A stretch of 64,000 nt of DNA. It comes from an uncultured Gemmatimonadaceae bacterium. Its GTDB lineage: Bacteria; Latescibacterota; UBA2968; UBA8231. The first letter of the stretch is position 1, and the number at the start of each line of letters is the position of its first letter. Location: positions 10,671 to 74,670 of the forward strand of contig CAZFMY010000014.1 in NCBI GenBank assembly GCA_964520345.1. Direction: 5' to 3'. The position numbers were made by a program, and so were the translations under genes. The notes under the pieces are model-generated. The model was not told the origin of the DNA and made no database searches. It worked only from the letters and a program-made list of their open reading frames with translations. Below are positions 1-64,000 of this stretch, in pieces.

Positions 1-2
1 AC

Positions 3-806
3 CAGGCCCGTGACGAAGGTTGGCTCCAGGAAATAGCGGAAAGCTCCTTTTACAACAATATCCGCGCCTACGACCGCTATCTCGGCGAATTCGAGTTCGA
101 CGCTGCAGCCTTTGCCGCTGATCTGGAGCGGATCGTCGTCGAACCACTGAGCGAAGTACAGCGCCTTTTCAAGGAGAAATCGTACCTCACCCGACTCTAC
201 ACCACGCTCTCGGCCGATGAGATGACGCTCGATCCGATTTTCTCCTACAATCCCGACCTGCCCCCCGTCGACAATATCCGCACCGCCGACGCCTATTGGG
301 ACTGCTCCGATGCGGAAAACACGCCGATCGAAGAGTGGGAACTGGTCATCACCCTAGCCGATGGGCGACAGATCCGCACCCGGCCTTTTGTCGACGGCGG
401 CCCGGGTCCCCTGCCCATCGGCGAGCCGGCCGCCGCCATCGTCGAACGATTCGATACCTCCGGCCCCCCTGAGACCATCCGCCGACTCACCGCAATCAGC
501 GAGAATGGAGGTGGGCCTGTCCCCTCGCACTGGTCATTAGAGCCCAACTACCCCAATCCATTCAACGCCAATACGGTCCTGCCCTTCCAGGCCGCTAACG
601 CTAGCGCCAACGCCGCCCTGCAGATTTACAATCTCCAGGGCCAGAAGATCCGCACGCTGCTAGCAGGCCCGGTCGGGCCCGGTTACCGCGAGGCGATCTG
701 GGACGGGCGCGACGCGAGCGGTCAGATCGTCGCCAGCGGCGTCTACCTCTACCGCCTGCAGGCCGGGTCGATCGCCCTGACGCGCAAACTGCTCTTTCTG
801 CGCTGA
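3..806 (+). CDS. Secreted protein truncated at its 5' end by the window edge, ending in a T9SS (Por) type-A C-terminal sorting domain; the body is tentatively DUF2330-like
   Basis: The frame of listed ORF 222..806 stays open back to nt 3 (hand translation QARDEGWLQEIAESSFYNNIRAYDRYLGEF...), so the gene enters from the left edge. The last ~85 aa (EPNYPNPFNANTVLPF...IYNLQGQKIRTLL...GVYLYRLQAG...KLLFLR) fit the T9SS CTD pattern. SYLTRLYTTLSADEMTLDPIF resembles a DUF2330 motif (from memory, unverified). Confidence 0.7.
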   Translation, partial: QARDEGWLQEIAESSFYNNIRAYDRYLGEFEFDAAAFAADLERIVVEPLSEVQRLFKEKSYLTRLYTTLSADEMTLDPIFSYNPDLPPVDNIRTADAYWDCSDAENTPIEEWELVITLADGRQIRTRPFVDGGPGPLPIGEPAAAIVERFDTSGPPETIRRLTAISENGGGPVPSHWSLEPNYPNPFNANTVLPFQAANASANAALQIYNLQGQKIRTLLAGPVGPGYREAIWDGRDASGQIVASGVYLYRLQAGSIALTRKLLFLR

Positions 807-811
807 ACCCT

Positions 812-1909
812 ATGCGCATCCAGATCCTCTCCCTGCTTCTCTGGCCAGTACTCTGCGCCGCGGTCGAGATCCCCGACCAGGGCCTGTCCCGGCAAGTGCG
901 CCAGACCCTGGGCAAGGAACGCGGCTCCCTGCAGAGCAAAGATTTCGACGGCCTGCGCATTCTCGAAGCCGACCGCAAGACCATCACCCGCCTCGACGGC
1001 CTCGGCGAGTTGCACGACCTAGAGCTGCTGCAACTCGCCAACAACCAGATCACCGACCTCAACCCCCTCCGCGGGCTGCGCCACCTCGACGAACTCGACC
1101 TGCGCAACAACGACATCGCCGACCTCACTCCCCTAGCCGATCTCAATAGCCTGCGCGAGCTCTACCTGCAAACCAATAAGATCCGCGACCTCAACCCCCT
1201 AGCCCGACTAGAACACCTCCGCAAACTGGCACTTAATGCCAATCCATTGCAGGATATTGGACCCCTCGCCAGCCTGGTCGGCCTATCTCAACTCGACCTC
1301 ACCCAATGTGGAATCCGCGATCTGGAACCGCTCTCGACCCTCCAGACCCTGACCCATCTCAATGCCGCAACCAACCAGCTCGAAGATCTCGGCGCGGTCC
1401 TCGAACTAACCCGACTCAGCCACCTCAACGTTTGGGGCAATCGAATCGCCGACCTCAACCCCCTAGCCAATCTGCACCAACTCCACCACCTCAACCTCTC
1501 GGCCAATCGAATCGCCGACCTCAACCCTCTGACCAACCTGCATCAACTGCGCACCTTGCGCCTCGATGCCAACCGGATTAAAGACCTCAAGCCCCTCGCA
1601 GATCTCCCATCTCTCGTCGAACTCCGCCTCGCCGACAATCAAATAAAAGATCTCCATTCCCTGAGCGATTTAAGCCTCGAGATCCTCGACTTGACACACA
1701 ATCAAATCACTGATCTCGATCCGTTGCGCACTCTGGAACATCTTCGGATCCTCCGCCTCGCCAACAACCAGATCGCCGATCTCGAGCCCCTGCTCGAACT
1801 CCAATCCTTGACGATACTGGAAATCTGGCACAATCAACTCTCCCCGGCCGCACTCGGTACCCAGATACCCTCTTTGCAGTCGCGCGGCGTACAGGTTTAC
1901 TACCAATGA
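812..1909 (+). CDS. Secreted leucine-rich-repeat protein (internalin-type 22-residue LRRs)
   Basis: Signal-like N-terminus MRIQILSLLLWPVLCAAVE. About 13 consecutive units of LxxLxxLxLxxNxIxDLxPLxx (e.g. LHQLHHLNLSANRIADLNPLTN). Starts 6 nt after the preceding gene. No T9SS CTD at its C-terminus. Confidence 0.85.
   Translation: MRIQILSLLLWPVLCAAVEIPDQGLSRQVRQTLGKERGSLQSKDFDGLRILEADRKTITRLDGLGELHDLELLQLANNQITDLNPLRGLRHLDELDLRNNDIADLTPLADLNSLRELYLQTNKIRDLNPLARLEHLRKLALNANPLQDIGPLASLVGLSQLDLTQCGIRDLEPLSTLQTLTHLNAATNQLEDLGAVLELTRLSHLNVWGNRIADLNPLANLHQLHHLNLSANRIADLNPLTNLHQLRTLRLDANRIKDLKPLADLPSLVELRLADNQIKDLHSLSDLSLEILDLTHNQITDLDPLRTLEHLRILRLANNQIADLEPLLELQSLTILEIWHNQLSPAALGTQIPSLQSRGVQVYYQ
950..1862 (+). 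repeat. In-frame tandem array of 66-nt (22-codon) LRR units
   Basis: Period-66 repetition is visible at nucleotide level. For example, aatcgaatcgccgacctcaaccc occurs exactly at 1439..1461 and again at 1505..1527. Confidence 0.85.
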
Positions 1910-2049
1910 GCCCACCGCCCGAATCAATACCTGCACGCCTTATACCACCCCCAAAAAATCACACCTACCCGCCGGCCGGAAACCGATCTACATAACATCT
2001 CAACAACTGTATTTATCGGGAAAAGAAACGACGCCCAGACACCTCGAAC

Positions 2050-4653
2050 TCAGGCAGAGAGTCTACCGAGCAGACGCTGGCTCAATATATCGAGTACCTC
2101 GTAGTTGACAATCTTCTGTCCCTCGGCATCGACAATATAGATAGCGTCCTGCGCCCGCGCCGCAACCGTATTGATGATCGCCATATGAATATTGAGATCC
2201 ATATCGGCCAATTCATAGGCGATTCTGTAGAGCAGCCCGACATCGTCCTGAGCTTCGATATCAATCACCGTGTAATAGGCGGATATCTGGTTGTCGAACT
2301 CGACGCGCGGCGATTGTTCGTGCTGCTGTTTTTTGCGCCGTCGATCCCAATTGCTGCTATAGCGCTTGATCAGTTCGCGAGCCTTTAGTTTCAGTGAAAT
2401 AACCTCCGCCAACTGTTCGCGCACCCGCTGCTGCTTCCACTCGGGCAGCACTGCACTACCGTCGATATCGGTCACCTGAAAAATATCGAGCACCACCTCG
2501 TCATCGCGGGTATGGAGGTCGGCGCGGAGAATATTGATATCGTTGACCGCCAGGACTCCACAGATCTTGGCCATCAACTGATGCTGATCACAAGCGCAGA
2601 TCGCGATTTCGGTATGGCCCTGTTGCTCGATGAATTTCACATCGAAGAGTTGCTGCTGGCCTAAGCGGCCAATCATCTCCAGGTGCATTTCGACCTGTCC
2701 GCGGTCGTAGGCTATCAGGTAGCGCGGTGGCAAGCGCTCGACGTGCTCTTTGAACTGGACGACCATCTGCTCCGACCAGCGACCTGAGATATGCTCGAGA
2801 TGCCCGGCGAGCACGCGCCGGGCGCGTTCTTTCTCCTCCAGCGTCTGCAGCCCCGAGCGCAATTGTTCGACAGTCTTGGAGTAGAGTTCCCAGAGCAAGG
2901 CCTCTTGCCAGTCGGTCCAGGCGTCGGGCGAAACCGCCGAAAGATCGGCATAGGAGATCAGATAAAGCGACTTGAGCCATTCCATATTGGCAAAGAGCTC
3001 GGAGAATTCGACAATCATTTCGTAATCGTCGAGGTCGCGGCGTCTGGAAATCAGCACCATCTCCTGGTGGTTCTCGACCAGGAAAAGCAGCATCGACTGC
3101 TCTTCTTCGGTAAGACCCATTCTTTCGCTCAAGACCGCGCACATCTCGATACCGCGCACAATGTGGTCGTCTCGTTTCGACTTGCCCACATCGTGCAAAA
3201 GCACCGCCAAAAAAAGCAGATCACGACGCTCACACTCGACGAAAATCTCCGCCATCGATCCCTCTCTCTGCCCCAGGGCTTCGAGGTTTTCCAACGCCAC
3301 CAGCGTATGTTCGTCGACGGTGTAGATATGGTAGATATCGTATTGGACCAGACAGGTCAGTCCTCCGAATTCGGGCAGATAAGCGCCCAGTACGCCCAGA
3401 TCGTGTAAGCGGCGAAGCGTCAGAGCAACGCGATCTTTGTGATTGAGTATTTTGAGGAAAATATCGCGATGGGCGAGCGAGCGTCTGAAGCCATCATCGA
3501 TCAAGTGCAAACAAGCGTGAACCGTGCGCTGCGCCTCCTCGCTCAATTCCAGGTTTTTCATTTGCGCAGTGAGAAAAATCCCCAGCAGGCGCTCGGGTTT
3601 CTCGGCAAAATACTCCTCGCCATCGGCCAGGAGGATCTCCCCGTCCACCGAAGCCACACCGCGTTCGAGATACATGCTGCGACGGCTGTTACGCGGTTTG
3701 CGCCTGAGTCGCCGAAAGGCCAATTCGACCAGGTGATAGGTGGTGCGCGCATGCAGATAGTAGTCGCGCATAAAGCGCTCGACGGCCAGTTCCTGGAACT
3801 CGTCTTCGTAGCCCAATCCGGCCGCGATCTGCGGCTTGAGGTCGTGTTCGAGCACATCGCGCTTGCGCCCCACCGCGAAATGGAGCGCATGACGTACCCG
3901 CCAGAGGAAGGTCCGAGAGCGGGCCAGTCTCTCGACATCACCGGCATCGAGGTACTGGCCTCTAAGCTCGTTCACTTCGGGCGTTTTGGCTTTGGCCTTG
4001 AGTGCCCAATCGAAAACCTGCATCTCACGCAGGCCACCGGGACTCTCCTTGATATTGGGTTCTAAAAGCTGGACCGACTGCCAGGCAGCCACTCGCTGTC
4101 TGCGCCAGGTATCGAGATCCGATATCGTGCGTTTGGGCACCCGCTTGTAGAGCCGCTCCTGAAACTCGACAAAGAACGTCTCATCGCCAGCGAGCAGACG
4201 CCCATCCATCATCGCGGTACGCGATTCCAGGTCTTCGCGTGCCAGTTGGACACTCTCGGCCAGGGTACGGCTGCTGTGCCCCACCTCGAAACCCAAATCC
4301 CAGAGGGGATTGAGCACTCCGGAGACAAATTCGGGTACTTTGTCCTGTTCCTTCTCACACAAAAAAAGCAGATCGACATCGGAATGAGGTGCCATTTCGC
4401 AGCGACCATAACCGCCCAACGCCACCAGAGCATGGGCACCGGAAGCCCGATCGACGACGCGCCGATAGGTCGCGAGAACTACCGCATCCATCACCACGGC
4501 GATTTCCCGAGCCAGTTCCTGGCCACCGACCTCGGCCCGGTGATCGGCCTCAATCCGCTCCAACGCCTCAACCCACAACGGCCGCAATACCGTCCCAAGC
4601 GAGTCGTCGGTCGCTTGCTGCACTTTGATTTCGATCTCTTCCAATAACTGCAT
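2050..4653 (-). CDS. glnD: [Protein-PII] uridylyltransferase / uridylyl-removing enzyme GlnD
   Basis: 868 aa from ATG 4651..4653 (MQLLEEIEIKV...). Nucleotidyltransferase core ALVALGGYGRCEMAPHSDVDLLFL, HD domain (LLHDVGK) and two C-terminal ACT-like regions. The Arg-rich N-terminal extension in the 935-aa ORF-track version overlaps lon and is rejected. Confidence 0.9.
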   Translation of the reverse strand: MQLLEEIEIKVQQATDDSLGTVLRPLWVEALERIEADHRAEVGGQELAREIAVVMDAVVLATYRRVVDRASGAHALVALGGYGRCEMAPHSDVDLLFLCEKEQDKVPEFVSGVLNPLWDLGFEVGHSSRTLAESVQLAREDLESRTAMMDGRLLAGDETFFVEFQERLYKRVPKRTISDLDTWRRQRVAAWQSVQLLEPNIKESPGGLREMQVFDWALKAKAKTPEVNELRGQYLDAGDVERLARSRTFLWRVRHALHFAVGRKRDVLEHDLKPQIAAGLGYEDEFQELAVERFMRDYYLHARTTYHLVELAFRRLRRKPRNSRRSMYLERGVASVDGEILLADGEEYFAEKPERLLGIFLTAQMKNLELSEEAQRTVHACLHLIDDGFRRSLAHRDIFLKILNHKDRVALTLRRLHDLGVLGAYLPEFGGLTCLVQYDIYHIYTVDEHTLVALENLEALGQREGSMAEIFVECERRDLLFLAVLLHDVGKSKRDDHIVRGIEMCAVLSERMGLTEEEQSMLLFLVENHQEMVLISRRRDLDDYEMIVEFSELFANMEWLKSLYLISYADLSAVSPDAWTDWQEALLWELYSKTVEQLRSGLQTLEEKERARRVLAGHLEHISGRWSEQMVVQFKEHVERLPPRYLIAYDRGQVEMHLEMIGRLGQQQLFDVKFIEQQGHTEIAICACDQHQLMAKICGVLAVNDINILRADLHTRDDEVVLDIFQVTDIDGSAVLPEWKQQRVREQLAEVISLKLKARELIKRYSSNWDRRRKKQQHEQSPRVEFDNQISAYYTVIDIEAQDDVGLLYRIAYELADMDLNIHMAIINTVAARAQDAIYIVDAEGQKIVNYEVLDILSQRLLGRLSA

Positions 4654-4657
4654 CGAC

Positions 4658-7201
4658 CTAGCTCGCGCTCCGAGCCTTGCGGCGGGAAGCCTTCTTCGTC
4701 GCCGGTGCTTTTTTGCCGGCTTTCCGCCTGGGCCGCCTCTTGCGCACTCTGCCCTTCTTGTCGAGTACCTGACGCAGAACCTCGTCGATATGATCGACCA
4801 GTACGAAGTGCAAGCGGCGGCGCACCGCTGCCGGGATCTCGTCGAGATCCGATTCATTGCGCTTGGGCATCACCACCGTGCGAATCCCCGCCCGTTGCGC
4901 CGCCAAGGCCTTGTCGCGAATTCCACCCACCGGCAGCACTCTGCCGCGCAAGGTAATCTCACCGGTCATCGCGATCCCGCTCTTGACCGGATACCCCGTA
5001 AAGAGCGAGACCAGAGCTGCTGTCAGAGCAATCCCGGCCGAAGGCCCCTCCTTGGGAGTGGCTCCCGCTGGCACATGGAGGTGTATATCGGACTCGTCGA
5101 AGAAATCAATGTCGATTTTCAATAATTCGGCCTGGGCCCGAATCCAACTCAGTGCCGCTCGCGCCGACTCCTGCATCACATCGCCCAACTGACCGGTGAG
5201 AATCAGCTTCTTGCTCCCCGGCATCCGCGTCGCCTCGATAAAGAGGATCTCGCCCCCGGCCGCGGTCGCCGCCAACCCGGTAGCCATCCCCACTTCGGCC
5301 TCGGCCTCAGCCGTCTCGTGGAAAAAAGGAGCCGCCCCCAGATAGGTCACTATATTTTTCTCGTCCACTTTGATCCGCCGTTTGCGACCCTCGACAAACT
5401 TTCGCGCCACCTTGCGACAGATTGTCCCCAGTGCCCGATCCATATTGCGCAGTCCCGCTTCACGCGTATAGTCTCCGATCAGGCGTTCGAGGGCGCTCTC
5501 GCCTATCTGCAGGTGGCGCTCGTCAATCCCATGCGCGACAAGTTGGCGTGGCAGCAGATGGCGGCGGGCGATCTGCGCTTTTTCTTCCGGGGTATAGCCC
5601 GAGAGCGGAATTTCCTCCATCCGATCCCGCAGGGGACCGGGCACCGACCCGAGCAGATTAGCGGTGGCGATGAACACGACCTTGGACAAATCGAAAGGCA
5701 CGTCTAGATAGTGATCGGCAAAAGTGTCGTTTTGTTCGGGATCCAGCACTTCTAAGAGCGCCGCTGACGGGTCGCCGCGAAAATCCGCCCCCAGTTTGTC
5801 GATCTCGTCGAGCATGAAGACGGGATTGTTGGTCCCCGCCTTGCGCAGCCCCTGGACGATCCGACCGGGCAGGGCGCCGACATAGGTGCGGCGATGGCCG
5901 CGGATCTCAGACTCGTCGCGAACTCCTCCCAGAGAGATCCGCACAAATTTGCGCCCCAGAGCCCGAGCGATGGATTGACCCAGCGAGGTCTTGCCCACCC
6001 CGGGCGGCCCCACAAAGCACAGAATCGGCCCCTTCATCTCCTGACGCAGAGTCCGCACTGCCAGGTATTCGAGCACCCGCTCCTTGATCTTTTCCAGCCC
6101 GTAGTGATCCTCGTCGAGAATCCGAGTAGCTTCCGAGATCTCTAAATCATCCGGCGTCGCAACGCTCCAGGGCATCTCGATCATCCAGTCGAGATAGGTC
6201 CTCACTACCGAGTACTCGGGCGAACTCTGCTGCATTTTCTCCATCCGGTCCAGCTCGCGCGAAACAACCGTTAGCGCCTCTTCGCTCATTCCCGCCGCAG
6301 CGATTTTTTCACGCAGTTCATCGACTTCGGCCAGCAGCGGATCCGAACCACTCAACTCCTTCTGAATCTGTCTGAGCTGCTCGCGCAGAAAATATTCGCG
6401 CTGCGACTTGCCCAGCTTCTCCTGAACCTGAGTCTGAATCCGGTTGCCCACTTCGAGGATCTCCAACTCGCGCACCAACAACTCGGTTAGGTACTCGAGA
6501 CGAGCCTCGATATCGAGAGCTTCGAGCAATTGTTGGTGTTCTTCGAGCTGCAGGTCGAGATTGGAAGCGATAAAATCTGCGAGCCGTCCTGGATGGTCGA
6601 TGTTGACCACCATGATCTGCAATTCGTCCGGCAGATGGGGCAAGAGTTTGACAATCGACTGGAACTGCTGATGCACCGAGCGACACATCGCCTGTACCGC
6701 CATCGAGTCCGCAGCACTCTGATCATCGAGCGGTGCCAGAACCGCCCGGGGATAGGGCTCGACTTGGACGGCTGCACCCAGGGTCGCCCGACTTAGACCC
6801 TGGACGATCAACCGTACCGAGCCGTCGGGCAGACGCCAGACTTTGTGGATCTTGGCAATCGCCCCCACTGCATAGAGCTGGTCGATATCGGGATCCTCGA
6901 GTTCGGGATCTTTCTGCGCGAAGATTCCGACCAGATTATCATCCGCCTCCGCCGCCTCAATAGCCGCGATCGACTGCGGCCTGGTCGCGGTCAACTGCTG
7001 CGGCATATAGGGGTAGACGACGCTGTTTCTCAGCGGAAAAATGCCCAATTCTGCAGGCAGATCCAAATTCGTTGCTGCGCTTTCGATTTCGCTCAACGAT
7101 GCACTCCCGAACCGCGGATTGGCGGCAAACCGGCGCGGGATTGTCCCGCAATATAAAGAGAGTTTAAGATTGGAATCGAAGCAGTCAGTGTCAAGAGCCA
7201 C
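4658..7201 (-). CDS. lon: ATP-dependent Lon protease (endopeptidase La)
   Basis: LON N-domain (FPLRNSVVYPYMP), AAA+ Walker A GPPGVGKTS, Walker B FMLDEIDK, and a protease domain with PKEGPSAGIA (Ser) and GGIRDKALAAQRAG (Lys). The start is uncertain: there is a ~45-aa extension relative to typical Lon, and an internal TTG start is possible. Confidence 0.93.
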   Translation of the reverse strand: MALDTDCFDSNLKLSLYCGTIPRRFAANPRFGSASLSEIESAATNLDLPAELGIFPLRNSVVYPYMPQQLTATRPQSIAAIEAAEADDNLVGIFAQKDPELEDPDIDQLYAVGAIAKIHKVWRLPDGSVRLIVQGLSRATLGAAVQVEPYPRAVLAPLDDQSAADSMAVQAMCRSVHQQFQSIVKLLPHLPDELQIMVVNIDHPGRLADFIASNLDLQLEEHQQLLEALDIEARLEYLTELLVRELEILEVGNRIQTQVQEKLGKSQREYFLREQLRQIQKELSGSDPLLAEVDELREKIAAAGMSEEALTVVSRELDRMEKMQQSSPEYSVVRTYLDWMIEMPWSVATPDDLEISEATRILDEDHYGLEKIKERVLEYLAVRTLRQEMKGPILCFVGPPGVGKTSLGQSIARALGRKFVRISLGGVRDESEIRGHRRTYVGALPGRIVQGLRKAGTNNPVFMLDEIDKLGADFRGDPSAALLEVLDPEQNDTFADHYLDVPFDLSKVVFIATANLLGSVPGPLRDRMEEIPLSGYTPEEKAQIARRHLLPRQLVAHGIDERHLQIGESALERLIGDYTREAGLRNMDRALGTICRKVARKFVEGRKRRIKVDEKNIVTYLGAAPFFHETAEAEAEVGMATGLAATAAGGEILFIEATRMPGSKKLILTGQLGDVMQESARAALSWIRAQAELLKIDIDFFDESDIHLHVPAGATPKEGPSAGIALTAALVSLFTGYPVKSGIAMTGEITLRGRVLPVGGIRDKALAAQRAGIRTVVMPKRNESDLDEIPAAVRRRLHFVLVDHIDEVLRQVLDKKGRVRKRRPRRKAGKKAPATKKASRRKARSAS

Positions 7202-7371
7202 AACCTAGAGCCACAAGGCTCCGGACCGATCAGAGTACTACGCGATAATTGGCCGTGAATGAGCCGCGATACCGAGGCTTATTCACGCAATTGACAAGGA
7301 GAGCCGCTTTTCGTTTTGTATAAGCTCATACTCTAAACGCCAGCAGCCCCAAGCCTTGCAAAGGACCTTAA

Positions 7372-8670
7372 TTGGGAGAGGATCTCAAGCCGCACCAAGA
7401 ACGCGTAATTCTCGTCGGCGTCGTCCTGCCCGGCATGCCTTCCTGGGAAGCCGAAGACTCGCTCGATGAACTCAGCCGCCTGGTCGACACCGCCAATCTA
7501 GTCGAAGTCGAGCGCGTGCTCCAATCGCGCGACCGCATCGACCCGGCCCATTACCTGGGCAAGGGCAAAGCCGCAGAGCTCAAGACGCTGGCCGGCAAGC
7601 ACCAGGCCGATATTATCGTCTTTGACAATGACCTATCCCCGGCCCAGATGCGCAATTTGGAAAATACTACCAATCGGCGCATCCTCGACCGCAGTGCCGT
7701 CATCCTCGACATTTTCTCGCGCCATGCCCGTACCCGCACCGCCCAAATTCAGGTCGAACTCGCCCAGCTCAACTATCTCTTACCCCGCCTGACCCGCTAC
7801 TGGAACCATCTCTCGCGCCAGGCCGGAGGAGGCGCCATCCGCGGCATGGGCTCGGCCGGTGTCCGCGGCCCAGGTGAAACCCAGCTCGAGATCGACCGCC
7901 GCCTGATCCGCCGTCAGATCAACACCCTCGGGGCCAAGCTCAAAAAGATCGATGTCCAGATGGCGACCAACCGCAAAAACCGCACCGATATCTTTAAAGT
8001 CGCCCTAGTCGGCTATACCAATGCCGGCAAGTCCACCTTGATGCGGGCGCTCTCCGGGTCCGAGGTCCTGATCCAGGATCAGCTCTTCGCCACCCTCGAT
8101 TCAACTACCCGAGCAGTCGATCTCGACCACAACCACAAGATTTTGCTCACCGATACGGTCGGTTTCATCAAGCGCCTTCCCCACCACCTCTTTGCCTCTT
8201 TTCGCGCCACGCTCGAGGAAGCGATCAAAGCCGACCTGCTCCTGCACGTCATCGATTTGAGTTTCCCCCATTACGAGTCGCAGATCGATACCGTAGATCA
8301 GGTACTGCTGAGCCTAGGGCTCGAAAAAAGCCCCACCCTGATGGTCTACAACAAAATTGACCAGGTCGCTCCCGGCACCGAGGATCAAATTATCAGTGCC
8401 TACGCCGAACGCGAAAACACCATCGCAGTATCGGCCCACAAAGCGATCGGCATCGATGCACTGAGGGAAAAAATACTCTCCTACAGCATCGCCGAGGATA
8501 TCACTCTGGAACTCCAGGTCCCTCAGGCCGAAGGTCGGCTGCTGGCCCACCTACACCAGCAGGGCCAGATCCTCGAAGAAAGCTATGTCGACAACGATGT
8601 CTGCCTGCGCGTTCGCCTCGAAAAAACCTGGGCTCAGCGCTTGAAGCTCGAACGCTTCGTTGCCGCCTGA
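7372..8670 (+). CDS. hflX: GTPase HflX
   Basis: HflX N-domain (ERVILVGV..., LAQLNYLLPRL), G1 GYTNAGKST, G3 DTVGF, G4 NKID. TTG start as listed. Confidence 0.9.
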   Translation: MGEDLKPHQERVILVGVVLPGMPSWEAEDSLDELSRLVDTANLVEVERVLQSRDRIDPAHYLGKGKAAELKTLAGKHQADIIVFDNDLSPAQMRNLENTTNRRILDRSAVILDIFSRHARTRTAQIQVELAQLNYLLPRLTRYWNHLSRQAGGGAIRGMGSAGVRGPGETQLEIDRRLIRRQINTLGAKLKKIDVQMATNRKNRTDIFKVALVGYTNAGKSTLMRALSGSEVLIQDQLFATLDSTTRAVDLDHNHKILLTDTVGFIKRLPHHLFASFRATLEEAIKADLLLHVIDLSFPHYESQIDTVDQVLLSLGLEKSPTLMVYNKIDQVAPGTEDQIISAYAERENTIAVSAHKAIGIDALREKILSYSIAEDITLELQVPQAEGRLLAHLHQQGQILEESYVDNDVCLRVRLEKTWAQRLKLERFVAA

Positions 8671-8671
8671 A

Positions 8672-9262
8672 CTATGCAGCCAGATAACCCCGTTCCACCG
8701 CTTCGTCGATCAGCTTCCGCACATAGACCCAGAGCGCTGGCGCCCCTTCCTGAATATGTTCGTTACGAGCGATCACCTGGGCTTTGCAGATTCCGTGCCG
8801 TCGCCATGCTGCTCCCTGGGTATGAAAATTGAGCAAGATCGGCTGCAGCCGATCGAGCGCCGCCGCATAGCGTGCTTCGGGGCTCTGCCGCGCCTCGAAT
8901 TCATCCCAAAGGGCGCGTAAAACCGTAGCCTGGTCAGAGGGCAACAAGCCGAAGAGGCGGTCGGCAGCCTTTTGTTCGCGCTCGTCCTTGTCCTCCAGCG
9001 CGGCCTGATCGTAGACAAAGGTATCGCCCGCGTCGATCTCCACCACGTCGTGGATCAAGAGCATCTTGAGTACCCGTAGCAGATCGACTTCTGCACTGGC
9101 ATGTTCGACGAGCAGGATCGCCATCAGACTCAAATGCCACGAGTGCTCGGCGTCGTTCTCCCGGCGCTTATCGCCCGGCAAGAGCGTCTGGCGGAAGATC
9201 TGCTTTAGCTGCTCTACTTCGAGGATAAAACCCAACTGGATCTCGAGACGCTGCGCCTCCAT
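8672..9262 (-). CDS. HD-domain phosphohydrolase (YfbR/HDDC2-like 5'-deoxynucleotidase family)
   Basis: Metal-binding pattern EHSWH ... LIHDVVEIDAGD. The ~196-aa size is typical of this family. Confidence 0.75.
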   Translation of the reverse strand: MEAQRLEIQLGFILEVEQLKQIFRQTLLPGDKRRENDAEHSWHLSLMAILLVEHASAEVDLLRVLKMLLIHDVVEIDAGDTFVYDQAALEDKDEREQKAADRLFGLLPSDQATVLRALWDEFEARQSPEARYAAALDRLQPILLNFHTQGAAWRRHGICKAQVIARNEHIQEGAPALWVYVRKLIDEAVERGYLAA

Positions 9263-9318
9263 CTGTCACTCCACAGGAATTTTTGCTTAGTATTGGGGAT
9301 ATAACCGAGAGAATAAAA

Positions 9319-10155
9319 ATGAAAACTAAGGTCCTCAAAGTCCAGTCTGAAAACCAGTGGTTCCAACGCGCCGAAGTACTCAAACGCAACCGCAAGAAGC
9401 GCACTCAACACCGACAGTTCTTCGTCGAAGGCGTGTCGTCGATCAATCAGCTCGTCGATCGCGATGAATGGACAATCGAAGCCCTGCTCTATACCCCGGA
9501 TCGTCCACTATCGAATTGGGCGCGCACCGTGCTCGCCAAAGCGAGCGCACATCACCGCTTGGAACTCAGCGCCCCGCTGCTGGACAAGCTCAGCGACAAG
9601 GAAGACCCGTCCGAGCTCCTGGCCATCGTCGCAATACCCGCCGACGATCCCGGGCGGATCCCCATTCGCCCAGACGCACTGATCGCGCTCGCCGACCGGC
9701 CGGCCAACCCCGGTAATCTAGGCACCCTGATTCGCTCCTGCGAAGCCTTCGGCGTCGACGGCCTCGTCATCACCGGCCACGCCGCCGACCTCTACGACCC
9801 CCGTACCATTCGCGCGGCGACCGGCTCGCTCTTTGCCCTGCCGACGACATATATCTCTTCCCAGATCGAGCTCTCGCGATGGTTGGACCAGATCCGCTGC
9901 CAGATCCCCACCCTCCAGATAGTCGGCACCAGCGCCCGGGGGGCGACTCTCCTCTCCAACGCCTCGCTCACCGCACCGACGCTGCTCATCATCGGCAACG
10001 AAGCCAGCGGCCTGAGCCAACGCTGCCGCGAGTACTGCGACCAGATCGTCACCATCCCCATGGCCGGGCAAATGCCGTCTTTGAACATGGCCAGCGCCGC
10101 CGCCGTTTTTCTCTACGAAATCCAACGACAGCGCAGATCCGTCCATAACGATTGA
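9319..10155 (+). CDS. TrmH/SpoU-family RNA 2'-O-methyltransferase
   Basis: SpoU motifs ADRPANPGNLGTLIRSCEAFG, LLIIGNEASGLS and VTIPMAGQMPSLNMASAAAVFLYE. ATG 9319 (MKTKVLKV...) is preferred over the listed TTG 9283. Confidence 0.8.
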   Translation: MKTKVLKVQSENQWFQRAEVLKRNRKKRTQHRQFFVEGVSSINQLVDRDEWTIEALLYTPDRPLSNWARTVLAKASAHHRLELSAPLLDKLSDKEDPSELLAIVAIPADDPGRIPIRPDALIALADRPANPGNLGTLIRSCEAFGVDGLVITGHAADLYDPRTIRAATGSLFALPTTYISSQIELSRWLDQIRCQIPTLQIVGTSARGATLLSNASLTAPTLLIIGNEASGLSQRCREYCDQIVTIPMAGQMPSLNMASAAAVFLYEIQRQRRSVHND

Positions 10156-10248
10156 TGATCCAGGGAATAATTATCGGTCCGCCTCTACCAAGCCAGTGAG
10201 AGTTCGATAAGCCAAACGGACCGAGGCCGCGACTAAGCCCCCATCGCC

Positions 10249-13200
10249 CTACTTCACCAAGGTCATCCGCCCTAGTTGCGTCAACTCGCCGACTCGCACC
10301 CGACAGAAGTAGACCCCCGATCCGACCTCGCGGCCGGCTGCGTCCTTCCCTTCCCACACTGCGCGATGATAACCCGGCGCCAGCGGTTCCTGCAAAAGCA
10401 CCCGCACTCGCTGCCCCAGCGCGTTGAAAATCTCTACCGAAGTCGGCACCGGTCCATTGCCAAACGAGGGTACCGCAAATGGAATCGTCGTCGATGGATT
10501 GAATGGGTTCGGATAGTTCGGCGTAAGCACAAATTCTTCGGGGATACCCAAGAGACTGGGATCGCGCAACCATTCCAGCGGCTCGCTGCGATAATCCGAG
10601 CTAATCATTCGGCCTTCTTCGACCTGCAGCGATTCGGGAAATCCATCGCGGTGCAGACGGATCACGACCCGTAGTAATTCGCCATCACCAGCCGCTGCCC
10701 AATGCTTGCCGTAACGAGCCCCCGCCACCGCGATATGGCCTTCCTCAGCACTCAAGCGCTGAAAGGCCCCGAGTGGATTTTCGTCAAATACCGAGCCCAG
10801 ATCCGGATCGCCGATCACGCTGAGGTCGAATGGATCATAGCGCAGTTCCATTTCATATCCGGCCAGATCTTGTAAATCGCGGGCGAGGAAGACCAGTTCG
10901 ACCTCCTGCCCAGCACGCCATTCGCCGGCAAAATCGGGTGCGACAATATCCAGCGCCGAATTAGAATTGGATGGTGGCAAAGCTCGCTTGAAAACCGGTG
11001 GAGCTCCAAAACCAGTGCTATTGCTGATATTCGATGTCGCCAGTGAGAGGTCTTCCACCCCGACGCGACCATCGTTGGTCACATCAGCCCGAGCAAAATT
11101 GGCAACGCTGCTATCAATCCCCCAGGCCGCATCAATGGTGTTGACATCATCCTCATCGATTTCATTATCTCCACTGGCATCTCCCCCCTTGAGCAAGCGA
11201 CCATCCTGTTCGAGCAAAATCGACGGATCACCGCGCACGTCGGAGGCAAAGAAGCCGCTACTCGACGAGAGTACAATGGTCTCACCACTGCGGATCGCCA
11301 GCGTATCGGTGCGCCCGCTCAGATGGCTGGTATCCTTGACACTCAGGACATAACGACCAACCGGGATACTCACCAGCGTCAGTGCCCCCGAACTCGTCGT
11401 CTGCACTTCGACCGTGTCGGTCGTTGCGGGCAAATCGTCGTTGGCGCTGAGATAAATCGCATCGGCAATATCGATAGTACTACCCGGCAGACGCAGATGC
11501 ACATCGAGCAAGGTGCTGTGATCGCCACTGCCCTCGCTGCGTCCTTCGAGAAGAACTGTGGCCAGAACCCGCCCGCGCGCCACAACCTGCAGCCGGGCAT
11601 TCTGCACCGAAAGACCAGTGCTTTGCTTGAGCGCGCTGGCCGAACCGGTGATGCTCAACGCTGCCTCATCGGAGTCGAAGACGATATTCATAACGCCGGT
11701 GACTCCGCTCTGTACCACGATTTGAAAAGTGGCCAGACGCTCCTGATCGCCGTTGGAACCGACGATCTCACCGCCGGTTTTGTTTTTGGTGAAGCGAATC
11801 TGGGTGCCGGAACTGGTATTCTCAGCTATAGAACCACCGCTGAACACCTCTCCCAGATCGGTGCAAGGGCTGCCCGGGTTTATCACGGTAAAAAGACTTG
11901 AGCCCAGCTCGACAACCGCGCTGACCGACTCGATCGACTGGCTCTTGGACTGAACCCTGATTTCGAAGGTCAGCGTGTCGCCGGGCGAAGCCAGGAGCTT
12001 GCTCGGACTCAGTGAAAGCAGCGGTACCGAGCCAGAACCATTGCCAACGACCAGTTCGTTTGAGAATTTATTCAAACGCCCGGTAGTATTATCGGCAAAG
12101 GTCGCGTCGGCGCTAATTCCCGCGTACACCGAATAAGTTCCCACGGGCATTGCAAAAGAACTGGTTTCCGTATCCCAGGTAAACGAGTTGTCGCTGCTCT
12201 CGCGCAGTTCGGTGATTGTACCGGCACTCGTACCATCGGAACTGTTGATTATGAATGCATTGCCGCCGCCATCTCCCAGATCGCCCTCCAGGCTCTCCAG
12301 TGTGGTATGTGCACCGTTGGCTGCTGCATAGAGACGTATATAGGCATCGTCGGTACCCGAAGCATCATCGACCAGGTAGTCATCCCACTCAAAGCGCAAA
12401 ATATCGCCCCGACCGATCTCGGGCAAGCGGGTATTGGCCTGAATAAAGGGATTGTGAGTAATGGTCAGTGAGCCACCGCGGGCCACCGTGGTATTGCCAT
12501 TGCCATCGGTCACCACTGCGTAAATCCAGACCTGACGACCGCTTTTGGGCACTGCGTTAGGCGGATTGCGCAAATCCCAGACGTACATATCGTTCCTGCC
12601 ATCGCTGTCTTCGCTAAGCCCATTGACGATCAGTTTGGTATCGACATCGCTGGTCAGTGCCGTCGATGCGGCACCCGACTCGGTCGAGTAATCGGTGGTT
12701 GCCGGATCATCGGTGGTGAAGTACAGCGCAATACTCGCATCGTGGTCGAGATCCTTATCCCCTGGCCCTTTCTGCCACTGGATAGTATAAACCGGCTGCG
12801 ACCCCGAATCTACGCTGCGCTGAGTGTCCTCGGCCGGCTCGTAAAAAGTAAAGGCCGGCGAGTGCTTGACCACCAGAGCAGTGCTGCTATTACCGACACT
12901 GACACTGATCGAATCGGTTGCTACTGCATAGAGGTAGTAGATCCCCTCGGCGACCAACGGCGAACCAATATCCCAGGCGTACTCCACGTCGCGACTGCTC
13001 AAGGTCGTCGAATCGGTAATCGCCGTACCCCGAGTACCGGACACGCTTTTGCCCAGTGCGAATTTCTGGTGCGGATAGTTGCCCGATGCCGAAACCGAGG
13101 TGATGCCACTCACCGAGGCATAGAAGAGTTGCACCCGTGCTTCACTGTCGTAATCAAAGACGGTGAAATCCAGATCGTAAGGGCTGGCCTTGATGCCAGT

Positions 13201-15900
13201 GCGCACCCCGGTATCGACGGTATCGGCCGCGATAGGATCAATCTGCTCGATCACCGGACTGTGGAGCAAAGTCAGCGGCCCGGAACTGACGGCAAAAGTA
13301 GGTGGATTTTTCTGATCGTCGGCAATAATATAAATATGGTAGGTGCCGCTGGGCACTCGTAAGATCGAAGCGAAAAGCGAAGTCTTGAGCGCCGCGGGCG
13401 GATCGTCCCAGGTATAGGTCTGTTCGTTGCCTTCGGTCAAGTCGTCAGTCCCGGCTGGATTGACGCTGCTCAGGTCGTTTTCATCGGCGATCAGCATCCC
13501 GAAGATGCGGATATCCTGCACGGTCTTCAGCCCATTGGTCGGATAGGCGTAGAGCGCCACTTTGAGATTTGCGCCCAGGTCGTCATCGCCATCGACGGCG
13601 CTGTATTGGATCGCGAAGGAAGTATTGGCCAGATCTCCGCTGCCATCGGGCTGGGCGATCGAAACGATCGGCTTGATATTGGAGGTTACTATATCGATAT
13701 CGGCTCCCAGCAGAAAGAAATCGCCAGCACCTACGAAAGAGCCCGTCGGATCGGCAGCGACCCTCACCGTCCGCGCCCCCAACCCACTGCCGCCCGCGCT
13801 GGCAGTCGAATGGGTCACGACTTGTAAATTAGTCGCCGAATCGCTGCCGAGCACATTGAGCTTGAGCAAGAGACCGACCTTATCGCCGTCGTCGCCCCAT
13901 TCGTTAAGCGAAGAAGAATCCTCGTCGATCAGCCCCTCGAAAAACTTATCATCGTCGGCGAGACTGGTGGCTACCGTCTCCCAGTCGCCGGCCAGAAAAC
14001 CGTCGGAGCTAGCGGCCTGGGCACCAAGGCCGCTACCGTCCGCAGGATCGGCCACATGCACATAGACCGGATTATCAACCAATTCAGCAGTAATACTCTG
14101 GGGATTGACCGGAGTATAAGACAATGTGTACTGGTACGCTCCGACTGGAATCGAGTCGTCTTCGAACGTCGAAGCTTTACCCAGCACCTTGAAATAGGCA
14201 TGGTGATTGACATCGGTTTGGTGACCCAAACCGAACCCTTCACCACTCCCACCGGCAAAGGCCAGATAGATATTTTCCTCATCCGGGTTTTCGGCCAGGA
14301 CCGGGCTCAGCAAGAAGACATCGCCAGTGGCAATACCGTCCTGCGTACCCGTGCCGTCGGAGTCGTCATCGGCCACTTTCTCGGGCAGGGTCCAGCTGGT
14401 GCCGTTGTAGCGCGCATAGTAAATGTCGTGCTCGGCGCTGCCCGAATTGCCGGCGCTGAAAGCGATGTGTAAGTCGCCCCGATCGTCGAATCGATCGTCG
14501 ACTATCGCTGCGATGCGCTCGGTGATTTCCCAGTCCAATTCGATATTGTAATTGCCGGCCCCGTCGGCGAAAAGTGGCGGTGACGCCGTCTTCCAAATCG
14601 ACGTGGCGGAACCCCAGGTGACACCGCTGCCCACCAATCCCGAATCGGCGTAACTATTGAAATAGACCCCTTCTACTGGAGTCGCATCGCCAAATTTGAA
14701 AAGCGAGTAGACCTGATCAGGCAGGCGATTGCGATCTACGACGACTGTGGGAAAGAAATAATCGGCAGCGACCTCAACTGCCGCGTTAGCCTCATCGTCA
14801 AAAGTACCCACCGCCGCCCCGTCCGCATCCTGATTCCAACCATTGGCGCTCAGATCGATCCAGGTGGTATCGGTGGCCATTCGTTTGTGTTCGATACGAT
14901 CATCAGTATCATTGAAATAGACCAGGTGCAGTGCATCGCCATCCCCCACTGCCAGGTCCGGTCCGGTCGCTCTATCACCGTTTGGCGAGAGCCGGATACC
15001 CCCGGTACCTGCGGTTCCTGATTCGCCGATTGGCAGGATCGAAAAAGGCGAAGTGAAGCGATTGACTTTGGCCAGCATCACATCGTCGCTACCGGCCCCG
15101 GAGCCACGTACATAGGAGATGAAGATATTGTCGCGATCGTCGATGACCATCTGCGGAAAGGCGCTCTTGCGGCCTTCGACCGCTCCGCCGACCCGGGTGT
15201 CATTAACCTGAAGCGGCATCGGCCAGGTGGTGCCCCCATCGTTTGAGTAGGCCAGGTAGATATTCTTCTTGCGCTCGCGATCTGCCGTCGAAACAAAGCC
15301 GTAGACCACTCGCGGTTGTCCTCCGCTGTCAACTTCGAGATCGAGAGTCGAAAACGAACCCCCGCCGCCGTTGACCGTAAGCGGGTGGTAGGTGATATCG
15401 CCCGTGATGCTCACCGCCGCATCGAAATTCGCGCCGCCGTCGAAACTGCGCGAATACATGACGCGGTAGAGCGGCGTGGAGCCTCCGGTATAGGGAAATC
15501 CCGCGCGCGGGGTGGTCGTGGTCTGCTCGATCCAGGCCATATGGATGGCCGGATGGGTCGCCGAAGAGGTATAACCTGGAGCGGGGATATTGTCGTTGAC
15601 GCCGAAAGGCACTACATCGACCATCGCGATATCCACCTGCATTCCATCGGTATCGACTGAACCGATCTGCTCGCTGCGCTCAACGCTGTGAAAATGGCCG
15701 ACGAGCGGATATTCGTAACTCGCCGCCTGATCCAGGTCGACGCGAATATTGATGGACTCACCGACGACGAAATCGGTCCGGACCGTACTGTCCTGTACGG
15801 AGAAGCCGACTGGGGTTTTGTTCTCGAAGGTCGGTTTAACCGCCCGAAGTGCACTGGCTGTAGAGAGCACCAGCGCGCTATAGAGCAAGAGGCTTCGCAT
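10249..15900 (-). CDS. Giant secreted surface protein A: Asp-box/BNR region, Ig-like repeats, cohesin-like x2, dockerin, T9SS CTD
   Basis: Signal peptide MRSLLLYSALVLSTASALRA. Canonical Asp-box SNDGGTTW at nt 15223..15246. C-terminal modules are listed as separate features. The start is ATG 15898..15900 (TGATG overlap with the upstream stop) or GTG 15901..15903. Confidence 0.9.
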   Translation of the reverse strand: MRSLLLYSALVLSTASALRAVKPTFENKTPVGFSVQDSTVRTDFVVGESINIRVDLDQAASYEYPLVGHFHSVERSEQIGSVDTDGMQVDIAMVDVVPFGVNDNIPAPGYTSSATHPAIHMAWIEQTTTTPRAGFPYTGGSTPLYRVMYSRSFDGGANFDAAVSITGDITYHPLTVNGGGGSFSTLDLEVDSGGQPRVVYGFVSTADRERKKNIYLAYSNDGGTTWPMPLQVNDTRVGGAVEGRKSAFPQMVIDDRDNIFISYVRGSGAGSDDVMLAKVNRFTSPFSILPIGESGTAGTGGIRLSPNGDRATGPDLAVGDGDALHLVYFNDTDDRIEHKRMATDTTWIDLSANGWNQDADGAAVGTFDDEANAAVEVAADYFFPTVVVDRNRLPDQVYSLFKFGDATPVEGVYFNSYADSGLVGSGVTWGSATSIWKTASPPLFADGAGNYNIELDWEITERIAAIVDDRFDDRGDLHIAFSAGNSGSAEHDIYYARYNGTSWTLPEKVADDDSDGTGTQDGIATGDVFLLSPVLAENPDEENIYLAFAGGSGEGFGLGHQTDVNHHAYFKVLGKASTFEDDSIPVGAYQYTLSYTPVNPQSITAELVDNPVYVHVADPADGSGLGAQAASSDGFLAGDWETVATSLADDDKFFEGLIDEDSSSLNEWGDDGDKVGLLLKLNVLGSDSATNLQVVTHSTASAGGSGLGARTVRVAADPTGSFVGAGDFFLLGADIDIVTSNIKPIVSIAQPDGSGDLANTSFAIQYSAVDGDDDLGANLKVALYAYPTNGLKTVQDIRIFGMLIADENDLSSVNPAGTDDLTEGNEQTYTWDDPPAALKTSLFASILRVPSGTYHIYIIADDQKNPPTFAVSSGPLTLLHSPVIEQIDPIAADTVDTGVRTGIKASPYDLDFTVFDYDSEARVQLFYASVSGITSVSASGNYPHQKFALGKSVSGTRGTAITDSTTLSSRDVEYAWDIGSPLVAEGIYYLYAVATDSISVSVGNSSTALVVKHSPAFTFYEPAEDTQRSVDSGSQPVYTIQWQKGPGDKDLDHDASIALYFTTDDPATTDYSTESGAASTALTSDVDTKLIVNGLSEDSDGRNDMYVWDLRNPPNAVPKSGRQVWIYAVVTDGNGNTTVARGGSLTITHNPFIQANTRLPEIGRGDILRFEWDDYLVDDASGTDDAYIRLYAAANGAHTTLESLEGDLGDGGGNAFIINSSDGTSAGTITELRESSDNSFTWDTETSSFAMPVGTYSVYAGISADATFADNTTGRLNKFSNELVVGNGSGSVPLLSLSPSKLLASPGDTLTFEIRVQSKSQSIESVSAVVELGSSLFTVINPGSPCTDLGEVFSGGSIAENTSSGTQIRFTKNKTGGEIVGSNGDQERLATFQIVVQSGVTGVMNIVFDSDEAALSITGSASALKQSTGLSVQNARLQVVARGRVLATVLLEGRSEGSGDHSTLLDVHLRLPGSTIDIADAIYLSANDDLPATTDTVEVQTTSSGALTLVSIPVGRYVLSVKDTSHLSGRTDTLAIRSGETIVLSSSSGFFASDVRGDPSILLEQDGRLLKGGDASGDNEIDEDDVNTIDAAWGIDSSVANFARADVTNDGRVGVEDLSLATSNISNSTGFGAPPVFKRALPPSNSNSALDIVAPDFAGEWRAGQEVELVFLARDLQDLAGYEMELRYDPFDLSVIGDPDLGSVFDENPLGAFQRLSAEEGHIAVAGARYGKHWAAAGDGELLRVVIRLHRDGFPESLQVEEGRMISSDYRSEPLEWLRDPSLLGIPEEFVLTPNYPNPFNPSTTIPFAVPSFGNGPVPTSVEIFNALGQRVRVLLQEPLAPGYHRAVWEGKDAAGREVGSGVYFCRVRVGELTQLGRMTLVK
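10252..10530 (-). other. T9SS type-A C-terminal sorting domain of protein A
   Basis: VLTPNYPNPFNPSTTIPFAVP...VEIFNALGQRVRVLL...GVYFCRVRVGE...GRMTLVK. Confidence 0.85.
10570..10953 (-). other. Cohesin-like module 2 of protein A (boundaries approximate)
   Basis: LDIVAPDFAGEWRAGQEVELVFLARDLQDLAGYEMELRYDPFDLSVIGDP...GELLRVVIRL fits the cohesin beta-sandwich signature (G.eV.l.v....l..laG.e..l.YDp..L). Assigned by eye only. Confidence 0.55.
11017..11184 (-). other. Dockerin (type-I-like, two Ca-binding segments) of protein A
   Basis: GDASGDNEIDEDDVNTIDAAWG ... ADVTNDGRVGVEDLSLATSNI. Both loops carry D/S/T at positions 1, 3 and 5 and D at position 12 of the EF-hand-like loop. Verified by reverse-complementing nt ~11120-11184. 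Confidence 0.75.
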
Positions 15901-18900
15901 CACTTGACCAGAGTCATCTTGCGGATCTGTTGGAATTGGCCGCTCTCGAGCCGGTAAAAGTACACACCGGCCCCCACCTGGCGCCCCGTATCATCGCGGC
16001 CATCCCAGGCCATCTGGTGGTACCCCGCCTCTACCGGGCCATTGAGCAAAGTCCGCATCCGCTGTCCCAGGACATTGAAGACCGAGAGTCGCACCGATGC
16101 CCGGTTCGGCAGGGCAAAGGGGATACTGGTACTGGGATTGAAGGGATTGGGATAATTTTGTTCGAGATCGGGCCTGAGCGGCAATAGCGCTTCGATCAGA
16201 TTGCCCTGCCAGCGCACCCTTTCTAGCTCATAACCCGAGCTGAGCAACATACCCTCCCCTGTCCGCAGCGACTCCAGCGCATCCTCGTGCAAAATCTCGA
16301 AGCGCAAGCGCGCCAAAGCCCCCTGCCCCACTGCCGACCACTCTTTGCCGTAACGAGCCCCGATCACTTCGATCGTGCCTCCATGATCGGTACGAGCTTC
16401 AAAGATGGCTCCGCGCGGGTTCTCGGCAAAAACATCTCCCTCTCTTGTTCCGCCCGGAACCAGGCGCATGAGCTGCGGATCGAAATACAGATCAAACTCG
16501 TAACCAGCCAGATCACCGAGGTTCTGCGCCTGTACCGCCACCTCGATTTCCCGACCAGGCCACAGCGGTTGACGCAGATCGAAAAGCGGGAGTATTTCCA
16601 CCACAGCCCCATCGTTTGCCCCGGGCACGATCGGTTTGAAGACCGGCGGGGCTCCAAAACCCTCACTATTGCCAAAATTAGATGTCGTCGCCGTCAGATC
16701 GGCCGCCCCAACCTCATTATCGTTATTGAGATCGGCCTGCTGGAATCTCGGTGCGATCTGCGAAGTGCCCCAGGCCGCGATGATGATGTTGACATCGTCC
16801 TCGTTTATTTCGTTGTCCTCGCTGGCGTCTCCGGCCATCAGCCGCCTTCCCGAATTGTCCAGTAGCGTCGTCGGATCGCCGCGCAGATCGGAGCTGAAGA
16901 AACCACTGATGTCGGTACCGACCGCCACGGTCTGGCCGTTGGCCACGGTGAATGTATCGGTGCGCCCGCTGATATGGCTCGAATCCTTGACGGTCAACAC
17001 ATAGCGCCCCGGCGGCACACTGCTGAGAGTCAAAGCCCCGGTTGTCAAAGCCGTCTCGACCTCGACGGTATCGCTAGTGGCGGTATAGTCGTCATTGGCG
17101 CTGATGAAGATCGGGTCGGTGATATCGATGGTGCTGCCCGGCTGCCGCAAATGCACATCGAGTAAGGTCTGGAAGTTATTGTCGTTCAGCGTGCGGCCTT
17201 CCAATTCCACAATGGCGGTGATCGTGCCGCGCGTAACGCGGGTGAATTGCGGATTTGAAAGCGTCAGTCCATCCCCACTGTCGAAAGGGTCGGAACGACC
17301 TTCGACCCCGAGCACCGTTCCCGCTTCACCGGTAGCGAAGGTCAACGAGGGTGCTGCCACTAAATTGCCAGTGGGAACCAGCTGGAATCGCGCCAGCCGT
17401 GCCGGCTGGGTAGCACTGCCGACGACCTGGCCCAGGAAACTGGATTTGGAAAAGCGCAGTTCGTTGCTGCCGCTGACGAAGGTATTCTCGATCGGGCTGG
17501 TACCGGCGAAGACCTCGTCGAGATCGACAAATGGCTGAGGGCCGGAATTCGAGCTCTGATCAACGATCGAAAAACTGGTACTACTGTTGAGATCGAGCAC
17601 AACCTGTACGAAGTTGATCGGACTAGTGTGCTGAACCATCACGTCCAGAGTCAAGGTATCGCCCACAGCCACCAATTGATCGGTCGGGCTGACACTGATA
17701 TTGGGCATCGAACCAGTACCCGAAAGGCTCAGCGCTGCCACCGAGCGACTGACCGAAGCCGCGTTGCTGCCATTACTGAAGGTCGGATCGGATAAGATCG
17801 CCGCATAGATATAGTAGTTGGATCCGGCAGCGCCGAAGAGTTTGGTATTCCAGTCGAAGAAGTCGAGACTATCTTCGCGCACCTCGCTGATCGTGCCCGT
17901 CGTCAGGCCATTGGAGCTGTTGATCAGGAACCCGTTATTACCGATATCGGCCTCGAGTAGCTGGGGAGTCAGCAAAGACGATGAGGTCGAGGCATAGAGC
18001 CGAATATAGGCATTGTCGGTACTCGAACCATCATCGACCATATAGTCGTCCCAGGTGATGCGCAGAACATCGTTTTTCTGGAAATTGCTATAGCTGTTCA
18101 GCTTTGAGCTGAGCAGATTGATATGCGGATCGTGCTCTATCGTCAGCGCCCCACCCAGCGCCACGCTGCTGTTGCCGCTGGAGTCGCTGATCACCGCATA
18201 GAGCCAGACCTTGCGCTTGGAACGCGGTACGTCGTTGGGGGGGCTGCGAAAATCCCAAATGTACATATCGGACTTGCCTTCGGCGTCCTCCTTCAGCCCT
18301 TTGACCACGGTCCGAGTATCGGCATCCTTGAGCAGTGAATCGGGAAAATTCTCGTAATTGACCGTCGCCGGGTTATCGGTGGTGAAGTAGAGATCGATCA
18401 TTGCATCGTTGTCGAAATCCTGATCGCTGCGCCCTTTTTGCCACTGAATAGCATAGACCGGCTGCGATCCGCTATTGATATTTCGGTGGGTGTCCTTCGG
18501 CGGCTCGTAGAAGGTGAACGACGGCGAGTGCTTGACCGTCAGCGCCGCGGCCGACTGACCGACTGCGAGATTGAGCGAGTCGCTGGCCACCAGGTAGATG
18601 AAATAGGCGTTCTCGGCTACGATCTGCGAATCGATACCGGCGCCAACGCGGACGGCAACTGAATCCGTTATGTCCCAGGAGAACTCGGTGGCGATACTGG
18701 TCAGAGTATCGGTTCCGGTGATCGGGATCGCCCTGACTCCCGATACGCTCTTGCCCAGCGTGAAGCGCTGGTTGGGGAAGGTTCCGATGACCGATACTGA
18801 AGAGAGACCACTCACCGACGCATAGAAGAGCTGGATCTCGGCCGTACCCTGCAAATCGAAGTCGCGCACGGTGAAATCGAGATCGTAGGGATTCGCATTT

Positions 18901-21653
18901 TCTCCGCTGCGCACGCCGGTGTCGACCGTATCGGCCACCGATGGATCTACATGGACGATGATCGGCTTGTGCTTGATCGCAAGTGCTCCGGGACTCCGCG
19001 CAAAGACCGGCGTATTTTTCTGATCGTCGGCGACCAGATAGATATAGTACTCGCCGCTGATCACCTGCGTGATCGAAGCGAAGAGCTTGGCCTTGAGCGC
19101 GGCGGAAGGTTCGTCCCAGGTATAGGACTCGCTCCGGCCCTCGATCAGATCATTTGTACCGCTGGCAAAGATCGAAGAAACATCGTTTTCGTCGGCGATC
19201 AGGGTCCCGAAAATCCGGATGTCCTGCACCGAAGCCAGCGAACTATCGGGCGAATAGTAGAGCGAAACCAAGAGTCCGCTGCTCGCAATCTCGTCGTCGA
19301 TATCGTCGAGGCTGTAGACAATCGGGTACGAGGTGCTGGCCTCATCGCCCACACCATCGGGTTGCGAGATCGAAACTACGGGCGAAGTATTGGACGTAAC
19401 GATATCAATATCAGCCCCGAGTTGAAAGAAGTCTCCGGCCACCACAAAAGACCCCCTCGGGTCGGTAGCGACCCTAACCGTACGCGCCCCCAACCCCGTG
19501 CCGGAAGCGCTGGCCGTCGAGTTGGTCACCACCTGGATATTGGTCGCCGAATCGCTGCCGAGCACGTTGAGTTTGAGCAAGAGACCAATCTTGTCGTCGT
19601 CATCGCCCCACTCATTGGTCGAGCTGGTATCCTCGTTGTATTTGCCCTCGAAGAGCTTGTCGTCGTCGGCCAGGCTGGTAGCCACCGTTTCCCAATCGCC
19701 GGCCAGGAACCCGTCCGTACTGCCCTTGCCCGTTGCACCCAGTCCGCTTCCATCGGCATTATCGGCCGCGTGCACAAAGACCATATTATTGGTGATCTCG
19801 GAAGAGAGACTCTGCGGGTTGACCGGCGTATAGCTCAAATCGTATTGAAATGCTCCAACCGGCACCGAGCGGTCCTCGGATGTCAGAGCGCGACCCAGGA
19901 CCTTAAAGTAGGCGTGGTGATCGACATCGCTGATCCCCTTGACCCCCAATCCCTCTCCACCACCACCCGAAAAAGCCAGATAAAAGCTGGTGTCGCCCTC
20001 GGCCTTGGCCAAAACCGGCGATCCGAGAAAAACATCTGTGGCGGCAATCCCGTCCTCAGTAGCCGAATCCGAGTCGTCATCGGCTACTTTCTCTGGCAGA
20101 ATCCAGCTCGAACCGTTGTAAAACCCATAGTATATATCGTGCTCACCGGCATTATTGGAATACCCGGCGCTGAACGCGATATGAACCTCGCCCTGGTCCG
20201 GGCGCCGATCGTCGATCGCCACCGCCACGCGCTCCGTTACCGTCCACTCGAGTTCGACGTTGTAGTTGGTTCCATCTGCAAAAAGCGGCGAAGCAGCGGT
20301 GCTCCACACCGCCGCGGCCTGACTCGTATTCCAGCCGGCATTCCCGCCAATTGCGTTGTCGTAGGTGTACTTATTGAAGAAGATCGTCTCCAGAGTGGCA
20401 TCCCCGAACTTATAGATTGCGTAGATCTCATCCGGCGAACTTTGCCTATCAACAGCAATGGCCGGAAAGAAGAAATCGGCTTCGGTCTCCAGCGCAGCCA
20501 CCGTGGCTTCATCGACAAAATCATCGATATCCGCTCCGTCGGCGTCCTGATTCCACCCCGTGCTGCCGACCATCTGCCACGAATCAGCCAGCAAGGTCTT
20601 GTGCTCTATATCGTTGCCGGCATCGTTGAAATAGGCCAGATGCAATACATCTCCCGTACCCACATCGATATCCGGGCCAGTGTAGCGCCCGGCATTGGGC
20701 GTGATCCTGATTCCGCCCTTACTGCCACTATTGGCCGATTGACCCACTTCCACCATCGAGAAGGGAGTGGTCTCGCGATCGACCTTGGCCAACATAATAT
20801 CGTCGGCACCGCTGCCGGGACTCGACCCTCGTACGTAGGAGATGAAAATATTGTCGCGCTGGTCGATCACCATCCGGGAAAAGGCCGCGGCCCGGCCCTC
20901 GATATTACCCACCGTCGCCGTATCGTTGACAACGATTGAATTATTTCCCGGCAGCCACGAAGCACCACCGTTTTCTGAATAGTTGAAATAGACGTTATCG
21001 GCATCGCCGCTGGTGTTGACAAATCTCGCCGTGTGGCCATCCGGCGAGTGATTGAAGGCATAGACCACGCGCGGATTGCCCCGGCTGTCCACCTCGATAT
21101 CGACGGTCGAAAAGGCATTGCCGGTTCCGCCAACGCTCAGAGTCAGCAAGTCGTAGCGCAGCGTGCCCGAAACACTGACCGGTGTAGAAAAAGTCTTGCC
21201 CTTATCTTCACTCCGCGCATAGCGGACGTAATAGACCGGAGTCGACACAGTGCTGACCGTTTCCTGGGAGATCCAGGCCATATGGATCACTCCGTTGGAG
21301 GAAACAGCCAGATCGGTCCGCAGCCCATCGACATCGCTGCTTTCGATCTGCACGCTCTGTTCTATATTGTGGAAATGGCCGTAGAGCGGGTGGGTCGGAG
21401 TCGCAGCCTGATCGAGATCGGCGCGCACAGTGACCTGATTGCCCAGAACAAAATCCTCCTGGGTCGTACTGTCCTGGGTCGAAAACCCCACCGGAGTGCG
21501 GTTTTCAAAAATCGGAGCAGCACCGTAGACCGAGGGGGCCAACCAGAGCAGCACCAGCAGTCCGATCGCGATCCAGGGGGTCGAGAACCGCCCTGTGCAC
21601 TGCGATCGACAGCCGGTATGTAGCGGCGTATTGCTCTGAGCCGAGGATTTCAC
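15900..21653 (-). CDS. Giant secreted surface protein B (paralogue of A): Asp-box/BNR region, Ig-like repeats, cohesin-like x2, dockerin, T9SS CTD
   Basis: 1917 aa with a GTG start and signal-like WIAIGLLVLLWLAPSVYGA. Asp-boxes SEDKGKTF and SENGGASW. Long blocks are near-identical to A (HHAYFKVLG, GFLAGDWETVATSLADDDK, NEWGDD.DK.GLLLKLNVLGSDSATN). The module order matches A. Confidence 0.9.
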   Translation of the reverse strand: MKSSAQSNTPLHTGCRSQCTGRFSTPWIAIGLLVLLWLAPSVYGAAPIFENRTPVGFSTQDSTTQEDFVLGNQVTVRADLDQAATPTHPLYGHFHNIEQSVQIESSDVDGLRTDLAVSSNGVIHMAWISQETVSTVSTPVYYVRYARSEDKGKTFSTPVSVSGTLRYDLLTLSVGGTGNAFSTVDIEVDSRGNPRVVYAFNHSPDGHTARFVNTSGDADNVYFNYSENGGASWLPGNNSIVVNDTATVGNIEGRAAAFSRMVIDQRDNIFISYVRGSSPGSGADDIMLAKVDRETTPFSMVEVGQSANSGSKGGIRITPNAGRYTGPDIDVGTGDVLHLAYFNDAGNDIEHKTLLADSWQMVGSTGWNQDADGADIDDFVDEATVAALETEADFFFPAIAVDRQSSPDEIYAIYKFGDATLETIFFNKYTYDNAIGGNAGWNTSQAAAVWSTAASPLFADGTNYNVELEWTVTERVAVAIDDRRPDQGEVHIAFSAGYSNNAGEHDIYYGFYNGSSWILPEKVADDDSDSATEDGIAATDVFLGSPVLAKAEGDTSFYLAFSGGGGEGLGVKGISDVDHHAYFKVLGRALTSEDRSVPVGAFQYDLSYTPVNPQSLSSEITNNMVFVHAADNADGSGLGATGKGSTDGFLAGDWETVATSLADDDKLFEGKYNEDTSSTNEWGDDDDKIGLLLKLNVLGSDSATNIQVVTNSTASASGTGLGARTVRVATDPRGSFVVAGDFFQLGADIDIVTSNTSPVVSISQPDGVGDEASTSYPIVYSLDDIDDEIASSGLLVSLYYSPDSSLASVQDIRIFGTLIADENDVSSIFASGTNDLIEGRSESYTWDEPSAALKAKLFASITQVISGEYYIYLVADDQKNTPVFARSPGALAIKHKPIIVHVDPSVADTVDTGVRSGENANPYDLDFTVRDFDLQGTAEIQLFYASVSGLSSVSVIGTFPNQRFTLGKSVSGVRAIPITGTDTLTSIATEFSWDITDSVAVRVGAGIDSQIVAENAYFIYLVASDSLNLAVGQSAAALTVKHSPSFTFYEPPKDTHRNINSGSQPVYAIQWQKGRSDQDFDNDAMIDLYFTTDNPATVNYENFPDSLLKDADTRTVVKGLKEDAEGKSDMYIWDFRSPPNDVPRSKRKVWLYAVISDSSGNSSVALGGALTIEHDPHINLLSSKLNSYSNFQKNDVLRITWDDYMVDDGSSTDNAYIRLYASTSSSLLTPQLLEADIGNNGFLINSSNGLTTGTISEVREDSLDFFDWNTKLFGAAGSNYYIYAAILSDPTFSNGSNAASVSRSVAALSLSGTGSMPNISVSPTDQLVAVGDTLTLDVMVQHTSPINFVQVVLDLNSSTSFSIVDQSSNSGPQPFVDLDEVFAGTSPIENTFVSGSNELRFSKSSFLGQVVGSATQPARLARFQLVPTGNLVAAPSLTFATGEAGTVLGVEGRSDPFDSGDGLTLSNPQFTRVTRGTITAIVELEGRTLNDNNFQTLLDVHLRQPGSTIDITDPIFISANDDYTATSDTVEVETALTTGALTLSSVPPGRYVLTVKDSSHISGRTDTFTVANGQTVAVGTDISGFFSSDLRGDPTTLLDNSGRRLMAGDASEDNEINEDDVNIIIAAWGTSQIAPRFQQADLNNDNEVGAADLTATTSNFGNSEGFGAPPVFKPIVPGANDGAVVEILPLFDLRQPLWPGREIEVAVQAQNLGDLAGYEFDLYFDPQLMRLVPGGTREGDVFAENPRGAIFEARTDHGGTIEVIGARYGKEWSAVGQGALARLRFEILHEDALESLRTGEGMLLSSGYELERVRWQGNLIEALLPLRPDLEQNYPNPFNPSTSIPFALPNRASVRLSVFNVLGQRMRTLLNGPVEAGYHQMAWDGRDDTGRQVGAGVYFYRLESGQFQQIRKMTLVK
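15903..16169 (-). other. T9SS type-A C-terminal sorting domain of protein B
   Basis: DLEQNYPNPFNPSTSIPFALP...LSVFNVLGQRMRTLL...GVYFYRLESG...IRKMTLVK. It ends in the same MTLVK as protein A. Confidence 0.85.
16218..16607 (-). other. Cohesin-like module 2 of protein B (boundaries approximate)
   Basis: VVEILPLFDLRQPLWPGREIEVAVQAQNLGDLAGYEFDLYFDPQLMRLVPG...ALARLRFEIL. Confidence 0.55.
16665..16832 (-). other. Dockerin (two Ca-binding segments) of protein B
   Basis: GDASEDNEINEDDVNIIIAAWG ... ADLNNDNEVGAADLTATTSNF. Confidence 0.75.
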
Positions 21654-21947
21654 AATTCCATTCCTTAGAATTATCGTTCCACCCGTTGAGAACGAAAGAC
21701 TCCCTTCACAAGCCCCGGTTCAGCAAGAAAGATGCCATACTTATATATGGGCAAAAGATCTGGCTTAAACCCCAGATAAGGTGCCATTTCTCTTCTGACG
21801 AAAGGAATTTCCTTCTTTTGATTCGGGAAAGATCTTCCCCTGCAGAGGGTAATTGCCCCATCCAGCCCCCCGATTTCACCCGGGTCCATCCTGGCATGAG
21901 ATTTGCCCCCTATCCTGCGGCAGGTCCTACTCAGGGAGGAAGCGCTT

Positions 21948-24900
21948 GTGGACAAACGAAACCTATACAACCTGATTTTTGTACTTTTCAGCTTGCCGGC
22001 GACCCTATTCGCCGCCCGGTTGGAACTGCGTCAATCCGGCACCGGAGCCACGGAAGCCTCCGCGCTAGTCGGTCAGGAGATCGAAATCGAGGTCTGGATC
22101 GATTCGGAAAGCGAAGAGCTTTCCGGAGCGGCGATCTTTCTCAGCTTTGACGAAACGCGCTTCGCGCTGGTTGATGAGGATCGGGTCCCCCAGGCAGGTT
22201 TCCAGCCCTTCGCTCCGGGCGAGTTTCTGGGCAACGGCGAAATCTATCGCAACTATCTGCTTGCAGAGGATGACCCGGCTGCCGGGGCCCCCGGCACCCA
22301 ACTCGACTATAGCGTGGTCCGCGCCGGTGACCAGGGGCAGGGACCTATCGCCTCTTTTCGCCTGCGAACATTGGCCCCCACTATAGGGAGTGCGATCCGC
22401 ATCGACGAAAGCGGGGTGCGCGAGACGCGTTTGTTCCTGCCCGATGGTCAGCAACGCGCTTTCCGCTTCATCACCCCATTCAACCTTACTGTAAAGGGCA
22501 TCTCGATCAGCGGCCTGCCCGAAAAACTGATCCTGGCTCGGGGCAGTACCCGGGAACTAGACCTGAACGATCTGGTTTTCGATCCGCTCTACGGCCCCGA
22601 CGACCTGACCTGGACCATCTCCAAAACTGCGGCGCTGACCTCGACTCGCGAAGGCAATAATCTACTCTTAGAGACCCCTGCCGACGCTTCACCGTGGGAA
22701 CGATTGGTGCTCACAGTCGCCAATCCCGAAGGACAGACTGCATCTGATACGATCGATATATTCGTCAACGCAGCCCCCACCCTGAGCGATATAGGCCCAC
22801 TGGTCTTTGCCGAAGACGAATCCTACGAAATCCCCCTCGACGCCCTAGTCGACGATCCCGATAGCCCCACCGAGTCGCTCACCTGGAGCGGTTGGAGCGA
22901 AAGCCCGAAAATCGAAATAGAACTCACCGGATCGCCCGCTAGCGCCCATATTGTTCCGCAACCCGAGTGGCACGGTCAGGGACAGATCACACTGATGGTC
23001 CAGGACAACTACGACTTCGCCGATACCCTGCACCTCGAGGTCTCAGTCGATCCGGTCAACGATGCTCCCCGTCTGCTCTCTTCTCCCAACCTGCGCCTGA
23101 CCAGCGGCACTCAGGATAGCAGCCTGGTACTTGCGGAACTGATCGCCGACATCGAAGATCCATCCAGCGCGTTAAAGTTTTCCTGGAGCGGCAACGAGCG
23201 GGTCGGACTGGAGTTCCGCAACGAACGACTGATTCTGAGCAGTCCTGCGGATTGGGAAGGCCTTGAAGAAATCACTCTGGTAGTAGAAGATTCGGGAGGG
23301 CTGACCGATACCGCTCTGCTGACCGTAACGGTTGTTCCCTCCCTGCCCCCGGCTCTCATCGCCCCTCCCCAGCGGCTGGGCCTAGCAGCAGGAGAGCACC
23401 ACCTGCTGGTATTGGGCGACCTTGCCGTCGATCCCGACAATCGCGCCGAAGACCTGGTCTGGACCGTACATGGCCATACCTACCTGAGCGTGCAGTTCAG
23501 CGGCGGCAACCTAGCCCGGATCGAAGCCCCAGCTAATTTCATCGGGATCGAGACTCTGACGTTCTCGGTTGCCGACCCCTCGGGCAGCAGTAGTGCTTTC
23601 GATCTGATCGTCTTCGCGGCCTCGACCGACGGCGGCCCGCTACTCGCAGAACTGCCTGAGATCCAGATGTCGCTCCTCGGAGTGGATACTTCGATCGACC
23701 TCGACCACTACGTCTTCGACCCCGACCACACCCATGCCGAATTGGCCTTCTTCCTACCCGTACTCGACGAGGTCGAGCTTCGAGTCGACCCGCTGACTCA
23801 CTTGCTCATAGTAGACCCCGGCGCCAATGCTCAACCCGGCCTGCTGGAGTTGGAAGTGCGCGTCGTCGACCCGGATGGTCACGAGGCGGTACAGATTCTG
23901 CGCCTTGAACTTCTCGGCGAAAACAACCTTGCTGCACCCTCTTTCGACCTGGCTGAAATTCCCAGTTTCACCCTCATCACTGGCAAGATCCACTCCTTCA
24001 GTCTCGACGCCTTTGTCGTCGGCGACGTCGAACCAGCAACGGTCGTCTGGCAAGCCCAGGGCCAGCAAAACCTGATAGTCGCCATCGACCCGGCCACTCG
24101 CCAGGTCAGCGTGCACTCGGCCGATGCATGGATCGGCAACGAGGAAATCACTTTTATCGCCGAGGCTCCCGATCTGCCGCCGCGGGCGCGCACGGTCCGG
24201 ATCGCTATCATCGCCGACCCTAATTCTCCACCTTTGAGCATCGTTCCCGAACTCAATGCCCTGCCCCCACTGCAAATCGAGGCAGGAACCTTTGATCAGA
24301 CCCTGGACCTCAACACTTTTCTCAGCAACGCCGACGCAGCCGATTTCACCTGGAAATTGAGTGGCGGCACGCATGTCCGCGCACTGGTCGATACGGAAAC
24401 CTACCACCTGCTGGTCTTTACCGACGAGGGGTTTAGCGGCGAGGAAACCCTCTTGCTCATCGGCACACTGACCGATGGCACTCGCCTCGAAACCGCGCTA
24501 GAGGTGGAGGTGTATTCCCAGACCCTGAGCTTTGCCCTCAATCCACAGACCGAAGTTCCCCTCTTCGCCGGCGCCGCCACTTTGCGCCTGCCCTTCGATC
24601 AACTAGTTAGCGGCGATATCGATCCATCTCTGCTCACCTGGGTCGCCAAAGGCCTGCAACCAATATCGGCATCTTACGATTCACAGGATCAGACTCTGGT
24701 CCTGACGCCCGACACCCCCTGGCAAAGCAGCGATCTCATTGAACTAGTCGCCATCGATCCCCAGGGCAACGAATACACCGGAATTGTTCGAGCCCAGGTC
24801 TTCCCGGCTGATGGGAGCGCCGGTCTGGAAAGCGAGGACTTCCAGCTCGTGATCCTGCCCAATCCCCTGCAGCCCGAATACGTCGACCTCTACCTCATCA

Positions 24901-25160
24901 GCCGACTCGACCATAGCGAAGCCCCAATCCTGCGTCTAGCAGACGGCGCCTGGAACGACCTGACCACTAGTGCTCACAGTGCTGGAATCTGGCGGGCTAG
25001 CTACGTTTTTGCACCCGGCCAACGGGGTCAATTCGAATTCCTGGCTCTCAGCTTCGACACCGATAACGAGCTATTCAAATCCATGCAGACCTGGAGTCTG
25101 ACCAACACCAAAAAAATCGCCGCCAAATACACAGGCGGCTATGGGTGGCCTGCGGATTAA
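21948..25160 (+). CDS. Large secreted protein: N-terminal cohesin-like module, eight ~96-aa Ig/cadherin-like repeats, degenerate CTD-like tail
   Basis: GTG 21948 lies 7 nt after GGGAGGA (21934..21940) and gives the signal-like VDKRNLYNLIFVLFSLPATLFAARL. The listed TTG 21903 is less likely. Cohesin-like segment: GQEIEIEVWIDSESEELSGAAIFLSFDETRFALVD. Repeats carry the DPVNDAP and L.W..-type motifs. Confidence 0.85.
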   Translation: MDKRNLYNLIFVLFSLPATLFAARLELRQSGTGATEASALVGQEIEIEVWIDSESEELSGAAIFLSFDETRFALVDEDRVPQAGFQPFAPGEFLGNGEIYRNYLLAEDDPAAGAPGTQLDYSVVRAGDQGQGPIASFRLRTLAPTIGSAIRIDESGVRETRLFLPDGQQRAFRFITPFNLTVKGISISGLPEKLILARGSTRELDLNDLVFDPLYGPDDLTWTISKTAALTSTREGNNLLLETPADASPWERLVLTVANPEGQTASDTIDIFVNAAPTLSDIGPLVFAEDESYEIPLDALVDDPDSPTESLTWSGWSESPKIEIELTGSPASAHIVPQPEWHGQGQITLMVQDNYDFADTLHLEVSVDPVNDAPRLLSSPNLRLTSGTQDSSLVLAELIADIEDPSSALKFSWSGNERVGLEFRNERLILSSPADWEGLEEITLVVEDSGGLTDTALLTVTVVPSLPPALIAPPQRLGLAAGEHHLLVLGDLAVDPDNRAEDLVWTVHGHTYLSVQFSGGNLARIEAPANFIGIETLTFSVADPSGSSSAFDLIVFAASTDGGPLLAELPEIQMSLLGVDTSIDLDHYVFDPDHTHAELAFFLPVLDEVELRVDPLTHLLIVDPGANAQPGLLELEVRVVDPDGHEAVQILRLELLGENNLAAPSFDLAEIPSFTLITGKIHSFSLDAFVVGDVEPATVVWQAQGQQNLIVAIDPATRQVSVHSADAWIGNEEITFIAEAPDLPPRARTVRIAIIADPNSPPLSIVPELNALPPLQIEAGTFDQTLDLNTFLSNADAADFTWKLSGGTHVRALVDTETYHLLVFTDEGFSGEETLLLIGTLTDGTRLETALEVEVYSQTLSFALNPQTEVPLFAGAATLRLPFDQLVSGDIDPSLLTWVAKGLQPISASYDSQDQTLVLTPDTPWQSSDLIELVAIDPQGNEYTGIVRAQVFPADGSAGLESEDFQLVILPNPLQPEYVDLYLISRLDHSEAPILRLADGAWNDLTTSAHSAGIWRASYVFAPGQRGQFEFLALSFDTDNELFKSMQTWSLTNTKKIAAKYTGGYGWPAD
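22500..24803 (+). repeat. Eight tandem ~96-codon Ig-like modules (tandem-95-repeat-like), diverged
   Basis: Recurrent pattern (D/E)xLxW(T/S)...W.G.E.ITL.V.D..G...D...L.V.V, for example PDDLTWTISK, TESLTWSGWS, SALKFSWSGN, AEDLVWTVHG, PATVVWQAQG, AADFTWKLSG, PSLLTWVAKG. 768 aa / 8 = 96 aa per unit. Confidence 0.7.
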
Positions 25161-25363
25161 TGATTTTGCCCTGAATACATCCACAATCCGTTCTGAGACC
25201 GACCCCATTTGAACCTGATTCGCTCGTACTGACACCCCCCAATTCCGCTCAACCCAGGATTCGCGAGAGCTGCGGCTCACTCTCGTATTGCCCTTGATAC
25301 TCCCCGGCCTTAGTTTGAAGAGATCTCGGCCCTGTGCATCAACCGACCCGCTGCAATACCCGG

Positions 25364-26167
25364 ATGAATATCTCTGTTAAAAACGATTTGGTCCTGGCTA
25401 TAACCACTACCACCCGCCCCGGCGATCAAGAGCAGCAAAAGGCACAAACCCTGGCCGAACAAACCGGCTACCCCTACCTCCCACGCCAAAATGGTTCACT
25501 AGCTAAACAAGCCGCCCAATCCCATCTAGACGGCCTGCTGGTCGTCGAGCGTAAAACCCTGGCCCTCTGGCTAGCGGGTGAGGTTTTTCGCTACCATCCC
25601 AATATGGCCAAACTCCGACTCCTGGCGCTTTTATCCGGCAAGAACGATTCACTGGCCAGCGCAATGGAGCTCACTCCCGGCGAGAGCGTCCTCGACTGCA
25701 CCTGCGGTCTTGGGGCCGATGCCATCCTCGCCGCGCATATCGTCGGCGAAAATGGCCGCGTATGTGCGCTTGAAACCTCGGCTCCACTGGCCCTGCTAGT
25801 AGGTGAAGGCATGGCTTCCTATACCCTGGCCCACCCCGAGGAACTCACCCAGGCCATGCGCCGTATAGAAGTGCGCCAGGTCGACTTCGCCCACGCGTTG
25901 CGCCAAGCAGAGGAGTCCACCTGGGACGTCGTATATTTCGACCCCATGTTCAACAAGACCATCGACGCGGCTACCGGCCTGGATCTCGTCCGCCGCCTGG
26001 GCCACTCCGGAATCCCCTCGCCCGCCGATCTGGACCAGGCCCGGCGCGTCGCCCGCCGCCGGGTGATCATGAAGGATCGCCAGCCCGGCCCCAACCTCAC
26101 GCGCCTCGGCTTCGCCAAAGTTCAGGAGGGACGTCGAATTTGTTACGGCACCCTCAAAGCCCTTTAG
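25364..26167 (+). CDS. rsmJ: RsmJ-family SAM-dependent methyltransferase (16S rRNA m2G1516 MTase-like)
   Basis: VLDCTCGLGADAILAA..GRVCALETSAPLALLV, DVVYFDPMF and RRVIMKDRQP align with E. coli RsmJ motifs (DATAGLGRDAFVLA, VVYLDPMFP, KRVVVKRP; recalled from memory). ATG 25364 is preferred over GTG 25334. Confidence 0.7.
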   Translation: MNISVKNDLVLAITTTTRPGDQEQQKAQTLAEQTGYPYLPRQNGSLAKQAAQSHLDGLLVVERKTLALWLAGEVFRYHPNMAKLRLLALLSGKNDSLASAMELTPGESVLDCTCGLGADAILAAHIVGENGRVCALETSAPLALLVGEGMASYTLAHPEELTQAMRRIEVRQVDFAHALRQAEESTWDVVYFDPMFNKTIDAATGLDLVRRLGHSGIPSPADLDQARRVARRRVIMKDRQPGPNLTRLGFAKVQEGRRICYGTLKAL

Positions 26168-26173
26168 AAAGGA

Positions 26174-26947
26174 ATGGCCACTGTGGAACTATCCTCTTGC
26201 GCCTGGGCCCTAACCGGCCCCGAAGAAGATGCCCTCGACACCCTCTCTCAGATCGGCTTCCGCTCTGTCGATATACAGGCAAAAACCTTTCAAAGCCCCC
26301 AGGCCCGCACCCGCATCCAAGATCTCGGCTTTAGCGTGCGCTGTCTCGGACTCTCCTTCAACATGGACGACGGTGCCGCCCTCGACGGCACCACCCCCGC
26401 AGCCCGACAAGCCGCCCTCGATCACTGCCGCGAATCCCTGGACCACGCTGCGGCACTGGGCATTGGCACCACTTATGTGGTCCCCGGCGAAGATTCGACC
26501 GCCCTGCCCCATTTCACAACAACGCTGATCCAGGTCGCCGACTTCGCCGCCGAGCGCGGTATATGCGTCGGCGTCGAGCATTTTCCCGGCAAAGCCCTGC
26601 CGACTGCCTCCGGGACCCTCGACTATCTGGCCGACCTCGGCCATCCCAACCTCTACTTGCTTCTGGATTCCGGCCACCTGCAAATATCCAAAGAAGATCC
26701 GGCGACCGTCATCGCCGCCGCCGGAGACCGACTCAGCTATGTACATCTGGACGATAACGACGGCGAGGGCGACCTGCATTGGTCCCTGCTCGATGGCGTG
26801 CTCACAGAAAATGAGCTGGACGCCATTTTTGCCGCTTTAGAGCTAAGTCCCTACAACGGTCCCGTAAGCCTCGAACTCAACCCCAATCTACCAGACCCGA
26901 CCACGGCACTCAGCAAGAGCCGCACCATCACCCTCCAACACCTTTAG
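26174..26947 (+). CDS. Sugar phosphate isomerase/epimerase (xylose-isomerase-like TIM barrel)
   Basis: Family-typical segments: GIGTTYVVPG, VGVEHFPG, LLLDSGHL, YVHLDDNDG. Confidence 0.7.
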   Translation: MATVELSSCAWALTGPEEDALDTLSQIGFRSVDIQAKTFQSPQARTRIQDLGFSVRCLGLSFNMDDGAALDGTTPAARQAALDHCRESLDHAAALGIGTTYVVPGEDSTALPHFTTTLIQVADFAAERGICVGVEHFPGKALPTASGTLDYLADLGHPNLYLLLDSGHLQISKEDPATVIAAAGDRLSYVHLDDNDGEGDLHWSLLDGVLTENELDAIFAALELSPYNGPVSLELNPNLPDPTTALSKSRTITLQHL

Positions 26948-28690
26948 GTGAAAATTCCTATGCTCACTGCCCTTATCTCGATCCTGGCCTGCCTCTCCCT
27001 CATCGCCTGCGGAGGCAACGAGAGTACACTCAAGAATGTTCCGCGTAGTCGAACCCTGATCATGGACTGCGCCGAAGGCAACACCTGTGCGGGCCAGATC
27101 CAGGACTACAACTCGTTCAATCCCTTTATTCCGGGCAGTATTTCGCGCATCGGTTTCAATTTCCTCTACGAACCCCTGTATTTCTTTAACGCCTATGAAG
27201 AAGATGCAGAGCTGATCCCGTGGATCGCGGAAAGCCACAGCTTCAACGAAGACTATACCGAAATCACGGTTAAAATCCGCACGGGCGTCGAGTGGAGCGA
27301 TGGACATCCCTGGTCGGCGCACGACTTCGTCTTCACGATCAACATGCTGATGGACAATGCCCCACAGCTGGTCTATTCGACCGATATGGCGACCTGGGTC
27401 AAAGAGGCGGTCGCGCTAGACAGCCTGACCGCCAGAATCGAGCTCAAGTCCCCGAATCCCCGTTTCCTCTTTAGCTACTTCGTCCACAGCGGAGACCAGG
27501 GCATTCCCATCGTACCCAAGCATATCTGGGAGGATCAGGATCCGCTGATCTTTTCCAACTTCGACCTGCAAAAGGGCTGGCCGGTTCTGACCGGCCCTTA
27601 CCAGATCGCACTCTCCCAGCCCGCTCAGCGGATCTGGGACCTGCGGCCCGACTGGTGGGCTAAAAAACTTGGCTTTCAGCCACTGCCCAAGGTCGAGCGA
27701 CTGATCTATCTCACCTATATGGAGGAAAACAAGCGGGTACAAAACCTCATTGCCAACAATATCGACACCTGTCTCGAACTACGTCCGGCCAATATTGTCT
27801 CCCTGCTCGAATCAAACCCCAATATCACCACCTGGACGGGTCGTGAGCCTCCCTACAGCTATATCACTTGGTGGCCGATATCACTGGGGTTCAACGGTTT
27901 GGAAGAGCCCTGGTCCGATCCGGGAATGCGCCGCGCCGTAAATTACGCCATCGACCGCGAACAACTGGTCGAGATCGGCTGGCAAAACTCGGGCGACTGG
28001 ACCCATCTGCCCCTGCCCGACCTGCCGCAAATGCGCAAGTACTTCACCTGGGCTGCCGATCTGGTCGAAAAACATCAGGTCGGTGTCTTCGATCTCGAAA
28101 AGAGCGCCGCAATCCTGCGCAATAAGGGTTATCAGCGCAACGGCGAGTTCTGGGAAAAAGACGAGCAGACACTGAGCATGGTCATCGATATCTTCTCCCA
28201 CTTCCAAGACCTAACACCGGTGCTCATCGCCCAACTAAAAAAAGCCGGAATCGATGCCTCTTTCCGCATGACATCCGACTTCAACTCGCGCCTGCGCCAG
28301 GGCACTGCCCGCGCCTATCTGATCGGCAACTTCAGCTCGATGCGCGACCCCTACTTCGTACTCCGTCAATATCACAGCCGCTTCGTCCAACCCACCGAGC
28401 AGCCCGCCGATATGCCCTGGCGCTGGCGCAACAAAGCCTACGACGCAGTGATCGATCAAATGGGTCAGACCCCGACCGACGACCCCGCCATGAAAGAGCA
28501 CTATCGCCAGGCCATGGACCTCTGGCTTGCCGACTTACCTTCAATTCCGATCGTGCAGTGGCCGCATCGCATCCCACACAACGAAACCTACTGGACCAAC
28601 TGGCCCAGCGCAGACAACCCCTATATCAACAGCGCGTACTGGAGTCGCACCTGGCTTCTGGTGCTGCTCAACCTGCAACCCAAATCTTGA
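26948..28690 (+). CDS. ABC-transporter solute-binding lipoprotein, family 5 (peptide/nickel/oligosaccharide type)
   Basis: Lipobox LSLIAC|GG. WSDGHPWSAHDFVFT and MRRAVNYAIDREQLV are typical of SBP_bac_5. The start is GTG 26948 (abutting the upstream stop) or ATG 26960. No permease or ATPase genes are nearby. Confidence 0.8.
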   Translation: MKIPMLTALISILACLSLIACGGNESTLKNVPRSRTLIMDCAEGNTCAGQIQDYNSFNPFIPGSISRIGFNFLYEPLYFFNAYEEDAELIPWIAESHSFNEDYTEITVKIRTGVEWSDGHPWSAHDFVFTINMLMDNAPQLVYSTDMATWVKEAVALDSLTARIELKSPNPRFLFSYFVHSGDQGIPIVPKHIWEDQDPLIFSNFDLQKGWPVLTGPYQIALSQPAQRIWDLRPDWWAKKLGFQPLPKVERLIYLTYMEENKRVQNLIANNIDTCLELRPANIVSLLESNPNITTWTGREPPYSYITWWPISLGFNGLEEPWSDPGMRRAVNYAIDREQLVEIGWQNSGDWTHLPLPDLPQMRKYFTWAADLVEKHQVGVFDLEKSAAILRNKGYQRNGEFWEKDEQTLSMVIDIFSHFQDLTPVLIAQLKKAGIDASFRMTSDFNSRLRQGTARAYLIGNFSSMRDPYFVLRQYHSRFVQPTEQPADMPWRWRNKAYDAVIDQMGQTPTDDPAMKEHYRQAMDLWLADLPSIPIVQWPHRIPHNETYWTNWPSADNPYINSAYWSRTWLLVLLNLQPKS

Positions 28691-28836
28691 TCGCGCCATC
28701 ACCAGCCAGGAATCTGGCAGCGGGGAATTTCTCGATAACGATATTTAGAGCTCTGGACAAAGCCGGAAACCACGCCCGAGCAATTCGCCGAGAACCAGGC
28801 GAATTCGGCGCATAACCACTATCAAGGCCCCATCCC

Positions 28837-29745
28837 ATGAACGACCAGCAAATCAAAGCATCCTACGCCCGCGACGGCTATCTCGTCATCGAAGACCTCA
28901 TCGACGACGAAGATCTCGCCCCCATCCGGTCATTTATCGAAGCCAGAGTCGATGAATACGCCCGCGATCAATTCGCTCAGGGCAAGCTTTCTTCGACCTA
29001 TCAGGACGAGTCCTTCACCCGCCGTTATGCCGCCATTTGCAACGAACAGAATCTCTCGCCGCGCGGCTGGTCTTTCGGGTCCTTCGGCCGCGAGTTCTAC
29101 GACCTGTACAACCTACCGGGGATCCTGCGCATCCTGCGACTCATTCTGGGATCCGAAGTATCCAATCTCGGCAGCCCGGCGTTGAGAACCAAACTCCCCG
29201 GTAGCGTGGTCACTTCCTTTCCCTGGCATCAGGACAGCCAGTACGTCGATCAGTCGACCATCGGCAAGAAGGAAAAACACACCGCCCACCTGCCGATGGT
29301 CACCGTGTGGGTTCCGCTGGTCGAGGCGACCAGCGAGAATGGCTGCTGCTGGGTCATACCCGGCTCTCACCATTGGGGGCTGCTCGACGGCGCCCGGGGC
29401 GCCGATTCCAATGTGCATATGGAGGAGGATGTCGAATCCCGCGGCACCGCGGTCCCGATCCCACTCAAACCCGGCGGAGCACTCTTTATGTCTAATCTCT
29501 GTGCCCACACCAGCAAACTCAACTCCACTCGCGATTGCCGCTGGAGCATCGATTACCGCTATTTTCCCAACCCGGACCGGGCCGATCTGCCCCCCCAGCA
29601 GCACCAGGAGGCCCTTTTTGTGCAGAATAAGATTCTATCGGGCGGTCATGTGCCTCTGGTAGTGCTCACAGAAGGTGCCAAACCCAGCTGGGAAGAATGG
29701 CAAGCCACCGTACTCGCACATAAATCCAGCCTAGAGAAATCATAA
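28837..29745 (+). CDS. Phytanoyl-CoA dioxygenase (PhyH) family Fe(II)/2-oxoglutarate oxygenase
   Basis: N-terminus YARDGYLVIEDLI, HxD facial triad WHQDSQY, distal His in NLCAHTS. Confidence 0.75.
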   Translation: MNDQQIKASYARDGYLVIEDLIDDEDLAPIRSFIEARVDEYARDQFAQGKLSSTYQDESFTRRYAAICNEQNLSPRGWSFGSFGREFYDLYNLPGILRILRLILGSEVSNLGSPALRTKLPGSVVTSFPWHQDSQYVDQSTIGKKEKHTAHLPMVTVWVPLVEATSENGCCWVIPGSHHWGLLDGARGADSNVHMEEDVESRGTAVPIPLKPGGALFMSNLCAHTSKLNSTRDCRWSIDYRYFPNPDRADLPPQQHQEALFVQNKILSGGHVPLVVLTEGAKPSWEEWQATVLAHKSSLEKS

Positions 29746-29843
29746 AAAGCCCGAGCTAGAGCATTCGAATCAGGCGAAAAACCGCAAGTCCATATCGCAT
29801 CGCATCCGCTGATCGAGTTCAAAGTGCAGCGCGCCTCAACTTA

Positions 29844-31397
29844 TCAGTCTGCAAAACTGAAACTGTAGACCTTGGCCCGATTCGCGATCAAGCGGATCCT
29901 CACCGCCGTGCTGAGCGAGGAAAAATCGGCATTTTTCCACTGCACTGGCCAGCGGATTTCATCGCCGGCCAGCGGCAGGCACTCTTCCCGTGCAAAGCCT
30001 TTTATTACCTCTCCCTGCGCATCGCAGAGTTCGACCCGAAGCTGCCCCCCAGTCGCATCGGCATTTAGTTCCAGCCGATCCACACCAATGGGCAGCAAGG
30101 GCTTGGTCTCGATCAACCCATCTCCCCTGGCTTGCAGAGCCACAAAGCGATCCCGCTGCCAGGTCGCCCGCCCGATTCGTTTGACGCGTTCTTCGAGTCG
30201 GCCCCCGTGCGTATTCTCCGCACCCGAATAATACCAATGCACCTCGTCGCCGGCGATAACCGGTTCTTTGGCAGTGCCGATGATCATACCGCAGTCGAAT
30301 GAATCGGTGCCACCCCTGGGTATCGCCGGCGTGCGCTCGCGGTCAGCGTGCGACCAGTGCAAACCATCGCGGCTATAGACGAATTGCGCGTCGATCGGTC
30401 CATCGCAAGGCATCTGGTTTTGCTCACCGGGAATCTGCTCTGCCGTCACGTAGAGGACTCCCGCTAAACCGAGATATATGTTGTTATAGCGAAAAGCCGA
30501 CATATTGTGCAATTCAGCCCGCAACGCGCCGTATTTGCGTCGTCCAATTTCATCGTCCCAGTGCGTGGGTTCGAAAATCGGCTCGGCATCCTTCCACGGC
30601 CCCGCCAAGGTCCGGCTTTCGCTATAACAGATGATCCGGCGATGGTCTCGGTCGCTGAGACGGGTCAATGAATAGGCCCGATAGAGGTCTTGCTTATCAT
30701 CGTAAACGACATTAAACGTCCCCTCATTGGCTCGACGTGAAACCGGTTCGATATGATCCTTGTCGTCCCAGTGGATCCCATCCGGCGAGGTGATCAAGAA
30801 TATATTGCGATAGCGGCGGCAAAAACCGATGGCCTTGTATCTTTTTTGCGGATCCGATTCCTCCCGGTCGATGAAAACCGAAGCCCCGTGCAAATCCCAG
30901 ACGATATTATTGTCGAGCCGGCCATTGAAGGTGAAAATACCCAGATCCGGTTTAGACCAATGGATCCCATCGTCGCTCTCGGCATAACAGGTCAAATCTC
31001 CCCGATCGTTATCGGCGAATTCGCGGCCATAGCTATCGGCCCTGAGACCATCGCAATGGTAGGGTTTTTCATCGGTGCGGGGTATATACAAGCCGGGGAT
31101 CTGATAGGTGCCACCGGCAAAACGCCAGTGCGGCCCCATACGGCAAAAGTACCACATCCGATATTTTCCCATCAATTCATCATAGAGCACGGTACCATAG
31201 AGATAGATGCGCTTGCTCTTCCCAGGTCCGGAAAACTCCCAGGGCTTGTCCAGGTCGGGCTCCATAACAAACGGCATCTTCTCCCCGGGCTGCACCGCCC
31301 GCTCGATTCCGTGTTCCCGTTCGATTAGCGTCTCGTCGAGAAGCAACGCACTCTCGTTGATCTCCATCCGATGCATTAGCGCACAGCGACCGCTCAT
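29844..31397 (-). CDS. Beta-propeller protein, glycoside-hydrolase-like (family not assignable by eye)
   Basis: Blade-like motifs recur: AESDDGIHWSKP, ITSPDGIHWDD, YSRDGLHWSH, plus YRMWYF. The true start may be the internal MHRMEINES or MEINES. Confidence 0.55.
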   Translation of the reverse strand: MSGRCALMHRMEINESALLLDETLIEREHGIERAVQPGEKMPFVMEPDLDKPWEFSGPGKSKRIYLYGTVLYDELMGKYRMWYFCRMGPHWRFAGGTYQIPGLYIPRTDEKPYHCDGLRADSYGREFADNDRGDLTCYAESDDGIHWSKPDLGIFTFNGRLDNNIVWDLHGASVFIDREESDPQKRYKAIGFCRRYRNIFLITSPDGIHWDDKDHIEPVSRRANEGTFNVVYDDKQDLYRAYSLTRLSDRDHRRIICYSESRTLAGPWKDAEPIFEPTHWDDEIGRRKYGALRAELHNMSAFRYNNIYLGLAGVLYVTAEQIPGEQNQMPCDGPIDAQFVYSRDGLHWSHADRERTPAIPRGGTDSFDCGMIIGTAKEPVIAGDEVHWYYSGAENTHGGRLEERVKRIGRATWQRDRFVALQARGDGLIETKPLLPIGVDRLELNADATGGQLRVELCDAQGEVIKGFAREECLPLAGDEIRWPVQWKNADFSSLSTAVRIRLIANRAKVYSFSFAD

Positions 31398-31509
31398 ATT
31401 TCCTCCCCTGCAGATTGGGTTCTACCGCTCTTGGGACCAGCCCCCACGGCAAAGAACATACAAGGTCTGCGCCGCGCAAAGTGCAGCGCAAGTCTAGATC
31501 TTAGACCCG

Positions 31510-31537
31510 AAAAAAAACGGCGCCCAATCGGACGCCG
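31510..31537 (-). terminator. Rho-independent terminator downstream of the flavoprotein gene
   Basis: Minus strand reads CGGCGUCC-GAUU-GGGCGCCG followed by UUUUUUUU. This is an 8-bp stem (one G-U pair) with a U8 tail. Confidence 0.8.
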
Positions 31538-31651
31538 ACCGCAACCATCTTACTTTTTAGAGCGCTGAAAGAGCCAGACCACGCAACGCTGATCCCGGCA
31601 CGATGGGTATATCTCGAAACCCAGCATCGCCTAGCTACAATCTACCCGACC

Positions 31652-32944
31652 TCAGCACCGCCCCTCCTTCTGCAGAATATCACCCGCAATAGCGTAAGTC
31701 GTCCCATGCATTGCAATGACGACCAGGCCAATTCCCGCGGCCAGATAGCCGCCAATATATAAATTGGGAATGTCGACCGACTCGTAGTTGTGTATATGGG
31801 TCCGAACCTGATCGAGCTGGAAACGATAACTGTCGCGCATCGGCTCCAATTGCAAAGGCTTGAAGTTGCGAAGGATCGAATAGTCGGCTATGCCGCCGAT
31901 CTCCTTGATCACGTGATCGACAGCGACCACCTCACGACCCTCGGCCGTCTCCAGCGCAACCTGCCCATCTGCTCCAATCTGCGTCACCTGGGTCTGATAC
32001 CAGGTCTTGAGCCGAGTCGAGCGCCCCTCGAGGATCTCGGCGATCCGCGCGTAGTACGGCAGGCCATGGCGGCTTTCATTGATCAGCCGCCAATGCACAT
32101 CCGGCCCCTGACGCATCACGTAGTGCACCTCCTTGCCCGCATCGTGCAACTCGGTCGCCGCCCAATCACCAGAGCGCCCACCACCGACTACCACCACCCG
32201 CGTACCGGGAAAATCCTCGGCACGGTCGTAGTGCGCGGTAACAAAGGGCAGTTGCTCGCCCTCGACGCCTAAATCCCGCAATTGCCCGCGCTGACCAGTG
32301 GCCAAGATCAGGTACTTACAGGTATAGGTCCGCTCTGCACCTGTCTCCACATTCCGGCTCCTGAGTTCGAAGCCCTTTTCGTGCGGCTCGATCCGCTCGA
32401 CATCTTCACCGATACGAATCGTTTCTCCAACCGCAAAACGCTCGGGTATCCGGTGGTAGTAATCGATCAACTCCGTCTTGACGATCAACGCGTTGACGTC
32501 GATATCCAGCCCGAGTTCGTCGGCGTGTTGCGCCAATGGATGAAAAGCAAACTCCATCCATTGGGCCGGGGATAGGGTCAGCAGATTCTGCGGCGCCCGG
32601 TTCCACAACCCGCCGACCGGCTCACGGCTGATCAGCAGGGTATCCAGCGGCTGGCCTCGGCGAAACTCCATCGCCACCTGATCCAGTTCCTCAAAGAGCT
32701 GGCGCGGATGGTGCAGAGTCCGGAACAAATCCACCGGTTTGACCCCGCTCTGGACCAGCTTTTGCATATCCATCCCCAGGAGCGTACCCTCGAATTGCCG
32801 CAAATGATTTGCCAGCGGCCCATAACGCGTCTCGAAGATCCGGCTAGCACGATAAAAAGGATGCCAGCCCCCCAGCACTACGGCCAACGGCAGTCCCGCA
32901 GGCCCACCACCGACAACAATCACCGTATGGTGTTCTGCACTCAT
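31652..32944 (-). CDS. FAD/NAD(P)-binding oxidoreductase (flavin monooxygenase / pyridine-nucleotide-disulfide oxidoreductase-like)
   Basis: Two dinucleotide folds, VIVVGGGPAGL and VVVVGGGRSGD. ATG 32942..32944 (MSAEHH...) lies 1 nt after the ggt stop. The longer listed ORF overlaps ggt. Confidence 0.75.
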   Translation of the reverse strand: MSAEHHTVIVVGGGPAGLPLAVVLGGWHPFYRASRIFETRYGPLANHLRQFEGTLLGMDMQKLVQSGVKPVDLFRTLHHPRQLFEELDQVAMEFRRGQPLDTLLISREPVGGLWNRAPQNLLTLSPAQWMEFAFHPLAQHADELGLDIDVNALIVKTELIDYYHRIPERFAVGETIRIGEDVERIEPHEKGFELRSRNVETGAERTYTCKYLILATGQRGQLRDLGVEGEQLPFVTAHYDRAEDFPGTRVVVVGGGRSGDWAATELHDAGKEVHYVMRQGPDVHWRLINESRHGLPYYARIAEILEGRSTRLKTWYQTQVTQIGADGQVALETAEGREVVAVDHVIKEIGGIADYSILRNFKPLQLEPMRDSYRFQLDQVRTHIHNYESVDIPNLYIGGYLAAGIGLVVIAMHGTTYAIAGDILQKEGRC

Positions 32945-32945
32945 C

Positions 32946-34562
32946 TCAACTCCCCGCCGCCCACCCACCGCCACCGGCGCGCACGCTCTGTGCTCGGCGC
33001 AGATATTCGGCAATATGAGCCATACCCCCGATCCGATCGTTATATGCGATCCGGTGCCCCATCTTTTTCAACTCCGCTACCAGTGCCTCATCCATATCAG
33101 GCCGCACCTCGATCGGCTCCTCAACCACCACGTGCAGTCGCGGCGCTTCGGCCGCTTCCTGCGGTCCGGCATCAAAGTCGATTATCCGCTGCGCCAGCTG
33201 CGCCCCCACTGCAATGATCCGCCGTCCGCCCGGTAGCCCGGTAGCCACATCGCGATCGGCCAACCGCAGGATCATCGGCGCAGTATTGTTAAGCGGGCCT
33301 TTATAGGGGGCAACCGAATTGATATGACCTGGGCGCGGATCGAGACGATTCATCCCATGATTGAGCACAATGCCCGTCCCTGCGACCACCACACCCGAGC
33401 CCAGATTGCCACCCTGGGTGATGGTCGCCGCGACCACATTGCCCTCGGCATCGGCCGTCGAGAGATGCAGCGTCTCGGGCACCGTCTGGCTCGACCATCC
33501 CCATGATTCGAGGTCCACCCGCTCGGGTGAATTTCGCAGCGCCTCGGCTCGCCCCATCGCATAATCGGAACTCAATAACCGCTCGATCGGCACCTCGGCG
33601 AAATCGGGATCGCCCAGATAGCGGATCCGGTCGCGCCAGACCAGCTTGAGAACCTCCGCCCAGCGATGCCAGTACTCGACCTCATTGTCGGCGACGGGTG
33701 CGAAGCCATCGAGCATCTGCAAGGCCTGCAAACTCGACAGGCAGCCATTGGGTAGAATCGGGCCATAGAGCTGCGCGTCGCGATAGGTTGCCCTATAGGG
33801 CTCGGTGAGCCGCGGCTCGAACTGAGCCATGTCCTCACGCGTCAAAATCCCCCCCATCTCCTGTACACACCCGACAATCTGCCGTCCCAACTCGCCTTCG
33901 TACATATCGCGCCATCCCAGTTCCGCCAACCGCTTAAGCGTCCGCTCCATATCCGGACGGTGCCAGATATCACCCGCCTGGGGCAAGCGCCCACCGGGCA
34001 AAAGATGCGCAGCCGAAGCCGGATAGCGCCTCAGTACGCCCTCCAGCAACGCGATATTCCGCGCCAATTCCGCACCGAATGGAAAACCATCCGCGACCAA
34101 GTGCTGCGAGGGGGCAACGATCTCGGTCCAGGCCAACTGCCCCCATTGCTCCCAGAGCGTGCCGATCCCCGCCATCTGCCCCGGCACCGCCACCGCGAGC
34201 GGCCCGTGAATATTGGCGTCGTCGACCACACTGCACTGGTATTCAAATTCGTTGATGCCCTTGGAACTCTCGCGTTCGGGCAGGACTTCATAGAGATCGT
34301 CTCGCGCTGCCGCGGGCGCTCTGGCATTGCTGTCCAATGACCAAACCCGCCCCGTCTTCCCCTCCAGGACCACTGCCACCAGTACATAACCGCCAATACC
34401 GTTTTTGTCGGGTGCCATCACCGCACAAGCCAGACTGGCCGCCGCCGCCGCGTCCATCGCATTGCCGCCCGCATCGAGTATCCGCGCTCCGATCCTGGCC
34501 GCCTCTGCTGGCCACGCAGCTACCGCACCTTTTGCACCTACAACTTCTTTGCCTTCAACCAT
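32946..34562 (-). CDS. ggt: Gamma-glutamyltranspeptidase-family protein (no signal peptide)
   Basis: GGNAMDAAAAA, nucleophile context PETLHLSTADAEGNVVAATITQG (compare E. coli QTTHYSVVDKDGNAVA), and GTGIVLNHGM. The N-terminus starts directly in the mature domain. Confidence 0.8.
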   Translation of the reverse strand: MVEGKEVVGAKGAVAAWPAEAARIGARILDAGGNAMDAAAAASLACAVMAPDKNGIGGYVLVAVVLEGKTGRVWSLDSNARAPAAARDDLYEVLPERESSKGINEFEYQCSVVDDANIHGPLAVAVPGQMAGIGTLWEQWGQLAWTEIVAPSQHLVADGFPFGAELARNIALLEGVLRRYPASAAHLLPGGRLPQAGDIWHRPDMERTLKRLAELGWRDMYEGELGRQIVGCVQEMGGILTREDMAQFEPRLTEPYRATYRDAQLYGPILPNGCLSSLQALQMLDGFAPVADNEVEYWHRWAEVLKLVWRDRIRYLGDPDFAEVPIERLLSSDYAMGRAEALRNSPERVDLESWGWSSQTVPETLHLSTADAEGNVVAATITQGGNLGSGVVVAGTGIVLNHGMNRLDPRPGHINSVAPYKGPLNNTAPMILRLADRDVATGLPGGRRIIAVGAQLAQRIIDFDAGPQEAAEAPRLHVVVEEPIEVRPDMDEALVAELKKMGHRIAYNDRIGGMAHIAEYLRRAQSVRAGGGGWAAGS

Positions 34563-34704
34563 CGCCTATTCAACTCGATTGAATTCCGCCTGAAAAACCA
34601 ACTCGCCGCAGTCCTGCACAGCAAAACCAAATTCGCCGAGCCGCTGCGCTTGGCACAAAGAGAAACACCGAATCCCCAACACATCAATCCGTCACCCTGA
34701 AAGT

Positions 34705-35793
34705 CTAGGGCAGAAAGGCCTTCGCCCGCTCCAATTTATCCGGCAAATACCTATCCATCACGTGATTCAAATCGTGCACTGCAAAAGCCTGCTGCTCCGC
34801 CCTGACACCGCCCTCCTTCAGTGCCAAGAGCGCCTCCTGCCACTTCTTGTAGTGCTGAACGAATGGATCGTTCTTCAGCGCATCGTCGATCCGCTTTATA
34901 TCTACTTCTGTCATCTTGTGCGTCGGCAGCTCGTAATCGGCAATATCATCGGGGGTAACGCCCAAGAAATGGGCCTTGGGCACACAAAACGCCTCGTTGA
35001 TATGCGCCGCATTGCCCGAACCAACCTTTAGGGTCCGATAGATATTGCAGATCCCATAGGGGTCGCAATCGACAAAAGCATAGACCGGAATATCCAGATC
35101 CTCGGACATCCGCCGAATAAAGCGCCGCGTCGCCCGGGTCGGCACTCCTCCCATCGACACTAGAATACAATCAGCTCGACGCCAGTAATTGTGCTTGACC
35201 AGACGCTGAAACATCCCCGCGGTCTCAATCGCCAATACAAACTTGGCGTCGGACTCGAAACGCAAATGCTCGACAGAAATAGGAATCGAATAGGCCCCGG
35301 AGCCGAATTTGGTACAGTCGATCGCCAATTCGTCGCCGCTGTCGCGATCTTCATCGTAGACCACCAAATTACCCGCCACCTCACCCCCCTTCTCCTCCGG
35401 TACAAAACCCAACTGCTCGCGATTGACCGAAAAAAACGCCTCGACATCATCGAGCACTGCATCCGACTCGGTCTGTTCGGCAAAGCGCACTTCTTCGTCC
35501 CAGCCCTTGGCCACGTAATAGGCTTCGCGCTTGGTGGCTATATCGTCGGTCTCGATCAGGTTTTTGGATAGCGCAATCATCTTCAGAGACTGCGCAAAAG
35601 TCTTGACCGTCGAAACCGCCAGAGTCCGCTCCTTGGTCTTGCGCCCGATCTGGAAGAATCCCGCCTTGGGATCGAATTTGACATTGCTCAAGTTGCGCAG
35701 CGGAAACTTCATCGATGGCTTCTGCTTCTTCAGGATACTATCGCGAATCTGCCTGGCCTCTTTGGCGATGAGCTTGAGCAGCGCCTGGTTCAT
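34705..35793 (-). CDS. top6A: DNA topoisomerase VI subunit A (Spo11/Top6A)
   Basis: Catalytic-Tyr motif KREAYYVAKGW. Toprim acidic residues in LAIETAGMF and FVDCDPYGI. VSMGGVPTRATRRFIRR. The start ATG overlaps the top6B stop (ATGA at 35790..35793). Confidence 0.9.
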   Translation of the reverse strand: MNQALLKLIAKEARQIRDSILKKQKPSMKFPLRNLSNVKFDPKAGFFQIGRKTKERTLAVSTVKTFAQSLKMIALSKNLIETDDIATKREAYYVAKGWDEEVRFAEQTESDAVLDDVEAFFSVNREQLGFVPEEKGGEVAGNLVVYDEDRDSGDELAIDCTKFGSGAYSIPISVEHLRFESDAKFVLAIETAGMFQRLVKHNYWRRADCILVSMGGVPTRATRRFIRRMSEDLDIPVYAFVDCDPYGICNIYRTLKVGSGNAAHINEAFCVPKAHFLGVTPDDIADYELPTHKMTEVDIKRIDDALKNDPFVQHYKKWQEALLALKEGGVRAEQQAFAVHDLNHVMDRYLPDKLERAKAFLP

Positions 35794-37415
35794 GAGCGGC
35801 TCCTCTCCAACATCCCTTTGAGATTGCTGGCCACCTCAGTGGTCTTCTTATCGCTATCGGACAAGATCTCCCCTAACGCCTCGGCGATGTGCTCGACATA
35901 CTGCGCGATATAGTCCTTTTTGCGCGCAGCCTCAGCCTCGCGTCGAGCGCGACCAATGTGCTCACCGACCCGCCGACCGCATTCCTGCAGCGCCAGACGG
36001 ATCTCCTTGATAATCTCGTCGTAGTGCGCCACCGCATCCTTGCTCTCCGAAGTAAAAGGCACCCACACAGAAGCCATGTGTACCATAACCACCAGAGGCC
36101 CCGATGGCAGCGCGCTCGAACTCTGACTGAGGCGGTAATTCCGCCAGTCGGTGTCGACCAGACTCTTGGTAATCGCGCAAGCTGAAGGCTGATAAAGCAG
36201 CGGCACTCGGTTGGCGAAGCGCATCAGCGAAATCGGACCTTCGGCATCGATATCTCCACCGTAGGCAATGGCCACTTCGATTTGAAATGGATTGCCGCGA
36301 TAGACCGCCGGCGGCCGAGTCGTTGAGGTGAAGAATTCCGCAGCGACATTTTTGCGCAGACTATCTACCAGCAGTTCATCACCGATCGGCGCGATGCAAT
36401 CGGTCGGCGGACGCATCAACTTGGTCGCATTGATTGCCTTGAAGAGCCGGTCGCTTTCGTCCTGGGCGATATTGCGCGGCCGCCCGTTGGGTTTGAGATC
36501 GGCCTTCTCACAGATCTCCTTGGCCACTCGCACCGAGACGCGGGAAAATTCCTGGGTCATAAAGCCCTGCAAGGTGCGATGTGGAGTACCCTGCAGCATC
36601 TTCATCAAGACCCCGAGTTCAACTCCGTAGGGATGCGGTTTGATTTCCTGGGCTTCCGGCGGCATCTCCTCGGTGCTGCGTCCGTAGACAACCTCCTTGC
36701 CATCCGGGGGCGTATAGAGCAAGGTCAGATGAGGGTTGGCCAACGCTGTCTGCCGCACGTATTCGTCCACCGATTGCCGACCGCGCTGATAGCGCGCCTC
36801 CATCTCGATTTCGACTTGAGTACCTTTGCCGCGCACCCAGTCGATTTGTTCATCGCGGACAATCTGCGGCTTGTTGCGGGTGGTATCGATCTGGATCTCG
36901 TAGTAGTGCGCTGACCGTCTGGGCCCGGGGCGCGAAATAACCCTGGTCGACTTGCCGGTTGTCAACTGCCCGTACATACTTGCTGCAGAAATACCAATCC
37001 CCTGCTGGCCACGCGACATGCGGAGCCGATGGAATTTCGAACCATAGAGCAACTTGCCAAAAATATTGGGAATCTGACTCTTGACGATTCCCGGCCCGTT
37101 GTCGACAACCCGCATCAGATAGCGGTCGTCGGCGAGTTGCTTGAGCACCACCTCGATCTCGGGCAAAATACCCGCTTCCTCACAAGCATCTAGACTATTG
37201 TCGACAGCTTCTTTTACCCCCGTGAGTAACGCCCTGCGCGGATTATCGAATCCGAGCAGATGACGATTGCGGCTGAAAAACTCAGAGACTGAAATTTCGC
37301 GCTGTTTGGCCGCCATCGACTGCGCAGTAGCCCGACCGTTGCGTGGGGGGGGTTCTTTGCCGTTAGCTGCTGTTCCGAGCAAATCTAGCTGGCCGGCGGC
37401 TTCTTTTTTACCCAT
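35790..37415 (-). CDS. top6B: DNA topoisomerase VI subunit B (GHKL/Bergerat ATPase + transducer)
   Basis: N-box KEAVDNSLDACEE, G1 box VVDNGPGIV, G2 box SRGQQGIGISAASMY. The 541-aa length is comparable to archaeal Top6B. Confidence 0.9.
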   Translation of the reverse strand: MGKKEAAGQLDLLGTAANGKEPPPRNGRATAQSMAAKQREISVSEFFSRNRHLLGFDNPRRALLTGVKEAVDNSLDACEEAGILPEIEVVLKQLADDRYLMRVVDNGPGIVKSQIPNIFGKLLYGSKFHRLRMSRGQQGIGISAASMYGQLTTGKSTRVISRPGPRRSAHYYEIQIDTTRNKPQIVRDEQIDWVRGKGTQVEIEMEARYQRGRQSVDEYVRQTALANPHLTLLYTPPDGKEVVYGRSTEEMPPEAQEIKPHPYGVELGVLMKMLQGTPHRTLQGFMTQEFSRVSVRVAKEICEKADLKPNGRPRNIAQDESDRLFKAINATKLMRPPTDCIAPIGDELLVDSLRKNVAAEFFTSTTRPPAVYRGNPFQIEVAIAYGGDIDAEGPISLMRFANRVPLLYQPSACAITKSLVDTDWRNYRLSQSSSALPSGPLVVMVHMASVWVPFTSESKDAVAHYDEIIKEIRLALQECGRRVGEHIGRARREAEAARKKDYIAQYVEHIAEALGEILSDSDKKTTEVASNLKGMLERSRS

Positions 37416-37503
37416 GTATAGTCCTTGCCAATAGTTCGGGAATGCTCTTTGTCGAGTGCAAAGAACAATGCATCGGGAACATTATCGGGGAAATGACGGC
37501 CTA

Positions 37504-37533
37504 AATCTAAGAATCGGTACAAAACGCTGTCAA
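37504..37533 (-). promoter_or_regulatory. Candidate sigma70-like promoter for top6BA
   Basis: Minus strand: TTGACA (37533..37528), an 18-nt spacer, then TAGATT (37509..37504), about 90 nt upstream of the top6B ATG. Motif match only. Confidence 0.3.
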
Positions 37534-37572
37534 TGAGGGAACAACCTCGCCGAGAGGATGCCCGCACCGATC

Positions 37573-38235
37573 TCAGCGTTTACGCGCCAATGTCAACCCA
37601 TCCCCGATCGATAAAAGCGAGGCCTCGACCCGCTCGTCGGTATGTATTTTGGCGTTGAGAGCCCGAATCGCCACCGTACTCTCATCCTCTTCTCGAAGAT
37701 CTGCAGGCCTGCCCTGCCAGAGTACATTGTCGATCAGAATCAATCCGCCCTCTCGCACCAGTTGCAGACAGTGCTCGTAGTAGGCATCGTAATTTTCCTT
37801 ATCGGCGTCGATGAAAGCCATATCGAATCCACCCGCCCCACCTTCTTTGAGCATCCGGTCCAGCGTCTCCACTCCCGGCCCCAACCGCAACTCGACCTTG
37901 TCCGATACTCCCGCTTCCCGCCAATAGCGCCGGGCCACGCTCGTATACTCGTCACTCAGATCACAGGCGACCAACCGCCCTTGCTCGGGCAAGGCCAGCG
38001 CCATTACCGTACTGCTGTACCCGGTAAAAGTGCCCACCTCGACGATCCGCCTGGCCCCGATCGCCTTGACCAAGAGCGCCATAAACTGCCCCTGATCGGG
38101 AGAGATCTGCATTCCGCCCATCGGCATTTCCCGGGTCTCGTCCCGCAAGCGCTTCAACACATCCAGATCGCGCAGCGAATTGGCGAGGATATAGTCGTAA
38201 ATATGCGTTTCGATAAATCCATTTCGAGCACTCAT
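37573..38235 (-). CDS. Class I SAM-dependent O-methyltransferase (family 3, caffeoyl-CoA OMT / YrrM-like)
   Basis: VEVGTFTGYSS (SAM motif I), AFIDADKENY, LILIDNVLWQG. Confidence 0.8.
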   Translation of the reverse strand: MSARNGFIETHIYDYILANSLRDLDVLKRLRDETREMPMGGMQISPDQGQFMALLVKAIGARRIVEVGTFTGYSSTVMALALPEQGRLVACDLSDEYTSVARRYWREAGVSDKVELRLGPGVETLDRMLKEGGAGGFDMAFIDADKENYDAYYEHCLQLVREGGLILIDNVLWQGRPADLREEDESTVAIRALNAKIHTDERVEASLLSIGDGLTLARKR

Positions 38236-38262
38236 CGGATCACCTTTCTCAAGATATGAACC

Positions 38263-40389
38263 CTATTTTCCTGTAAATAAGAGTGTAATAATCGCGCGGT
38301 GAGCGGCGGGAATCTCACTGCCGCGCTCTACGAGACCGCGCAGTACGTCCTTATTATCCAGTTGATCCTGACGCAGGTACAAGTGAAGAGGCTGGCCGCG
38401 CTCCTCAACCCCCTCCATACCCAGCAGTCGGTACAGGCTCTCCACCAGCGAAGGCCACTCCCATTCCTTGTCCTCTGCTCTGCGGACCCCCAACCGCTCC
38501 TGCTCCTGCAATAGATCTTGCACCGCCGACAAGATATCGGCCCGCACCTGATCCTTCGCCCCAATCTGCGCGACGATCTCAGCGCCGACCCGGTCGGCCA
38601 CCTCACCTAAGTTTTTAAGAGCAGCCAACAACTCCCGGTACTTGTCGCTGCGATCTAGGCGCAAAAAAATCCCCGCCAAAAGTTCGAGCAATTCCGCACT
38701 GCCGGGATTGCTCCGACGTAACTCTTCGAAGCGCTGTAAGCACAACCTGAGCCGCTGCGGATCGGAGGAAAGCCGTAGAGCCTTATCGGGTATGAGCTCG
38801 GCCAGTTCATCGACCTGCGGTCGGAGATCTTCACCGACCACAAGCTCCCGCCCGCCCACCAAGTGCTCGTACTGCGGCACGTAGACCTCCCGATAACGCG
38901 GGTGGAGATCCAGCTTCTTTAAGATCTGCCCGAGCAGATAGGTATTAAAATCGGCCTCCACTCGATCCAGCTGCAAGTAGTGATCGTAGAAGATATCGGC
39001 CAATCCCTTGAGCAAAGCTTCATCATCATTGCTATAGCGCAATGCATTTTCCACTTCGAAAACCAGTTGTTTTAGATCGGCCATTCCGGCCAGATCCGCC
39101 AGCTTCAGCACCAAAAACCGCTTCCTGCGAAAAGGAAGATTCCAAAAATCGCAGTACCAATCGTGCACTTGCTGTTCTTTTCCACGCATGAGCCGTTTGA
39201 AATCCCGGCTGATACTGCCCGGAGCCCCCTCCGGTGGCGAGGTCGAAAAAGCCTGGATTTTTTCGGTGAACTCCACCAGCGGATAGTAGCCGGTACCGAA
39301 ATAGGTTCCTTCGTTCCAACCCAAGCGCGAAAAACCACTGATCCCCGGCTCACCGCGCTCGATCAGCATATCTATGTATCGATCGGTCTTGATCTGGACC
39401 CCGACCTCAAAGCGAAGTGCATCCTCCATATCGTGCAAAATCTCGTCGATGGTCTCCGGCACAATCGTCATAGCGCGATTTTCGCTGATGCGAAATGCCG
39501 TCGGATGGACGATGTCGCGATCGATATTGTAGTAAGTGGGATAGTTCAACGCATTTCTGATTGCAGTGCGTTTTTCACTGGCCCATTTCCGCTCCCGCAC
39601 CTCGTCGAAAAATTCATCGACCAGCGCAAAGGGGTCGGCAACTAGGACCTGATCGCGATCGAGGTCGAAAATCGGCTCTGAGTATTGCGCAAAAAACTCG
39701 TTGAATTCATTGTCCGGTTCGCGGTCGGAAAATTTGCGATGCTTATTCAGTTCCATTAATTGGTCGTAGACAAAAGCATGGCCCAGGGTGTAGTACTGGC
39801 GGAAGTGCTGCTGTGCTCGCCGAATCAATTCGATCAGCAGATGATAATCCAGGAGCGGCCAGGATTCCTGAATAATCACTTCGCTGATCGCCCAGTAGTC
39901 GTAACCTTTGGCGCGGGCTTCCTCAATAACCAGTTCCGGCATGTAGATCGTCTTGCGAGTTCGGCCGGTGTGGAAGGACTGGTGTTCGCGCGCGTGGCGA
40001 AAAACCAGCAGGTCCTCGCTCCTGACCAGCGTGACACTGACCCCCCATGCCAAGAGCGCATCGACCAGATATTCGGGCAACTGGCGCACGCCACCGTAGA
40101 AAAACCTGACCAGGTCATGGCCGGCGTGAAAGCGTGCCAGTTTCTCGTCTTCGAGCAACACCCCATCCCGCAACCGCGTCTGCTGCCCGAAAATCACCGT
40201 CTTGAGATGTGCGCGGAGTGCATCATTGACATCCGCATGGGAAATCTCTCCCTCGCGCAATCCGCTATTGGGCCGTTCGTCATCCAACCGCAGCTCTGTG
40301 CGATCACACTCTTCGTTCATTGTCTGCAACAAAATCCTACCGCTAAACGCATGAAAAAATCCCGCCGGATTCGAATCCGGCGGGATCAA
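38263..40389 (-). CDS. Hypothetical 685-708-aa protein with no recognisable domain
   Basis: Long uninterrupted ORF with coding-like composition, packed between neighbours (27 nt to the OMT gene). The start is ambiguous: TTG 40389 or ATG 40320 (MNEECDRT...). I recognised no known motif. Confidence 0.7.
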   Translation of the reverse strand: MIPPDSNPAGFFHAFSGRILLQTMNEECDRTELRLDDERPNSGLREGEISHADVNDALRAHLKTVIFGQQTRLRDGVLLEDEKLARFHAGHDLVRFFYGGVRQLPEYLVDALLAWGVSVTLVRSEDLLVFRHAREHQSFHTGRTRKTIYMPELVIEEARAKGYDYWAISEVIIQESWPLLDYHLLIELIRRAQQHFRQYYTLGHAFVYDQLMELNKHRKFSDREPDNEFNEFFAQYSEPIFDLDRDQVLVADPFALVDEFFDEVRERKWASEKRTAIRNALNYPTYYNIDRDIVHPTAFRISENRAMTIVPETIDEILHDMEDALRFEVGVQIKTDRYIDMLIERGEPGISGFSRLGWNEGTYFGTGYYPLVEFTEKIQAFSTSPPEGAPGSISRDFKRLMRGKEQQVHDWYCDFWNLPFRRKRFLVLKLADLAGMADLKQLVFEVENALRYSNDDEALLKGLADIFYDHYLQLDRVEADFNTYLLGQILKKLDLHPRYREVYVPQYEHLVGGRELVVGEDLRPQVDELAELIPDKALRLSSDPQRLRLCLQRFEELRRSNPGSAELLELLAGIFLRLDRSDKYRELLAALKNLGEVADRVGAEIVAQIGAKDQVRADILSAVQDLLQEQERLGVRRAEDKEWEWPSLVESLYRLLGMEGVEERGQPLHLYLRQDQLDNKDVLRGLVERGSEIPAAHRAIITLLFTGK

Positions 40390-40408
40390 ACTATAGCCAG
40401 TCTCGGCT

Positions 40409-40894
40409 TCACTTGGCGGGTATCGCCTTGACTTCTGCCCAACCGACCGCCGCTACCGAAGTCGGCGTAGGTTCGCGCACCCAGCGAGCCTTGGCGATCG
40501 GCGAGAGCAACTCCTGCCCTGCATCGAGAGTCGCAGCTGCCACACCCCAGGCCGTTTTGAGCTGGTCCTGAGTCGAGACTACGGTCTGCATCTCTTGCTC
40601 TTCGGGCACGGCATCGATACTGGCCCAGGGCACCCACATCGAAAGCCGACCATCTTCAGAATGCCGATCGGCTCCCTCACGAACCGGCATCTCGCGAAAA
40701 AGACGGTAGTAGGCCGCCGCCTCGACCGCCTCCCATTCGAGCAGTACAAAATCGGCTCGACCCTGGTGCAAGCTCACCGCGGCATCGCTCGGCGCCCGCA
40801 ATTCGCGCGGTGCAGCCTCTCTACATGTATGCTGAGCCCATACCATACCCGAAAGCACGAGCATCAGACCAGCAATAATCACAACCTTTTTCAT
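40409..40894 (-). CDS. Small secreted protein, possibly Fn3-like
   Basis: Signal peptide MKKVVIIAGLMLVLSGMVWA. LLEWEAVEAAAYYRLFRE resembles an Fn3 strand pattern (weak). Confidence 0.6.
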   Translation of the reverse strand: MKKVVIIAGLMLVLSGMVWAQHTCREAAPRELRAPSDAAVSLHQGRADFVLLEWEAVEAAAYYRLFREMPVREGADRHSEDGRLSMWVPWASIDAVPEEQEMQTVVSTQDQLKTAWGVAAATLDAGQELLSPIAKARWVREPTPTSVAAVGWAEVKAIPAK

Positions 40895-40931
40895 CGCACA
40901 AACTCCCTGTTTTCATCGCACAAACTCCCTG
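40888..40931 (-). repeat. Exact 22-bp tandem duplication spanning the RBS and ATG of the 161-aa gene
   Basis: Minus strand reads CAGGGAGTTTGTGCGATGAAAA twice, head to tail (40931..40910 and 40909..40888). Verified base by base. Confidence 0.95.
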
Positions 40932-40980
40932 CTGGAGATTCTGATCAAGATACAATGCACCAGACGAGAGCGCAATATCA

Positions 40981-42540
40981 TCAATCAATGGCTATAAGGC
41001 GGAAACCACCCGGTTCGAGCGGAATTTCAACCTCGAAGATATCGCTATTCAATTCTGCCACCTCAATCGGCTCCGCACTAGACGCATAGGCCACCCGCGC
41101 CCCTTTGACCACCATTCCGACCCTGCGGTCACCACCCTCATCCGTCCTGCGATTGACCACCAATAAGTGAGTTTCAACGTGGCCATCGCCAAAAAAACCC
41201 AGTTCGAGATCCCGATCCGCTGCGACCAGAATATCATTGGCTAAGATTGTCGGCACCTGTTTCACGACCTTGCTCGCCGTAGTCATCCAACCGTGGTAAT
41301 ACAAATCGCGTAAAGACTCGCTCAACTGCGCCAGACTATCATTGAGCGCCCGCACTCCGGCATAGGCATCGGTCGGCATACCTGCTGCATCCACCAATCC
41401 TCTATAGGTAATGTGGTCCTGACCGGAGTCTGGCCCCGAACTGTAGACAAAATAAATGATCCCCGACGCACCACGCGACAAAGCCAGTCCAGCCTGGACG
41501 CGAATCTCAGCCGCCGTGGGATAGCGATAAAAAAGATCACTCTGTCCACTGCACGAAGCATAGACTCTATCGGTGCGCAACTCGCTGTGCACCTGGATAA
41601 CCGCGTGCCAGCGGCCATCGCGAAGGCCGACCTGCCGAGTCGCCAGATTATAGGTTGTCAATAGCTCGTCCAGCGCCTGCTCGACCTTGCTTCGGTCATC
41701 TCTACAGACATCGCCGCGAAAAACATAGTGCTCGTGTTGCAGAACATTGGGCGGGTCATTGCCCTGGAAAAAGTGATCCAGGAACTCAGAGGCTTCAGCA
41801 CCGAGTTCGTGCAGCCCTGCTACTGCAAACGCCGGACGCGATGCATCTTCCCGACGCAAGATCTCGACCACCCTGGCCAACGCTGGGAAAAAACGGCTAT
41901 CGTACTGCTCGTGGGAAACCAGATATGCCTGAAAACCATGCGCATATCCTCCCCATTGACTTTGCAGTGCCCTCACCACCTCTGCAACCCCAGTGTCGAA
42001 GCCGGGTTTGGTTTCGCAACCTGGCACGGGCCAGCTTTGGGAATCCGTATTGCAGGTCGACCAGTTTTCCAACTTGTCGTGGTCGCTGAAACCCGGCGCG
42101 AGCGGCTCGTAAAACACGGGCAAACCCATGCCGTGCTCGTCGGCAAAACGCATCGCTAGTTCTTCGGTCCTGATCCAATCGCGTCCGAGCGGTGGATCGA
42201 CAAGATCCGTTAGATCCTCAACCGCCAGGGTATCTCTTTGCAGCCATTCGAGGAAATTGACGTTGAGATCGAGGACCAGATGTTGTTCCGCCACGCCGAA
42301 ATCGGTACGCCCTGCAGCCAGACCGGCCGGAAGCCATACCCCCCTTACCAATTCGCCGACGGTCACGTTCCTGGGGACAAAATCTACCCCCAACACCTCG
42401 ACGACCGCACCGATCACCGTTTTTCCTGCAGTCTGGCCACAAGCGGTCACCAGTAAAGCGACAGCCAGCCAGAGCAAGCAGCGATATTTTCTCTTAAAGG
42501 TTTTCAGGGATATACAAGCCCTATAGCATCTGCACATCAA
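40981..42540 (-). CDS. Uncharacterised lipoprotein, paralogue 1 (possible clan GH-A TIM-barrel glycosidase-like fold)
   Basis: Lipobox LLVTAC|G. Shares WLPAG, EWLQR, MPVFYEP, HEHYVFRGDV, WHAV.QV.SE, G..GI.YF.YSSG and THLLVVNRRT with the next gene. Confidence 0.75.
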   Translation of the reverse strand: MMCRCYRACISLKTFKRKYRCLLWLAVALLVTACGQTAGKTVIGAVVEVLGVDFVPRNVTVGELVRGVWLPAGLAAGRTDFGVAEQHLVLDLNVNFLEWLQRDTLAVEDLTDLVDPPLGRDWIRTEELAMRFADEHGMGLPVFYEPLAPGFSDHDKLENWSTCNTDSQSWPVPGCETKPGFDTGVAEVVRALQSQWGGYAHGFQAYLVSHEQYDSRFFPALARVVEILRREDASRPAFAVAGLHELGAEASEFLDHFFQGNDPPNVLQHEHYVFRGDVCRDDRSKVEQALDELLTTYNLATRQVGLRDGRWHAVIQVHSELRTDRVYASCSGQSDLFYRYPTAAEIRVQAGLALSRGASGIIYFVYSSGPDSGQDHITYRGLVDAAGMPTDAYAGVRALNDSLAQLSESLRDLYYHGWMTTASKVVKQVPTILANDILVAADRDLELGFFGDGHVETHLLVVNRRTDEGGDRRVGMVVKGARVAYASSAEPIEVAELNSDIFEVEIPLEPGGFRLIAID

Positions 42541-42577
42541 CCGCTAAAATCGCCGATCAAATCGCAGGTCTGAGCAA

Positions 42578-43930
42578 CTAAGGTCCGCGGTCCGCATCAC
42601 TCGCAACTACCAGCAAACGAAATCCGCCCGCGGCCAGTTCCACTGCTACGGCACCGTCCTCGACGACCAGGACCTCCCCCGTAACCGCATCGCTGACCTT
42701 CCCCCCTTTGACCTCCAGCACGGTGCTGCGCGGCTCCCAGGTACGCCGGTTGACCACCAGCAGATGCGTCTGCTGCACTTTATCGCCGAAGAGTCCGAAT
42801 TCCAGATCCTCATCGACGCTGGATAACAGGTCGTTGTCCACCAATGCTCCAGCCCCGAATCCTCGATGAAAATAAAGCCCCGCGAGTAGTGGACTCAGCA
42901 CCTGTAATTGCCGATTGAGTTCCTGCACCGCCGCATAAGTGGCCGTCGGCGCTCCATCCCGATCCACCAACCCCTCGTAGAACCGCGTCTGCACAACCTG
43001 GCCCCGGTCGTCGCGCACTTGCTCGATACCCGAACTGTAGAGGAAATAGACGATCCCGGCAGCGCCCCGCGTCAACGCCAACCCGACCTGTACCGAGATC
43101 TCGGCCGCCGACGGCTTGCGATAATAGATTTTGGTGCCCCGCACCTCACTCTGGACCTGAACGACAGCATGCCAGCGCCCCCAACGGCCCTTGAGATGTG
43201 CAGCGACCTGGTCGTAACCGGAAACCAGCGCACTCAGTTTGCGCTGCAGCGCAGCGCCGGCAGCAGGGACATCGCCGCGAAATACATAGTGCTCGTGCTG
43301 AAAGACCGGAGGCGGCCCCCCCTCCTGGAAAAAAGCGTCGGCGAAAGCATGACTATCCGAGTAGTGATCCAGGCGGCCCACGGTCAGCGCCGGCCGCAAG
43401 GAGTCCACCTTCCCAAGCGCAGCGACGACCTCCGCCAGCGCCTGGTAGTATTCCGAGCGGTAGTCCTCGTGCCCCACGAGGTAGCCCTGAAATCCCGGTG
43501 CTCCCTCCCATTGCGATTTGAGCGCCGCTACCCGCTGACCCACCGAGTCGGCAAAATCCTCGTCGAGCGGGGAACGCGTAGCCCAGTTCTGCAGCTTATC
43601 GTAGGGAGTATAACCGCGCGGTTCGTAAAAAACCGGCATCTGCACTCCGTGCTCATTGCACCAGGCCATTGCCCGTGCTTCGGCCGTCTCACCATCCGAT
43701 TCGGACCGCTGCAACCATTCGATCTGATTGAGTCCCAATTCGCCCAGCAGCGCCTGATCCTCCGCGCTGAAGCGATAGCGATCCAACCCCGCCGGCAACC
43801 ATGCACCGACAACGAGTTCACCGACGGGTACTCGGCTCGCTGCAGCAGCAGCCCCATCGACCGTGTTCCATCGCCCACATCCAAGTGCGATCAGTAGCGC
43901 AGCCAGCAACCACAAACGATCTGGCCTCAC
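42578..43930 (-). CDS. Uncharacterised lipoprotein, paralogue 2
   Basis: Lipobox LLIALGC|G. Same conserved blocks as paralogue 1. The start ATG overlaps the MazG-like stop by 4 nt. Confidence 0.75.
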   Translation of the reverse strand: MRPDRLWLLAALLIALGCGRWNTVDGAAAAASRVPVGELVVGAWLPAGLDRYRFSAEDQALLGELGLNQIEWLQRSESDGETAEARAMAWCNEHGVQMPVFYEPRGYTPYDKLQNWATRSPLDEDFADSVGQRVAALKSQWEGAPGFQGYLVGHEDYRSEYYQALAEVVAALGKVDSLRPALTVGRLDHYSDSHAFADAFFQEGGPPPVFQHEHYVFRGDVPAAGAALQRKLSALVSGYDQVAAHLKGRWGRWHAVVQVQSEVRGTKIYYRKPSAAEISVQVGLALTRGAAGIVYFLYSSGIEQVRDDRGQVVQTRFYEGLVDRDGAPTATYAAVQELNRQLQVLSPLLAGLYFHRGFGAGALVDNDLLSSVDEDLEFGLFGDKVQQTHLLVVNRRTWEPRSTVLEVKGGKVSDAVTGEVLVVEDGAVAVELAAGGFRLLVVASDADRGP

Positions 43931-44262
43931 GATTTTAGCTTGGGATTTTCCGCATGACGCTTGCGGTCTCGTTTGGTCTTCTTATCCATCGCCCGCTGAA
44001 AAGCCTCCTCCAGATCAACTCCTGTCTGGTTGGCCAGACAGACGAGTACGAAGAGCACATCCGCCATCTCCATACCCAGGTCCGCGTCTTCCCCCTCCTT
44101 AAAACTCTGCTCGCCGAAAGTTCGGGCCATCAACCGTGCTAACTCGCCTACTTCTTCCATCAGTACGGCGGTATTAGTCAGTTCGGAAAAATAGCGCACG
44201 CCGATGGTATTGATCCACTCGTCGACTTCCCGCTGGCAAGCGCGGAGGGTACGCTCAGGCAT
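43927..44262 (-). CDS. MazG-like nucleotide pyrophosphohydrolase (YpjD type)
   Basis: 111 aa from ATG 44262 (MPERTLRACQREVDEWI...). EEVGELARL and EMADVLFVLVCLANQTGVDLEEAF. The longer listed ORF overlaps the DUF362 gene and is rejected. Confidence 0.8.
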   Translation of the reverse strand: MPERTLRACQREVDEWINTIGVRYFSELTNTAVLMEEVGELARLMARTFGEQSFKEGEDADLGMEMADVLFVLVCLANQTGVDLEEAFQRAMDKKTKRDRKRHAENPKLKS

Positions 44263-45394
44263 CGACCCGCTCGAAGGAGATCGGCTCCAAATCGTCTGCC
44301 GATCGCTGGGCGTTGACCTGGCCAAGTTGCCACGGCACCGCCGAGCCATCCGAGCGAAAGCGCTTGTAATAACCGTCCTCGCCACCGCCCTGATTGATCC
44401 GAGCGACGGGCATCAGCGGATCACCGGCCCGAAAAGCCGCCAATCCGTCGGTCCCCAACACCTCACCGCTGGCCAAATCGACAACCTCGATATCATCGAT
44501 ATCGATGGTTCCCAGGCCGCGCTCACGGGCGAAGCGCAAATAGGGAGTCTGCGCTGGATCAAGCCCCATCAAGTAGGTCCCCACCGCATCCACATGAACC
44601 TCGTTGACCCCGGCTATAGACCAACCCAGCGGATGGTTTTCGCCTTCGTTGAACGCCGTGCCATCGCGGCCGATCAACCCATCCACTACACTGAGCCGCG
44701 GTATCCCAAGACTGCGCAACGCCACCAGCAAATCGCATAATTTGTGGTAAAATCGATCCTCGAATAGACTGAACCCGCTCGCGGTTAGCCGCCAGAGATC
44801 ATCGGCGAAAGGCTCGTCGACCTCCTGAACCGCGCAGAGATGTCGCTCGGGCTTGGCGACGATGCCCATTAGATTCTTAATCGACAAGGTCGTGCAACCC
44901 AGGTTATGGCATTTGGCCAGGGGGGCGTTGAGAAAGAAGGCGCAATCGGTCACTTCCCGGTAGAGCGGGTAGCGCCCGAAAACCACACCGCCACTCACTT
45001 CGACAGGGCGGGAGTCCTCGTCGGTATTCATTTCCTCAAGCCGCACACCTCGCTCTGCGACCATTGCGCGGTAACCGCATTTATCCCAGGTATGCCCCGA
45101 TGCCGGGTTCTCGCCGGACTGCCCGTCGGCGACGACTAGACGCTCGGAACTTACTCCGCGTTCGCTGAACGCGTCGAGCAGCCCGCCGACAAAACCAGGA
45201 TGGGTGATTACGCGCTTGTCGGGCGGATAGAGTACCGTGGCATTGGGTTTGATCAAAACCGTGCCCTCGGTGGGCAGGGGAAACGCCAGAGCCGAAAGCG
45301 TACGCCAGGCCAACTCGCGATAGGTCTCAAAAGGAGCTTCGGAGCTATGAATAGGCGTCCGTGCCAAATAAACTTTTTCGAGATCTAACTCCAT
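44255..45394 (-). CDS. DUF362-domain protein
   Basis: GTVLIKPNATVLYPPDKRVITHPGFVGGLLDAF resembles the DUF362 N-terminal signature (from memory). The stop overlaps the MazG-like start by 8 nt. Confidence 0.65.
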   Translation of the reverse strand: MELDLEKVYLARTPIHSSEAPFETYRELAWRTLSALAFPLPTEGTVLIKPNATVLYPPDKRVITHPGFVGGLLDAFSERGVSSERLVVADGQSGENPASGHTWDKCGYRAMVAERGVRLEEMNTDEDSRPVEVSGGVVFGRYPLYREVTDCAFFLNAPLAKCHNLGCTTLSIKNLMGIVAKPERHLCAVQEVDEPFADDLWRLTASGFSLFEDRFYHKLCDLLVALRSLGIPRLSVVDGLIGRDGTAFNEGENHPLGWSIAGVNEVHVDAVGTYLMGLDPAQTPYLRFARERGLGTIDIDDIEVVDLASGEVLGTDGLAAFRAGDPLMPVARINQGGGEDGYYKRFRSDGSAVPWQLGQVNAQRSADDLEPISFERVDA

Positions 45395-45596
45395 CGATAT
45401 TTCCCTTCGAACTAAATAGCAGGGTGAAAATTAAAGAAGACCGTTTTTAGAACCATAGGAACAACGCTGAACACAATACTCAAAGAATTAGCACCTAGAC
45501 CGACTCGAAAGATGCAGCGAGCAGCAATCGGCGAGACCAGCTATGGCCGAACCAAACCTTTCGCAATCCACTGCTACCCATGCAACCCGCATCGCC

Positions 45597-46868
45597 TCAT
45601 AGCCTTTCGAGATCGGCTCCCAGAGCCCGCAGGCGACGTTCGATATGGGCATGCCCGCGATCCAATTGATAGAGATTGCTGATCCCAGTGCGCCCTTCGG
45701 CAGCCAAGCCAGCCAGCACGCAGGCTGCGCCGGCGCGAATATCCATCGCCTTAACCTCAGTTCCCTTGAGTTGAGCCGGTCCATGTACCAACACCAATCG
45801 ATCTTTTTCCGGAGATATTTGCGCACCGAAAGCACGCAGATTTTTGACGTGGCCCAGACGGTCCTCGAATACCGTCTCGCGAATATAGCTATCGCCCTTG
45901 GCGATGCAGGCCAGAGCCATTATGCCAGGTTGCAGGTCGGTCGGAAAGCCGGGATAAAAGGTCGTCACCACATTGATCGGCGAGAGCACTCCCGGGCGGC
46001 GCACCCGTACCCACTCGCCGTCCTCTTCAATCTCGACACCCATCTGCTGCAACTTGGCCTCGAAAACATGCAGGTGATCTCGTACCACACCCTTGAGGGC
46101 GATGTCGCCGCCGCTAATCGCTCCCGCCATCATCAAGAGCCCCGCGTCCAAACGATCGTACATCACCGTATGCTCGGCACCGACCAGGCCTTCGACACCG
46201 CGAATCCGCACCCGCCTTGTACCCGCCCCTTCGATCTCAGCACCCATTTTATGCAAGAGAGACACGAAATCGACAATCTCGGGGTCCGAGGCCGCATTCT
46301 CAATCACCGACTCCCCAGTGGCCAGGCTGGACGCCATAATCAGATTTTCCACCCCGGTATGGCTGGGCAAATCGCAATAGAGAAAAGCCCCCTCGAGCCG
46401 TTTGGCTACCACATCGATACCGCCGCCGCCGACTCCCCCGACCTCGGCCCCGAGCCGGGCAAAGCCGCGGTAGTGATAGTCTGCCGGTCGCGAGCCGATC
46501 GTACAACCCCCGACCTCGCTGACCCAAGCCCGGCGAAAACGCGCCAGCAACGGTCCGACAAAGAGCAGGGAGGCGCGGAAACGGTTGGTCAACTCTGGTG
46601 GCAAACGATGATCATTGACATCCTGCGCATCTATGACCACAGTTTCCTCGGTCATATCGTAATCGACCCGGGCCCCCAGCCTGCGCAGCACCTCCAAAGC
46701 TACCAACACATCCTTGACCGGGGGCACCCGGTGCAGAACGGTCTGGCCCTCACTAGCCAAGAGAGACGCAGCCAGCATCGGCAGAACGGCATTTTTGGCC
46801 CCCTGCACCTCGACTTCCCCTTCGAGTTTACGCCCACCCTGGACAAAGAGGACTTCTGCAGAAACCAT
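45597..46868 (-). CDS. murA: UDP-N-acetylglucosamine 1-carboxyvinyltransferase MurA
   Basis: GEVEVQGAKNAVLPMLAASLL and the catalytic loop GGCTIGSRPADYH. Two-domain EPSP-synthase-fold length. ATG 46868 (MVSAEVLFVQGG) is preferred over 46910. Confidence 0.92.
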   Translation of the reverse strand: MVSAEVLFVQGGRKLEGEVEVQGAKNAVLPMLAASLLASEGQTVLHRVPPVKDVLVALEVLRRLGARVDYDMTEETVVIDAQDVNDHRLPPELTNRFRASLLFVGPLLARFRRAWVSEVGGCTIGSRPADYHYRGFARLGAEVGGVGGGGIDVVAKRLEGAFLYCDLPSHTGVENLIMASSLATGESVIENAASDPEIVDFVSLLHKMGAEIEGAGTRRVRIRGVEGLVGAEHTVMYDRLDAGLLMMAGAISGGDIALKGVVRDHLHVFEAKLQQMGVEIEEDGEWVRVRRPGVLSPINVVTTFYPGFPTDLQPGIMALACIAKGDSYIRETVFEDRLGHVKNLRAFGAQISPEKDRLVLVHGPAQLKGTEVKAMDIRAGAACVLAGLAAEGRTGISNLYQLDRGHAHIERRLRALGADLERL

Positions 46869-46982
46869 TGTCAATCCTGAATTTAAGACGATGAGAGCAC
46901 TGGAGAGCACTGGATGGAGTGACGCTGTTCCTCAATCTAAGATCGAGCAATCCTTTCGTCAATAAGAAATGCCTGTCTATGC

Positions 46983-47010
46983 TTGACACCTGCGCGCACG
47001 TTCCTATATT
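46983..47010 (+). promoter_or_regulatory. Candidate sigma70-type promoter for the glutaredoxin-like gene
   Basis: TTGACA (46983..46988), a 16-nt spacer, then TATATT (47005..47010). RBS GAAAGGAAG lies upstream of ATG 47059. Confidence 0.45.
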
Positions 47011-47058
47011 GACTCAGAATGGCAAGCCACTCAATTACGTTAGAAAGGAAGCGCGATC

Positions 47059-47328
47059 ATGTCCGAAGCCCCCACAATAACTGCCTACCTGAAGCCGGTC
47101 TGCGGCTGGAGCAACAGCGTTCGCGAAACCTTCGCCAAATACAGCCTTGAATACGAAGACCGAGACATCATCAACAATCCGGAAATCTACGCTGAAATGG
47201 TGCAGAAAAGCGGCCAGCCCCTCTCGCCCTGCGTCGAGATCAACGGCCAGATGCTGGCCGATGTCGACGGCGGAGAAGTCGAGTCCTGGCTGATCGAAAA
47301 TGGAGTGGTAGAGCCCGCGACGACCTGA
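47059..47328 (+). CDS. Glutaredoxin-like small thioredoxin-fold protein (single Cys, CGWS)
   Basis: ITAYLKPVCGWSNSVRETF...DRDI...SGQPLSPCVEINGQML. The layout is glutaredoxin-like. Confidence 0.65.
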   Translation: MSEAPTITAYLKPVCGWSNSVRETFAKYSLEYEDRDIINNPEIYAEMVQKSGQPLSPCVEINGQMLADVDGGEVESWLIENGVVEPATT

Positions 47329-47367
47329 GCAATCGCCCCGCACTCAGCGGATATTGCCGCAGAGCGC

Positions 47368-47907
47368 CTAAGCCTCCAGGATCCGGCTCAGTTCGACGCG
47401 CAACGCCTCGCAGATATTCGGCTGTTCGTGGTTGAGCGGCCCACTCGCCGCACGACGGATCAAGGTGAGCGCGCCTAATAATTGACCGTCGCCTCCATTG
47501 AGAGGCAGGACATAGCTGAAACCGAGCATTCCGCTTTCGGCCCCCTCCAGCAGGAATCTCACCACCCCTGCTGGCAGGGGGCTTTGTTCTTCGGCGCTCG
47601 CCTGCCCCATAATCAAGAGTGACGACTTGCCACCTCCCTCCTGCATGGCGAAAGAGCACTGCGTATCCTGCTCTAGTATAGTGCGCAGTACGTCTTCGCC
47701 CGCTCCGGTCACCCGTTTCAATTCCGCACCCCCCTCAGCGCCAACGCGCTCGTACACTATTGTATCTGCCGCTTCGATCTGCAGCAGCAGTTCCATCCCT
47801 TTGGCCACCGCTTCGTCGGGTAGCATGGCCTTGAGCGACTCAATGATATGTGGAGGAATTTCAGCAGGTTCGGGCATATTGAACGGAATAACGGATACGG
47901 GCATCAT
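47368..47907 (-). CDS. Hypothetical protein, possibly GAF-like
   Basis: 180 aa from ATG 47907 (MMPVSVIPF...). The listed 216-aa ORF would run through tRNA-Phe and is trimmed. The GAF assignment is weak. Confidence 0.5.
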   Translation of the reverse strand: MMPVSVIPFNMPEPAEIPPHIIESLKAMLPDEAVAKGMELLLQIEAADTIVYERVGAEGGAELKRVTGAGEDVLRTILEQDTQCSFAMQEGGGKSSLLIMGQASAEEQSPLPAGVVRFLLEGAESGMLGFSYVLPLNGGDGQLLGALTLIRRAASGPLNHEQPNICEALRVELSRILEA

Positions 47908-47913
47908 AGATCC

Positions 47914-47941
47914 TTGACAATATCTGTGAGGAGGCTTTAAT
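47914..47941 (+). promoter_or_regulatory. Candidate promoter for tRNA-Phe
   Basis: TTGACA (47914..47919), a 16-nt spacer, then TTTAAT (47936..47941), 19 nt before the tRNA 5' end. The -35 box sits only 7 nt from the divergent ATG at 47907. Confidence 0.45.
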
Positions 47942-47960
47942 TCTAACCCTGTTTTCAGGT

Positions 47961-48036
47961 GGCTCTTTAGCTCAGTAGGTAGAGCAGGGGACTGAAAATC
48001 CCTGTGTCCCCGGTTCAATTCCGGGAGGAGCCACCA
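47961..48036 (+). tRNA. tRNA-Phe (anticodon GAA), CCA encoded
   Basis: Cloverleaf folded by hand: acceptor GGCTCTT/AGGAGCC, D-arm GCTC/GAGC, anticodon stem GGGGA/TCCCT with loop CTGAAAA, T-arm CCCGG-TTCAATT-CCGGG, discriminator A, then CCA. Confidence 0.95.
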
Positions 48037-48043
48037 TTAATCT

Positions 48044-48075
48044 AACCCTCTGCTACGGCAGGGGGTTACTTTTTT
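48044..48075 (+). terminator. Rho-independent terminator after tRNA-Phe
   Basis: AACCCTCTGC-TACG-GCAGGGGGTT (one G-T wobble), followed by ACTTTTTT. Confidence 0.7.
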
Positions 48076-48139
48076 CATAGTAGTACCATACGGATACTCT
48101 AGTTTTAGGTCAATACATTCTCCCTTTCAACTGATAAAA

Positions 48140-48192
48140 GGCAAAAGAAGAAGCGGGGCAACACTCTCTGCCGCCCCGCTTCTTCTTTTGCC
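48140..48192 (-). terminator. Perfect 20-bp hairpin, likely terminator of the SnoaL-like gene
   Basis: GGCAAAAGAAGAAGCGGGGC (48140..48159) and GCCCCGCTTCTTCTTTTGCC (48173..48192) are exact reverse complements with a 13-nt loop. On the minus strand CUUUU follows. The hairpin lies 45 nt past the stop at 48237. Confidence 0.65.
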
Positions 48193-48236
48193 ATAGCTTA
48201 ACTCAACCAGAGCTTATTGACACCTTGACCTTGGGA

Positions 48237-49091
48237 TCAATCGCCAAGCTTGGTTGTCTCTACTGTGGGTCCTGCCCCAAGTAATGCGCCGACAATCTTC
48301 CAGTTTCCCGCTGTGTTCTTGTGGAGCAACCAGATATTTGGTACATCCGTCCACGAACCCCCTTCACCTGTTTCGAGGTTTCGGTGATGTCCGGTTTCAC
48401 GAACCTGAACAATGGCGTTGTCACCCTCAACTTTCGTATGAATGAATTCGACTTTACTTTCGTAGTCTATTCCTTCTCGGTCCTGCGCTGGACTAGTGTG
48501 GATTGCATCACCGTACCAGAAACCACCCCACTCGCCAGTTTCCGGGTCCTTATATACCCGAATCATTGCCTCGTCGAATATCTTTGCATTATCATGCGTA
48601 TTATTCTTGAGTCCTTCGTGAAAATCGAGAATGACCTGATGAATCTTGTCTTCTTCAGGTGCTCGCAAAGTAAAGCCCAACTGGCGATGACCATCCAAGT
48701 CATTGTAGGCAAAAACAGCGGAGGCGATTTTGCCATCTTTTATTTTTACTATACTCAAACCTGGCACCTTGATACTGCGACCTTCAGTATTTTTCAACGA
48801 ACTGGTACCTGTGAACTCCCAGTGTAACGCAACCTCATCGCCTTCTGCGATCATATGCAGAATTTTGACATGGGCATCGGGATAGGTCGTAGTCATACTG
48901 TCGAACCAGGCTTCATAATTTTCCACAGGGAAATCAGCCGTGGCATTGTTTTTTATGTGAGTTCTATCGTGGTTCTGCCATATGGCCTCAATCCAGCGCC
49001 GTAAAACATCCTTGTTGGCTTTAATATCCTGAGCACTGACCGACCCACAGGTCAACATCAGGACCGCAATTAAAAAATGTATCAGTTTCAT
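48237..49091 (-). CDS. Secreted tandem NTF2-fold protein (SnoaL-like ester-cyclase domain + DUF4440-like domain)
   Basis: ATG 49091 gives the signal peptide MKLIHFLIAVLMLTCGSVSA. VLRRWIEAIWQNHD...HMIAEGDEVALHWEFTG is SnoaL-like. The second half (ILDFHEGLKNN...NWKIVG) is NTF2-like. Confidence 0.65.
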   Translation of the reverse strand: MKLIHFLIAVLMLTCGSVSAQDIKANKDVLRRWIEAIWQNHDRTHIKNNATADFPVENYEAWFDSMTTTYPDAHVKILHMIAEGDEVALHWEFTGTSSLKNTEGRSIKVPGLSIVKIKDGKIASAVFAYNDLDGHRQLGFTLRAPEEDKIHQVILDFHEGLKNNTHDNAKIFDEAMIRVYKDPETGEWGGFWYGDAIHTSPAQDREGIDYESKVEFIHTKVEGDNAIVQVRETGHHRNLETGEGGSWTDVPNIWLLHKNTAGNWKIVGALLGAGPTVETTKLGD

Positions 49092-49137
49092 GATAAAAAA
49101 CTCCTGCCAAAGATTGTTAAAAGCATTTGAAGCGCGA

Positions 49138-49422
49138 TTAATGTCTTGCCACCAGTGCGTCGACAATTGGCCCTACTTCCTCATCTGTTACCACTGGGTG
49201 GATCTCAAAATCAACCAAATCATTAAATTTGATACTCCAGAGTTGTAGAGATTCTACTGAATCCGTCTCGACTACAATGCACGCCCACTTAGTCAAAAGA
49301 GAATGGTATCGGGCAACCAATTTCATGTCGCCAAATTCTCCCTTCTCGGTCTCTTCAACGAAACGCTTGACCAGGGTACCCATATTCCCCGATTGGTATG
49401 ACGCAGTAACTGCAAATAGCAT
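49138..49422 (-). CDS. DUF3303-family small protein
   Basis: MLFAVTASYQ...LQLWSIKFNDLVDFEIHPVVTDEEV matches the W...W.DLVDFEI.PVV signature I recall for DUF3303. Confidence 0.6.
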   Translation of the reverse strand: MLFAVTASYQSGNMGTLVKRFVEETEKGEFGDMKLVARYHSLLTKWACIVVETDSVESLQLWSIKFNDLVDFEIHPVVTDEEVGPIVDALVARH

Positions 49423-49495
49423 GAAACACCTCCTGCCAAAGGTTTAAGAGAATGATAGAGCACACAATTAGCGCGCGCTATTCAGAGGAAAAGAC

Positions 49496-49542
49496 TTATT
49501 GCTGACGAGGTAATTGATTCACGAAGCACCTTCTGCCAAAGG
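49496..49542 (-). pseudogene. Decayed 5' fragment of a DUF3303-like gene (leader plus 8 codons)
   Basis: Minus strand CCTTTGGCAGAAGGTGCTTCGTG matches the DUF3303 leader CCTTTGGCAGGAGGTGTTTCATG at 20/23 positions. Downstream, CAATTACCTCGTCA matches CAGTTACTGCGTCA at 11/14. The fragment reads GTG AAT CAA TTA CCT CGT CAG CAA TAA. Confidence 0.35.
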
Positions 49543-49753
49543 CCTCATAGGTGAGGTTTGTCGAACACCTTGCTTTAGTGCTCAACCGTCACAAAGAAAC
49601 GGAAAATCAGCCTTTTTCACAATAAAAAACTCGGGATCGTAAAATAAACCTTGCCACTATGAGGTACCCACTACAACAAAACTCGAATTTGTAATCTGGA
49701 GTTATCCTTTGACGGGAGCTTGAAACCCGTCTGCAACCAGAAAAGGGAACACT

Positions 49754-50410
49754 ATGTCGCTAAACCCGATGAAAGTGCTGGTCTTTGTCGGCACCGAAGG
49801 CATCTACCACGACCACGAAGGCCAGGGCCGTTTTCTAAGCGAATTACTCAATAGAGAAACCCTGATCGAAGCCGAGTTTTCGCGGGATTACGCGATCATG
49901 GCCAACGGCCTCCAAGCCTATGACGCCACGCTCTTCTTCACCGATGTGGGTACCTTCACCCAGGAACAGGAGCGAGGACTACTGGAGTTCATCGAAAGCG
50001 GTGGTGGTTTTTTCGGCTTGCACACCGCCGATGCCTCCTTCCGCGACAACGCCGGCTACCATCAGATGCTCAACGGATTCTTTGACGGCCATAGTCCCTA
50101 TATGGATTTCACCGTCACTATCACCGACGCCTCCGACCCCATCGCCGTCGGCCTGAAAGATTTTACAGTGACCGACGAGCTGCATTATCTCAAGCACGAT
50201 CCGTCCCGCTCGCATCACATCATGGAAGCCTACGATCCCGGCCGCGACGAAACCCACGTAATGGCTTATCGCCATATGCACGGACAGGGCCGGGTATTCT
50301 TTTTCGCGCTGGGTCACGATCAGGCGGTGCTGGATAATCTCTCGTTCCAGGAAGTGGTGCGCCGGGGGGTATTATGGGTCGGCAAGCGCCTCTCAGCCAT
50401 ATCCGGCTGA
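49754..50410 (+). CDS. ThuA-domain protein (trehalose-utilisation-like, class-I glutamine-amidotransferase-like fold)
   Basis: KVLVFVGTEG, GGGFFGLHTA, DELHYLKHD, GQGRVFFFALGHD. Confidence 0.75.
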   Translation: MSLNPMKVLVFVGTEGIYHDHEGQGRFLSELLNRETLIEAEFSRDYAIMANGLQAYDATLFFTDVGTFTQEQERGLLEFIESGGGFFGLHTADASFRDNAGYHQMLNGFFDGHSPYMDFTVTITDASDPIAVGLKDFTVTDELHYLKHDPSRSHHIMEAYDPGRDETHVMAYRHMHGQGRVFFFALGHDQAVLDNLSFQEVVRRGVLWVGKRLSAISG

Positions 50411-50584
50411 GCCCGTATTCAGTCCGTCTCAGTGATCGGTCGAAAGACCCAATCGCCACAGCCGCGACAAGTCCGGCCGTTGTTAATAGCCTTTTAGCCG
50501 AACTTGACGGACATTTATCCCCGGCATTATCCTTTACGCTAAATAGCGATCGGGCTTTTTTTCGAATCTACAAAGAGGGTTGCC

Positions 50585-52039
50585 ATGAGAAAAAAACGCA
50601 CCATCTACTTTAACGATGCTCGCCATTACTATCTCTTTGTATTCGATCCCCCGATGCGTATGGAGGACGCCTGGCGTCCGATCGACGAAGTCGCCGGTAC
50701 GGCCGTGGACACCTTTATCTACGGTGTTTCGCGCGGTGGTACCGGTTTGTTTTTCCCCTCCGAAGTAGGCATGTGTTTCGGCGCAGATCTGCAACCTTTC
50801 CAACACGCCTACGAATGGCGCAGTTGGGAAAATATGCAGAGTCTGATCGCTCGAGGCCATGACCCCCTGACGGTGCTGATCGACCGGGCTCACGAGAAGG
50901 AGATGGAATTCTTCGCCAGTCTGCGACTGGGCGCCTACCTCGGGATGAATCCCGAGCACAGCGTCGAAAACGGCGGTCGCGGATTCGGCCACTCCGAAGT
51001 TCGGGACCACCAGTACGCGCAAGTGGCCGAGTTAACCACCCGCTATGCAGTAGAGGGGATAGAGCTGGATTTTGCGGCAGCTCCGGGGGGCGATACATTT
51101 TGCCTCGCCCCGGAAGAAGCGCCCGAACAAGCCCCGATCTTAACCGAGTTCGTACGCGATGTGGCCGCCATGGTACGGCAGCGCCAGGACGATCCAGGAC
51201 AGGTCGGCGTCCGAGTCTATCCCACTCCGGAGCTCAACCAGCGGGCCGGTCTGGATGTCGAAACCTGGCTGCGCGAAGGGCTCGTCGACTTCGTCGTGCC
51301 GATGGCCTATTCCTGCTTTGTGCTCGATGCCAATATGCCGATCGATTGGATTATCGAAGCCGCGCACAGCGAGGAGATCTCAGTCTATGGCATGCTCCAA
51401 CCCTATTACGGCAACGGCCAGCGCTCCAACACCATGGTCGAACATGCCACACCAGCGATGACCCGCGCGGCGGCAGCCAACTTCTGGCAGGCCGGAGTCG
51501 ATGGGCTCTATACCTGGTTTATGCCGTGGCCGCTGGGTCCCGCAGAGCGACAGACCCTCACCGAGATCGGCGATCCGGACCTGGTCCAGGACGCAGACAA
51601 GCACTATTTCCTGCGGCGGCGTTCCGAAAACCCGAACCGCTTCGATTATCCGGCTTATCTGCCCGTGGAAATTCCCGCCGCCGACCCGGAGCAGCGCTAC
51701 CAGATTCCCTTCACCATGGCAGATAGTCCCGACAACGATCGGATCCAGCACATTCACCTCAAACTCAACATCACCAATCTGGTTACCGCCGACCATCTAG
51801 AAGTTACACTGAACGGGGTACTCCTTAGTCCCGACACCTGCCGGCACACCATCCGTCCCTACGATACCTTTACCGGTCAGTGGTTAGTCTTCGACCTGGC
51901 CGCCACGCCCCCAAAGCAGGGTGCCAATATCCTGGAGATCGCCCTCTGCGAGCGGCCAAACGGATTCGCAGGCGGAGTAACCGTGGAAGATCTAGAGCTG
52001 ATCGTCGATTGCGACATCTATGCTGCGGTGACTCCTTGA
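50585..52039 (+). CDS. Hypothetical protein, possibly a TIM-barrel glycoside-hydrolase-like fold
   Basis: Clean 484-aa ORF with RBS-like AAGAGGG upstream. I recognise no diagnostic motif, so the fold guess is weak. Confidence 0.6.
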   Translation: MRKKRTIYFNDARHYYLFVFDPPMRMEDAWRPIDEVAGTAVDTFIYGVSRGGTGLFFPSEVGMCFGADLQPFQHAYEWRSWENMQSLIARGHDPLTVLIDRAHEKEMEFFASLRLGAYLGMNPEHSVENGGRGFGHSEVRDHQYAQVAELTTRYAVEGIELDFAAAPGGDTFCLAPEEAPEQAPILTEFVRDVAAMVRQRQDDPGQVGVRVYPTPELNQRAGLDVETWLREGLVDFVVPMAYSCFVLDANMPIDWIIEAAHSEEISVYGMLQPYYGNGQRSNTMVEHATPAMTRAAAANFWQAGVDGLYTWFMPWPLGPAERQTLTEIGDPDLVQDADKHYFLRRRSENPNRFDYPAYLPVEIPAADPEQRYQIPFTMADSPDNDRIQHIHLKLNITNLVTADHLEVTLNGVLLSPDTCRHTIRPYDTFTGQWLVFDLAATPPKQGANILEIALCERPNGFAGGVTVEDLELIVDCDIYAAVTP

Positions 52040-52212
52040 AACTCTACCCGCCCCATACCTGATTTATCGCGCGATTGTGGTGAGAACCTGAGATAGGTGG
52101 GTAAACCCCTTGCGTCATAGCCATAGAGCCTATCGATAAATAAACTTGACTTTAGATCATTTTTAGCGAAATATAGTGATAGCAGTACACTATCCCGGCA
52201 GGAGTCTATTCC

Positions 52213-52530
52213 ATGCTGCGCCCACTGGATCTGCAAGACAACTTCTCCAAGGCCCCTTTAGCGGCCCGCGAGCAAAACCTGCAGCAGATCCGCCCTGAAG
52301 TCACTCAGCACAACCTCACCCAGCAACTCGCCCAGGAAAATGCGCTCAATCAGAGTCGTATTCGGGAATCCGCTGAAGCGGACGAGGTGGAAAACCGCGT
52401 CGACGACCACGATCGCCAGCCTGGCGATCGAGAGCGGCGTCGGCGCCAGCAGGACAGCGAAACCGCCCCACCCGAAGATCAAGACCGGCTCCAGATCTCA
52501 GATGATGGCCATATAGACATCATCATCTGA
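52213..52530 (+). CDS. Small hypothetical protein with a highly charged C-terminal half
   Basis: 105-aa ORF preceded by GGCAGGAG. The Q/E/R/D-rich low-complexity composition leaves coding status uncertain. Confidence 0.4.
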   Translation: MLRPLDLQDNFSKAPLAAREQNLQQIRPEVTQHNLTQQLAQENALNQSRIRESAEADEVENRVDDHDRQPGDRERRRRQQDSETAPPEDQDRLQISDDGHIDIII

Positions 52531-52585
52531 GATATACAAGAACCGCAACCTGCGCGGATTGCTCGACCAACGTAGAGCTGGCTAG

Positions 52586-53161
52586 TTAGTGCTCAACCCC
52601 CGATTCTTCCATGTCCCCAGGATATTCGTCGTGCTCGTCCGCCATTCCATCATGATTGTGGCCCCCCGCATCGTAATCATCTTCTTCGATCCCTTCCGCT
52701 GCCATGAGTTTTTTGTGCAGATCGGCGTTGTTTTCATTCGACATCAGCAGACGCTCACTCAGAATCTCAACGAGATTCTCTAGAATCCGAAAGTGCATGA
52801 TCTGATCCGATGCAAGTGCCGCCTTCAGAGCTCGCTGCTCGATAATCACCGCCACCGAATTCTCCGTCGCAGCAATATTAGCGGAACGTGGGTGATTGGT
52901 GAAGACACCCATCTCACCCGTGAGCATCCCCGGCCCAATTTCTCCGAATAATTCGCCCGATTCGCTGGTCACCGCCAGACGGCCCTGCAAGAGCACCAGC
53001 ATATCCAAACTCGGTTCGCCGATGGTATAGATCTGCTCACCCAGACTAAACTGCCGAGATGTTCCCACCCGCAGAATTCGCTGAATGTGAACTAATTCCA
53101 ACCCTTTGAAGATCGGAATTTTCTGCAGCACCTGCATCAAGCGATGTTGCTGTTGATTCAT
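52586..53161 (-). CDS. Cyclic-nucleotide-binding-domain protein with an acidic/His-rich tail
   Basis: ATG 53161 (MNQQQHRLMQVLQKIPIFKGL...). cNMP-binding barrel GEMGVFTNHPRSANIAA. Confidence 0.7.
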   Translation of the reverse strand: MNQQQHRLMQVLQKIPIFKGLELVHIQRILRVGTSRQFSLGEQIYTIGEPSLDMLVLLQGRLAVTSESGELFGEIGPGMLTGEMGVFTNHPRSANIAATENSVAVIIEQRALKAALASDQIMHFRILENLVEILSERLLMSNENNADLHKKLMAAEGIEEDDYDAGGHNHDGMADEHDEYPGDMEESGVEH

Positions 53162-53340
53162 AACGCTTCTCACTCCCCTGCAATGCGTTTGACTCATCCG
53201 AATTTAAAAAACTAGGACCGCTCAGTTACTATTAAGACCTCACTCGCCTCACAAGTGCATTGCCTTCCTTCCAACCAAGCCATTGATTTACCTTCTACAT
53301 AATAAATAACCGATCTTTTCCCAGTCAAAATAAATCTATT

Positions 53341-54609
53341 TTGGCCACGACATACCGCCAAGCACTCTCGTTATTCAACCGCGATATTCGCCTCGTGCTT
53401 TTCAGCCAGGCTCTAATCGGCTTCACCATATTCGGCGGTATCTATACCGTCCTGCTCAACCTCTACCTCCTGCGCCTGGGCTACGGCCCCCAATTAATCG
53501 GTCAAGTCAATGCTGCCGGTGCGATCTCTTTCGCCCTGCTGAGCATGCCCGCAGGCTTGATCGGCAACCATCTGGGTTCTCGCCACAGCATGATCATCGG
53601 TATCGGACTATCCGCATTGGGTTTCGGGCTATTGCCCCTGGGCGAATTCGTCTCGCCGACCTCGCGGATACCCTGGATCATGGCGACCTATGCCTTCGGC
53701 ATCCTCGGCAACACGTTTTTCCTCGTCAATTCTATTCCCTTCCTAACTTCGATCTGTCCACCTCAAGTACGGAATTACGTCTTTTCGACCCAGGTGGCCC
53801 TATGGCCGCTGGCAGGTTTTGCCGGCAGCCTTTGCGGGGGCTTGCTGCCCAAACTCTTTTCTGTATTGCTCGATCTGCCAGATGCCCATCCAGCTCCCTA
53901 CCGCTGGCCGCTGCTCTTTGCCTCTGGCGTACTGCTCTTTAGTGCAGTCGCAGTGGCGGCGACCAAACCACCAACACACCGACACACCAAGCAAAAATCC
54001 AACCGCACCACGCCGTTTCCCCTCGCCATCATTCTCAGCTTGAGCCTGGTCACCTGTCTGCAAATGGCAGCAGAGAACAGCTTCCGCATCTTCTTCAATG
54101 TTTACATGGATCAAGAACTTGGCATTTCAACCGCACTAATCGGCGGTCTGATCGCGGGCGGCCAACTCCTGGCCGGACTGACCGCGTTGGCCAGCCCGGC
54201 ACTCAGCCAGCGATTTGGCCGGGTTCCAGTCATCGTTTGGGGTGCTGCGGCAATGGCCTCTTGTATGGTGCCCCTGGCCTTGATACCCCATTGGATCGTG
54301 GCAGGTATCGCCGGGGCAAGCCTTATCGCCTTCAGCTCAATCCGTCGATCGATCTATATCGTTTTTCAACAGGAACTGGTCTCCGAGCACTGGCGAATAA
54401 CCATGAGTTCAGCCCTGACCATGGCCTATGGAATCAGCACCGCCGGCATTTCTCTCGGGGGTGGGTGGCTAATCGATACTCTGGGCTATAGAGCACTCTT
54501 CCTGAGCAGTTCGCTGATCACCGCGCTCGGCGTGCTATACTTCCATATCTATTTTCGCAAACCTCGCGGCGAGTATACAAAAAACCAACCGAAACACAGC
54601 TCCAACTGA
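53341..54609 (+). CDS. MFS transporter
   Basis: About 12 hydrophobic spans across 422 aa, with a central loop TKPPTHRHTKQKSNR. TTG start as listed. Confidence 0.75.
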   Translation: MATTYRQALSLFNRDIRLVLFSQALIGFTIFGGIYTVLLNLYLLRLGYGPQLIGQVNAAGAISFALLSMPAGLIGNHLGSRHSMIIGIGLSALGFGLLPLGEFVSPTSRIPWIMATYAFGILGNTFFLVNSIPFLTSICPPQVRNYVFSTQVALWPLAGFAGSLCGGLLPKLFSVLLDLPDAHPAPYRWPLLFASGVLLFSAVAVAATKPPTHRHTKQKSNRTTPFPLAIILSLSLVTCLQMAAENSFRIFFNVYMDQELGISTALIGGLIAGGQLLAGLTALASPALSQRFGRVPVIVWGAAAMASCMVPLALIPHWIVAGIAGASLIAFSSIRRSIYIVFQQELVSEHWRITMSSALTMAYGISTAGISLGGGWLIDTLGYRALFLSSSLITALGVLYFHIYFRKPRGEYTKNQPKHSSN

Positions 54610-54630
54610 CCGAGTGCGAAAAATCAATCT

Positions 54631-57534
54631 CTATAGCACTTTGGTACTCTCCAGCCAATCTCCCCGATCCTCTCTGGTCGCTTCAATGGCTTCCGCCGAT
54701 CCCAAGATCGCAACTCGCCCTGCCGCACCGACCTGGTCGAGAACGGCTGCAAAAGCCTCGAAATCTTCGGGCGTAGTTCCCAGGATCTGGTCGCGTATTC
54801 TCTGGCGATAGCCAGCGTCGATTCCGGTCAGATAACGCACCAGCGAAGTATAGCCTTTGGCATCGGGCAACTGGTAGACGTCAAGGTCCCCAATCATACC
54901 GATGATCGCCTTGGTTAGTTCTTCATCGTTTATCGGATATGCACGCAGGAAATCACCGCTCCGATCGTAAACCTCCAGCGTCTCCAGCATATTCGGATCT
55001 CGATAGGACACGTAGGTCAGCACCCCGCTAAATGAATCGAAGTCACAGAACGCTCCGTAGGCTCCACCCTGGACCCGCACCCGATCCCAAAGCCAGGTCG
55101 TCGCCAGATAGCGGGTGATCACCGCCGCAGAACCGTCGAACTCGTAGCCGAAATCGAAGAGATTGGCCGCTTTACCCACATAGTTGACCTGAGCCGGCAC
55201 CGTCAGTCCCTCATCGCGAGCGTCCCCACTCGCTCCCCAGGTCTCCTCCGCGTACACGCCTGTGGGCAAGGCGCCGAACAACGGCGCCATATTGGCCTCG
55301 AGATCCGCTCGGCCTCCGGAGAGTGTCGCATTGCAAAGGATTCCCCGCTGGTTGACCAGACGGGTGTGAATCTCTTCCAATCGCGCCTGTACTGCCGGCC
55401 AATCGCTCTCGATTTCATCGACCAATCGGCGTAGAAAAAACAGATAGCTCAAACCCCGCATATGTTCCGAAATCCACGCAGTCTCATCAAATTTGGCCTT
55501 GAGCCGCATCGATACCACCCGATGGCCACCCGGCACCAGCCCGGCCTCCTCGTCGGCCCGCTCCTCCAGCGCCATTTGCAGGAAGCGCTCCCGATCATCG
55601 AAACAGCTTTCAAGCAGTACGTCGCGCACGATCGCCACCAGATCCGCACTCCGATCAGCCATCACTTTACCGCGCAAAAAAAGCCAGGACGCCGGCCGCC
55701 CCCCCCCGAGCCTATTTCCCAGAAGCGCCTGAGACCAAACCCCACCGGTCTGGGCACCGATCCGCTCTTGCAGCTCGACAAAGCTCTGGCGTTTGGTCCC
55801 CATCTGCAGCAGTGCTCGCCCATAGAGCGTTACATAGGGCAACAACTCCAGCGGCAGCACCCGCAAATCGAAGCCAATGTCTAGATAGACAATGCCGTTA
55901 GTGAATAGATCGTGATAGAGCACCGGTACTCCCGCAATCTCCGCTTCCTCCAGCGGCAATGATCTGATCTCGCGCTCTATATCCCCCAGCTTCAGATGCG
56001 GCAACTTGGCCAGATCCTCGGGAGCATCGGGTTTTTCCTGACGGAGTTGTAGTTCCCTGGTCGCTCTGACCAGCTCCGCCAATTCCTCCGGCCCCATACC
56101 GGCTCGAACCTCAGCCAGACGCGAAATCTCTTCCTCCTCCTGGCGCTTCGCCAAGCCGACGTCCGGCTCGAGAATCACCGTCGTACGATGCGGATTGTCT
56201 AGCAAATAGCGCTGGATCAGTCCCTCGAGATAGCGATCATCCGCCGCGAGCCTGGCCCTGAGCGCGGCAAACGAGCTCTCAAAGCGCAACGGTTCGAAGG
56301 GATCGCGATCGTGCAACCAATCCGTAAGCATCCTGAGCATCAGCGAAAGACCGCGCGGAAAAGAACCGGTATTGTTCTCCCGCAATCTGAATTCAGCCGT
56401 ATGGAGCGCTGCCTCGACAGTACTGCGATCGAGGCCTTCGCGTGCCAGATCGGCCAAAATCTGCAGAATCCGCTCCTCGACCCTGTCGACGAACTCGGAC
56501 TGCACCCCCTTCAACCCAATCCCGAAACAGATCTGGGCCAGACCCGTCTCCAACCCGCTGCCGGTCAGATCCTCGCCCAGATCCGAATCGATCAGTGCCT
56601 TGCGCAACGGCGAACCTGGCGTACCGATCAGCACGTATTCGAGTATCTGCAAGGCTCGACGCTGATCGGCATCGATATCGTCGACCAAGAGCCAGTTGAG
56701 CGTCGCGAAGCACTTGAACTCATCGCCTTGACTCCCATCGACCGCATAGGGGAAACGGAGCTTTTGGGGCTCGACGAAACGCGGTTGGAGCCCGATCCTC
56801 GAATCGATAGAGTGTGGCTGGTACTCGGCGAGATATTCTTCCAGCAGCTCGAACCGGTGCTCGGGATCGTCGTTGCCGTAGAAATACACGCGGGCATTGG
56901 ACGGATGGTAGAAATCCGCGTGGAAACGCTCGAATTGCGCAAAGCTCAACTCCGGGATACTGCGCGGATCACCACCATAATTTACTCCGTAGACAGTATC
57001 CGGAAAGATCGAGTGCTGCACGTGCTCGGCCAGCACCTGTTCGGGATCCGAATACGCGCCTTTCATCTCGTTGAAGACCACCCCTTTGTAGCTCAAGGGG
57101 TCGGCGGTATTTTCCAACTCGTAGTGCCAACCCTCTTGCGCCAGGACCTGCGGTGTGAGTCTCGGGTGGAACACGGCATCGAGATAGACATCGACCAGAT
57201 TGTAGAAATCCCGGAGATTGGTGCTGGCCACCGGATAGCACGTCTTATCGGGATAGGTCATGGCATTGAGAAAGGTGTTGAGCGACCCCTTGATCAACTC
57301 GACGAAAGGCTCCTTTACGGGATACTTACGCGAGCCGCAGAGCACCGCATGCTCGAGGATATGGGCGATGCCCGTCGAATCCGCAGGCGGGGTGCGAAAA
57401 TTGATGCCGAAGACCTTGTTCTCGTCTTCGCTGATCAGCGAAATGAGCTCGCAGCCCGTGCGATGCCGATAGAAAGACCCGTGAATATTGAACTCGGGAA
57501 TTTCTTCAACGCGCAAAAGCTCAAAATCGTGCAT
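54631..57534 (-). CDS. M16-family zinc metalloprotease, PreP/M16C-like (~970 aa)
   Basis: Inverzincin motif GIAHILEHAVLCGS. The downstream LNAMTYPDKT region and the length are typical of presequence-protease-like M16C enzymes. Confidence 0.85.
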   Translation of the reverse strand: MHDFELLRVEEIPEFNIHGSFYRHRTGCELISLISEDENKVFGINFRTPPADSTGIAHILEHAVLCGSRKYPVKEPFVELIKGSLNTFLNAMTYPDKTCYPVASTNLRDFYNLVDVYLDAVFHPRLTPQVLAQEGWHYELENTADPLSYKGVVFNEMKGAYSDPEQVLAEHVQHSIFPDTVYGVNYGGDPRSIPELSFAQFERFHADFYHPSNARVYFYGNDDPEHRFELLEEYLAEYQPHSIDSRIGLQPRFVEPQKLRFPYAVDGSQGDEFKCFATLNWLLVDDIDADQRRALQILEYVLIGTPGSPLRKALIDSDLGEDLTGSGLETGLAQICFGIGLKGVQSEFVDRVEERILQILADLAREGLDRSTVEAALHTAEFRLRENNTGSFPRGLSLMLRMLTDWLHDRDPFEPLRFESSFAALRARLAADDRYLEGLIQRYLLDNPHRTTVILEPDVGLAKRQEEEEISRLAEVRAGMGPEELAELVRATRELQLRQEKPDAPEDLAKLPHLKLGDIEREIRSLPLEEAEIAGVPVLYHDLFTNGIVYLDIGFDLRVLPLELLPYVTLYGRALLQMGTKRQSFVELQERIGAQTGGVWSQALLGNRLGGGRPASWLFLRGKVMADRSADLVAIVRDVLLESCFDDRERFLQMALEERADEEAGLVPGGHRVVSMRLKAKFDETAWISEHMRGLSYLFFLRRLVDEIESDWPAVQARLEEIHTRLVNQRGILCNATLSGGRADLEANMAPLFGALPTGVYAEETWGASGDARDEGLTVPAQVNYVGKAANLFDFGYEFDGSAAVITRYLATTWLWDRVRVQGGAYGAFCDFDSFSGVLTYVSYRDPNMLETLEVYDRSGDFLRAYPINDEELTKAIIGMIGDLDVYQLPDAKGYTSLVRYLTGIDAGYRQRIRDQILGTTPEDFEAFAAVLDQVGAAGRVAILGSAEAIEATREDRGDWLESTKVL

Positions 57535-57587
57535 AAACCCCTCTCAGAAGCTAGAAAATAACTAGTTAAAAAAAGCGCTTGCACCGA

Positions 57588-58430
57588 TCAATCTAGGTCC
57601 CAGATCCGCGCTGCCGTCTCCCCCAAGATCTGATCGCACTGGCCCTCATTTAAGAAAGGAAGCCCCTCTCTTATCAATTTCAGTTCGTCGCTCAGCGTCA
57701 GCCAGTTGTGCTTGGTGCGATGCGCACCGGGATAGCCCGTACCCCAGAGCGCGCGCTCGGCACCAAACGCGTCGACCAGCGATTCGATGAAGGGGTGTAT
57801 ATCCGCAAAGGGGAAATCCTCCTCGGAACGACCTTTCACATCCGAAATCTTGACGTGGACATTATCGAAGCGCGCCAATTCGACGATCGGCGTAAAAGCC
57901 TCCCTGGCCTCCTGTAGATCCGGGTAGCCCATATGATCAATGAGCAGAGGCATCTGCGGGTAGCGACGAGCGATCTCAGCCACCTGCACGGCATCCGGGG
58001 CCCGCATGTGGAATTGCACCACCGCACCCAGACCGGCCAGTTCCTCCCACATCGGCCCGTTCTGCTCGGTCAGCAGGATCTGCTCATCGGGATAATACAT
58101 TGGATGGAAACGAAACCCGACCAAACCGCGGTTCTGCATCCAGTAGCGGACTTTGTCGGCGTTGTCCGGATCTTGTGGGTCGACCATCCCATGACCGATA
58201 AAGCGGTCGGGAAAGCGCACCACCGAATCGGCCATATACCCATTGTCCCAGGTCGACCAACTGGTCTGGACGATCACCGAGCGATCGACGCCGTTGGCAT
58301 CCATATCAGCAATGAGTTCGTCGGCAGTAGCGGGTTCGTCGGGTTCGGACGTCCAATTCGGCGCCGTCGGCCCGACCGGATAGCGGGGTGGATCAATTTC
58401 CCAAATGTGTACGTGCGTATCTACGATCAT
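57588..58430 (-). CDS. Amidohydrolase-2 family metal-dependent hydrolase
   Basis: MIVDTHVHIW start, LLIDHMG, TIM-barrel hydrolase length. Confidence 0.75.
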   Translation of the reverse strand: MIVDTHVHIWEIDPPRYPVGPTAPNWTSEPDEPATADELIADMDANGVDRSVIVQTSWSTWDNGYMADSVVRFPDRFIGHGMVDPQDPDNADKVRYWMQNRGLVGFRFHPMYYPDEQILLTEQNGPMWEELAGLGAVVQFHMRAPDAVQVAEIARRYPQMPLLIDHMGYPDLQEAREAFTPIVELARFDNVHVKISDVKGRSEEDFPFADIHPFIESLVDAFGAERALWGTGYPGAHRTKHNWLTLSDELKLIREGLPFLNEGQCDQILGETAARIWDLD

Positions 58431-58619
58431 TTGATTTTCAACCTGTTTATACGATTAAAAAGTTGGCCGAACTATATACTTTGCCGACCGCATAAAAGAG
58501 TGTTTTCTACAAGGTGGATTGCCCCAATACTGCGCCTGCCTAGCTACGACCATGGCGATACTTCCCCTCGGACTTGATTCGTGAACCGAGTTCGCAACCG
58601 CCCAGCCCTGTGCGGATCT

Positions 58620-59780
58620 TCAAGGCAGGACGATCTTGCCCAGGACTACCGGACGCTCTGCGCCAGTGGCCGAGGGTATATTCCCAGGGTGATCCATCAG
58701 CGTTTCATTGGCCAGAACCGCAAAGGTCAGCGCTTCGCGCGCATCGGGATCTACACCCAGTTCAGCCAGCGAAGCAATCGCCAACCCCGGCAATGTCCGA
58801 CGCAATCCCGCCATGATCTGCGGATTGTGCACCCCACCACCGGCGACCCACATACCCGCAAATTCACCTGGACAAAAACGGCGTATTCCGTCGACCATAG
58901 ATCGGACACTGAAAGCAGTCAGCGTTGCCACCAGGTCGTCTTCGCTCCACGCGCCCCGGCGCAGTAAATCCATCAGCAACACCGTGCCAAATTCCTCGCG
59001 TCCCGTGGACTTGGGCGGTCGGCGCTGCAAAAACTCGTGTTGCATCAACTCTGCCAGCAAGGCCTCGTCCACACTCCCCCTCGCCGCCCGTTCTCCATCG
59101 CGGTCGAAGCGCTCTCTTCCTTGGGAAAAATGCACCACTGCCGCATCGATCAGCATATTGCCCGGTCCCAGATCAAAAGCCCCCCCATCACCACTGGCCG
59201 GCAAAACCGTGATATTGGCGATCCCGCCAATATTGAGCAAAAGCCGATCCTGTTCTGGGTGTGCAAAGAGCAGGCGATCGACCAGAGGCACCAGCGGCGC
59301 GCCCTCGCCGCCCCAGGCCATATCCGCCGGTCGGAAATCGGCGATGGTCACCACCCCGGTCCGCGCGGCAATGAGGGCGGGCTCACCGATCTGCAGCGTC
59401 GCGCTAGCGACAGGCAAGTGACGAATGGTCTGTCCGTGAGAGCCGATAAGGTCGACCTCTTCGGCGGTAAGCCCCGCCCGCTTTATAATCTCCAGCGCGG
59501 CGGCGGCAAACGCCTCTCCCAGCGCAACATTGACTCGGCAGAGCGCGTCGATCGAAGCCGCTGCTGCAAATAGCGCAAAAACCTCAGCTCGCAGTTCGGC
59601 AGGCATTTCGATTGTAGCAAAAGCTAGAATCCTGTATTCGACCTGTACACCGCTAGCCGACAACTCGACCAGCACCGCATCGATCCCATCAACCGAAGTA
59701 CCCGACATCAACCCCACGACTAGCCGCCGCTCCTTGGCAGCCAGTTCAACTAAGCGACTCATCGCCCCCTCCGCCACCAC
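58620..59780 (-). CDS. anmK: Anhydro-N-acetylmuramic acid kinase
   Basis: GLMSGTSVDGIDAVLVE, NIGGIANIT, GPGNMLIDA. The alternative start is ATG 59762. Confidence 0.88.
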   Translation of the reverse strand: MVAEGAMSRLVELAAKERRLVVGLMSGTSVDGIDAVLVELSASGVQVEYRILAFATIEMPAELRAEVFALFAAAASIDALCRVNVALGEAFAAAALEIIKRAGLTAEEVDLIGSHGQTIRHLPVASATLQIGEPALIAARTGVVTIADFRPADMAWGGEGAPLVPLVDRLLFAHPEQDRLLLNIGGIANITVLPASGDGGAFDLGPGNMLIDAAVVHFSQGRERFDRDGERAARGSVDEALLAELMQHEFLQRRPPKSTGREEFGTVLLMDLLRRGAWSEDDLVATLTAFSVRSMVDGIRRFCPGEFAGMWVAGGGVHNPQIMAGLRRTLPGLAIASLAELGVDPDAREALTFAVLANETLMDHPGNIPSATGAERPVVLGKIVLP

Positions 59781-59817
59781 AGCCGCCAGCGCGGCAACGC
59801 CCGAGAACGAACATCTA

Positions 59818-60459
59818 CTAAACCCTCCGTGCCACTAGCAGGTAATTCCAGGTACTGCTCTCAACCCTATGCAGCCGATCCAAACCCCACACCGCGAGTT
59901 GTATCAGGGCATATAAGAGGCGAATCACGGGTTTGAGCACTCCGCGTTCGAAACGCTTGAGATAATAGCAAAATTGTGCACCAGCACTCACCCAGTACCC
60001 CGCCAGCGGACGCACTTCGACAGGCTCCAAACCAGCGCGTCTAGCCAGGTGTTCCAAGCCATAGCAAGTGAAGCGGAAATAGTCGTGCGGCACTTCGTGC
60101 AATTCCCAGATATGGGGGGCGGTCAGAATCAGATAACCCCGGGGTTCGAGCACTCGCCCCATTTCAGCGACCATCCGCCAGGGCTCCGCCACGTGCTCGA
60201 GAACCTGGGCGCTAAACACCGTGGCGAAACTCTCTGCACGAAAAGGCAAATCCATGCCGCTACCCCACACATCGGCCGGGATCTCGGCGTAGCGCACCCG
60301 GTCGTATTCGAGTCCCGTACAATCCTCCAAAAACTCGGCATAGGGCCGCCGACCGCATCCCACATCGAGTACCCGCCCCCGGGCATAGCGAGCGACCGCT
60401 TCGCGCAAATGCTCCCGCGTGATCCGCTCGACCAACCAGTTGGCCGCAAAAAGCCCCAT
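59818..60459 (-). CDS. Class I SAM-dependent methyltransferase (Methyltransf_11-like)
   Basis: Motif I RVLDVGCGRRPY, then VFSAQVLEHV. Confidence 0.7.
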   Translation of the reverse strand: MGLFAANWLVERITREHLREAVARYARGRVLDVGCGRRPYAEFLEDCTGLEYDRVRYAEIPADVWGSGMDLPFRAESFATVFSAQVLEHVAEPWRMVAEMGRVLEPRGYLILTAPHIWELHEVPHDYFRFTCYGLEHLARRAGLEPVEVRPLAGYWVSAGAQFCYYLKRFERGVLKPVIRLLYALIQLAVWGLDRLHRVESSTWNYLLVARRV

Positions 60460-60465
60460 CCGATT

Positions 60466-61575
60466 TTAGTGCCGGTCGCGTGCTGAGTGCGGGTAATAAT
60501 CGGCGATCTGCCCCTCGGCATCGATGAGATAAGAGCCTGGATAGCGGATCGTCGTCGGACACACATGACCGGGCACCGCCAAAAGGTAAGTGCCGATCTC
60601 CGGCTGAGGATCGGACCAGCGGAAGATCCCGTGCTCTTCATTCTGCCCCAGAAACTCGGCCCCGGTATTCTGCAAGAGAGTAGCCCTGCGCGGCAAAGGA
60701 CCATCATCGCTGATAGCCTTGAGCCCCAGATCGGTGGTAATGGTCCCAGCTCCCGCATGCCGGTCGACGACCTGAGTCAACACCAGGGCGGCCCACTCGA
60801 AGGGATAATCCTTAAGCATGCTGCTGTACCCGGTATCCCAGTAGATGCAGGTTCCGGGAGATCCGTGCATACCTTCGGTTCTGGCATAGGCGGGGAAGGA
60901 AAAAGTACTGCCGCCGATGATCCGCGGCACGGCGATACCCTCGGCCTCGAGCAACCCCTTAAGTTCATTGGCCGCATCGATGTGTCGCTGCGCTGCGACC
61001 CAGCGCTCATCCGACTCGGTATAGTGCTCATGTCCGTCGTAGATGTGGAACCCACCCGGCTCCAGCTGTGGGTGCCGCGCGATCTCTCGGTACAAATCCG
61101 CCGCCCGCTCCGGCGCCACACCAGTCCGGTGCATCCCGGCATCGATATCTATCATCGCCCTGAGCCCCTGGCTCCGCTCCGCAGCCACCTCGCCCAGAAC
61201 GCGCAGATGCGCCGGATCGCTGACGATCGCACTGAGCACCGCCTCACCCCGCGCCAATTCGGCAAAACGCTGCACCTTGAGCTTCTGCACCATCGGATAG
61301 GCCAGAATCGCCTCTTTGGCTCCGGCCTCAAGCACCATCTCCAGCTCTTTGAGGGTGGCGCATTTGAACCCAGCGACCCCCGCCGCCAATTGCTTGCGGG
61401 CCACCGCCTCAGACTTATGGGTCTTGACGTGGACGATCAAATTTTCGGCACCGCCAGCCAGGTCGGCAACAACTGCGATATTATTGTCGAGCTGGTCGGA
61501 GAAAATCAGCATCGCCGGCGTCTCTATATCATCGGGGTCAGCGACCTTATAACCTCTATCTTCAATCATAATCAA
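60466..61575 (-). CDS. D-TA / DSD1-family PLP-dependent enzyme (D-threonine aldolase / D-serine dehydratase-like, alanine-racemase N-domain fold)
   Basis: ETPAMLIF..., PLP-lysine context VHVKTHKS, GFKCATLKELE. The equally long plus-strand ORF 60487..61596 is an Arg-rich shadow. Confidence 0.8.
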   Translation of the reverse strand: MIMIEDRGYKVADPDDIETPAMLIFSDQLDNNIAVVADLAGGAENLIVHVKTHKSEAVARKQLAAGVAGFKCATLKELEMVLEAGAKEAILAYPMVQKLKVQRFAELARGEAVLSAIVSDPAHLRVLGEVAAERSQGLRAMIDIDAGMHRTGVAPERAADLYREIARHPQLEPGGFHIYDGHEHYTESDERWVAAQRHIDAANELKGLLEAEGIAVPRIIGGSTFSFPAYARTEGMHGSPGTCIYWDTGYSSMLKDYPFEWAALVLTQVVDRHAGAGTITTDLGLKAISDDGPLPRRATLLQNTGAEFLGQNEEHGIFRWSDPQPEIGTYLLAVPGHVCPTTIRYPGSYLIDAEGQIADYYPHSARDRH

Positions 61576-61818
61576 CTTGACTTTTTTCGAGTTTAAGCTC
61601 TATTGCGCTATGGGAAATTAGTATAAATCACCCCCCCCGGCAAACGATCTGCCGACGGACGGATCACACCGTATCGAACACATAGAATCGACGCTGGCAA
61701 CGACCGGCACGCAAACAAATCCCAGCTCCACCCCCATAGCCGATTCATTGAGCCGATTCTGTCTTTTTGTTATCTTCTCCCTTCCAGCCATACAACAGAA
61801 TCCAAAGGAGAGCTAGAG

Positions 61819-62658
61819 ATGCTCAAGTTAGGCTGCATGTCCCTCAGTTATAAAGACGAATTCGGCGCCAACAAACTCGACCTCGAACAATTCATCGAAC
61901 GCGCCTACCAGCTCCGCCTCGACGGCATCGATATTCATACCGGCGCCTTCGCCTCCCTCGAACCCGAGTACCTTCGCAAAATCCGCATGCAGGCCCAGAA
62001 ACGTGGCATAGCGCTTTCCTATATCGGCGTTAGTTCCAACTTCGGCAAACCCCAATCAGAGCTCGACGCAGAAGTCGCTAGCGCCAAACACTGGATCGAC
62101 ATCGCCGCCTATATGGGCATCCCCCTGGTTCGCGTATTCGCGGCCTGGATACCCGAAGGTGAAAGCGAAGAAGACGTCTGGGCGCGGATGATCCCCTGCC
62201 TTGTTGAAGTCGCTGAGCACGGCGAGGAAAAAGGCGTGGTCGTCGGGCTGCACAATCACAACCACGGTTGCGTAACCCGGACCGGAAAAGATGTACGGCG
62301 GATCATCGACGAAGTAGGCAACCCCTATTTCTCGCATATCCTCGACACCGGCCAGTACGTCGGCTCACCCGGTGCCTCGGGCCAGCGCGGCCACGAAGAT
62401 CCCGCACTCAATTTCTACGGCAGCATCGAGGAAACTGCTCCCCTGGCCGTCCATGTCCGGTGCAAGATCTATCGCATCCAAAACGGCACCGAAGAGTGGC
62501 TCAACTACCCCCGTATCTTCGACATTTTAAAAGGAGTAAACTACAATGGCTGGCTCTCGGTCGTTTACGAAGGCCAGGATGTAGAAGCAGAGGCCACCGC
62601 CATACCAAAGGCTGTTCAGTACTTGCGCACCTTGATGGCCGAATACGAGACCGCCTGA
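61819..62658 (+). CDS. Sugar phosphate isomerase/epimerase (xylose-isomerase-like TIM barrel)
   Basis: GIDIHTG, VRVFAAW, GLHNHNHG. RBS AAAGGAGAG upstream. Confidence 0.7.
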   Translation: MLKLGCMSLSYKDEFGANKLDLEQFIERAYQLRLDGIDIHTGAFASLEPEYLRKIRMQAQKRGIALSYIGVSSNFGKPQSELDAEVASAKHWIDIAAYMGIPLVRVFAAWIPEGESEEDVWARMIPCLVEVAEHGEEKGVVVGLHNHNHGCVTRTGKDVRRIIDEVGNPYFSHILDTGQYVGSPGASGQRGHEDPALNFYGSIEETAPLAVHVRCKIYRIQNGTEEWLNYPRIFDILKGVNYNGWLSVVYEGQDVEAEATAIPKAVQYLRTLMAEYETA

Positions 62659-62717
62659 GAAACACCCGCTGCCAAAGTTCCGATCGAGGCCGCGGCATCC
62701 GCAGAACAACACCGCCC

Positions 62718-62757
62718 TATTCCCTGAACGGCAAACCTATCCCCCGTTCAGGGAATA
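62718..62757. terminator. Perfect 14-bp inverted repeat at a convergent gene junction (stem-loop, no U-tract)
   Basis: TATTCCCTGAACGG (62718..62731) and CCGTTCAGGGAATA (62744..62757) are exact reverse complements with a 12-nt loop. The right arm contains the stop codon (62748..62750) of the minus-strand gene. Confidence 0.45.
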
Positions 62758-63626
62758 CTCAATTCCCGCCTATAGACCTCGTCCCGATTCGCTTGCAATT
62801 GCCAATAAGGCACCCGGATCGTCTGCATCACTTCGCCACTCCCCCCGTCGCCGTCCTCCCACTTCAGAATCCGATGCGGATAGGCTTTTTCGGTCCATAG
62901 CGTCCGCTGCCGCGCCCCAATCATCCACTCCCATCGCACGGCAGCCAGCGTGCTTCCGGCGATCTCAACCAACTCCACTGGCCCTTTTTGCACCCGACCC
63001 GCTACGATCTCATGCGGCCGATGCGCCAGGCGGAACGACCATAGGCTGGGCAGGATTTCCATCTCCCGCACCTCGCCCGCTTGCATAAACGGCTCTTTCA
63101 ACTCTCGAATCCGAATCAGCAAGTGGTCTTCGCTCTCGAATGCATCCGGCCGCGACAACCGGTAGTCGCGGCGGCCCTCGCTTTCAAAATAGCTATTGAG
63201 GTGCCCTTTGATCGTATCGCCGCGCAACAACACCTCGTCGAATACATGGCCACACCATTCTTGGGCACTGAGCGAGATCTTGCGCAAATCAAAAGCATGC
63301 TCTTCCCCTTCAACCTGACTGAAGACCGAGGTCATTACCGAGTAATCATAAATCCCGGTCGGGAACTTCAACACGCTGTTGAGTTTGAGTACATAGAGTC
63401 GCTCCTCGTCCGGCACAGGCGACTCGACTTTGATGAAGGTCTTCTTGTGGATATCCTCGGTCACGAAAATCATCACCCCGTACCCCGTCCTCACTTCGCC
63501 ATAGCGCGGCTGCATCACCTTATAACTGGAAAGTTCAGCCTTGCCGTCTCCCCAATGCGCATAAAAATCTATGGCACTGACCTGTACCGTACAGACCAAC
63601 AACCCACCCAGGATCCATTTTATCAT
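62748..63626 (-). CDS. Hypothetical secreted protein
   Basis: ATG 63626 gives the signal peptide MIKWILGGLLVCTVQVSA. No domain recognised. Confidence 0.6.
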   Translation of the reverse strand: MIKWILGGLLVCTVQVSAIDFYAHWGDGKAELSSYKVMQPRYGEVRTGYGVMIFVTEDIHKKTFIKVESPVPDEERLYVLKLNSVLKFPTGIYDYSVMTSVFSQVEGEEHAFDLRKISLSAQEWCGHVFDEVLLRGDTIKGHLNSYFESEGRRDYRLSRPDAFESEDHLLIRIRELKEPFMQAGEVREMEILPSLWSFRLAHRPHEIVAGRVQKGPVELVEIAGSTLAAVRWEWMIGARQRTLWTEKAYPHRILKWEDGDGGSGEVMQTIRVPYWQLQANRDEVYRRELSIP

Positions 63627-63677
63627 CACCCACCCACTCCCATCTCTGGATCGCTCCATCCGGCCCCGTACCCTCGT

Positions 63678-64000
63678 TCAAGCAAAGGGCGGCGCCTCGC
63701 GACGCGGCTCTTTCAAGAACCACATCTCGTAAAGCGGTACCAGAATGCACAACAAGGTCGTCACACTCAACAACGCCGAATTCACCGGAGCCAGCACACC
63801 CCACCCCTCACCAACGAAGCGCACCAACCACGGCTTAGCCACATCCAGCGCGATATAGATAAAAAACGAAGAGATCACAACGGTCTTCCAGCGTCGACTC
63901 CAGGCACTGAGCAAAAAAAGATGCCCAGTGGTCAGAAAAACCATGGGCATGATAAAGAGGTGGAAATGCGTGGTTTCGATCAGTTCGGCCTCTTCTTTGG
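63678..64000 (-). CDS. Integral membrane protein, 5' end beyond the window edge
   Basis: The frame remains open upstream of the listed ATG 63950 to nt 64000 (KEEAELIETTHFHLFI-MPMVF...). At least three hydrophobic spans. Confidence 0.5.
   Translation of the reverse strand, partial: KEEAELIETTHFHLFIMPMVFLTTGHLFLLSAWSRRWKTVVISSFFIYIALDVAKPWLVRFVGEGWGVLAPVNSALLSVTTLLCILVPLYEMWFLKEPRREAPPFA

Follow-up and report, generated by a model that had tools for sequence, protein, structure and literature searches.

A conserved three-gene cluster of Latescibacterota encoding giant, probably cell-surface proteins with propeller, cohesin-like, dockerin and T9SS sorting modules

The three-gene block at positions 10249-25160 of the window (the whole 64-kb stretch of DNA analysed) encodes P1, P2 and P3, three giant proteins that are probably located at the cell surface. 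We give a probability of roughly one half to the reading that this conserved Latescibacterota cell-envelope cluster encodes a heteromeric surface structure exported and anchored via the T9SS. P1 and P2 share a fixed 13-part architecture from signal peptide to type A CTD, and the same gene order is found in related loci.

Organization and conservation of the locus

The sequence-only reading had described two tandem giant genes on the minus strand and a divergent gene on the plus strand, together filling 23% of the window; the open reading frames are found as described, and the block measures 14.9 kb.

10249..15903, minus strand: P1, 1884 aa, downstream tandem paralogue with the architecture of P2 (ORF and translation)
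15900..21653, minus strand: P2, 1917 aa, upstream giant gene (ORF and translation; identical to database protein P0001)
21654..21947, no strand: divergent P2-P3 intergenic region, presumed bidirectional promoter region
21948..25160, plus strand: P3, 1070 aa, divergent gene (GTG at 21948 with a GGAGG Shine-Dalgarno sequence)

P1 and P2 are 52% identical in a full-length alignment, and conservation is even across the whole 1900 aa of the family. The GTG/ATG start of P1 overlaps the stop codon of P2 (GTGATG), suggesting that the two genes form a translationally coupled operon. A scan of the intergenic region for the sigma-70 consensus gave nothing above chance. The maximal ORF of P3 (21903-25160, plus strand) corresponds to 1085 aa, but GTG 21948 is most likely the true start, because GGAGG lies 8 nt before it and the gene calls of close homologues are also 1070 aa long.

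The survey of relatives proposed in the earlier reading showed that each of the 30 related loci whose flanks are long enough has the three genes in this order (most of these loci are labelled Latescibacterota, candidate phylum WS3), with the P1/P2 start and stop codons overlapping or 6-7 bp apart. The cluster thus conserved appears to be an ancient, constrained unit of Latescibacterota.

Architecture of P1 and P2

In both proteins, a signal peptide is followed by an N-cap, a BNR/sialidase-fold propeller, a conserved beta-sandwich and four Ig-like spacers, and then by a C-terminal cassette composed of cohesin-like A (CohA), an X-like module, a dockerin, cohesin B (CohB) and the type A CTD. The signal peptides noted earlier in the giant proteins are seen again, assigned by eye only in P1, P2 and P3.

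19854..21521, minus strand: P2 N-cap and BNR/sialidase-fold beta-propeller (aa 45-600; two Asp-boxes; AF2, Foldseek)
19386..19853, minus strand: P2 post-propeller beta-sandwich (aa 601-756; motif EWGDDDDK...KLNVLGSDS)
17718..19385, minus strand: P2, four tandem Ig-like beta-sandwich spacers of ~135 aa (aa 757-1312; hhalign)
17238..17708, minus strand: P2 cohesin-like A (aa 1316-1472; superposition on CipA, hhalign)
16884..17234, minus strand: P2 X-like Ig module (aa 1474-1590; CarboxypepD_reg-like, X position in the CipA superposition)
16659..16865, minus strand: P2 dockerin (aa 1597-1665; two F-hand Ca2+ loops, then conserved GFGAPPVFK)
16170..16604, minus strand: P2 cohesin B (aa 1684-1828; Pfam Cohesin, Foldseek)
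15903..16166, minus strand: P2 T9SS type A CTD (aa 1830-1917; TIGR04183, FlgD_ig)
14140..15837, minus strand: P1 N-cap and BNR propeller (aa ~23-588; homology to P2, Asp-boxes)
12037..14139, minus strand: P1 post-propeller sandwich (aa 589-743) and four Ig-like modules (aa 744-1289; alignment to P2)
11587..12024, minus strand: P1 cohesin-like A (aa 1294-1439; 35% identity with P2 CohA)
11236..11580, minus strand: P1 X-like module (aa 1442-1556)
10990..11223, minus strand: P1 dockerin (aa 1561-1638; family HMM, conserved F-hand motifs)
10531..10968, minus strand: P1 cohesin B (aa 1646-1791; 36% identity with P2 CohB)
10252..10527, minus strand: P1 T9SS type A CTD (aa 1793-1884; FlgD_ig, TIGR04183)

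Conservation peaks in the post-propeller beta-sandwich, where P1 and P2 are 79% identical. The Ig-like spacers of P2 matched no named Pfam family; among themselves they reach hhalign probabilities of 80-95% in four of six pairs, with 28% for Ig3-Ig4 and below 20% for Ig1-Ig3.

The propeller head

The Asp-box/BNR motifs reported earlier in the N-terminal part are present (SNDGGTTW at residue 220 of P1 and SEDKGKTF at residue 148 of P2, with one further Asp-box in each protein), and AF2 and Foldseek assign this part to the sialidase-type propeller fold. The nearest solved folds of the P2 head model (pLDDT 88.4, pTM 0.92) belong to GH93, GH33, GH145, PL24 and PL25 (Foldseek, E 1e-9 to 1e-7); nearly all of its best 50 Foldseek neighbours are CAZymes from the sialidase propeller superfamily, and the TM score to the GH145 enzyme BT3686 is up to 0.62. 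At the sequence level, the head is only some 10% identical to any solved enzyme, the BNR families of Pfam remain sub-threshold for P1 and P2 (BNR_2, 16.9 bits in P1), no GH or PL family HMM matches either protein at threshold, the family profile finds no sialidase, GH or PL among solved structures at E<=1, and the sialidase FRIP motif is absent from both heads. All ten remote sequence relatives of the head that were tested are BNR_2/BNR_4 proteins, and the weak HMM matches of the head are to BNR_4 and BT3686-rhamnosidase. Invariant positions of the propeller include many charged or aromatic residues (H124, D185, D267, Y273, R316, D335, D402 and K415 in P2 numbering).

These results bear on the earlier statement that no glycoside-hydrolase catalytic module is present. 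The Pfam scan of P1, P2 and P3 indeed matches no GH or CBM family, but the N-terminal ~560 aa of the giants fold like GH/PL propellers, and the premise that P1 and P2 have no catalytic module is unsafe because the modelled head has a glycoside-hydrolase/lyase-type fold.

Cohesin-like, X-like and dockerin modules

In Foldseek, P2 aa 1300-1917 match best to CohI9-X-DocII of CipA (E 2e-10 over 367-371 aligned columns; 3kcp_A and chains of 4fl4); numerous single cohesins of types II and I come next, with an rmsd of about 3 A. The cohesin-like signatures recognized earlier are borne out most firmly by P2 CohB, for which aa 1678-1828, scanned alone, score 34.0 bits against Pfam Cohesin (cutoff 24.1) and Foldseek superposes the AF2 model on cohesins of types I/II (TM 0.6-0.72); P1 CohB, however, is sub-threshold (18.9 bits), and the upstream CohA, which has no Pfam match in P2, is supported at the profile and fold level only (P2 CohA versus CohB, hhalign P about 1e-3). 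The X-like module scores 19.4 bits against PF13620 in P2 (sub-threshold) and 27.1 bits in a distant paralogue.

The canonical two-segment dockerin of the sequence-only reading, GDASEDNEINEDDVN...ADLNNDNEVGAADL, is confirmed, in that the family profile matches solved dockerins including the CipA X-Doc (E 2.4e-6), even though Dockerin_1 stays under its cutoff of 22.9 bits (P2 22.3, P1 18.9); at this position a distant paralogue reaches 31.1 bits. Both F-hand loops, with their Ca2+-ligand pattern, are kept across 109 family members. Only one dockerin is found in each of P1 and P2.

P1 and P2 diverge most in their cohesin modules (35-36% identity versus 51-79% elsewhere, except for 41% in Ig4), whereas the dockerin ranks with the best-conserved segments, as would be expected if the modules interact and their specificity is evolving. 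Systematic differences in the dockerin helices set P1-type orthologues apart from P2-type ones. Mirror-tree analysis of the cohesin and dockerin modules gave weak, unranked partial correlations. With five cohesin-like modules and two dockerins in the locus, most cohesins lack an in-locus partner. With the family-specific dockerin HMM, neither the window nor the 46 related loci (about 0.7 Mb), a sample confined to the neighbourhood of the cluster, yielded a further dockerin ORF.

Sorting domain and secretion machinery

The T9SS CTDs that had been ascribed to the giant proteins are present in P1 and P2, with the quoted motif NYPNPFNPST...MTLVK, but not in P3. TIGR04183 scores 31.8 bits in P2 (cutoff 23) and 21.2 bits, just under, in P1; FlgD_ig exceeds its cutoff of 27 in both (34.6 and 36.1 bits, respectively). 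T9SS core genes, for which the earlier reading had proposed a search of the rest of the genome, are not encoded in the 64-kb window, but a full-length orthologue of the PorU sortase (660 bits, cutoff 420) lies 1.9 kb downstream of the cluster in one relative, and another is present in a complete Latescibacterota chromosome. T9SS sorting of P1 and P2 is credible from these sequences because a third type A CTD protein is encoded within the window and PorU lies near the cluster in the relative.

The divergent protein P3

P3 consists of a signal peptide, a CohA-like module, eight Ig-like (Big_9/tandem-95) repeats and a C-terminal domain.

22014..22517, plus strand: P3 N-terminal CohA-like module (aa 23-190; hhalign, family HMM)
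22554..24800, plus strand: P3, eight tandem ~95-aa Ig-like repeats (aa 203-951; Big_9, tandem-95, self-HMM)

That the divergent gene opens with a cohesin-like module, as read from the sequence, agrees with hhalign (P 1.8e-6 versus CohA and 1.1e-5 versus CohB; controls 0.7-0.9), the support being at the profile and fold level only. Pfam makes no Cohesin call for this module; 9 of 28 homologues have a sub-threshold Cohesin match, the only matches in a PDB sequence search are three R. flavefaciens cohesins (E 0.15-0.23), and the CohA HMM cross-matches the N-terminal domain of 22 P3-like ORFs. In the repeats, Big_9 scores 63 bits, with three stretches matched, and the self-HMM resolves eight copies. 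Neither a T9SS CTD nor a dockerin was found in P3, whereas its long-form homologues have a bona fide CTD. Without a CTD, no way for P3 to cross the outer membrane is known, and the protein may thus be periplasmic.

Discussion

Taken together, sequences and models suggest that P1 and P2 probably form a self-connecting surface structure, in which cohesin-dockerin pairing would link the assembly. By analogy with other proteins carrying a type A CTD, P1 and P2 are most likely exported by Sec and then steered through the T9SS by the CTD; a PorU-type sortase would then cut the CTD off and join the new C-terminus to an outer-membrane glycolipid. CohB and the X-dockerin pair are accordingly placed, by the same kind of analogy, membrane-proximal, and the Ig stalk would probably hold the propeller head tens of nanometres away from the membrane, where the head might bind or cleave a glycan. 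The Coh-X-Doc trio resembles the C-terminal end of CipA, the primary scaffoldin of clostridia, here apparently joined to an "anchoring" cohesin. It is conceivable that the dockerin of one chain binds a cohesin of a neighbouring P1/P2 chain or the CohA-like head of P3, and that such binding cross-links the proteins into an assembly of fixed stoichiometry, S-layer-like or fibrillar. P3 may have lost its own CTD in this genome, and therefore cohesin-dockerin binding may serve to retain it.

Alternatively, P1 and P2 might be surface-displayed carbohydrate-active enzymes, with a catalytic GH or PL head (sialidase/GH93/GH145/PL24-25-like) directed at algal or host glycans and displayed on the cell by the stalk and CTD, the cohesin and dockerin modules only clustering two isoenzymes; or the giants might be simple surface enzymes in which these modules serve some other role. 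This possibility, compatible with the heteromeric surface structure, is a tentative one: the CAZyme neighbours and BT3686 similarity of the fold, the weak BNR_4 and BT3686-rhamnosidase matches, the many invariant charged or aromatic residues and the predicted degradation of ulvan, pectin and arabinogalactan proteins by Latescibacteria (PMC4454575) speak for it, but the low identity to solved enzymes, the lack of GH/PL matches by family HMM or profile and the missing FRIP motif speak against it, and BNR propellers are also known as non-catalytic binding domains. We consider it unlikely that P1, P2 and P3 are anchored scaffoldins of a cellulosome-like scaffold as proposed for Cloacimonadota, the five cohesin-like modules recruiting hydrolases or peptidases that carry dockerins and have their genes elsewhere in the genome. 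The 5-to-2 excess of cohesins would fit such a scaffold, as would the T9SS-CTD scaffoldin and dockerin-tagged GH18, GH57 and peptidases of Ca. Stygibacter (PMC8542988) and the "cellulosome-affiliated enzymes" of Latescibacteria mentioned, after Farag 2017, in a passage of PMC7081726; yet no CBM and, in the window and related loci, no other dockerin ORF were found, and the strict one-to-one conservation of genes and modules is more readily reconciled with a fixed complex than with a flexible rack of enzymes. The earlier judgement that this is not a classical cellulosome is upheld by the same absence of GH/CBM matches and of further dockerin ORFs nearby, together with the single dockerin per protein.

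Similarly doubtful is the view that these are plain adhesin or S-layer proteins, in which the cohesin- and dockerin-like modules do not bind each other and act only as structural spacers of the beta-sandwich and EF-hand type. Non-cellulosomal modules of both kinds are reportedly widespread and mostly of untested function, the proteins are all-beta, acidic and nearly free of Cys, and the cluster would be analogous to TfsA/TfsB of Tannerella forsythia, whose tandem T9SS-secreted products the two CTD-bearing giants mirror (PMC4175972). Against this view stand the F-hand Ca2+-ligand pattern and CipA-like Coh-X-Doc order kept across the family, and the conservation of the dockerin alongside diverged cohesins.

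The proteins are worth comparing with known systems. With the sialidase-superfamily CAZymes (GH33 NanA, GH93 arabinofuranosidase, GH145 BT3686, PL24/PL25 ulvan lyases), the head shares the beta-propeller fold and Asp-boxes, but it is about 560 aa long with large insertions, only about 10% identical, devoid of the FRIP motif and without a family HMM match above threshold. The C-terminus of CipA from Clostridium (Acetivibrio) thermocellum, the structure that the C-terminal model of P2 matches best, has the same cohesin, X and dockerin order, and in SdbA, which docks CipA through a type II cohesin, the cohesin adjoins the surface anchor as in P1 and P2. However, CipA and SdbA are separate Firmicute proteins, with SLH repeats as the anchor, whereas P1 and P2 join the scaffoldin end and the anchoring cohesin in one polypeptide with a T9SS CTD in a diderm bacterium; they are only about 10-18% identical to CipA, lack both CBM3 and an array of enzyme-binding type I cohesins, and have a BNR propeller at the N-terminus. 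TfsA/TfsB are not known to have cohesin, dockerin or BNR propeller modules. Their likeness to P1 and P2 lies in adjacent genes for large paralogue-like proteins with T9SS CTDs; TfsA and TfsB jointly form a single surface layer (PMC4175972), whereas a P1/P2 lattice is putative. The Cloacimonadota system (Ca. Stygibacter), proposed to be "cellulosome-like", likewise combines cohesin and dockerin modules with a T9SS CTD in a host of the FCB superphylum, but comprises a scaffoldin of 3755 aa that bears CBMs and cohesins in tandem, and separate dockerin-tagged GH18, GH57 and peptidases (PMC8542988), whereas P1 and P2 each contain both module types once or twice plus their own propeller head, with no separate dockerin-tagged enzymes seen near the cluster. 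Because the combination of cohesin and dockerin modules with a T9SS CTD had already been proposed for Cloacimonadota, it is less unprecedented than the sequence-only reading implied.

The P1–P3 locus and its conservation

ORF calling placed three long reading frames at exactly the positions claimed by the sequence-only reading, and all of the motifs quoted there were found in the encoded proteins, of which P2 is a 100% match to a database protein:

10249-15903, minus strand: P1, 1884-aa ORF
15900-21653, minus strand: P2, 1917-aa ORF
21903-25160, plus strand: P3, ORF of at most 1085 aa

The most likely start of P3 is the GTG at 21948, giving a protein of 1070 aa, because GGAGG lies 8 nt before it and the gene calls of the closest homologues use the same start. 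P1 and P2 align over their whole length with 52% identity; the stop codon of P2 is overlapped by the start of P1 (GTGATG), and the corresponding gap in relatives is 6–7 bp, which together argue for an operon of both genes. Consensus scans for sigma-70 promoters and terminators over the locus gave matches at chance level. One flank of the block carries the genes for GlnD, Lon, HflX, an HD hydrolase and SpoU, and the other those for a methyltransferase, AP endonuclease 2, SBP_bac_5 and PhyH. A phage or mobile origin of the block was rejected on account of the housekeeping flank (GlnD, Lon, HflX, SpoU), the even base composition in a scan of the window and the conserved chromosomal synteny.

Homologues of P1/P2 fall into 153 clusters and those of P3 into 82. 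Where named, they belong mostly to 'Candidatus Latescibacterota' MAGs; the other labels (Gemmatimonadetes, Handelsmanbacteria, one Planctomycetota and one Chloroflexota) presumably reflect submitter or binning noise. A scan of GTDB species representatives yielded 43 loci, and in all 30 with enough flank a divergent P3-like gene accompanies a tandem pair of ~11.3 kb, so that the survey of relatives proposed by the sequence-only reading shows the three-gene arrangement to be kept. The P1–P3 locus is thus real, well defined and strongly conserved. Many of the same MAGs also encode a third, distant paralogue (loci L041–L046; 34–40% identity, 2100–2200 aa, with a dockerin that passes the Pfam cutoff), which in at least four of these loci is followed by a P3-like gene on the same strand (e.g., L044:2378-8890 and 9268-13644). 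Two of these P3-like genes were scanned and carry a CTD-type FlgD_ig domain, scoring 27.0 bits in L044 (cutoff 27) and 22.6 bits, below the cutoff, in L045. Together, the third paralogue and its P3-like gene appear to be a second copy of the system with another gene arrangement.

Propeller head and stalk of P1 and P2

The N-terminal head of P2 (aa 41–760), modeled with AF2 from a 91-sequence alignment, is all-beta and confidently predicted (pLDDT 88.4, pTM 0.92). Its best PDB neighbors in Foldseek are all propellers of the sialidase superfamily, nearly all of them enzymes, including GH93 2w5n, GH33 NanA, GH145 BT3686 (TM 0.62) and the PL24/PL25 ulvan lyases, with E-values of 1e-9 to 1e-7 (~1e-9 for NanA and other sialidases) at ~10% identity. 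When the head-region profile was run against 1.84 billion representative proteins, 602 matches were obtained, and 10 of 10 scanned matches from outside the family were BNR_2, BNR_4 or BNR proteins. The head shares with GH33 the beta-propeller with Asp-boxes, two of which occur in each of P1 and P2, and lacks the GH33 motif and a family HMM match: FRIP, searched as [FYW]R[IVL]P, is absent from the first 760 aa of P1/P2, and BNR_2 reaches 16.9 bits against 31.4. The fold and structural neighbors of the modeled head point to carbohydrate chemistry, with glycan binding and glycan cleavage both candidates, and a carbohydrate-type head is consistent with the saccharolytic lifestyle predicted for Latescibacterota (PMC4454575). 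Residues invariant in the propeller include H124, D185, D267, Y273, R316, D335, D402, K415, W470 and W517 (P2 numbering). The earlier premise that the locus has no catalytic-type module is unsafe, the modeled head having a sialidase-type fold by Foldseek.

The beta-sandwich that follows the propeller (P2 aa 601–756, EWGDDDDK...KLNVLGSDS) is the top-conserved segment, with 79% identity between P1 and P2. It leads into a stalk (P2 aa 757–1312) of four interrelated beta-sandwich modules of ~135 aa each, the spacer modules Ig1–Ig4, for which hhalign probabilities are 80–95% in four of the six pairs, 28% for Ig3–Ig4 and <20% for Ig1–Ig3; the Pfam scan gave no family name for any of the four.

Cohesin and dockerin cassette

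The C-terminal part of P2 (aa 1300–1917; AF2 pLDDT 87.7, pTM 0.70) contains two cohesin-like modules, CohA and CohB, and a dockerin. Its top Foldseek matches are the CohI9-X-DocII fragment of CipA, the scaffoldin of C. thermocellum (3kcp_A and 4fl4 chains; 367–371 aligned columns, E 2e-10), followed by the type II cohesin dyad of ScaA and then by dozens of single type II and type I cohesins. The single cohesins superpose with TM 0.6–0.72 and rmsd ~3 Å, comparisons that do not specify the module of the cassette behind each single-domain match. The cassette is thus predicted, from model and fold search, to have the nine-stranded jelly-roll beta-sandwich of cohesins. In sequence, CohB of P2 (aa 1678–1828, window 16170-16622), scanned alone, matches Pfam Cohesin (PF00963) with 34.0 bits against a gathering cutoff of 24.1, and several orthologues carry precomputed PF00963 matches. 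CohB of P1 scores 18.9 bits, under the same cutoff, and segment scans of CohA from P1 and P2 and of the P3 N-terminus gave no Pfam Cohesin match; the relatedness of these four modules is based on hhalign (P 1e-3 to 2e-6) and on HMM cross-matches. Searched against PDB sequences, the family profile found dockerins and FlgD-like C-terminal domains, no cohesin, and no solved sialidase at E ≤ 1, so that the cohesin and sialidase assignments both draw their support from Pfam and from comparison of folds.

Between CohA and the dockerin lies a module that is weakly CarboxypepD_reg-like in Pfam. The dockerins of P1 and P2 consist of two ~22-residue segments, each made up of a Ca2+-binding F-hand loop (D-x-[DNS]-x-[DN]-x-x-x-x-x-x-D) and a subsequent helix, a consensus kept over 109 family members from all three paralogue classes. 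As isolated segments they score 22.3 (P2) and 18.9 bits (P1) with Dockerin_1 (PF00404; gathering cutoff 22.9), whereas the homologous segment of the distant paralogue in L044 passes with 31.1 bits; the family profile also matches the X-Doc of CipA and other solved dockerins (E 2.4e-6 to 0.02). An hmmscan of the whole 1917-aa P2 gave no Cohesin match and under-scored Dockerin, both of which were recovered from isolated segments; genuine domains can go unseen when giant multi-domain proteins are scanned whole. The module calls of the sequence-only reading thus proved essentially right, with Cohesin above its cutoff in CohB of P2, the dockerin supported by motif and profile, and the dockerin HMM borderline.

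Immediately behind the dockerin comes a motif, GFGAPPV[FY]K, that is near-invariant in all three paralogue classes and may be a processing, modification or binding site:

16605-16658, minus strand: GFGAPPV[FY]K region, P2 aa 1666–1683, a low-confidence linker in the AF2 model, with an equivalent in P1

Divergence between P1 and P2 is greatest in the cohesin modules (35–36% identity), the other parts being 51–79% identical except Ig4 (41%), and within each orthologue group the dockerin is among the best-conserved parts. P1-type and P2-type dockerins differ systematically at those helix positions by which dockerins usually contact cohesins. In a mirror-tree comparison of dockerin and cohesin distances over 19 genomes, to be read as coefficients with no valid null, the best partial r was 0.46 (P2 dockerin and P2 CohA), with 0.36 for the P1 dockerin and the P3 N-terminus.

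The divergent protein P3

P3 consists of a signal peptide, an N-terminal module of ~168 aa, eight Ig-like repeats of ~95 aa (Big_9, tandem-95) and a C-terminal domain. The N-terminal module aligns in hhalign with CohA (P 1.8e-6) and CohB (P 1.1e-5), against 0.7–0.9 for controls, and the CohA HMM cross-matches it in 22 P3-like ORFs; among PDB sequences it matches only three cohesins, all from R. flavefaciens and all weakly (E 0.15–0.23), and 9 of 28 P3 homologues match Pfam Cohesin, all below threshold (best E 1.2e-3). These profile comparisons make the module a relative of both CohA and CohB.

Homologues of P3 form a long class of 1250–1380 aa that ends in a genuine T9SS type A C-terminal sorting domain (CTD), and a short class of about 950–1115 aa, including P3 of the window, that ends before it (database homologues P0121–P0197; window 24798-25160); a methyltransferase gene follows P3 after 170 bp. 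Since P3 stops before the CTD position, it is here without a T9SS signal. A hidden, divergent CTD was considered and rejected, since the C-terminus of P3 gave no hhalign match to type A CTDs.

T9SS signals and machinery

The last ~88 aa of P2 form a CTD that matches TIGR04183 with 31.8 bits (cutoff 23). The P1 CTD, 55% identical to it, scores 21.2 bits, just under that cutoff, and 36.1 bits with FlgD_ig (cutoff 27), which is exceeded in both proteins. On these scores P1 and P2 are predicted T9SS type A cargo (TIGR04183/Por_Secre_tail), and P3 is without a CTD. A third CTD protein at the left edge of the window indicates that T9SS cargo is not confined to the P1–P3 locus, and 1.9 kb downstream of its P1 orthologue a related genome carries a full-length PorU sortase gene (NF033707, 660.5 bits, cutoff 420):

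3-806, plus strand: C-terminal 267 aa of a T9SS CTD protein (TIGR04183 32.3 bits, cutoff 23), at the left edge of the window
812-1909, plus strand: leucine-rich-repeat, internalin-like protein of 365 aa, directly after the CTD protein
L018:15880-19632, contig CBDAOB010000005.1: PorU (NF033707; the relative's orthologue is 62% identical)

An 86%-identical copy of PorU is at the same place in L020, on the complete chromosome OZ244235.1; near the cluster, PorU was found in these two loci and not in the window or the other loci. The T9SS sorting suggested by the sequence-only reading is credible in view of the CTDs of P1/P2 and the PorU of two related genomes, whereas no T9SS machinery gene was found within the 64-kb window.

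Other features of the window

Adjacent genes on the minus strand (34705-37415) encode subunits A (Spo11/Toprim) and B of topoisomerase VI, an enzyme mainly archaeal and plant and uncommon in bacteria. Four consecutive minus-strand ORFs at 38263-43930 (708, 161, 519 and 450 aa) gave no significant Pfam or NCBIfam match, the sole hit, in the N-terminal part of the 519-aa ORF, being to an LptM-like lipoprotein signal below its cutoff (16.5 bits against 27.7). Directly after the sole tRNA gene, GC content falls to 0.47 over 47961-50000 (average ~0.57), and this stretch could be a small integrated island:

47961-48036: tRNA-Phe, the only tRNA gene
48237-49166: SnoaL-like ORF inside the low-GC stretch

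Proposed assembly and significance

The domain architecture, the paralogy of P1 and P2, the conserved synteny, the CTDs and the presence of PorU in the lineage are all shown by the analyses above. By analogy with the established behavior of type A CTD cargo (reviews: PMC10202324, PMC5445135), P1 and P2 very probably leave the cytoplasm through Sec, pass through the T9SS, lose the CTD and become covalently attached to the outer membrane, which would set the C-terminal cassette near the membrane and the propeller far from it. The cassette further resembles the Coh-X-Doc terminus of CipA joined to an anchoring cohesin, and this likeness leads to the tentative proposal that the dockerins could plug into cohesins of neighboring P1/P2 chains or into the P3 head, a putative pairing that might build a fixed heteromeric layer. 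To the full reading, in which P1–P3 make up a Latescibacterota envelope structure, a T9SS-anchored lattice or fibril layer stitched by putative cohesin–dockerin bonds, with a CipA-like end fused to an anchoring cohesin in each subunit and a glycan-processing head, we assign a probability of roughly one in five.

The cohesin divergence between P1 and P2, the conservation of the dockerins and the systematic differences in the dockerin helices fit the pairing proposal, and the self-assembly suggested by the sequence-only reading appears reasonable. Against it, the locus holds five cohesin-like modules for two dockerins, and a CTD-less P3 has no known way over the outer membrane. The lattice, if real, might be what keeps such a P3 on the surface or even brings it there. 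The alternative of a classical cellulosome was rejected, as the sequence-only reading had anticipated: GH and CBM family HMM scans of P1–P3 gave no match, and the family dockerin HMM found no other dockerin ORF, hence no dockerin-bearing enzyme, within the window or 46 related loci.

Latescibacterota are widespread, yet to our knowledge they have no cultured representative, and we know of almost nothing on their cell surface. Because the block is kept module by module in 30 of 30 loci with enough flank, it probably forms a major part of the cell envelope, and would thereby offer a starting point for learning how Latescibacterota adhere to particulate or algal glycans and feed on them. The sialidase-fold head may define a new family of CAZymes or lectins, and the fused format of a scaffoldin end plus an anchoring cohesin could be reused for surface display. 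P1–P3 would take cohesin–dockerin assembly beyond Firmicute cellulosomes and into the T9SS-anchored proteins of diderms, and the lattice, if real, would be the first self-assembling non-cellulosomal cohesin–dockerin architecture in a diderm bacterium.

Comparison with known systems

Among the papers searched, none ties Latescibacterota to T9SS or cohesin/dockerin; one source mentions 'cellulosome-affiliated enzymes' for Latescibacteria (PMC7081726), and for Cloacimonadota an earlier study proposed cohesin–dockerin modules together with a T9SS CTD (PMC8542988). TfsA/TfsB, a tandem T9SS-anchored S-layer pair (PMC4175972), are matched by P1/P2 in their adjacent genes for large proteins and in their CTDs. 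The likeness to CipA and the anchoring scaffoldin SdbA lies in the type II cohesin–dockerin anchoring step. By analogy, the cluster appears to be a hybrid most like the CipA/SdbA anchoring step, T9SS surface proteins and BNR-propeller CAZymes combined. Non-cellulosomal cohesin–dockerin proteins and T9SS cargo are already known; what is new in P1–P3 is the undescribed fused, lineage-conserved architecture.

Follow-up and report, generated by a model that had tools for sequence, protein, structure and literature searches.

Two giant neighboring surface proteins, here designated A and B (~1,900 aa each), of an uncultured marine bacterium of the Latescibacterota type both ended in a tail that carried the two partner types of the cohesin-dockerin pair, plug and socket, next to the C-terminal sorting domain (CTD) of a type IX secretion system (T9SS). 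In the reading that we favor, with a probability of about 0.5, A and B would be exported by T9SS and anchored, and their dockerins would plug into the cohesins of neighboring molecules, giving rise to a Ca-dependent surface network. The window, i.e., the whole 64,000-nucleotide stretch of DNA that was analyzed, contained the following features:

10249..15903, minus strand: gene A, 1884 aa, with a signal peptide, a conserved head of ~1,290 aa, and then the five-module tail
11566..12018, minus strand: Cohesin-1 of A (aa ~1296-1446), divergent; family HMM E 4e-53, fold inferred from the orthologous B module
11254..11565, minus strand: CarboxypepD_reg-like beta-sandwich of A (aa ~1447-1550); PF13620 17.1 bits, below cut-off
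10987..11193, minus strand: dockerin of A (aa ~1571-1639), with two Ca loops plus an invariant GFGAPPVFK tail
10552..10968, minus strand: Cohesin-2 of A (aa ~1646-1784); family HMM E 4e-42, fold from the orthologous B module
10252..10542, minus strand: T9SS type A CTD of A (aa ~1788-1884); FlgD_ig 36.1 bits, TIGR04183 21.2 bits
15900..21653, minus strand: gene B, 1917 aa, with 54% identity to A and the module order of A
17220..17702, minus strand: Cohesin-1 of B (aa 1318-1478), modelled with AF2
16884..17219, minus strand: CarboxypepD_reg-like sandwich of B (aa 1479-1590), from a weak PF13620 match plus homology to A
16635..16841, minus strand: dockerin of B (aa 1605-1673), from Pfam, profile matches to solved dockerins, and three modelled helices
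16191..16616, minus strand: Cohesin-2 of B (aa 1680-1821), from Pfam Cohesin above cut-off plus Foldseek
15903..16181, minus strand: T9SS type A CTD of B (aa 1825-1917); FlgD_ig 34.6 bits, TIGR04183 31.8 bits
21903..25160, plus strand: gene C (P0003), divergent from B, with an N-terminal cohesin head (nt ~22014-22409) and then Big_9/cadherin-like repeats

The tail order was the same in A and B: Cohesin-1, CarboxypepD_reg-like sandwich, dockerin, Cohesin-2, and T9SS CTD. This order and its repetition in B had been given in a preliminary description of the sequence, whose nucleotide ranges fitted the residues that it quoted: (i) aa 1291-1440 (cohesin-like module 1), 1441-1550 (CarboxypepD_reg-like module), 1574-1629 (dockerin), 1651-1778 (cohesin-like module 2), and 1779-1884 (CTD) in A and (ii) aa 1608-1663 (dockerin) and 1683-1812 (cohesin-like module 2) in B. 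The head carried weak BNR matches plus two Asp-boxes, and its N-terminal 1,300 aa had no match among PDB sequences when the full-length family profile was used as the query. The TGA stop codon of B overlapped the ATG of A (TGATG), which suggests that B and A are co-translated. B, A, and C constituted a conserved locus, with gene C staying beside B and A in relatives.

The fold of Cohesin-2 was that of a cohesin and not generic Ig or Fn3, as judged from Pfam in B and from an AF2 model searched with Foldseek. Pfam Cohesin (PF00963) matched Cohesin-2 of B at 34.2 bits (above the 24.1 cut-off) and that of A at 19.1 bits (below). The AF2 model of B Cohesin-2 had a pLDDT of ~95 over the domain with nine strands called, and 50 of the 50 Foldseek matches listed against PDB were cohesins (108 matches at E<=1e-3; target TM up to 0.74), the best structural matches being type II anchoring cohesins, e.g., SdbA 2bm3 and ScaB 4u3s. 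By strand order in the model, the residues of highest conservation would lie on strands 3, 6, and 8, which is only suggestive of the 8-3-6-5 binding sheet.

Cohesin-1 was likewise assigned to the cohesin fold and not to generic Ig or Fn3, on the basis of an AF2 model plus Foldseek: the B module was modelled with a pLDDT of 95.8 and a pTM of 0.90, and the nine PDB matches with E<=1e-3 were cohesins without exception (6kgf_C at E 2.6e-6; TM 0.55-0.65), followed by Ig V domains with TM ~0.3. Cohesin-1 of A and B had no significant match in Pfam, in NCBIfam, or with a 36-sequence profile searched against PDB sequences, although cohesins made up three of the five weak matches of this profile (E 0.2-0.5). 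Cohesin-1 and Cohesin-2 did not match each other significantly by hhalign (E 0.19), and they were linked only via the fold and via the head of gene C, which aligned with Cohesin-1 (probability 90.6%, E 1.3e-6) and with Cohesin-2 (probability 70.7%, E 3.8e-5). Because neither known cohesins nor Cohesin-2 detectably resembled it in sequence, Cohesin-1 may by now bind another ligand or none; moreover, as a cohesin fold that is a true one by its model and is fully missed by current HMMs, it implies that metagenome cohesin counts would be underestimates.

The dockerins of A and B were composed of the two duplicated segments that define a dockerin, each with an EF-hand-like Ca loop (ligands 1, 3, 5, 9, and 12) plus a helix: GD-x-S-x-DNEINEDD plus helix and AD-x-NND-x-x-VG-x-x-DL plus helix, both helices being modelled by AF2. 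Pfam Dockerin_1 (PF00404; cut-off 22.9) scored 22.4 bits for B and 19.0 bits for A, and the B dockerin reached 22.9 in the genome scan when neighboring matches were counted; the dockerin family profile matched solved dockerins at E 1.4e-5 to 0.009 (3kcp_A at 1.4e-5, the best, and 2y3n_B at 0.004). Among 105 homologues the Ca loops were canonical and nearly invariant (D-x-S/T-x-D-N-E-I-x-x-D-D and D-x-N-x-D-x-x-V-x-x-x-D), and the Ca ligand positions were invariant or at least 90% conserved in these homologues and in 36 diverse tails. The full Ca-ligand pattern was thus kept, and the loss of loop geometry that the preliminary description had named as counting against its proposal was not found.

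Positions conserved in both paralogue types accounted for 45% of the dockerin, the highest share among tail modules, and A-type- or B-type-specific positions (conserved within each type, differing between the two) accounted for 10% of the dockerin versus ~1% elsewhere; the latter included the canonical dockerin recognition positions, segment 1 position 17 and segment 2 position 10. The type-specific residues were I/D at segment 1 position 17 and AA/VE at segment 2 positions 10-11. These type-specific positions suggest that the binding specificities of the A and B dockerins diverged and were then kept. The modules might instead be structural spacers, with folds kept and binding gone, as the weak Pfam scores and a Cohesin-1 devoid of any sequence signature would allow; this appears highly improbable, however, with Ca ligands and dockerin helices nearly invariant even at divergence down to 30-35% identity and with the dockerin ranking top among tail modules for both-type conserved as well as type-specific positions.

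The CarboxypepD_reg-like module did not reach the PF13620 cut-off of 32.3 bits, and the same module at the same place in relatives was also sub-threshold (23-30 bits). The cut-offs for the CTD were 27 for FlgD_ig (A and B above) and 23 for TIGR04183 (B above). The genome encoded a PorU sortase (G000:C61; 647 bits against NF033707, cut-off 420) and 173 ORFs with this CTD type. In the T9SS of Porphyromonas, the CTD directs outer-membrane crossing, PorU removes the CTD, and the new C-terminus is joined to a surface glycolipid. Cleavage of the A and B CTDs and covalent glycolipid anchoring were assumed here by analogy with Porphyromonas gingivalis, a distant member of Bacteroidota.

Under the favored reading, A and B would be T9SS cargo whose last ~600 residues serve as a reusable assembly tail. 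The CTD would take them through the outer membrane and be cut by PorU, as in Porphyromonas, and the new C-terminus, lying just past Cohesin-2, would be joined to the surface glycolipid; Cohesin-2 would then be located at the membrane, comparable to the cohesin of an anchoring scaffoldin. As expected from cohesin-dockerin biology in general, the Ca-loaded dockerin would enter a cohesin of a neighboring molecule. The likeliest partner would belong to the same protein type, A-B pairing and the head of gene C being further possibilities. Anchored molecules would thereby be chained or netted into a non-covalent, Ca-dependent surface layer, and the second cohesin would provide branching or recruit further dockerin-tagged proteins.

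Mirror-tree partial Mantel analysis gave significant yet mutually different partners, namely DocA-Coh2A (r 0.45) and DocB-Coh1B (r 0.47), and no co-variation of DocB with Coh2B (r 0.01); these results are exploratory, as differences in rate between regions might give the same picture. On this exploratory footing, same-protein-type partners would be preferred over A-with-B, a clasp in cis and a homotypic chain looking alike in such an analysis. Every module was acidic, and charge therefore gave no hint of pairing. Because the cohesin folds and the dockerin Ca-ligand pattern were upheld, the anchored multimer envisaged in the preliminary description is reasonable: its proposal of head-to-tail polymerization or A-B cross-linking withstood both objections raised there, generic folds and defective Ca loops, but its A-with-B part is disfavored by the exploratory co-variation.

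Alternatively, the dockerin may bind within its own chain, to Cohesin-2 in A and perhaps to Cohesin-1 in B, and so turn the tail into a stiff, Ca-dependent pedestal keeping the 1,300-aa head off the membrane, with no intermolecular network. The tail linker of 22-54 residues would be long enough for such binding too, co-variation was strongest within one polypeptide, and the five class I tails of the genome (class I denoting dockerins of the A/B type) each had their own diversified dockerin recognition residues, always together with cohesins of their own. We nevertheless regard binding in cis as doubtful: the one-chain AF2 model of dockerin plus Cohesin-2 showed no confident packing (pTM 0.64, linker pLDDT <50), DocB and Coh2B lacked co-variation, the presence of two cohesins would be superfluous, and the ~280-aa ORFs found in relatives, which matched only Coh2-CTD, would be left unexplained.

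The sequence survey was also applied to the genome and to the phylum. The Coh1-CPD-Doc-Coh2-CTD tail was present on five proteins of this genome, and its Doc-Coh-CTD part was present in 81/81 genomes sampled from the phylum, attached to a wide range of unrelated heads; unrelated tail-bearing heads were also found in metagenomes, e.g., Kelch (P0188) and CARDB plus Golvesin_C (P0203). Among the best 150 representatives, 78 had a single stretch that matched both dockerin and cohesin; in ~50 of the 78, this stretch ended 85-134 aa before the C-terminus. The plug and socket beside a CTD that had been singled out in A and B are a real arrangement, but one that is not peculiar to these two proteins and recurs phylum-wide. 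Reuse of the same tail on other proteins across the phylum, seen at the sequence level, makes it probable that the tail is a general non-enzymatic device by which surface proteins snap together.

The genome encoded ~32 cohesin or dockerin proteins, and scanning of A, B, C, and 14 others of them revealed Ig, cadherin, Kelch, FG-GAP, BNR, and MBG modules and no GH or CBM. A cellulosome was rejected on these grounds, and a system with no enzyme involved would be adhesive or structural. Class II dockerins (symmetric, 'DFFxFADxFG') were carried by ~17 proteins of the genome, in seven of which they were C-terminal without CTD, and several other proteins of the genome were composed of cohesin plus CTD. 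These proteins, together with the Coh2-CTD-only ORFs of relatives, would fit a scheme in which A/B cohesins mainly capture the CTD-less class II dockerin proteins, and the A/B dockerin plugs into separate cohesin-CTD anchors in the manner of an adaptor scaffoldin; comparable schemes have been proposed for Cloacimonadota (PMC8542988). Such recruitment as the main role is unlikely, since class II dockerins often adjoined cohesins of their own in other tails, which are nearer candidate partners, and since class I dockerins were found only in Coh1-Doc-Coh2-CTD tails.

The A/B tail was compared with the clostridial type II X-dockerin/anchoring cohesin pairs (C. thermocellum CipA CohI9-X-DocII plus SdbA; 3kcp, 2b59, and 2bm3). 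Both had a beta-sandwich directly upstream of a two-loop Ca dockerin and a cohesin adjoining the cell-surface anchor; CipA X-dockerin 3kcp_A was the best dockerin sequence match, type II cohesins were the best Cohesin-2 fold matches, and the dockerin segments of the A/B tail were asymmetric, comparable to single-mode type II dockerins (PMC12484212). Compared to the clostridial pairs, A and B harbored (i) plug and socket in one polypeptide, (ii) an anchor in the form of a T9SS CTD at the outer membrane of a diderm, instead of SLH or sortase, and (iii) a CarboxypepD_reg-like sandwich, instead of the CipA X module, and no enzymes or CBMs. Adaptor scaffoldins (A. cellulolyticus ScaB and R. flavefaciens ScaC/ScaH) and ANME archaeal proteins also contain cohesin(s) plus dockerin in one protein (PMC12484212, PMC9012536), so that each protein, as in A and B, can receive and be received; they have a terminal dockerin and pair with other proteins, whereas the A/B dockerin was internal between two cohesins with an export/anchor tag behind them, and the A/B tail was fused to large non-scaffoldin heads.

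A cellulosome-like CTD-anchored system has been proposed for Ca. Stygibacter (Cloacimonadota) by Williams et al. 2021 (PMC8542988), likewise in an FCB-group candidate phylum and with cohesin/dockerin modules plus T9SS CTD for surface attachment. That model involves a 3,755-aa multi-cohesin scaffoldin plus dockerin-tagged hydrolases and peptidases, whereas the tail described here was a fixed Coh-CPD-Doc-Coh-CTD unit, and none of the dockerin proteins scanned carried a hydrolase. Non-cellulosomal cohesins of Archaeoglobus fulgidus (2xdh) and of C. perfringens NagJ/NagH toxin complexes (2ozn and 2jh2) were among the fold matches and are similarly used outside cellulose degradation, but they differed in organism, anchor, and module order. 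Cellulosome-affiliated proteins have been reported from Latescibacteria (Farag et al. 2017, as cited in PMC7081726), and no paper on Latescibacteria with both dockerin and cohesin was found in the literature searched.

Extended to the whole phylum, the self-complementary tail might allow Latescibacterota to knit their T9SS cargo together on the outer membrane as a Ca-dependent, S-layer-like lattice, in which paralogue-specific dockerin codes would set the partners and proteins without a CTD would be attached through the second dockerin class, the symmetric one, the whole being a diderm, enzyme-free counterpart of cellulosome anchoring; we consider this extension possible rather than probable. 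Few known modular protein glues match cohesin-dockerin pairs in strength, and such pairs find wide use in synthetic biology; to our knowledge, their natural roles outside cellulosomes are largely unknown. What was found here is a fixed tail uniting both partner types with a type IX secretion anchor, and its Doc-Coh-CTD part was shared by all genomes sampled from an uncultured phylum with a global distribution. If the pairing is true, the tail would explain how these bacteria keep their very large set of secreted proteins, 173 with a CTD in this genome, organized on the surface, and would be a source of new orthogonal, Ca-switchable plug/socket pairs.

The conserved locus comprised two tandem paralogous genes, A and B, encoding large surface proteins, and a divergent gene C (P0003); its features in the window were as follows:
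10249..21653, minus strand: genes A and B, two tandem genes filling the span
11990-15850 (A) and 17750-21520 (B), minus strand: N-terminal heads of ~1,290 aa, conserved region
10969-11010 (A) and 16617-16660 (B), minus strand: GFGAPPV(F/Y)K stretch directly after each dockerin, invariant residues
21903..25160, plus strand: gene C, the divergent gene of the locus

Proteins A (1884 aa) and B (1917 aa) displayed 54% identity across 1,832 aligned residues. A TGATG at window 15898-15903, in which stop TGA of B overlapped start ATG of A, together with an in-frame GTG one codon upstream, suggested translational coupling of the paralogues. More than 1,000 proteins matched the A/B family at E<=1e-3 (named members mostly labelled Latescibacterota, some Gemmatimonadota); A-type and B-type constituted two orthologous groups adjoining each other on the same contigs, and their split is old. 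In a phylum-wide sample of 81 genomes, only some members of the window's own family had full-length A/B relatives. The 2.68-Mb contig L011 of a relative had the order divergent ~1,050-aa Big_9/FlgD_ig protein, B, and A, and homologues of P0003 shared contigs with A and B. Downstream of A/B, at a distance of ~2 kb, L011 encoded a 1,250-aa Peptidase_C25 protein, a candidate PorU-like or gingipain-like protein (L011:23380-25790); the window differed from this contig in that PorU lay on another contig (C61) of its genome and not beside A/B.

Conservation was higher in the heads, where 32% of positions reached at least 85% in both paralogue types, than in the tails. Apart from weak BNR matches and two Asp-boxes in each, the heads had no relative in Pfam, NCBIfam, or PDB sequences. 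The tails displayed the order Cohesin-1, CarboxypepD_reg-like (CPD-like) sandwich, dockerin, Cohesin-2, and type IX secretion system (T9SS) C-terminal domain (CTD); this arrangement had been proposed in the preliminary description, whose nucleotide ranges translated into exactly the peptides it quoted, and it was borne out in both A and B by HMM/profile matches, models, and CTD scores. A and B both exceeded the Pfam cut-off for FlgD_ig, B exceeded the cut-off for TIGR04183 (T9SS type A sorting domain) as well, and PorU sortase was encoded in the genome (647 bits versus a cut-off of 420).

Cohesin-2 scored 34.2 bits in B (Pfam Cohesin, cut-off 24.1) and 19.1 bits in A; its model (pLDDT about 95 over the domain, nine strands) had 108 Foldseek matches in PDB at E<=1e-3, all 50 listed matches being cohesins, with type II anchoring cohesins (ScaB Coh3 4u3s and SdbA 2bm3) at the top. 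Cohesin-1 gave no signal in HMM or profile searches; its AF2 model from a 36-sequence alignment (pLDDT 95.8, pTM 0.90) had nine PDB matches at E<=1e-3, each of them a cohesin (TM 0.55-0.65; Clostridium acetobutylicum CohA2, R. flavefaciens ScaC, A. cellulolyticus ScaA, and C. thermocellum ScaC2), followed by Ig V domains at TM about 0.3. Because of these matches, Cohesin-1 is assigned a true, though very divergent, cohesin fold, and the modelled folds of both modules resembled cohesins best rather than generic Ig or Fn3 domains. Profile-profile comparison also matched the N-terminal head of P0003 to Cohesin-1 (probability 90.6%, E 1.3e-6) and Cohesin-2 (70.7%, E 3.8e-5), which identifies this head as a cohesin; the three-gene locus thus contains five cohesins and two dockerins.

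The dockerin, scanned alone with Pfam, was borderline (22.4 bits in B and 19.0 in A, cut-off 22.9). A profile from 36 diverse tails matched solved dockerins, the best being C. thermocellum CipA X-dockerin 3kcp_A (E 1.4e-5), with P. cellulosolvens Cel48 dockerin 2y3n_B also among the best. The expected three helices were present in the model, and two canonical 12-residue Ca loops were invariant or nearly so in 105 homologues: (i) GD-x-S/T-x-DNEI-x-EDD and (ii) AD-x-NND-x-x-VG-x-x-DL; the full Ca-ligand pattern is thus retained. The CPD-like module between Cohesin-1 and dockerin had only sub-threshold CarboxypepD_reg matches, which recurred at the same position in many relatives; it occupied the place held by the X module in type II X-dockerins and, by analogy, may stabilise the dockerin as that module does.

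Type-specific positions (conservation of 85% or more in each type, with different residues in A-type and B-type) accounted for 6 of 60 dockerin residues (10%), compared to about 1% in each of the other regions of the proteins. They included segment 1 position 17 (D in A, I in B) and segment 2 position 10 (V in A, A in B), which are established as cohesin-recognition positions in type I and II dockerins. In addition, 45% of dockerin positions were conserved in both types, more than in any other tail module. These observations, which count against a rival reading of the modules as non-binding spacers, suggest a binding surface whose specificity diverged between the paralogues and was then kept.

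As for binding partners, a cis clasp making a rigid pedestal is a rival to binding between copies: the single-chain dockerin plus Cohesin-2 model (pTM 0.64, linker pLDDT below 50) predicted no confident cis docking, and the linker of 22-54 residues is long enough to permit binding in cis or in trans. The nine residues with which the linker opens, GFGAPPV(F/Y)K, were invariant across the family, had pLDDT below 50 in the fragment model, and may act as a short motif for binding or processing. In a partial Mantel (mirror-tree) test on 26 genome-matched A/B pairs with background divergence removed, the coefficients were (i) 0.45 for DocA-Coh2A and 0.47 for DocB-Coh1B within types and (ii) 0.37 for DocB-Coh1A and 0.22 for DocA-Coh2B across types; within-type co-variation analysis agreed. 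These exploratory results favour pairing within one protein type over strict A-B cross-linking.

The tail is a reusable cassette, not private to A and B. HMMs from family alignments found Cohesin-1, dockerin, Cohesin-2, and CTD in three further proteins of the genome (one on contig C206 and two on C4), all confirmed by Pfam. Searched against 1.84 billion representative proteins, the dockerin plus Cohesin-2 profile matched 2,124 at E<=1e-3; 78 of the best 150 matched dockerin and cohesin in one continuous stretch, and about 50 of these 78 matches stopped 85-134 residues short of the C-terminus, the size of a CTD. Ten such proteins scanned with Pfam had unrelated heads (Kelch propeller; CARDB plus Golvesin_C; nothing recognisable) and tails that shared the modules and their order (Cohesin, CarboxypepD_reg, Dockerin, Cohesin, and FlgD_ig/Por_Secre_tail CTD), each module being detected in most, not all, of the ten; P0203 had the first four in that order. 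The dockerin, Cohesin-2, and CTD part was found in 81/81 sampled genomes of the phylum, at about 30-35% identity; the ORFs containing it ranged from 260 to 3,000 aa. These search results also contained ~280-aa ORFs matching only Cohesin-2 and CTD, conserved in two other families (f2 and f3) of the window's class and regarded as candidate minimal surface sockets; examples from two relatives' genomes were:
G073:C1:936240-936881
G052:C1:5247043-5247672

Across the genome, Pfam gave 14 cohesin and 11 dockerin matches, iterated HMMs gave about 32 ORFs with cohesin or dockerin modules, and 173 ORFs matched the CTD model built from the A/B family, a number that suggests an unusually large T9SS secretome given the genome size of 7 Mb. 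The dockerins fell into two classes: (i) class I, the A/B kind, with two asymmetric segments and a G(F)G-x-x-PV(F/Y)K end, always before Cohesin-2 and CTD, in five proteins differing in helix residues, and (ii) class II, symmetric with GDF-x-GDG-x-V-x-F-x-DFF-x-FAD-x-FG twice, far less variable than class I and present in about 17 proteins, including seven that had it at the extreme C-terminus without a T9SS CTD. Class II examples in the window's own genome (G000, contig:positions) were:
C114:17206-19893
C224:2453-4399
C64:32125-37698
C6:105675-107429
C4:108117-112232

The scanned cohesin and dockerin proteins were composed of Ig, cadherin, FG-GAP, BNR, Kelch, and MBG modules; identity as a cellulosome was rejected because none of them carried a glycoside hydrolase or CBM. 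The combination of cohesin and dockerin in one polypeptide is known from adaptor scaffoldins and ANME archaea (PMC12484212, PMC9012536). For Cloacimonadota, cellulosome-like systems anchored by a CTD have been proposed (PMC8542988), and cellulosome-affiliated proteins were reported in Latescibacteria by Farag 2017, as cited in PMC7081726. Our literature search brought up no published account of the fixed Coh-CPD-Doc-Coh-CTD tail, the HMM-silent Cohesin-1, or the paralogue-specific dockerin code.

The earlier idea of plug-and-socket tails building an anchored A/B multimer was supported in part: modules, Ca sites, and PorU agree with it, while co-variation leans away from strict A-B cross-linking. 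The proposed mechanism builds on the findings that the modules are real and keep a fixed order, that Ca sites are conserved, that the tail is reusable, and that the genome encodes a T9SS sortase. In this mechanism, T9SS would export the protein, PorU would cut off the CTD, the end of Cohesin-2 would become attached to the outer-membrane surface, and the dockerin would insert, Ca-dependently, into a cohesin of a neighbouring copy. A chain or net would result, to which a recruitment-hub role is a rival; within the chain or net, the second cohesin would give branching or recruit gene C or class II dockerin proteins.

What the first reader, a model, noticed from the sequence alone, without database searches (positions are those of the whole stretch)
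34705..37415. Complete type IIB topoisomerase VI operon (top6B-top6A) in a bacterial genome context
Both subunits look intact. Top6B carries the Bergerat N-box (EAVDNSLDA), G1 (DNGPGI) and G2 (GQQGIG) motifs. Top6A carries the catalytic Tyr motif (REAYYV) and the Toprim acidic residues (ETAG, DCDPYG). The genes overlap by ATGA, as in archaeal operons. Topo VI is characteristic of Archaea and of plants and some protists, and is only sporadically reported in Bacteria. The same contig and strand carry murA, anmK, glnD and T9SS-CTD proteins, so an archaeal origin for the contig is very unlikely. Which physiological role it takes over here (for example decatenation in place of Topo IV) is unknown.
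Basis: partly seen in the sequence, partly recalled or inferred. Interest (0 to 1): 0.65.

Follow-up and report, generated by a model that had tools for sequence, protein, structure and literature searches.

The report
Bacterial topoisomerase VI operon, intact
The window carries an intact, strongly conserved two-gene DNA topoisomerase VI (an enzyme typical of archaea) in the chromosome of an uncultured marine bacterium; this is real, but it is one more example of a known and already database-annotated phenomenon.

Summary
top6B (35790-37415, minus strand, 541 aa) and top6A (34705-35793, minus strand, 362 aa) overlap by ATGA. All catalytic residues align with solved archaeal Topo VI structures. 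HMMs place the pair in canonical Topo VI, not Topo VIII, Mini-A or a JetD-like nuclease.

The context is bacterial (MurA, AnmK, GlnD, Lon, HflX, T9SS-type tails). GC and codon usage are native. The same locus was assembled at 99.8-99.98% identity in eight independent metagenomes, five of them spanning both operon borders, so the contig is not chimeric. Eleven related species, labelled Latescibacterota or Gemmatimonadota by depositors, keep the same synteny. Top6A is the most conserved protein nearby (dN/dS about 0.02-0.05).

Bacterial Topo VI is published (3 genomes in 2009, 17 families in 2024). Close relatives of this protein are already named "DNA topoisomerase VI" in GenBank. This FCB-type lineage and Acidobacteriota are missing from the 2024 survey. 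The genome scan confirmed 439 matching stretches, and 68 of the best 80 carry bacterial labels.

Verdict: a new member of a known kind, of low-to-moderate interest. Whether it replaces Topo IV could not be tested.

The parts
35790..37415 (-). top6B, the ATPase subunit of Topo VI (541 aa). It has a GHKL/Bergerat fold (E69 general base, N73, D105, G1 at 105-110, G2 at 136-141), an H2TH region (about 250-330) and a transducer (336-499) with switch Lys K459. There is no C-terminal Ig-like domain and no intein.
   Evidence: Pfam and NCBIfam. Contiguous alignment of residues 31-525 to M. mazei 2Q2E_B at 8e-157, 47.5% identity. Residue mapping to S. shibatae E38/N42/D76/K427 and M. mazei E44/N48.
34705..35793 (-). 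top6A, the DNA-cleaving subunit (362 aa). It has a 5Y-CAP/winged-helix domain with R89 and catalytic Y93, an all-beta domain, a Toprim domain with E190, D242 and D244, and a T2BI box RAEQQAF at residues 331-337.
   Evidence: Pfam TP6A_N, Topo_VI_alpha and Toprim. Match to 1D3Y at 8e-103, 53% identity over 300 aa, with R99/Y103/E197/D249/D251 all aligned to identical residues. T2BI motif definition from PMC7671362; position.
35790..35793 (-). ATGA start/stop overlap of top6B and top6A, suggesting translational coupling. An SD-like GGAGAGGA lies at 35808-35801, 7 nt upstream of the top6A ATG.
   Evidence: Sequence read directly. The same junction occurs in L002, L004-L007, L010 and L012. L001, L003 and L008 instead have 9-12 nt gaps, and Acidobacteriota have roughly 70-460 nt gaps, mostly about 70-180.
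37504..37533 (-). Sigma-70-like promoter candidate (TTGACA-18-TAGATT, 10 of 12 matches), about 90 nt upstream of the top6B start, in the 157-nt intergenic gap after the O-methyltransferase gene.
   Evidence: Consensus scan. Weak evidence only: the region's number of promoter-like sites equals the shuffle expectation.
34602..34625 (-). Terminator-like hairpin (9-pair stem followed by TTGGTTTTTC), 80 nt downstream of the top6A stop codon and before the GGT gene.
   Evidence: Consensus scan. A pattern match only.

Best explanation
This is a canonical, functional type IIB DNA topoisomerase VI encoded as a two-gene chromosomal operon. The host is an uncultured marine bacterium; depositors label its relatives Latescibacterota, Gemmatimonadota or Handelsmanbacteria, which points to the FCB group. 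By homology, two Top6B and two Top6A subunits form an A2B2 enzyme. Top6B dimerises on ATP and captures one DNA duplex. The Top6A dimer (Tyr93 with the Mg2+-binding E190/D242/D244) transiently cuts a second duplex, and the first duplex is passed through the break. The result is relaxation of supercoils and, preferentially, decatenation. The operon is not a recent import or an assembly artefact. It is compositionally native, sits in a conserved housekeeping neighbourhood in at least 12 species of the clade, and is under very strong purifying selection. I infer that it is a core, probably essential enzyme for chromosome segregation that works beside gyrase. I put about 55% on it filling the role Topo IV has in other bacteria. 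Shown here: sequence, motifs, family membership, context, synteny and selection. Inferred: enzymatic activity, quaternary structure and physiological role.
For: Family and residues. Both proteins match full-length, and every catalytic and ATP-binding residue is conserved. The DNA-sensing elements shown to be essential in M. mazei are retained: the KGRR loop as R211-G212-R213, WKxY as W424-R425-N426-Y427, and stalk Arg R481 (PMC5922973). Native composition: GC 0.54-0.57 against a window value of about 0.57; GC3 0.67-0.69; codon-usage distance is within the range of the neighbours. Not chimeric: eight independent ENA and JGI metagenome contigs are colinear with window 24705-45793 at 99.83-99.98% identity in single alignments, and five of them (L081-L084, L087) span both operon borders; L085 stops 6 bp inside the upstream promoter-like element, and L086 and L088 end inside top6B and cover only the downstream border. 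Vertical inheritance: the order MurA-DUF362-unk450-unk708-top6B-top6A-(GGT)-PyrRedox is conserved in 11 species-representative MAGs. The clade gets 100/100 bootstrap support in both subunit trees. Selection: top6A dN/dS is 0.02-0.05 and top6B 0.04-0.11, against MurA 0.07-0.10 and GGT 0.13-0.17. Top6A dN is 0.032-0.037 against MurA 0.097-0.099 for the same genome pairs. Role: M. mazei Topo VI is a preferential decatenase (PMC8837201 abstract). In the 2024 survey, all Topo VI-bearing bacteria outside Pseudomonadota and Terrabacteria lacked Topo IV, and M. mazei Topo VI is reported (as unpublished data) to complement an E. coli parE-ts mutant (PMC11302465).
Against: No activity, expression or complex formation was measured; everything functional rests on homology (47-53% identity to characterised archaeal enzymes). 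The genome's gyrA/gyrB/parC/parE content could not be inventoried. Seven of the 17 published Topo VI-bearing bacterial families do keep Topo IV. Top6A falls below the cut-offs of all six narrow NCBIfam Top6A equivalog models (best 443 bits against 675), although it passes all three Pfam domain thresholds. One H2TH basic residue (M. mazei R263) is Thr here, and the KGRR loop is one residue shorter. Synonymous sites are near saturation, so the dN/dS values are approximate. Organism identity rests on depositor labels only.
Confidence: 0.85

Rival explanations
1. The enzyme is a functional Topo VI, but it acts in addition to an intact Topo IV. It would have a specialised or redundant role, such as handling particular replication or transcription intermediates, rather than being the cell's main decatenase.
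Against: In that survey the triple-enzyme genomes were confined to Pseudomonadota and Terrabacteria, and all other lineages lacked Topo IV. Top6A is more constrained than the essential MurA in the same genomes, which fits a non-redundant role better.
Confidence: 0.35
2. The operon is foreign to this chromosome: archaeal contamination, a chimeric assembly joint, or a very recent horizontal acquisition on an island.
For: Topo VI is typical of archaea. Related archaeal sequences (DPANN, Methanosarcinales-labelled MAGs) are 54-58% identical in Top6B.
Against: Eight independent assemblies reproduce the locus at over 99.8% identity, five of them across both borders. Eleven other species share the synteny. 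GC, GC3 and codon usage are native. There is no integrase, tRNA or repeat at the borders. True archaeal loci have aIF1A and KH-domain genes upstream, which are absent here. No relatives occur on bacterial plasmids or phages.
Confidence: 0.02
3. It is not a topoisomerase but a Top6A-derived nuclease system: a Wadjet JetD / MksG-type defence nuclease, or a Spo11-like double-strand-break maker with a degenerate B-like partner.
For: Top6A gives a weak PADLOC hit to JetD (25 bits, 1.8e-6), limited to the Toprim region at residues 172-255.
Against: The hit is the expected remote Toprim homology. There are no jetABC or mksBEF genes nearby. The partner is a full Top6B with intact N-box, G1, G2, general base and switch lysine. 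Both proteins match Topo VI models end to end.
Confidence: 0.03
4. It belongs to another type IIB subfamily carried by mobile elements, either Topo VIII or Mini-A.
For: Both subfamilies occur in bacteria (PMC7671362).
Against: Topo VIII is described there in terms of N-terminal (B-like) and C-terminal (A-like) moieties of one protein; that it is a single fused polypeptide is my own recollection rather than an explicit statement in the passages read. [quoted passage not shown] Mini-A is about 300 aa, has xWELDAL, has no B partner, and is viral. Here there are two genes, RAEQQAF (the R/KxExxA/S type), a TP6A_N domain, and a chromosomal housekeeping context.
Confidence: 0.01

Closest known systems
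Archaeal DNA topoisomerase VI (M. mazei 2Q2E; S. shibatae 2ZBK; M. jannaschii Top6A 1D3Y)
   Same: The two-gene B-then-A arrangement and domain order are the same. All catalytic, Mg2+-binding and ATP-binding residues, the switch lysine, the T2BI box and the WKxY/stalk DNA-binding elements are conserved. Identity is 47.5% (Top6B vs M. mazei) and 53% (Top6A vs M. jannaschii).
   Different: The host is a bacterium. Top6B lacks the C-terminal Ig-like domain of M. mazei (541 aa against 621 aa), as reported for all bacterial Top6B proteins tested (PMC11302465). The KGRR loop is RGR, one residue shorter. Top6B carries a 28-residue N-terminal extension that is conserved within the clade.
Published bacterial Topo VI (17 families: Pirellulaceae, Anaeromyxobacteraceae, Nitrospiraceae, Bdellovibrio and others; Allen & Maxwell 2024)
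   Same: The enzyme family is the same, and the inference of archaeal ancestry with spread among bacteria is the same. Its Top6A is of the type whose nearest solved relative is the M. jannaschii (Methanococcales) enzyme.
   Different: The lineage here (an FCB-type marine clade labelled Latescibacterota, Gemmatimonadota or Handelsmanbacteria) is absent from that paper and its supplement, as are Acidobacteriota. Here there is also evidence of clade-wide synteny and strong purifying selection.
Bacterial topoisomerase IV (ParC/ParE)
   Same: It is the likely functional analogue: ATP-dependent relaxation and decatenation beside gyrase (PMC2647321; PMC11302465).
   Different: It is an unrelated architecture (type IIA, 4-nt overhangs, against type IIB, 2-nt overhangs). 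Note that NCBI names Top6A relatives 'DNA topoisomerase IV subunit A', which is a misnomer and does not indicate homology.
Topo VIII, Mini-A, and JetD/MksG
   Same: They share the Toprim and 5Y-CAP catalytic core.
   Different: Topo VIII is a single protein with N-terminal (B-like) and C-terminal (A-like) moieties, while Mini-A and JetD/MksG have no Top6B-type partner. They also have different T2BI boxes and a mobile-element or defence-operon context, none of which applies here.

Membership tests
DNA topoisomerase VI (type IIB) | Separate B and A subunits encoded in tandem (B upstream of A) | tested here: met
   ORFs 35790-37415 and 34705-35793 lie on the same strand with an ATGA overlap.
DNA topoisomerase VI (type IIB) | Top6A 5Y-CAP/winged-helix domain with catalytic Tyr preceded by a conserved Arg (RxxY/FY), including the N-terminal part that Topo VIII and Mini-A lack | tested here: met
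   R89 and Y93 align with M. jannaschii R99 and Y103. Pfam TP6A_N covers residues 64-129. The alignment to M. mazei Top6A starts at residue 13.
DNA topoisomerase VI (type IIB) | Toprim domain with E...DxDxxG metal-binding residues | tested here: met
   E190, D242 and D244 (DCDPYG) align with E197, D249 and D251. PF21180 matches at 3e-58 over the full profile length.
DNA topoisomerase VI (type IIB) | T2BI box of the Topo VI type (R/KxExxA/S) | tested here: met
   RAEQQAF at residues 331-337 aligns with M. jannaschii R338-A-E340-Q-Q-S343.
DNA topoisomerase VI (type IIB) | Top6B GHKL ATPase with N-box (general-base Glu, Mg-binding Asn), G1 and G2 boxes | tested here: met
   E69 and N73 align with S. 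shibatae E38 and N42 and with M. mazei E44 and N48. D105 aligns with D76. DNGPGI and GQQGIG are present.
DNA topoisomerase VI (type IIB) | H2TH domain and transducer domain with switch lysine | tested here: met
   PF09239 matches at 1e-57 over residues 336-499. K459 aligns with S. shibatae K427. The alignment to 2Q2E_B through the H2TH region is continuous, and a weak NFACT_N hit falls on residues 250-329; that this hit reflects an H2TH-type fold is my interpretation, not a tool result.
DNA topoisomerase VI (type IIB) | Curated whole-protein HMM cut-offs | tested here: inconclusive
   Top6B passes TIGR01052 (543 bits against 381) and PRK04184 (701 against 274). Top6A passes all three Pfam domain cut-offs but is below every one of six NCBIfam Top6A equivalog cut-offs (best NF003337 at 443 bits against 675). 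Those models appear to be narrow, lineage-specific ones.
DNA topoisomerase VI (type IIB) | A2B2 heterotetramer with ATP-dependent strand passage and 2-nt staggered cleavage | not testable with these tools
   This needs biochemistry. No multimer modelling was run.
Topo VIII | One protein with a B-like N-terminal moiety and an A-like C-terminal moiety (fused-polypeptide description partly from memory), RVELNAM box, plasmid or integrated-element context | tested here: not met
   There are two genes, the box reads RAEQQAF, the context is a housekeeping chromosome, and there are no bacterial plasmid relatives.
Mini-A | About 300-aa A-only protein, xWELDAL box, viral or proviral context | tested here: not met
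   The protein is 362 aa with a full N-terminal 5Y-CAP and an adjacent Top6B. There are no phage relatives and no PHROG hit for the A subunit.
Wadjet JetD / MksG defence nuclease | JetD-type protein encoded with jetABC / mksBEF | tested here: not met
   There is only a 25-bit partial Toprim hit and no SMC-like neighbours.

The most novel reading that the evidence does not exclude
Topo VI is not a sporadic import in Bacteria. It would be the mainstream, vertically inherited and essential decatenase of whole uncultured lineages, having replaced Topo IV. These lineages would include this marine FCB-type clade, much of Acidobacteriota, Planctomycetota and others, all belonging to one large bacterial Top6B radiation. 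In addition, the A subunit exists in two deeply divergent types that have been swapped independently of B, in both bacteria and DPANN archaea.
Probability: 0.4. Interest if true: 0.45.

Novelty: new member of a known kind. Interest (0 to 1): 0.25.

Why it matters
It adds a well-supported case to the short published list of bacterial Topo VI. The case is native, syntenic across a clade, and more constrained than MurA. It comes from a lineage (FCB-type marine MAGs) that the most recent survey did not cover. Together with the many Acidobacteriota and Planctomycetota hits, it suggests that bacterial Topo VI is considerably more common among uncultured bacteria than the literature states. That matters for the open question raised by Allen & Maxwell (2024) of what Topo VI does in bacteria and whether it substitutes for Topo IV. 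It also matters for any use of Topo VI or Topo IV as drug targets or phylogenetic markers. It does not reveal a new mechanism or a new kind of system.

Tried and rejected
1. I looked for an accessory gene conserved next to top6BA across phyla, a possible bacterial counterpart of plant RHL1/BIN4. I clustered all ORFs of 81 loci by all-against-all BLAST. Only lineage-specific neighbours emerged. Examples are an unannotated ~150-250-aa ORF family recurring upstream in 17 mostly Acidobacteriota loci, and in archaea two upstream ORF families that I read by eye as an aIF1A-like protein and a KH-domain protein (none of these three was run through any HMM library). Nothing is shared with the window clade.

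2. The conserved upstream 708-aa protein was tested against Pfam, NCBIfam, PADLOC, PHROGs and PDB sequences. There were no meaningful hits, so I make no claim of linkage to Topo VI.

3. Mobile-element carriage was tested. There are no bacterial plasmid hits and no phage hits, only three haloarchaeal megaplasmids.

4. The defence-system reading rests only on a weak JetD Toprim hit.

5. A type IIA inventory (gyrA/gyrB/parC/parE) was not possible.

6. A literature search for Topo VI in Acidobacteria, Latescibacteria or Gemmatimonadetes returned only community-profiling papers.

7. The low-GC patch beside tRNA-Phe was checked for an integrase or att repeats. None were found.

8. Structure prediction was not run. 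I judged it unnecessary given about 50% identity to solved structures over the full length.
Full report
OBSERVATION

top6B is at 35790-37415 (minus strand, 541 aa) and top6A at 34705-35793 (minus strand, 362 aa). The top6A ATG overlaps the top6B TGA as ATGA. An SD-like GGAGAGGA lies 7 nt upstream of that ATG. All six quoted motifs were located at defined residues.

FAMILY ASSIGNMENT

- Top6A carries all three Pfam domains of the family: TP6A_N, the all-beta domain, and the Top6A/Spo11 Toprim domain at 3e-58 over the full profile.
- Top6B carries HATPase_c plus the Topo VI-B transducer at 1e-57.
- Top6B exceeds the curated NCBIfam equivalog cut-offs: PRK04184 at 701 bits against 274, and TIGR01052 at 543 bits against 381.
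- Top6A matches six narrow NCBIfam Top6A models strongly (best 443 bits) but stays below each cut-off. I read this as the models being lineage-specific, not as a sign that the protein is aberrant.

Comparison with solved structures:

- Top6A matches M. jannaschii Top6A (1D3Y) at 8e-103, with 53% identity over 300 residues.
- Top6B matches M. mazei Top6B (2Q2E_B) at 8e-157, continuously over residues 31-525, with 47.5% identity.
- In Top6A, R89 and Y93 correspond to M. jannaschii R99 and Y103. E190, D242 and D244 correspond to E197, D249 and D251.
- In Top6B, E69 and N73 correspond to S. shibatae E38 and N42. D105 corresponds to D76, and K459 to K427.
- The T2BI box reads RAEQQAF (residues 331-337). 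This fits the Topo VI form R/KxExxA/S, not the Topo VIII form RVELNAM or the Mini-A form xWELDAL (PMC7671362).

The DNA-sensing elements shown by mutagenesis to be essential in M. mazei (PMC5922973) map as follows:

- The KGRR loop is retained as R211-G212-R213, one residue shorter.
- WKxY is retained as W424-R425-N426-Y427.
- The stalk arginine is retained as R481.
- Two of the three H2TH basic residues are retained. M. mazei R263 is Thr here.

Top6B has no C-terminal Ig-like domain. The 2024 survey reports the same for bacterial Top6B proteins.

CONTEXT

The window is ordinary bacterial chromosome. It holds GlnD, Lon, HflX, a SpoU methylase, an SBP_bac_5 protein, GGT, MurA (TIGR01072, 458 bits), AnmK, an M16 peptidase and tRNA-Phe. 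It also holds two giant proteins with T9SS-type tails. No type IIA topoisomerase gene is present.

The operon's GC (0.54-0.57), GC3 (0.67-0.69) and codon usage cannot be told apart from those of its neighbours. A sigma-70-like site lies about 90 nt upstream of top6B, and a hairpin followed by a T-run lies 80 nt downstream of top6A. These are consistent with a self-contained transcription unit, but they are pattern matches only.

NOT A CHIMERA, NOT A RECENT IMPORT

- The exact Top6A protein is encoded on 16 public contigs.
- Eight of them, from different ENA and JGI samples, are colinear with window 24705-45793 at 99.83-99.98% nucleotide identity in single alignments. Five (L081-L084, L087) span both operon borders. 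L085 stops 6 bp inside the upstream promoter-like element, and L086 and L088 end inside top6B, so those three cover only the downstream border cleanly.
- Eleven species-representative MAGs have Top6B at 73-87% and Top6A at 83-94% identity. They keep the order MurA-DUF362-unk450-unk708-top6B-top6A-(GGT)-PyrRedox.
- This clade has 100/100 NJ bootstrap support for both subunits.

Purifying selection is strong:

- top6A dN/dS is 0.02-0.05, and top6B is 0.04-0.11.
- MurA is 0.07-0.10, GGT 0.13-0.17, and the upstream unknown protein 0.12-0.25.
- Top6A dN (0.032-0.037) is about a third of MurA dN (0.097-0.099) in the same genome pairs.
- dS is near saturation, so the ratios are approximate.

TAXON

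Depositors label the clade Gemmatimonadota, Candidatus Latescibacterota, Candidatus Handelsmanbacteria, or in one case Planctomycetota. NCBI places Latescibacterota in the FCB group, which fits the T9SS-type tails. I did not verify the placement with marker genes.

WIDER DISTRIBUTION AND PHYLOGENY

- Six peptide patterns from Top6B retrieved 439 confirmed stretches in the species-level genome collection.
- Of the best 80 loci, 68 are bacterial by label. They include Acidobacteriota (the largest group), Planctomycetota, Thermodesulfobacteriota, Myxococcota, Abyssobacteria and Krumholzibacteriia. The other 12 are archaeal: DPANN and two Methanosarcinales-labelled MAGs.
- In the Top6B NJ tree, the bacteria-versus-archaea split has 98/100 support.
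- Only 789 clusters at 50% identity reach E<=1e-30 among 1.84 billion representatives, so the family is compact.
- No accessory gene is conserved beside the operon across phyla.
- No relatives occur on bacterial plasmids or phages.

MECHANISM (INFERRED)

The enzyme would be an A2B2 type IIB topoisomerase. ATP-driven dimerisation of the Top6B GHKL domains captures a T-segment. Top6A Tyr93, with the Toprim Mg2+ site, cleaves the G-segment, and strand passage follows. This relaxes supercoils and decatenates.

M. mazei Topo VI is a preferential decatenase (PMC8837201). In the 2024 survey, all Topo VI-bearing bacteria outside Pseudomonadota and Terrabacteria lacked Topo IV. I therefore favour a Topo IV-like segregation role beside gyrase, at about 55%. 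This was not testable here.

RIVALS

- Chimera, contamination or recent transfer is effectively refuted.
- Topo VIII and Mini-A fail their defining features.
- A JetD/MksG-type nuclease reading rests only on a 25-bit Toprim hit, with no jetABC genes nearby.
- The live rival concerns the role only: Topo VI acting alongside an intact Topo IV.

NOVELTY

- Bacterial Topo VI was noted in 3 of more than 500 genomes in 2009 (PMC2647321) and in 17 families in 2024 (PMC11302465).
- Members of this protein's 90% cluster are already named 'DNA topoisomerase VI' in GenBank, or misnamed 'DNA topoisomerase IV subunit A'.
- The 2024 paper and its supplement do not mention Latescibacterota, Gemmatimonadota, Acidobacteriota or any Bacteroidota/Fibrobacterota lineage.
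- This is therefore a new lineage for a known phenomenon: a new member of a known kind. A specialist would not be surprised. I score interest at 0.25.

SIDE OBSERVATIONS

1. Top6A comes in two deeply divergent types that do not track Top6B. Woesearchaeota loci L062 and L064 share 76% Top6B identity but only 37% Top6A identity. L062's A subunit is 76% identical to that of a Methanosarcinales-labelled MAG. Planctomycetales Top6B groups with other bacteria (98/100), but their Top6A groups with DPANN and M. mazei (99/100). This suggests A-subunit exchange. The caveats are NJ trees, sampling biased by Top6B similarity, and L062 being a 3.9-kb contig with a partial A gene.

2. Several of the nearest 50% representatives carry LAGLIDADG inteins inside the GHKL domain. 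The window's gene has no intein.

Noticed in passing
Loci L046, L052-L080 (notably L062 vs L064) compared with window 34705-37415: Top6A and Top6B histories are discordant. All 80 loci have Top6B 54-87% identical to the window's. Their partner Top6A proteins are bimodal: about 60-94% (the window's own clade at 83-94%; most other bacteria, two Methanosarcinales-labelled MAGs and one Woesearchaeota at about 60-69%) or about 30-36% (Planctomycetales/Phycisphaerae and most DPANN). L062 and L064 (both Woesearchaeota) are 76% identical in B but 37% in A. NJ bootstrap support for the conflicting splits is 98/100 (B) and 99/100 (A). This suggests A-subunit exchange independent of B.
   Followed up: partly
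Proteins P0193, P0194, P0195, P0197, P0215 (nearest 50%-identity representatives of Top6B): Top6B relatives at 48-57% identity are 780-1150 aa long because an intein is inserted in the GHKL ATPase domain, near query residues 97-133. Four of the five inteins carry a LAGLIDADG homing endonuclease. The window's Top6B is intein-free.
   Followed up: partly
Window 34705-35793 and its database relatives: NCBI names many Top6A orthologues 'DNA topoisomerase IV subunit A', a name inherited from the PRK04342 models. This misnomer hides bacterial Topo VI from text searches and could be mistaken for ParC.
   Followed up: partly
Window 37573-38235 (minus strand): A class-I O-methyltransferase gene (Methyltransf_3, 2e-70) sits between the conserved 708-aa unknown gene and top6B. 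It is present in all same-species contigs (L081-L087). It is absent from all 11 related species, where about 270-430 nt of intergenic DNA take its place. This looks like a lineage-specific insertion directly upstream of the operon.
   Followed up: partly
Window 32946-34562 (minus strand): The gamma-glutamyltranspeptidase gene immediately downstream of top6A is present in L001, L002, L008 and L009. It is missing in L003-L007 and L010, so it varies in presence within otherwise conserved synteny.
   Followed up: no
Window 38263-40389, 40981-42540, 42578-43930 (all minus strand): Three clade-conserved proteins have no match in the libraries they were scanned against: Pfam, NCBIfam, PADLOC and PHROGs for all three, and PDB sequences for the 708-aa protein only (apart from one negligible PADLOC hit for it, MTase_I at 16 bits, E 6e-4). 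The 519-aa and 450-aa proteins are paralogues of each other. The 708-aa protein lies directly upstream of top6B throughout the clade. No evidence links any of them to Topo VI.
   Followed up: partly
Window 10249-15903 and 15900-21653 (minus strand): Two tandem, overlapping giant ORFs (1884 and 1917 aa) have no recognisable domains except a C-terminal FlgD_ig / T9SS-type sorting tail. They are probably secreted surface proteins. Another large Big_9/cadherin-like protein lies at 21903-25160.
   Followed up: no
Window about 48000-50000, next to tRNA-Phe at 47961-48036 (plus strand): This is a low-GC patch (0.46-0.47 against about 0.57 elsewhere) directly after the tRNA-Phe gene. It contains a SnoaL-like gene, with a ThuA-like gene starting at its downstream edge. 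No integrase and no att-like duplication of the tRNA end were found.
   Followed up: partly
Archaeal loci L055, L061, L062, L070, L071, L074, L076, L077 (upstream of top6B): DPANN archaea show a conserved arrangement upstream of top6B-top6A: two small ORF families that I read by eye as an aIF1A-like gene and a KH-domain gene (neither was scanned against an HMM library). This arrangement is a handy marker that separates true archaeal Topo VI loci from bacterial ones.
   Followed up: no
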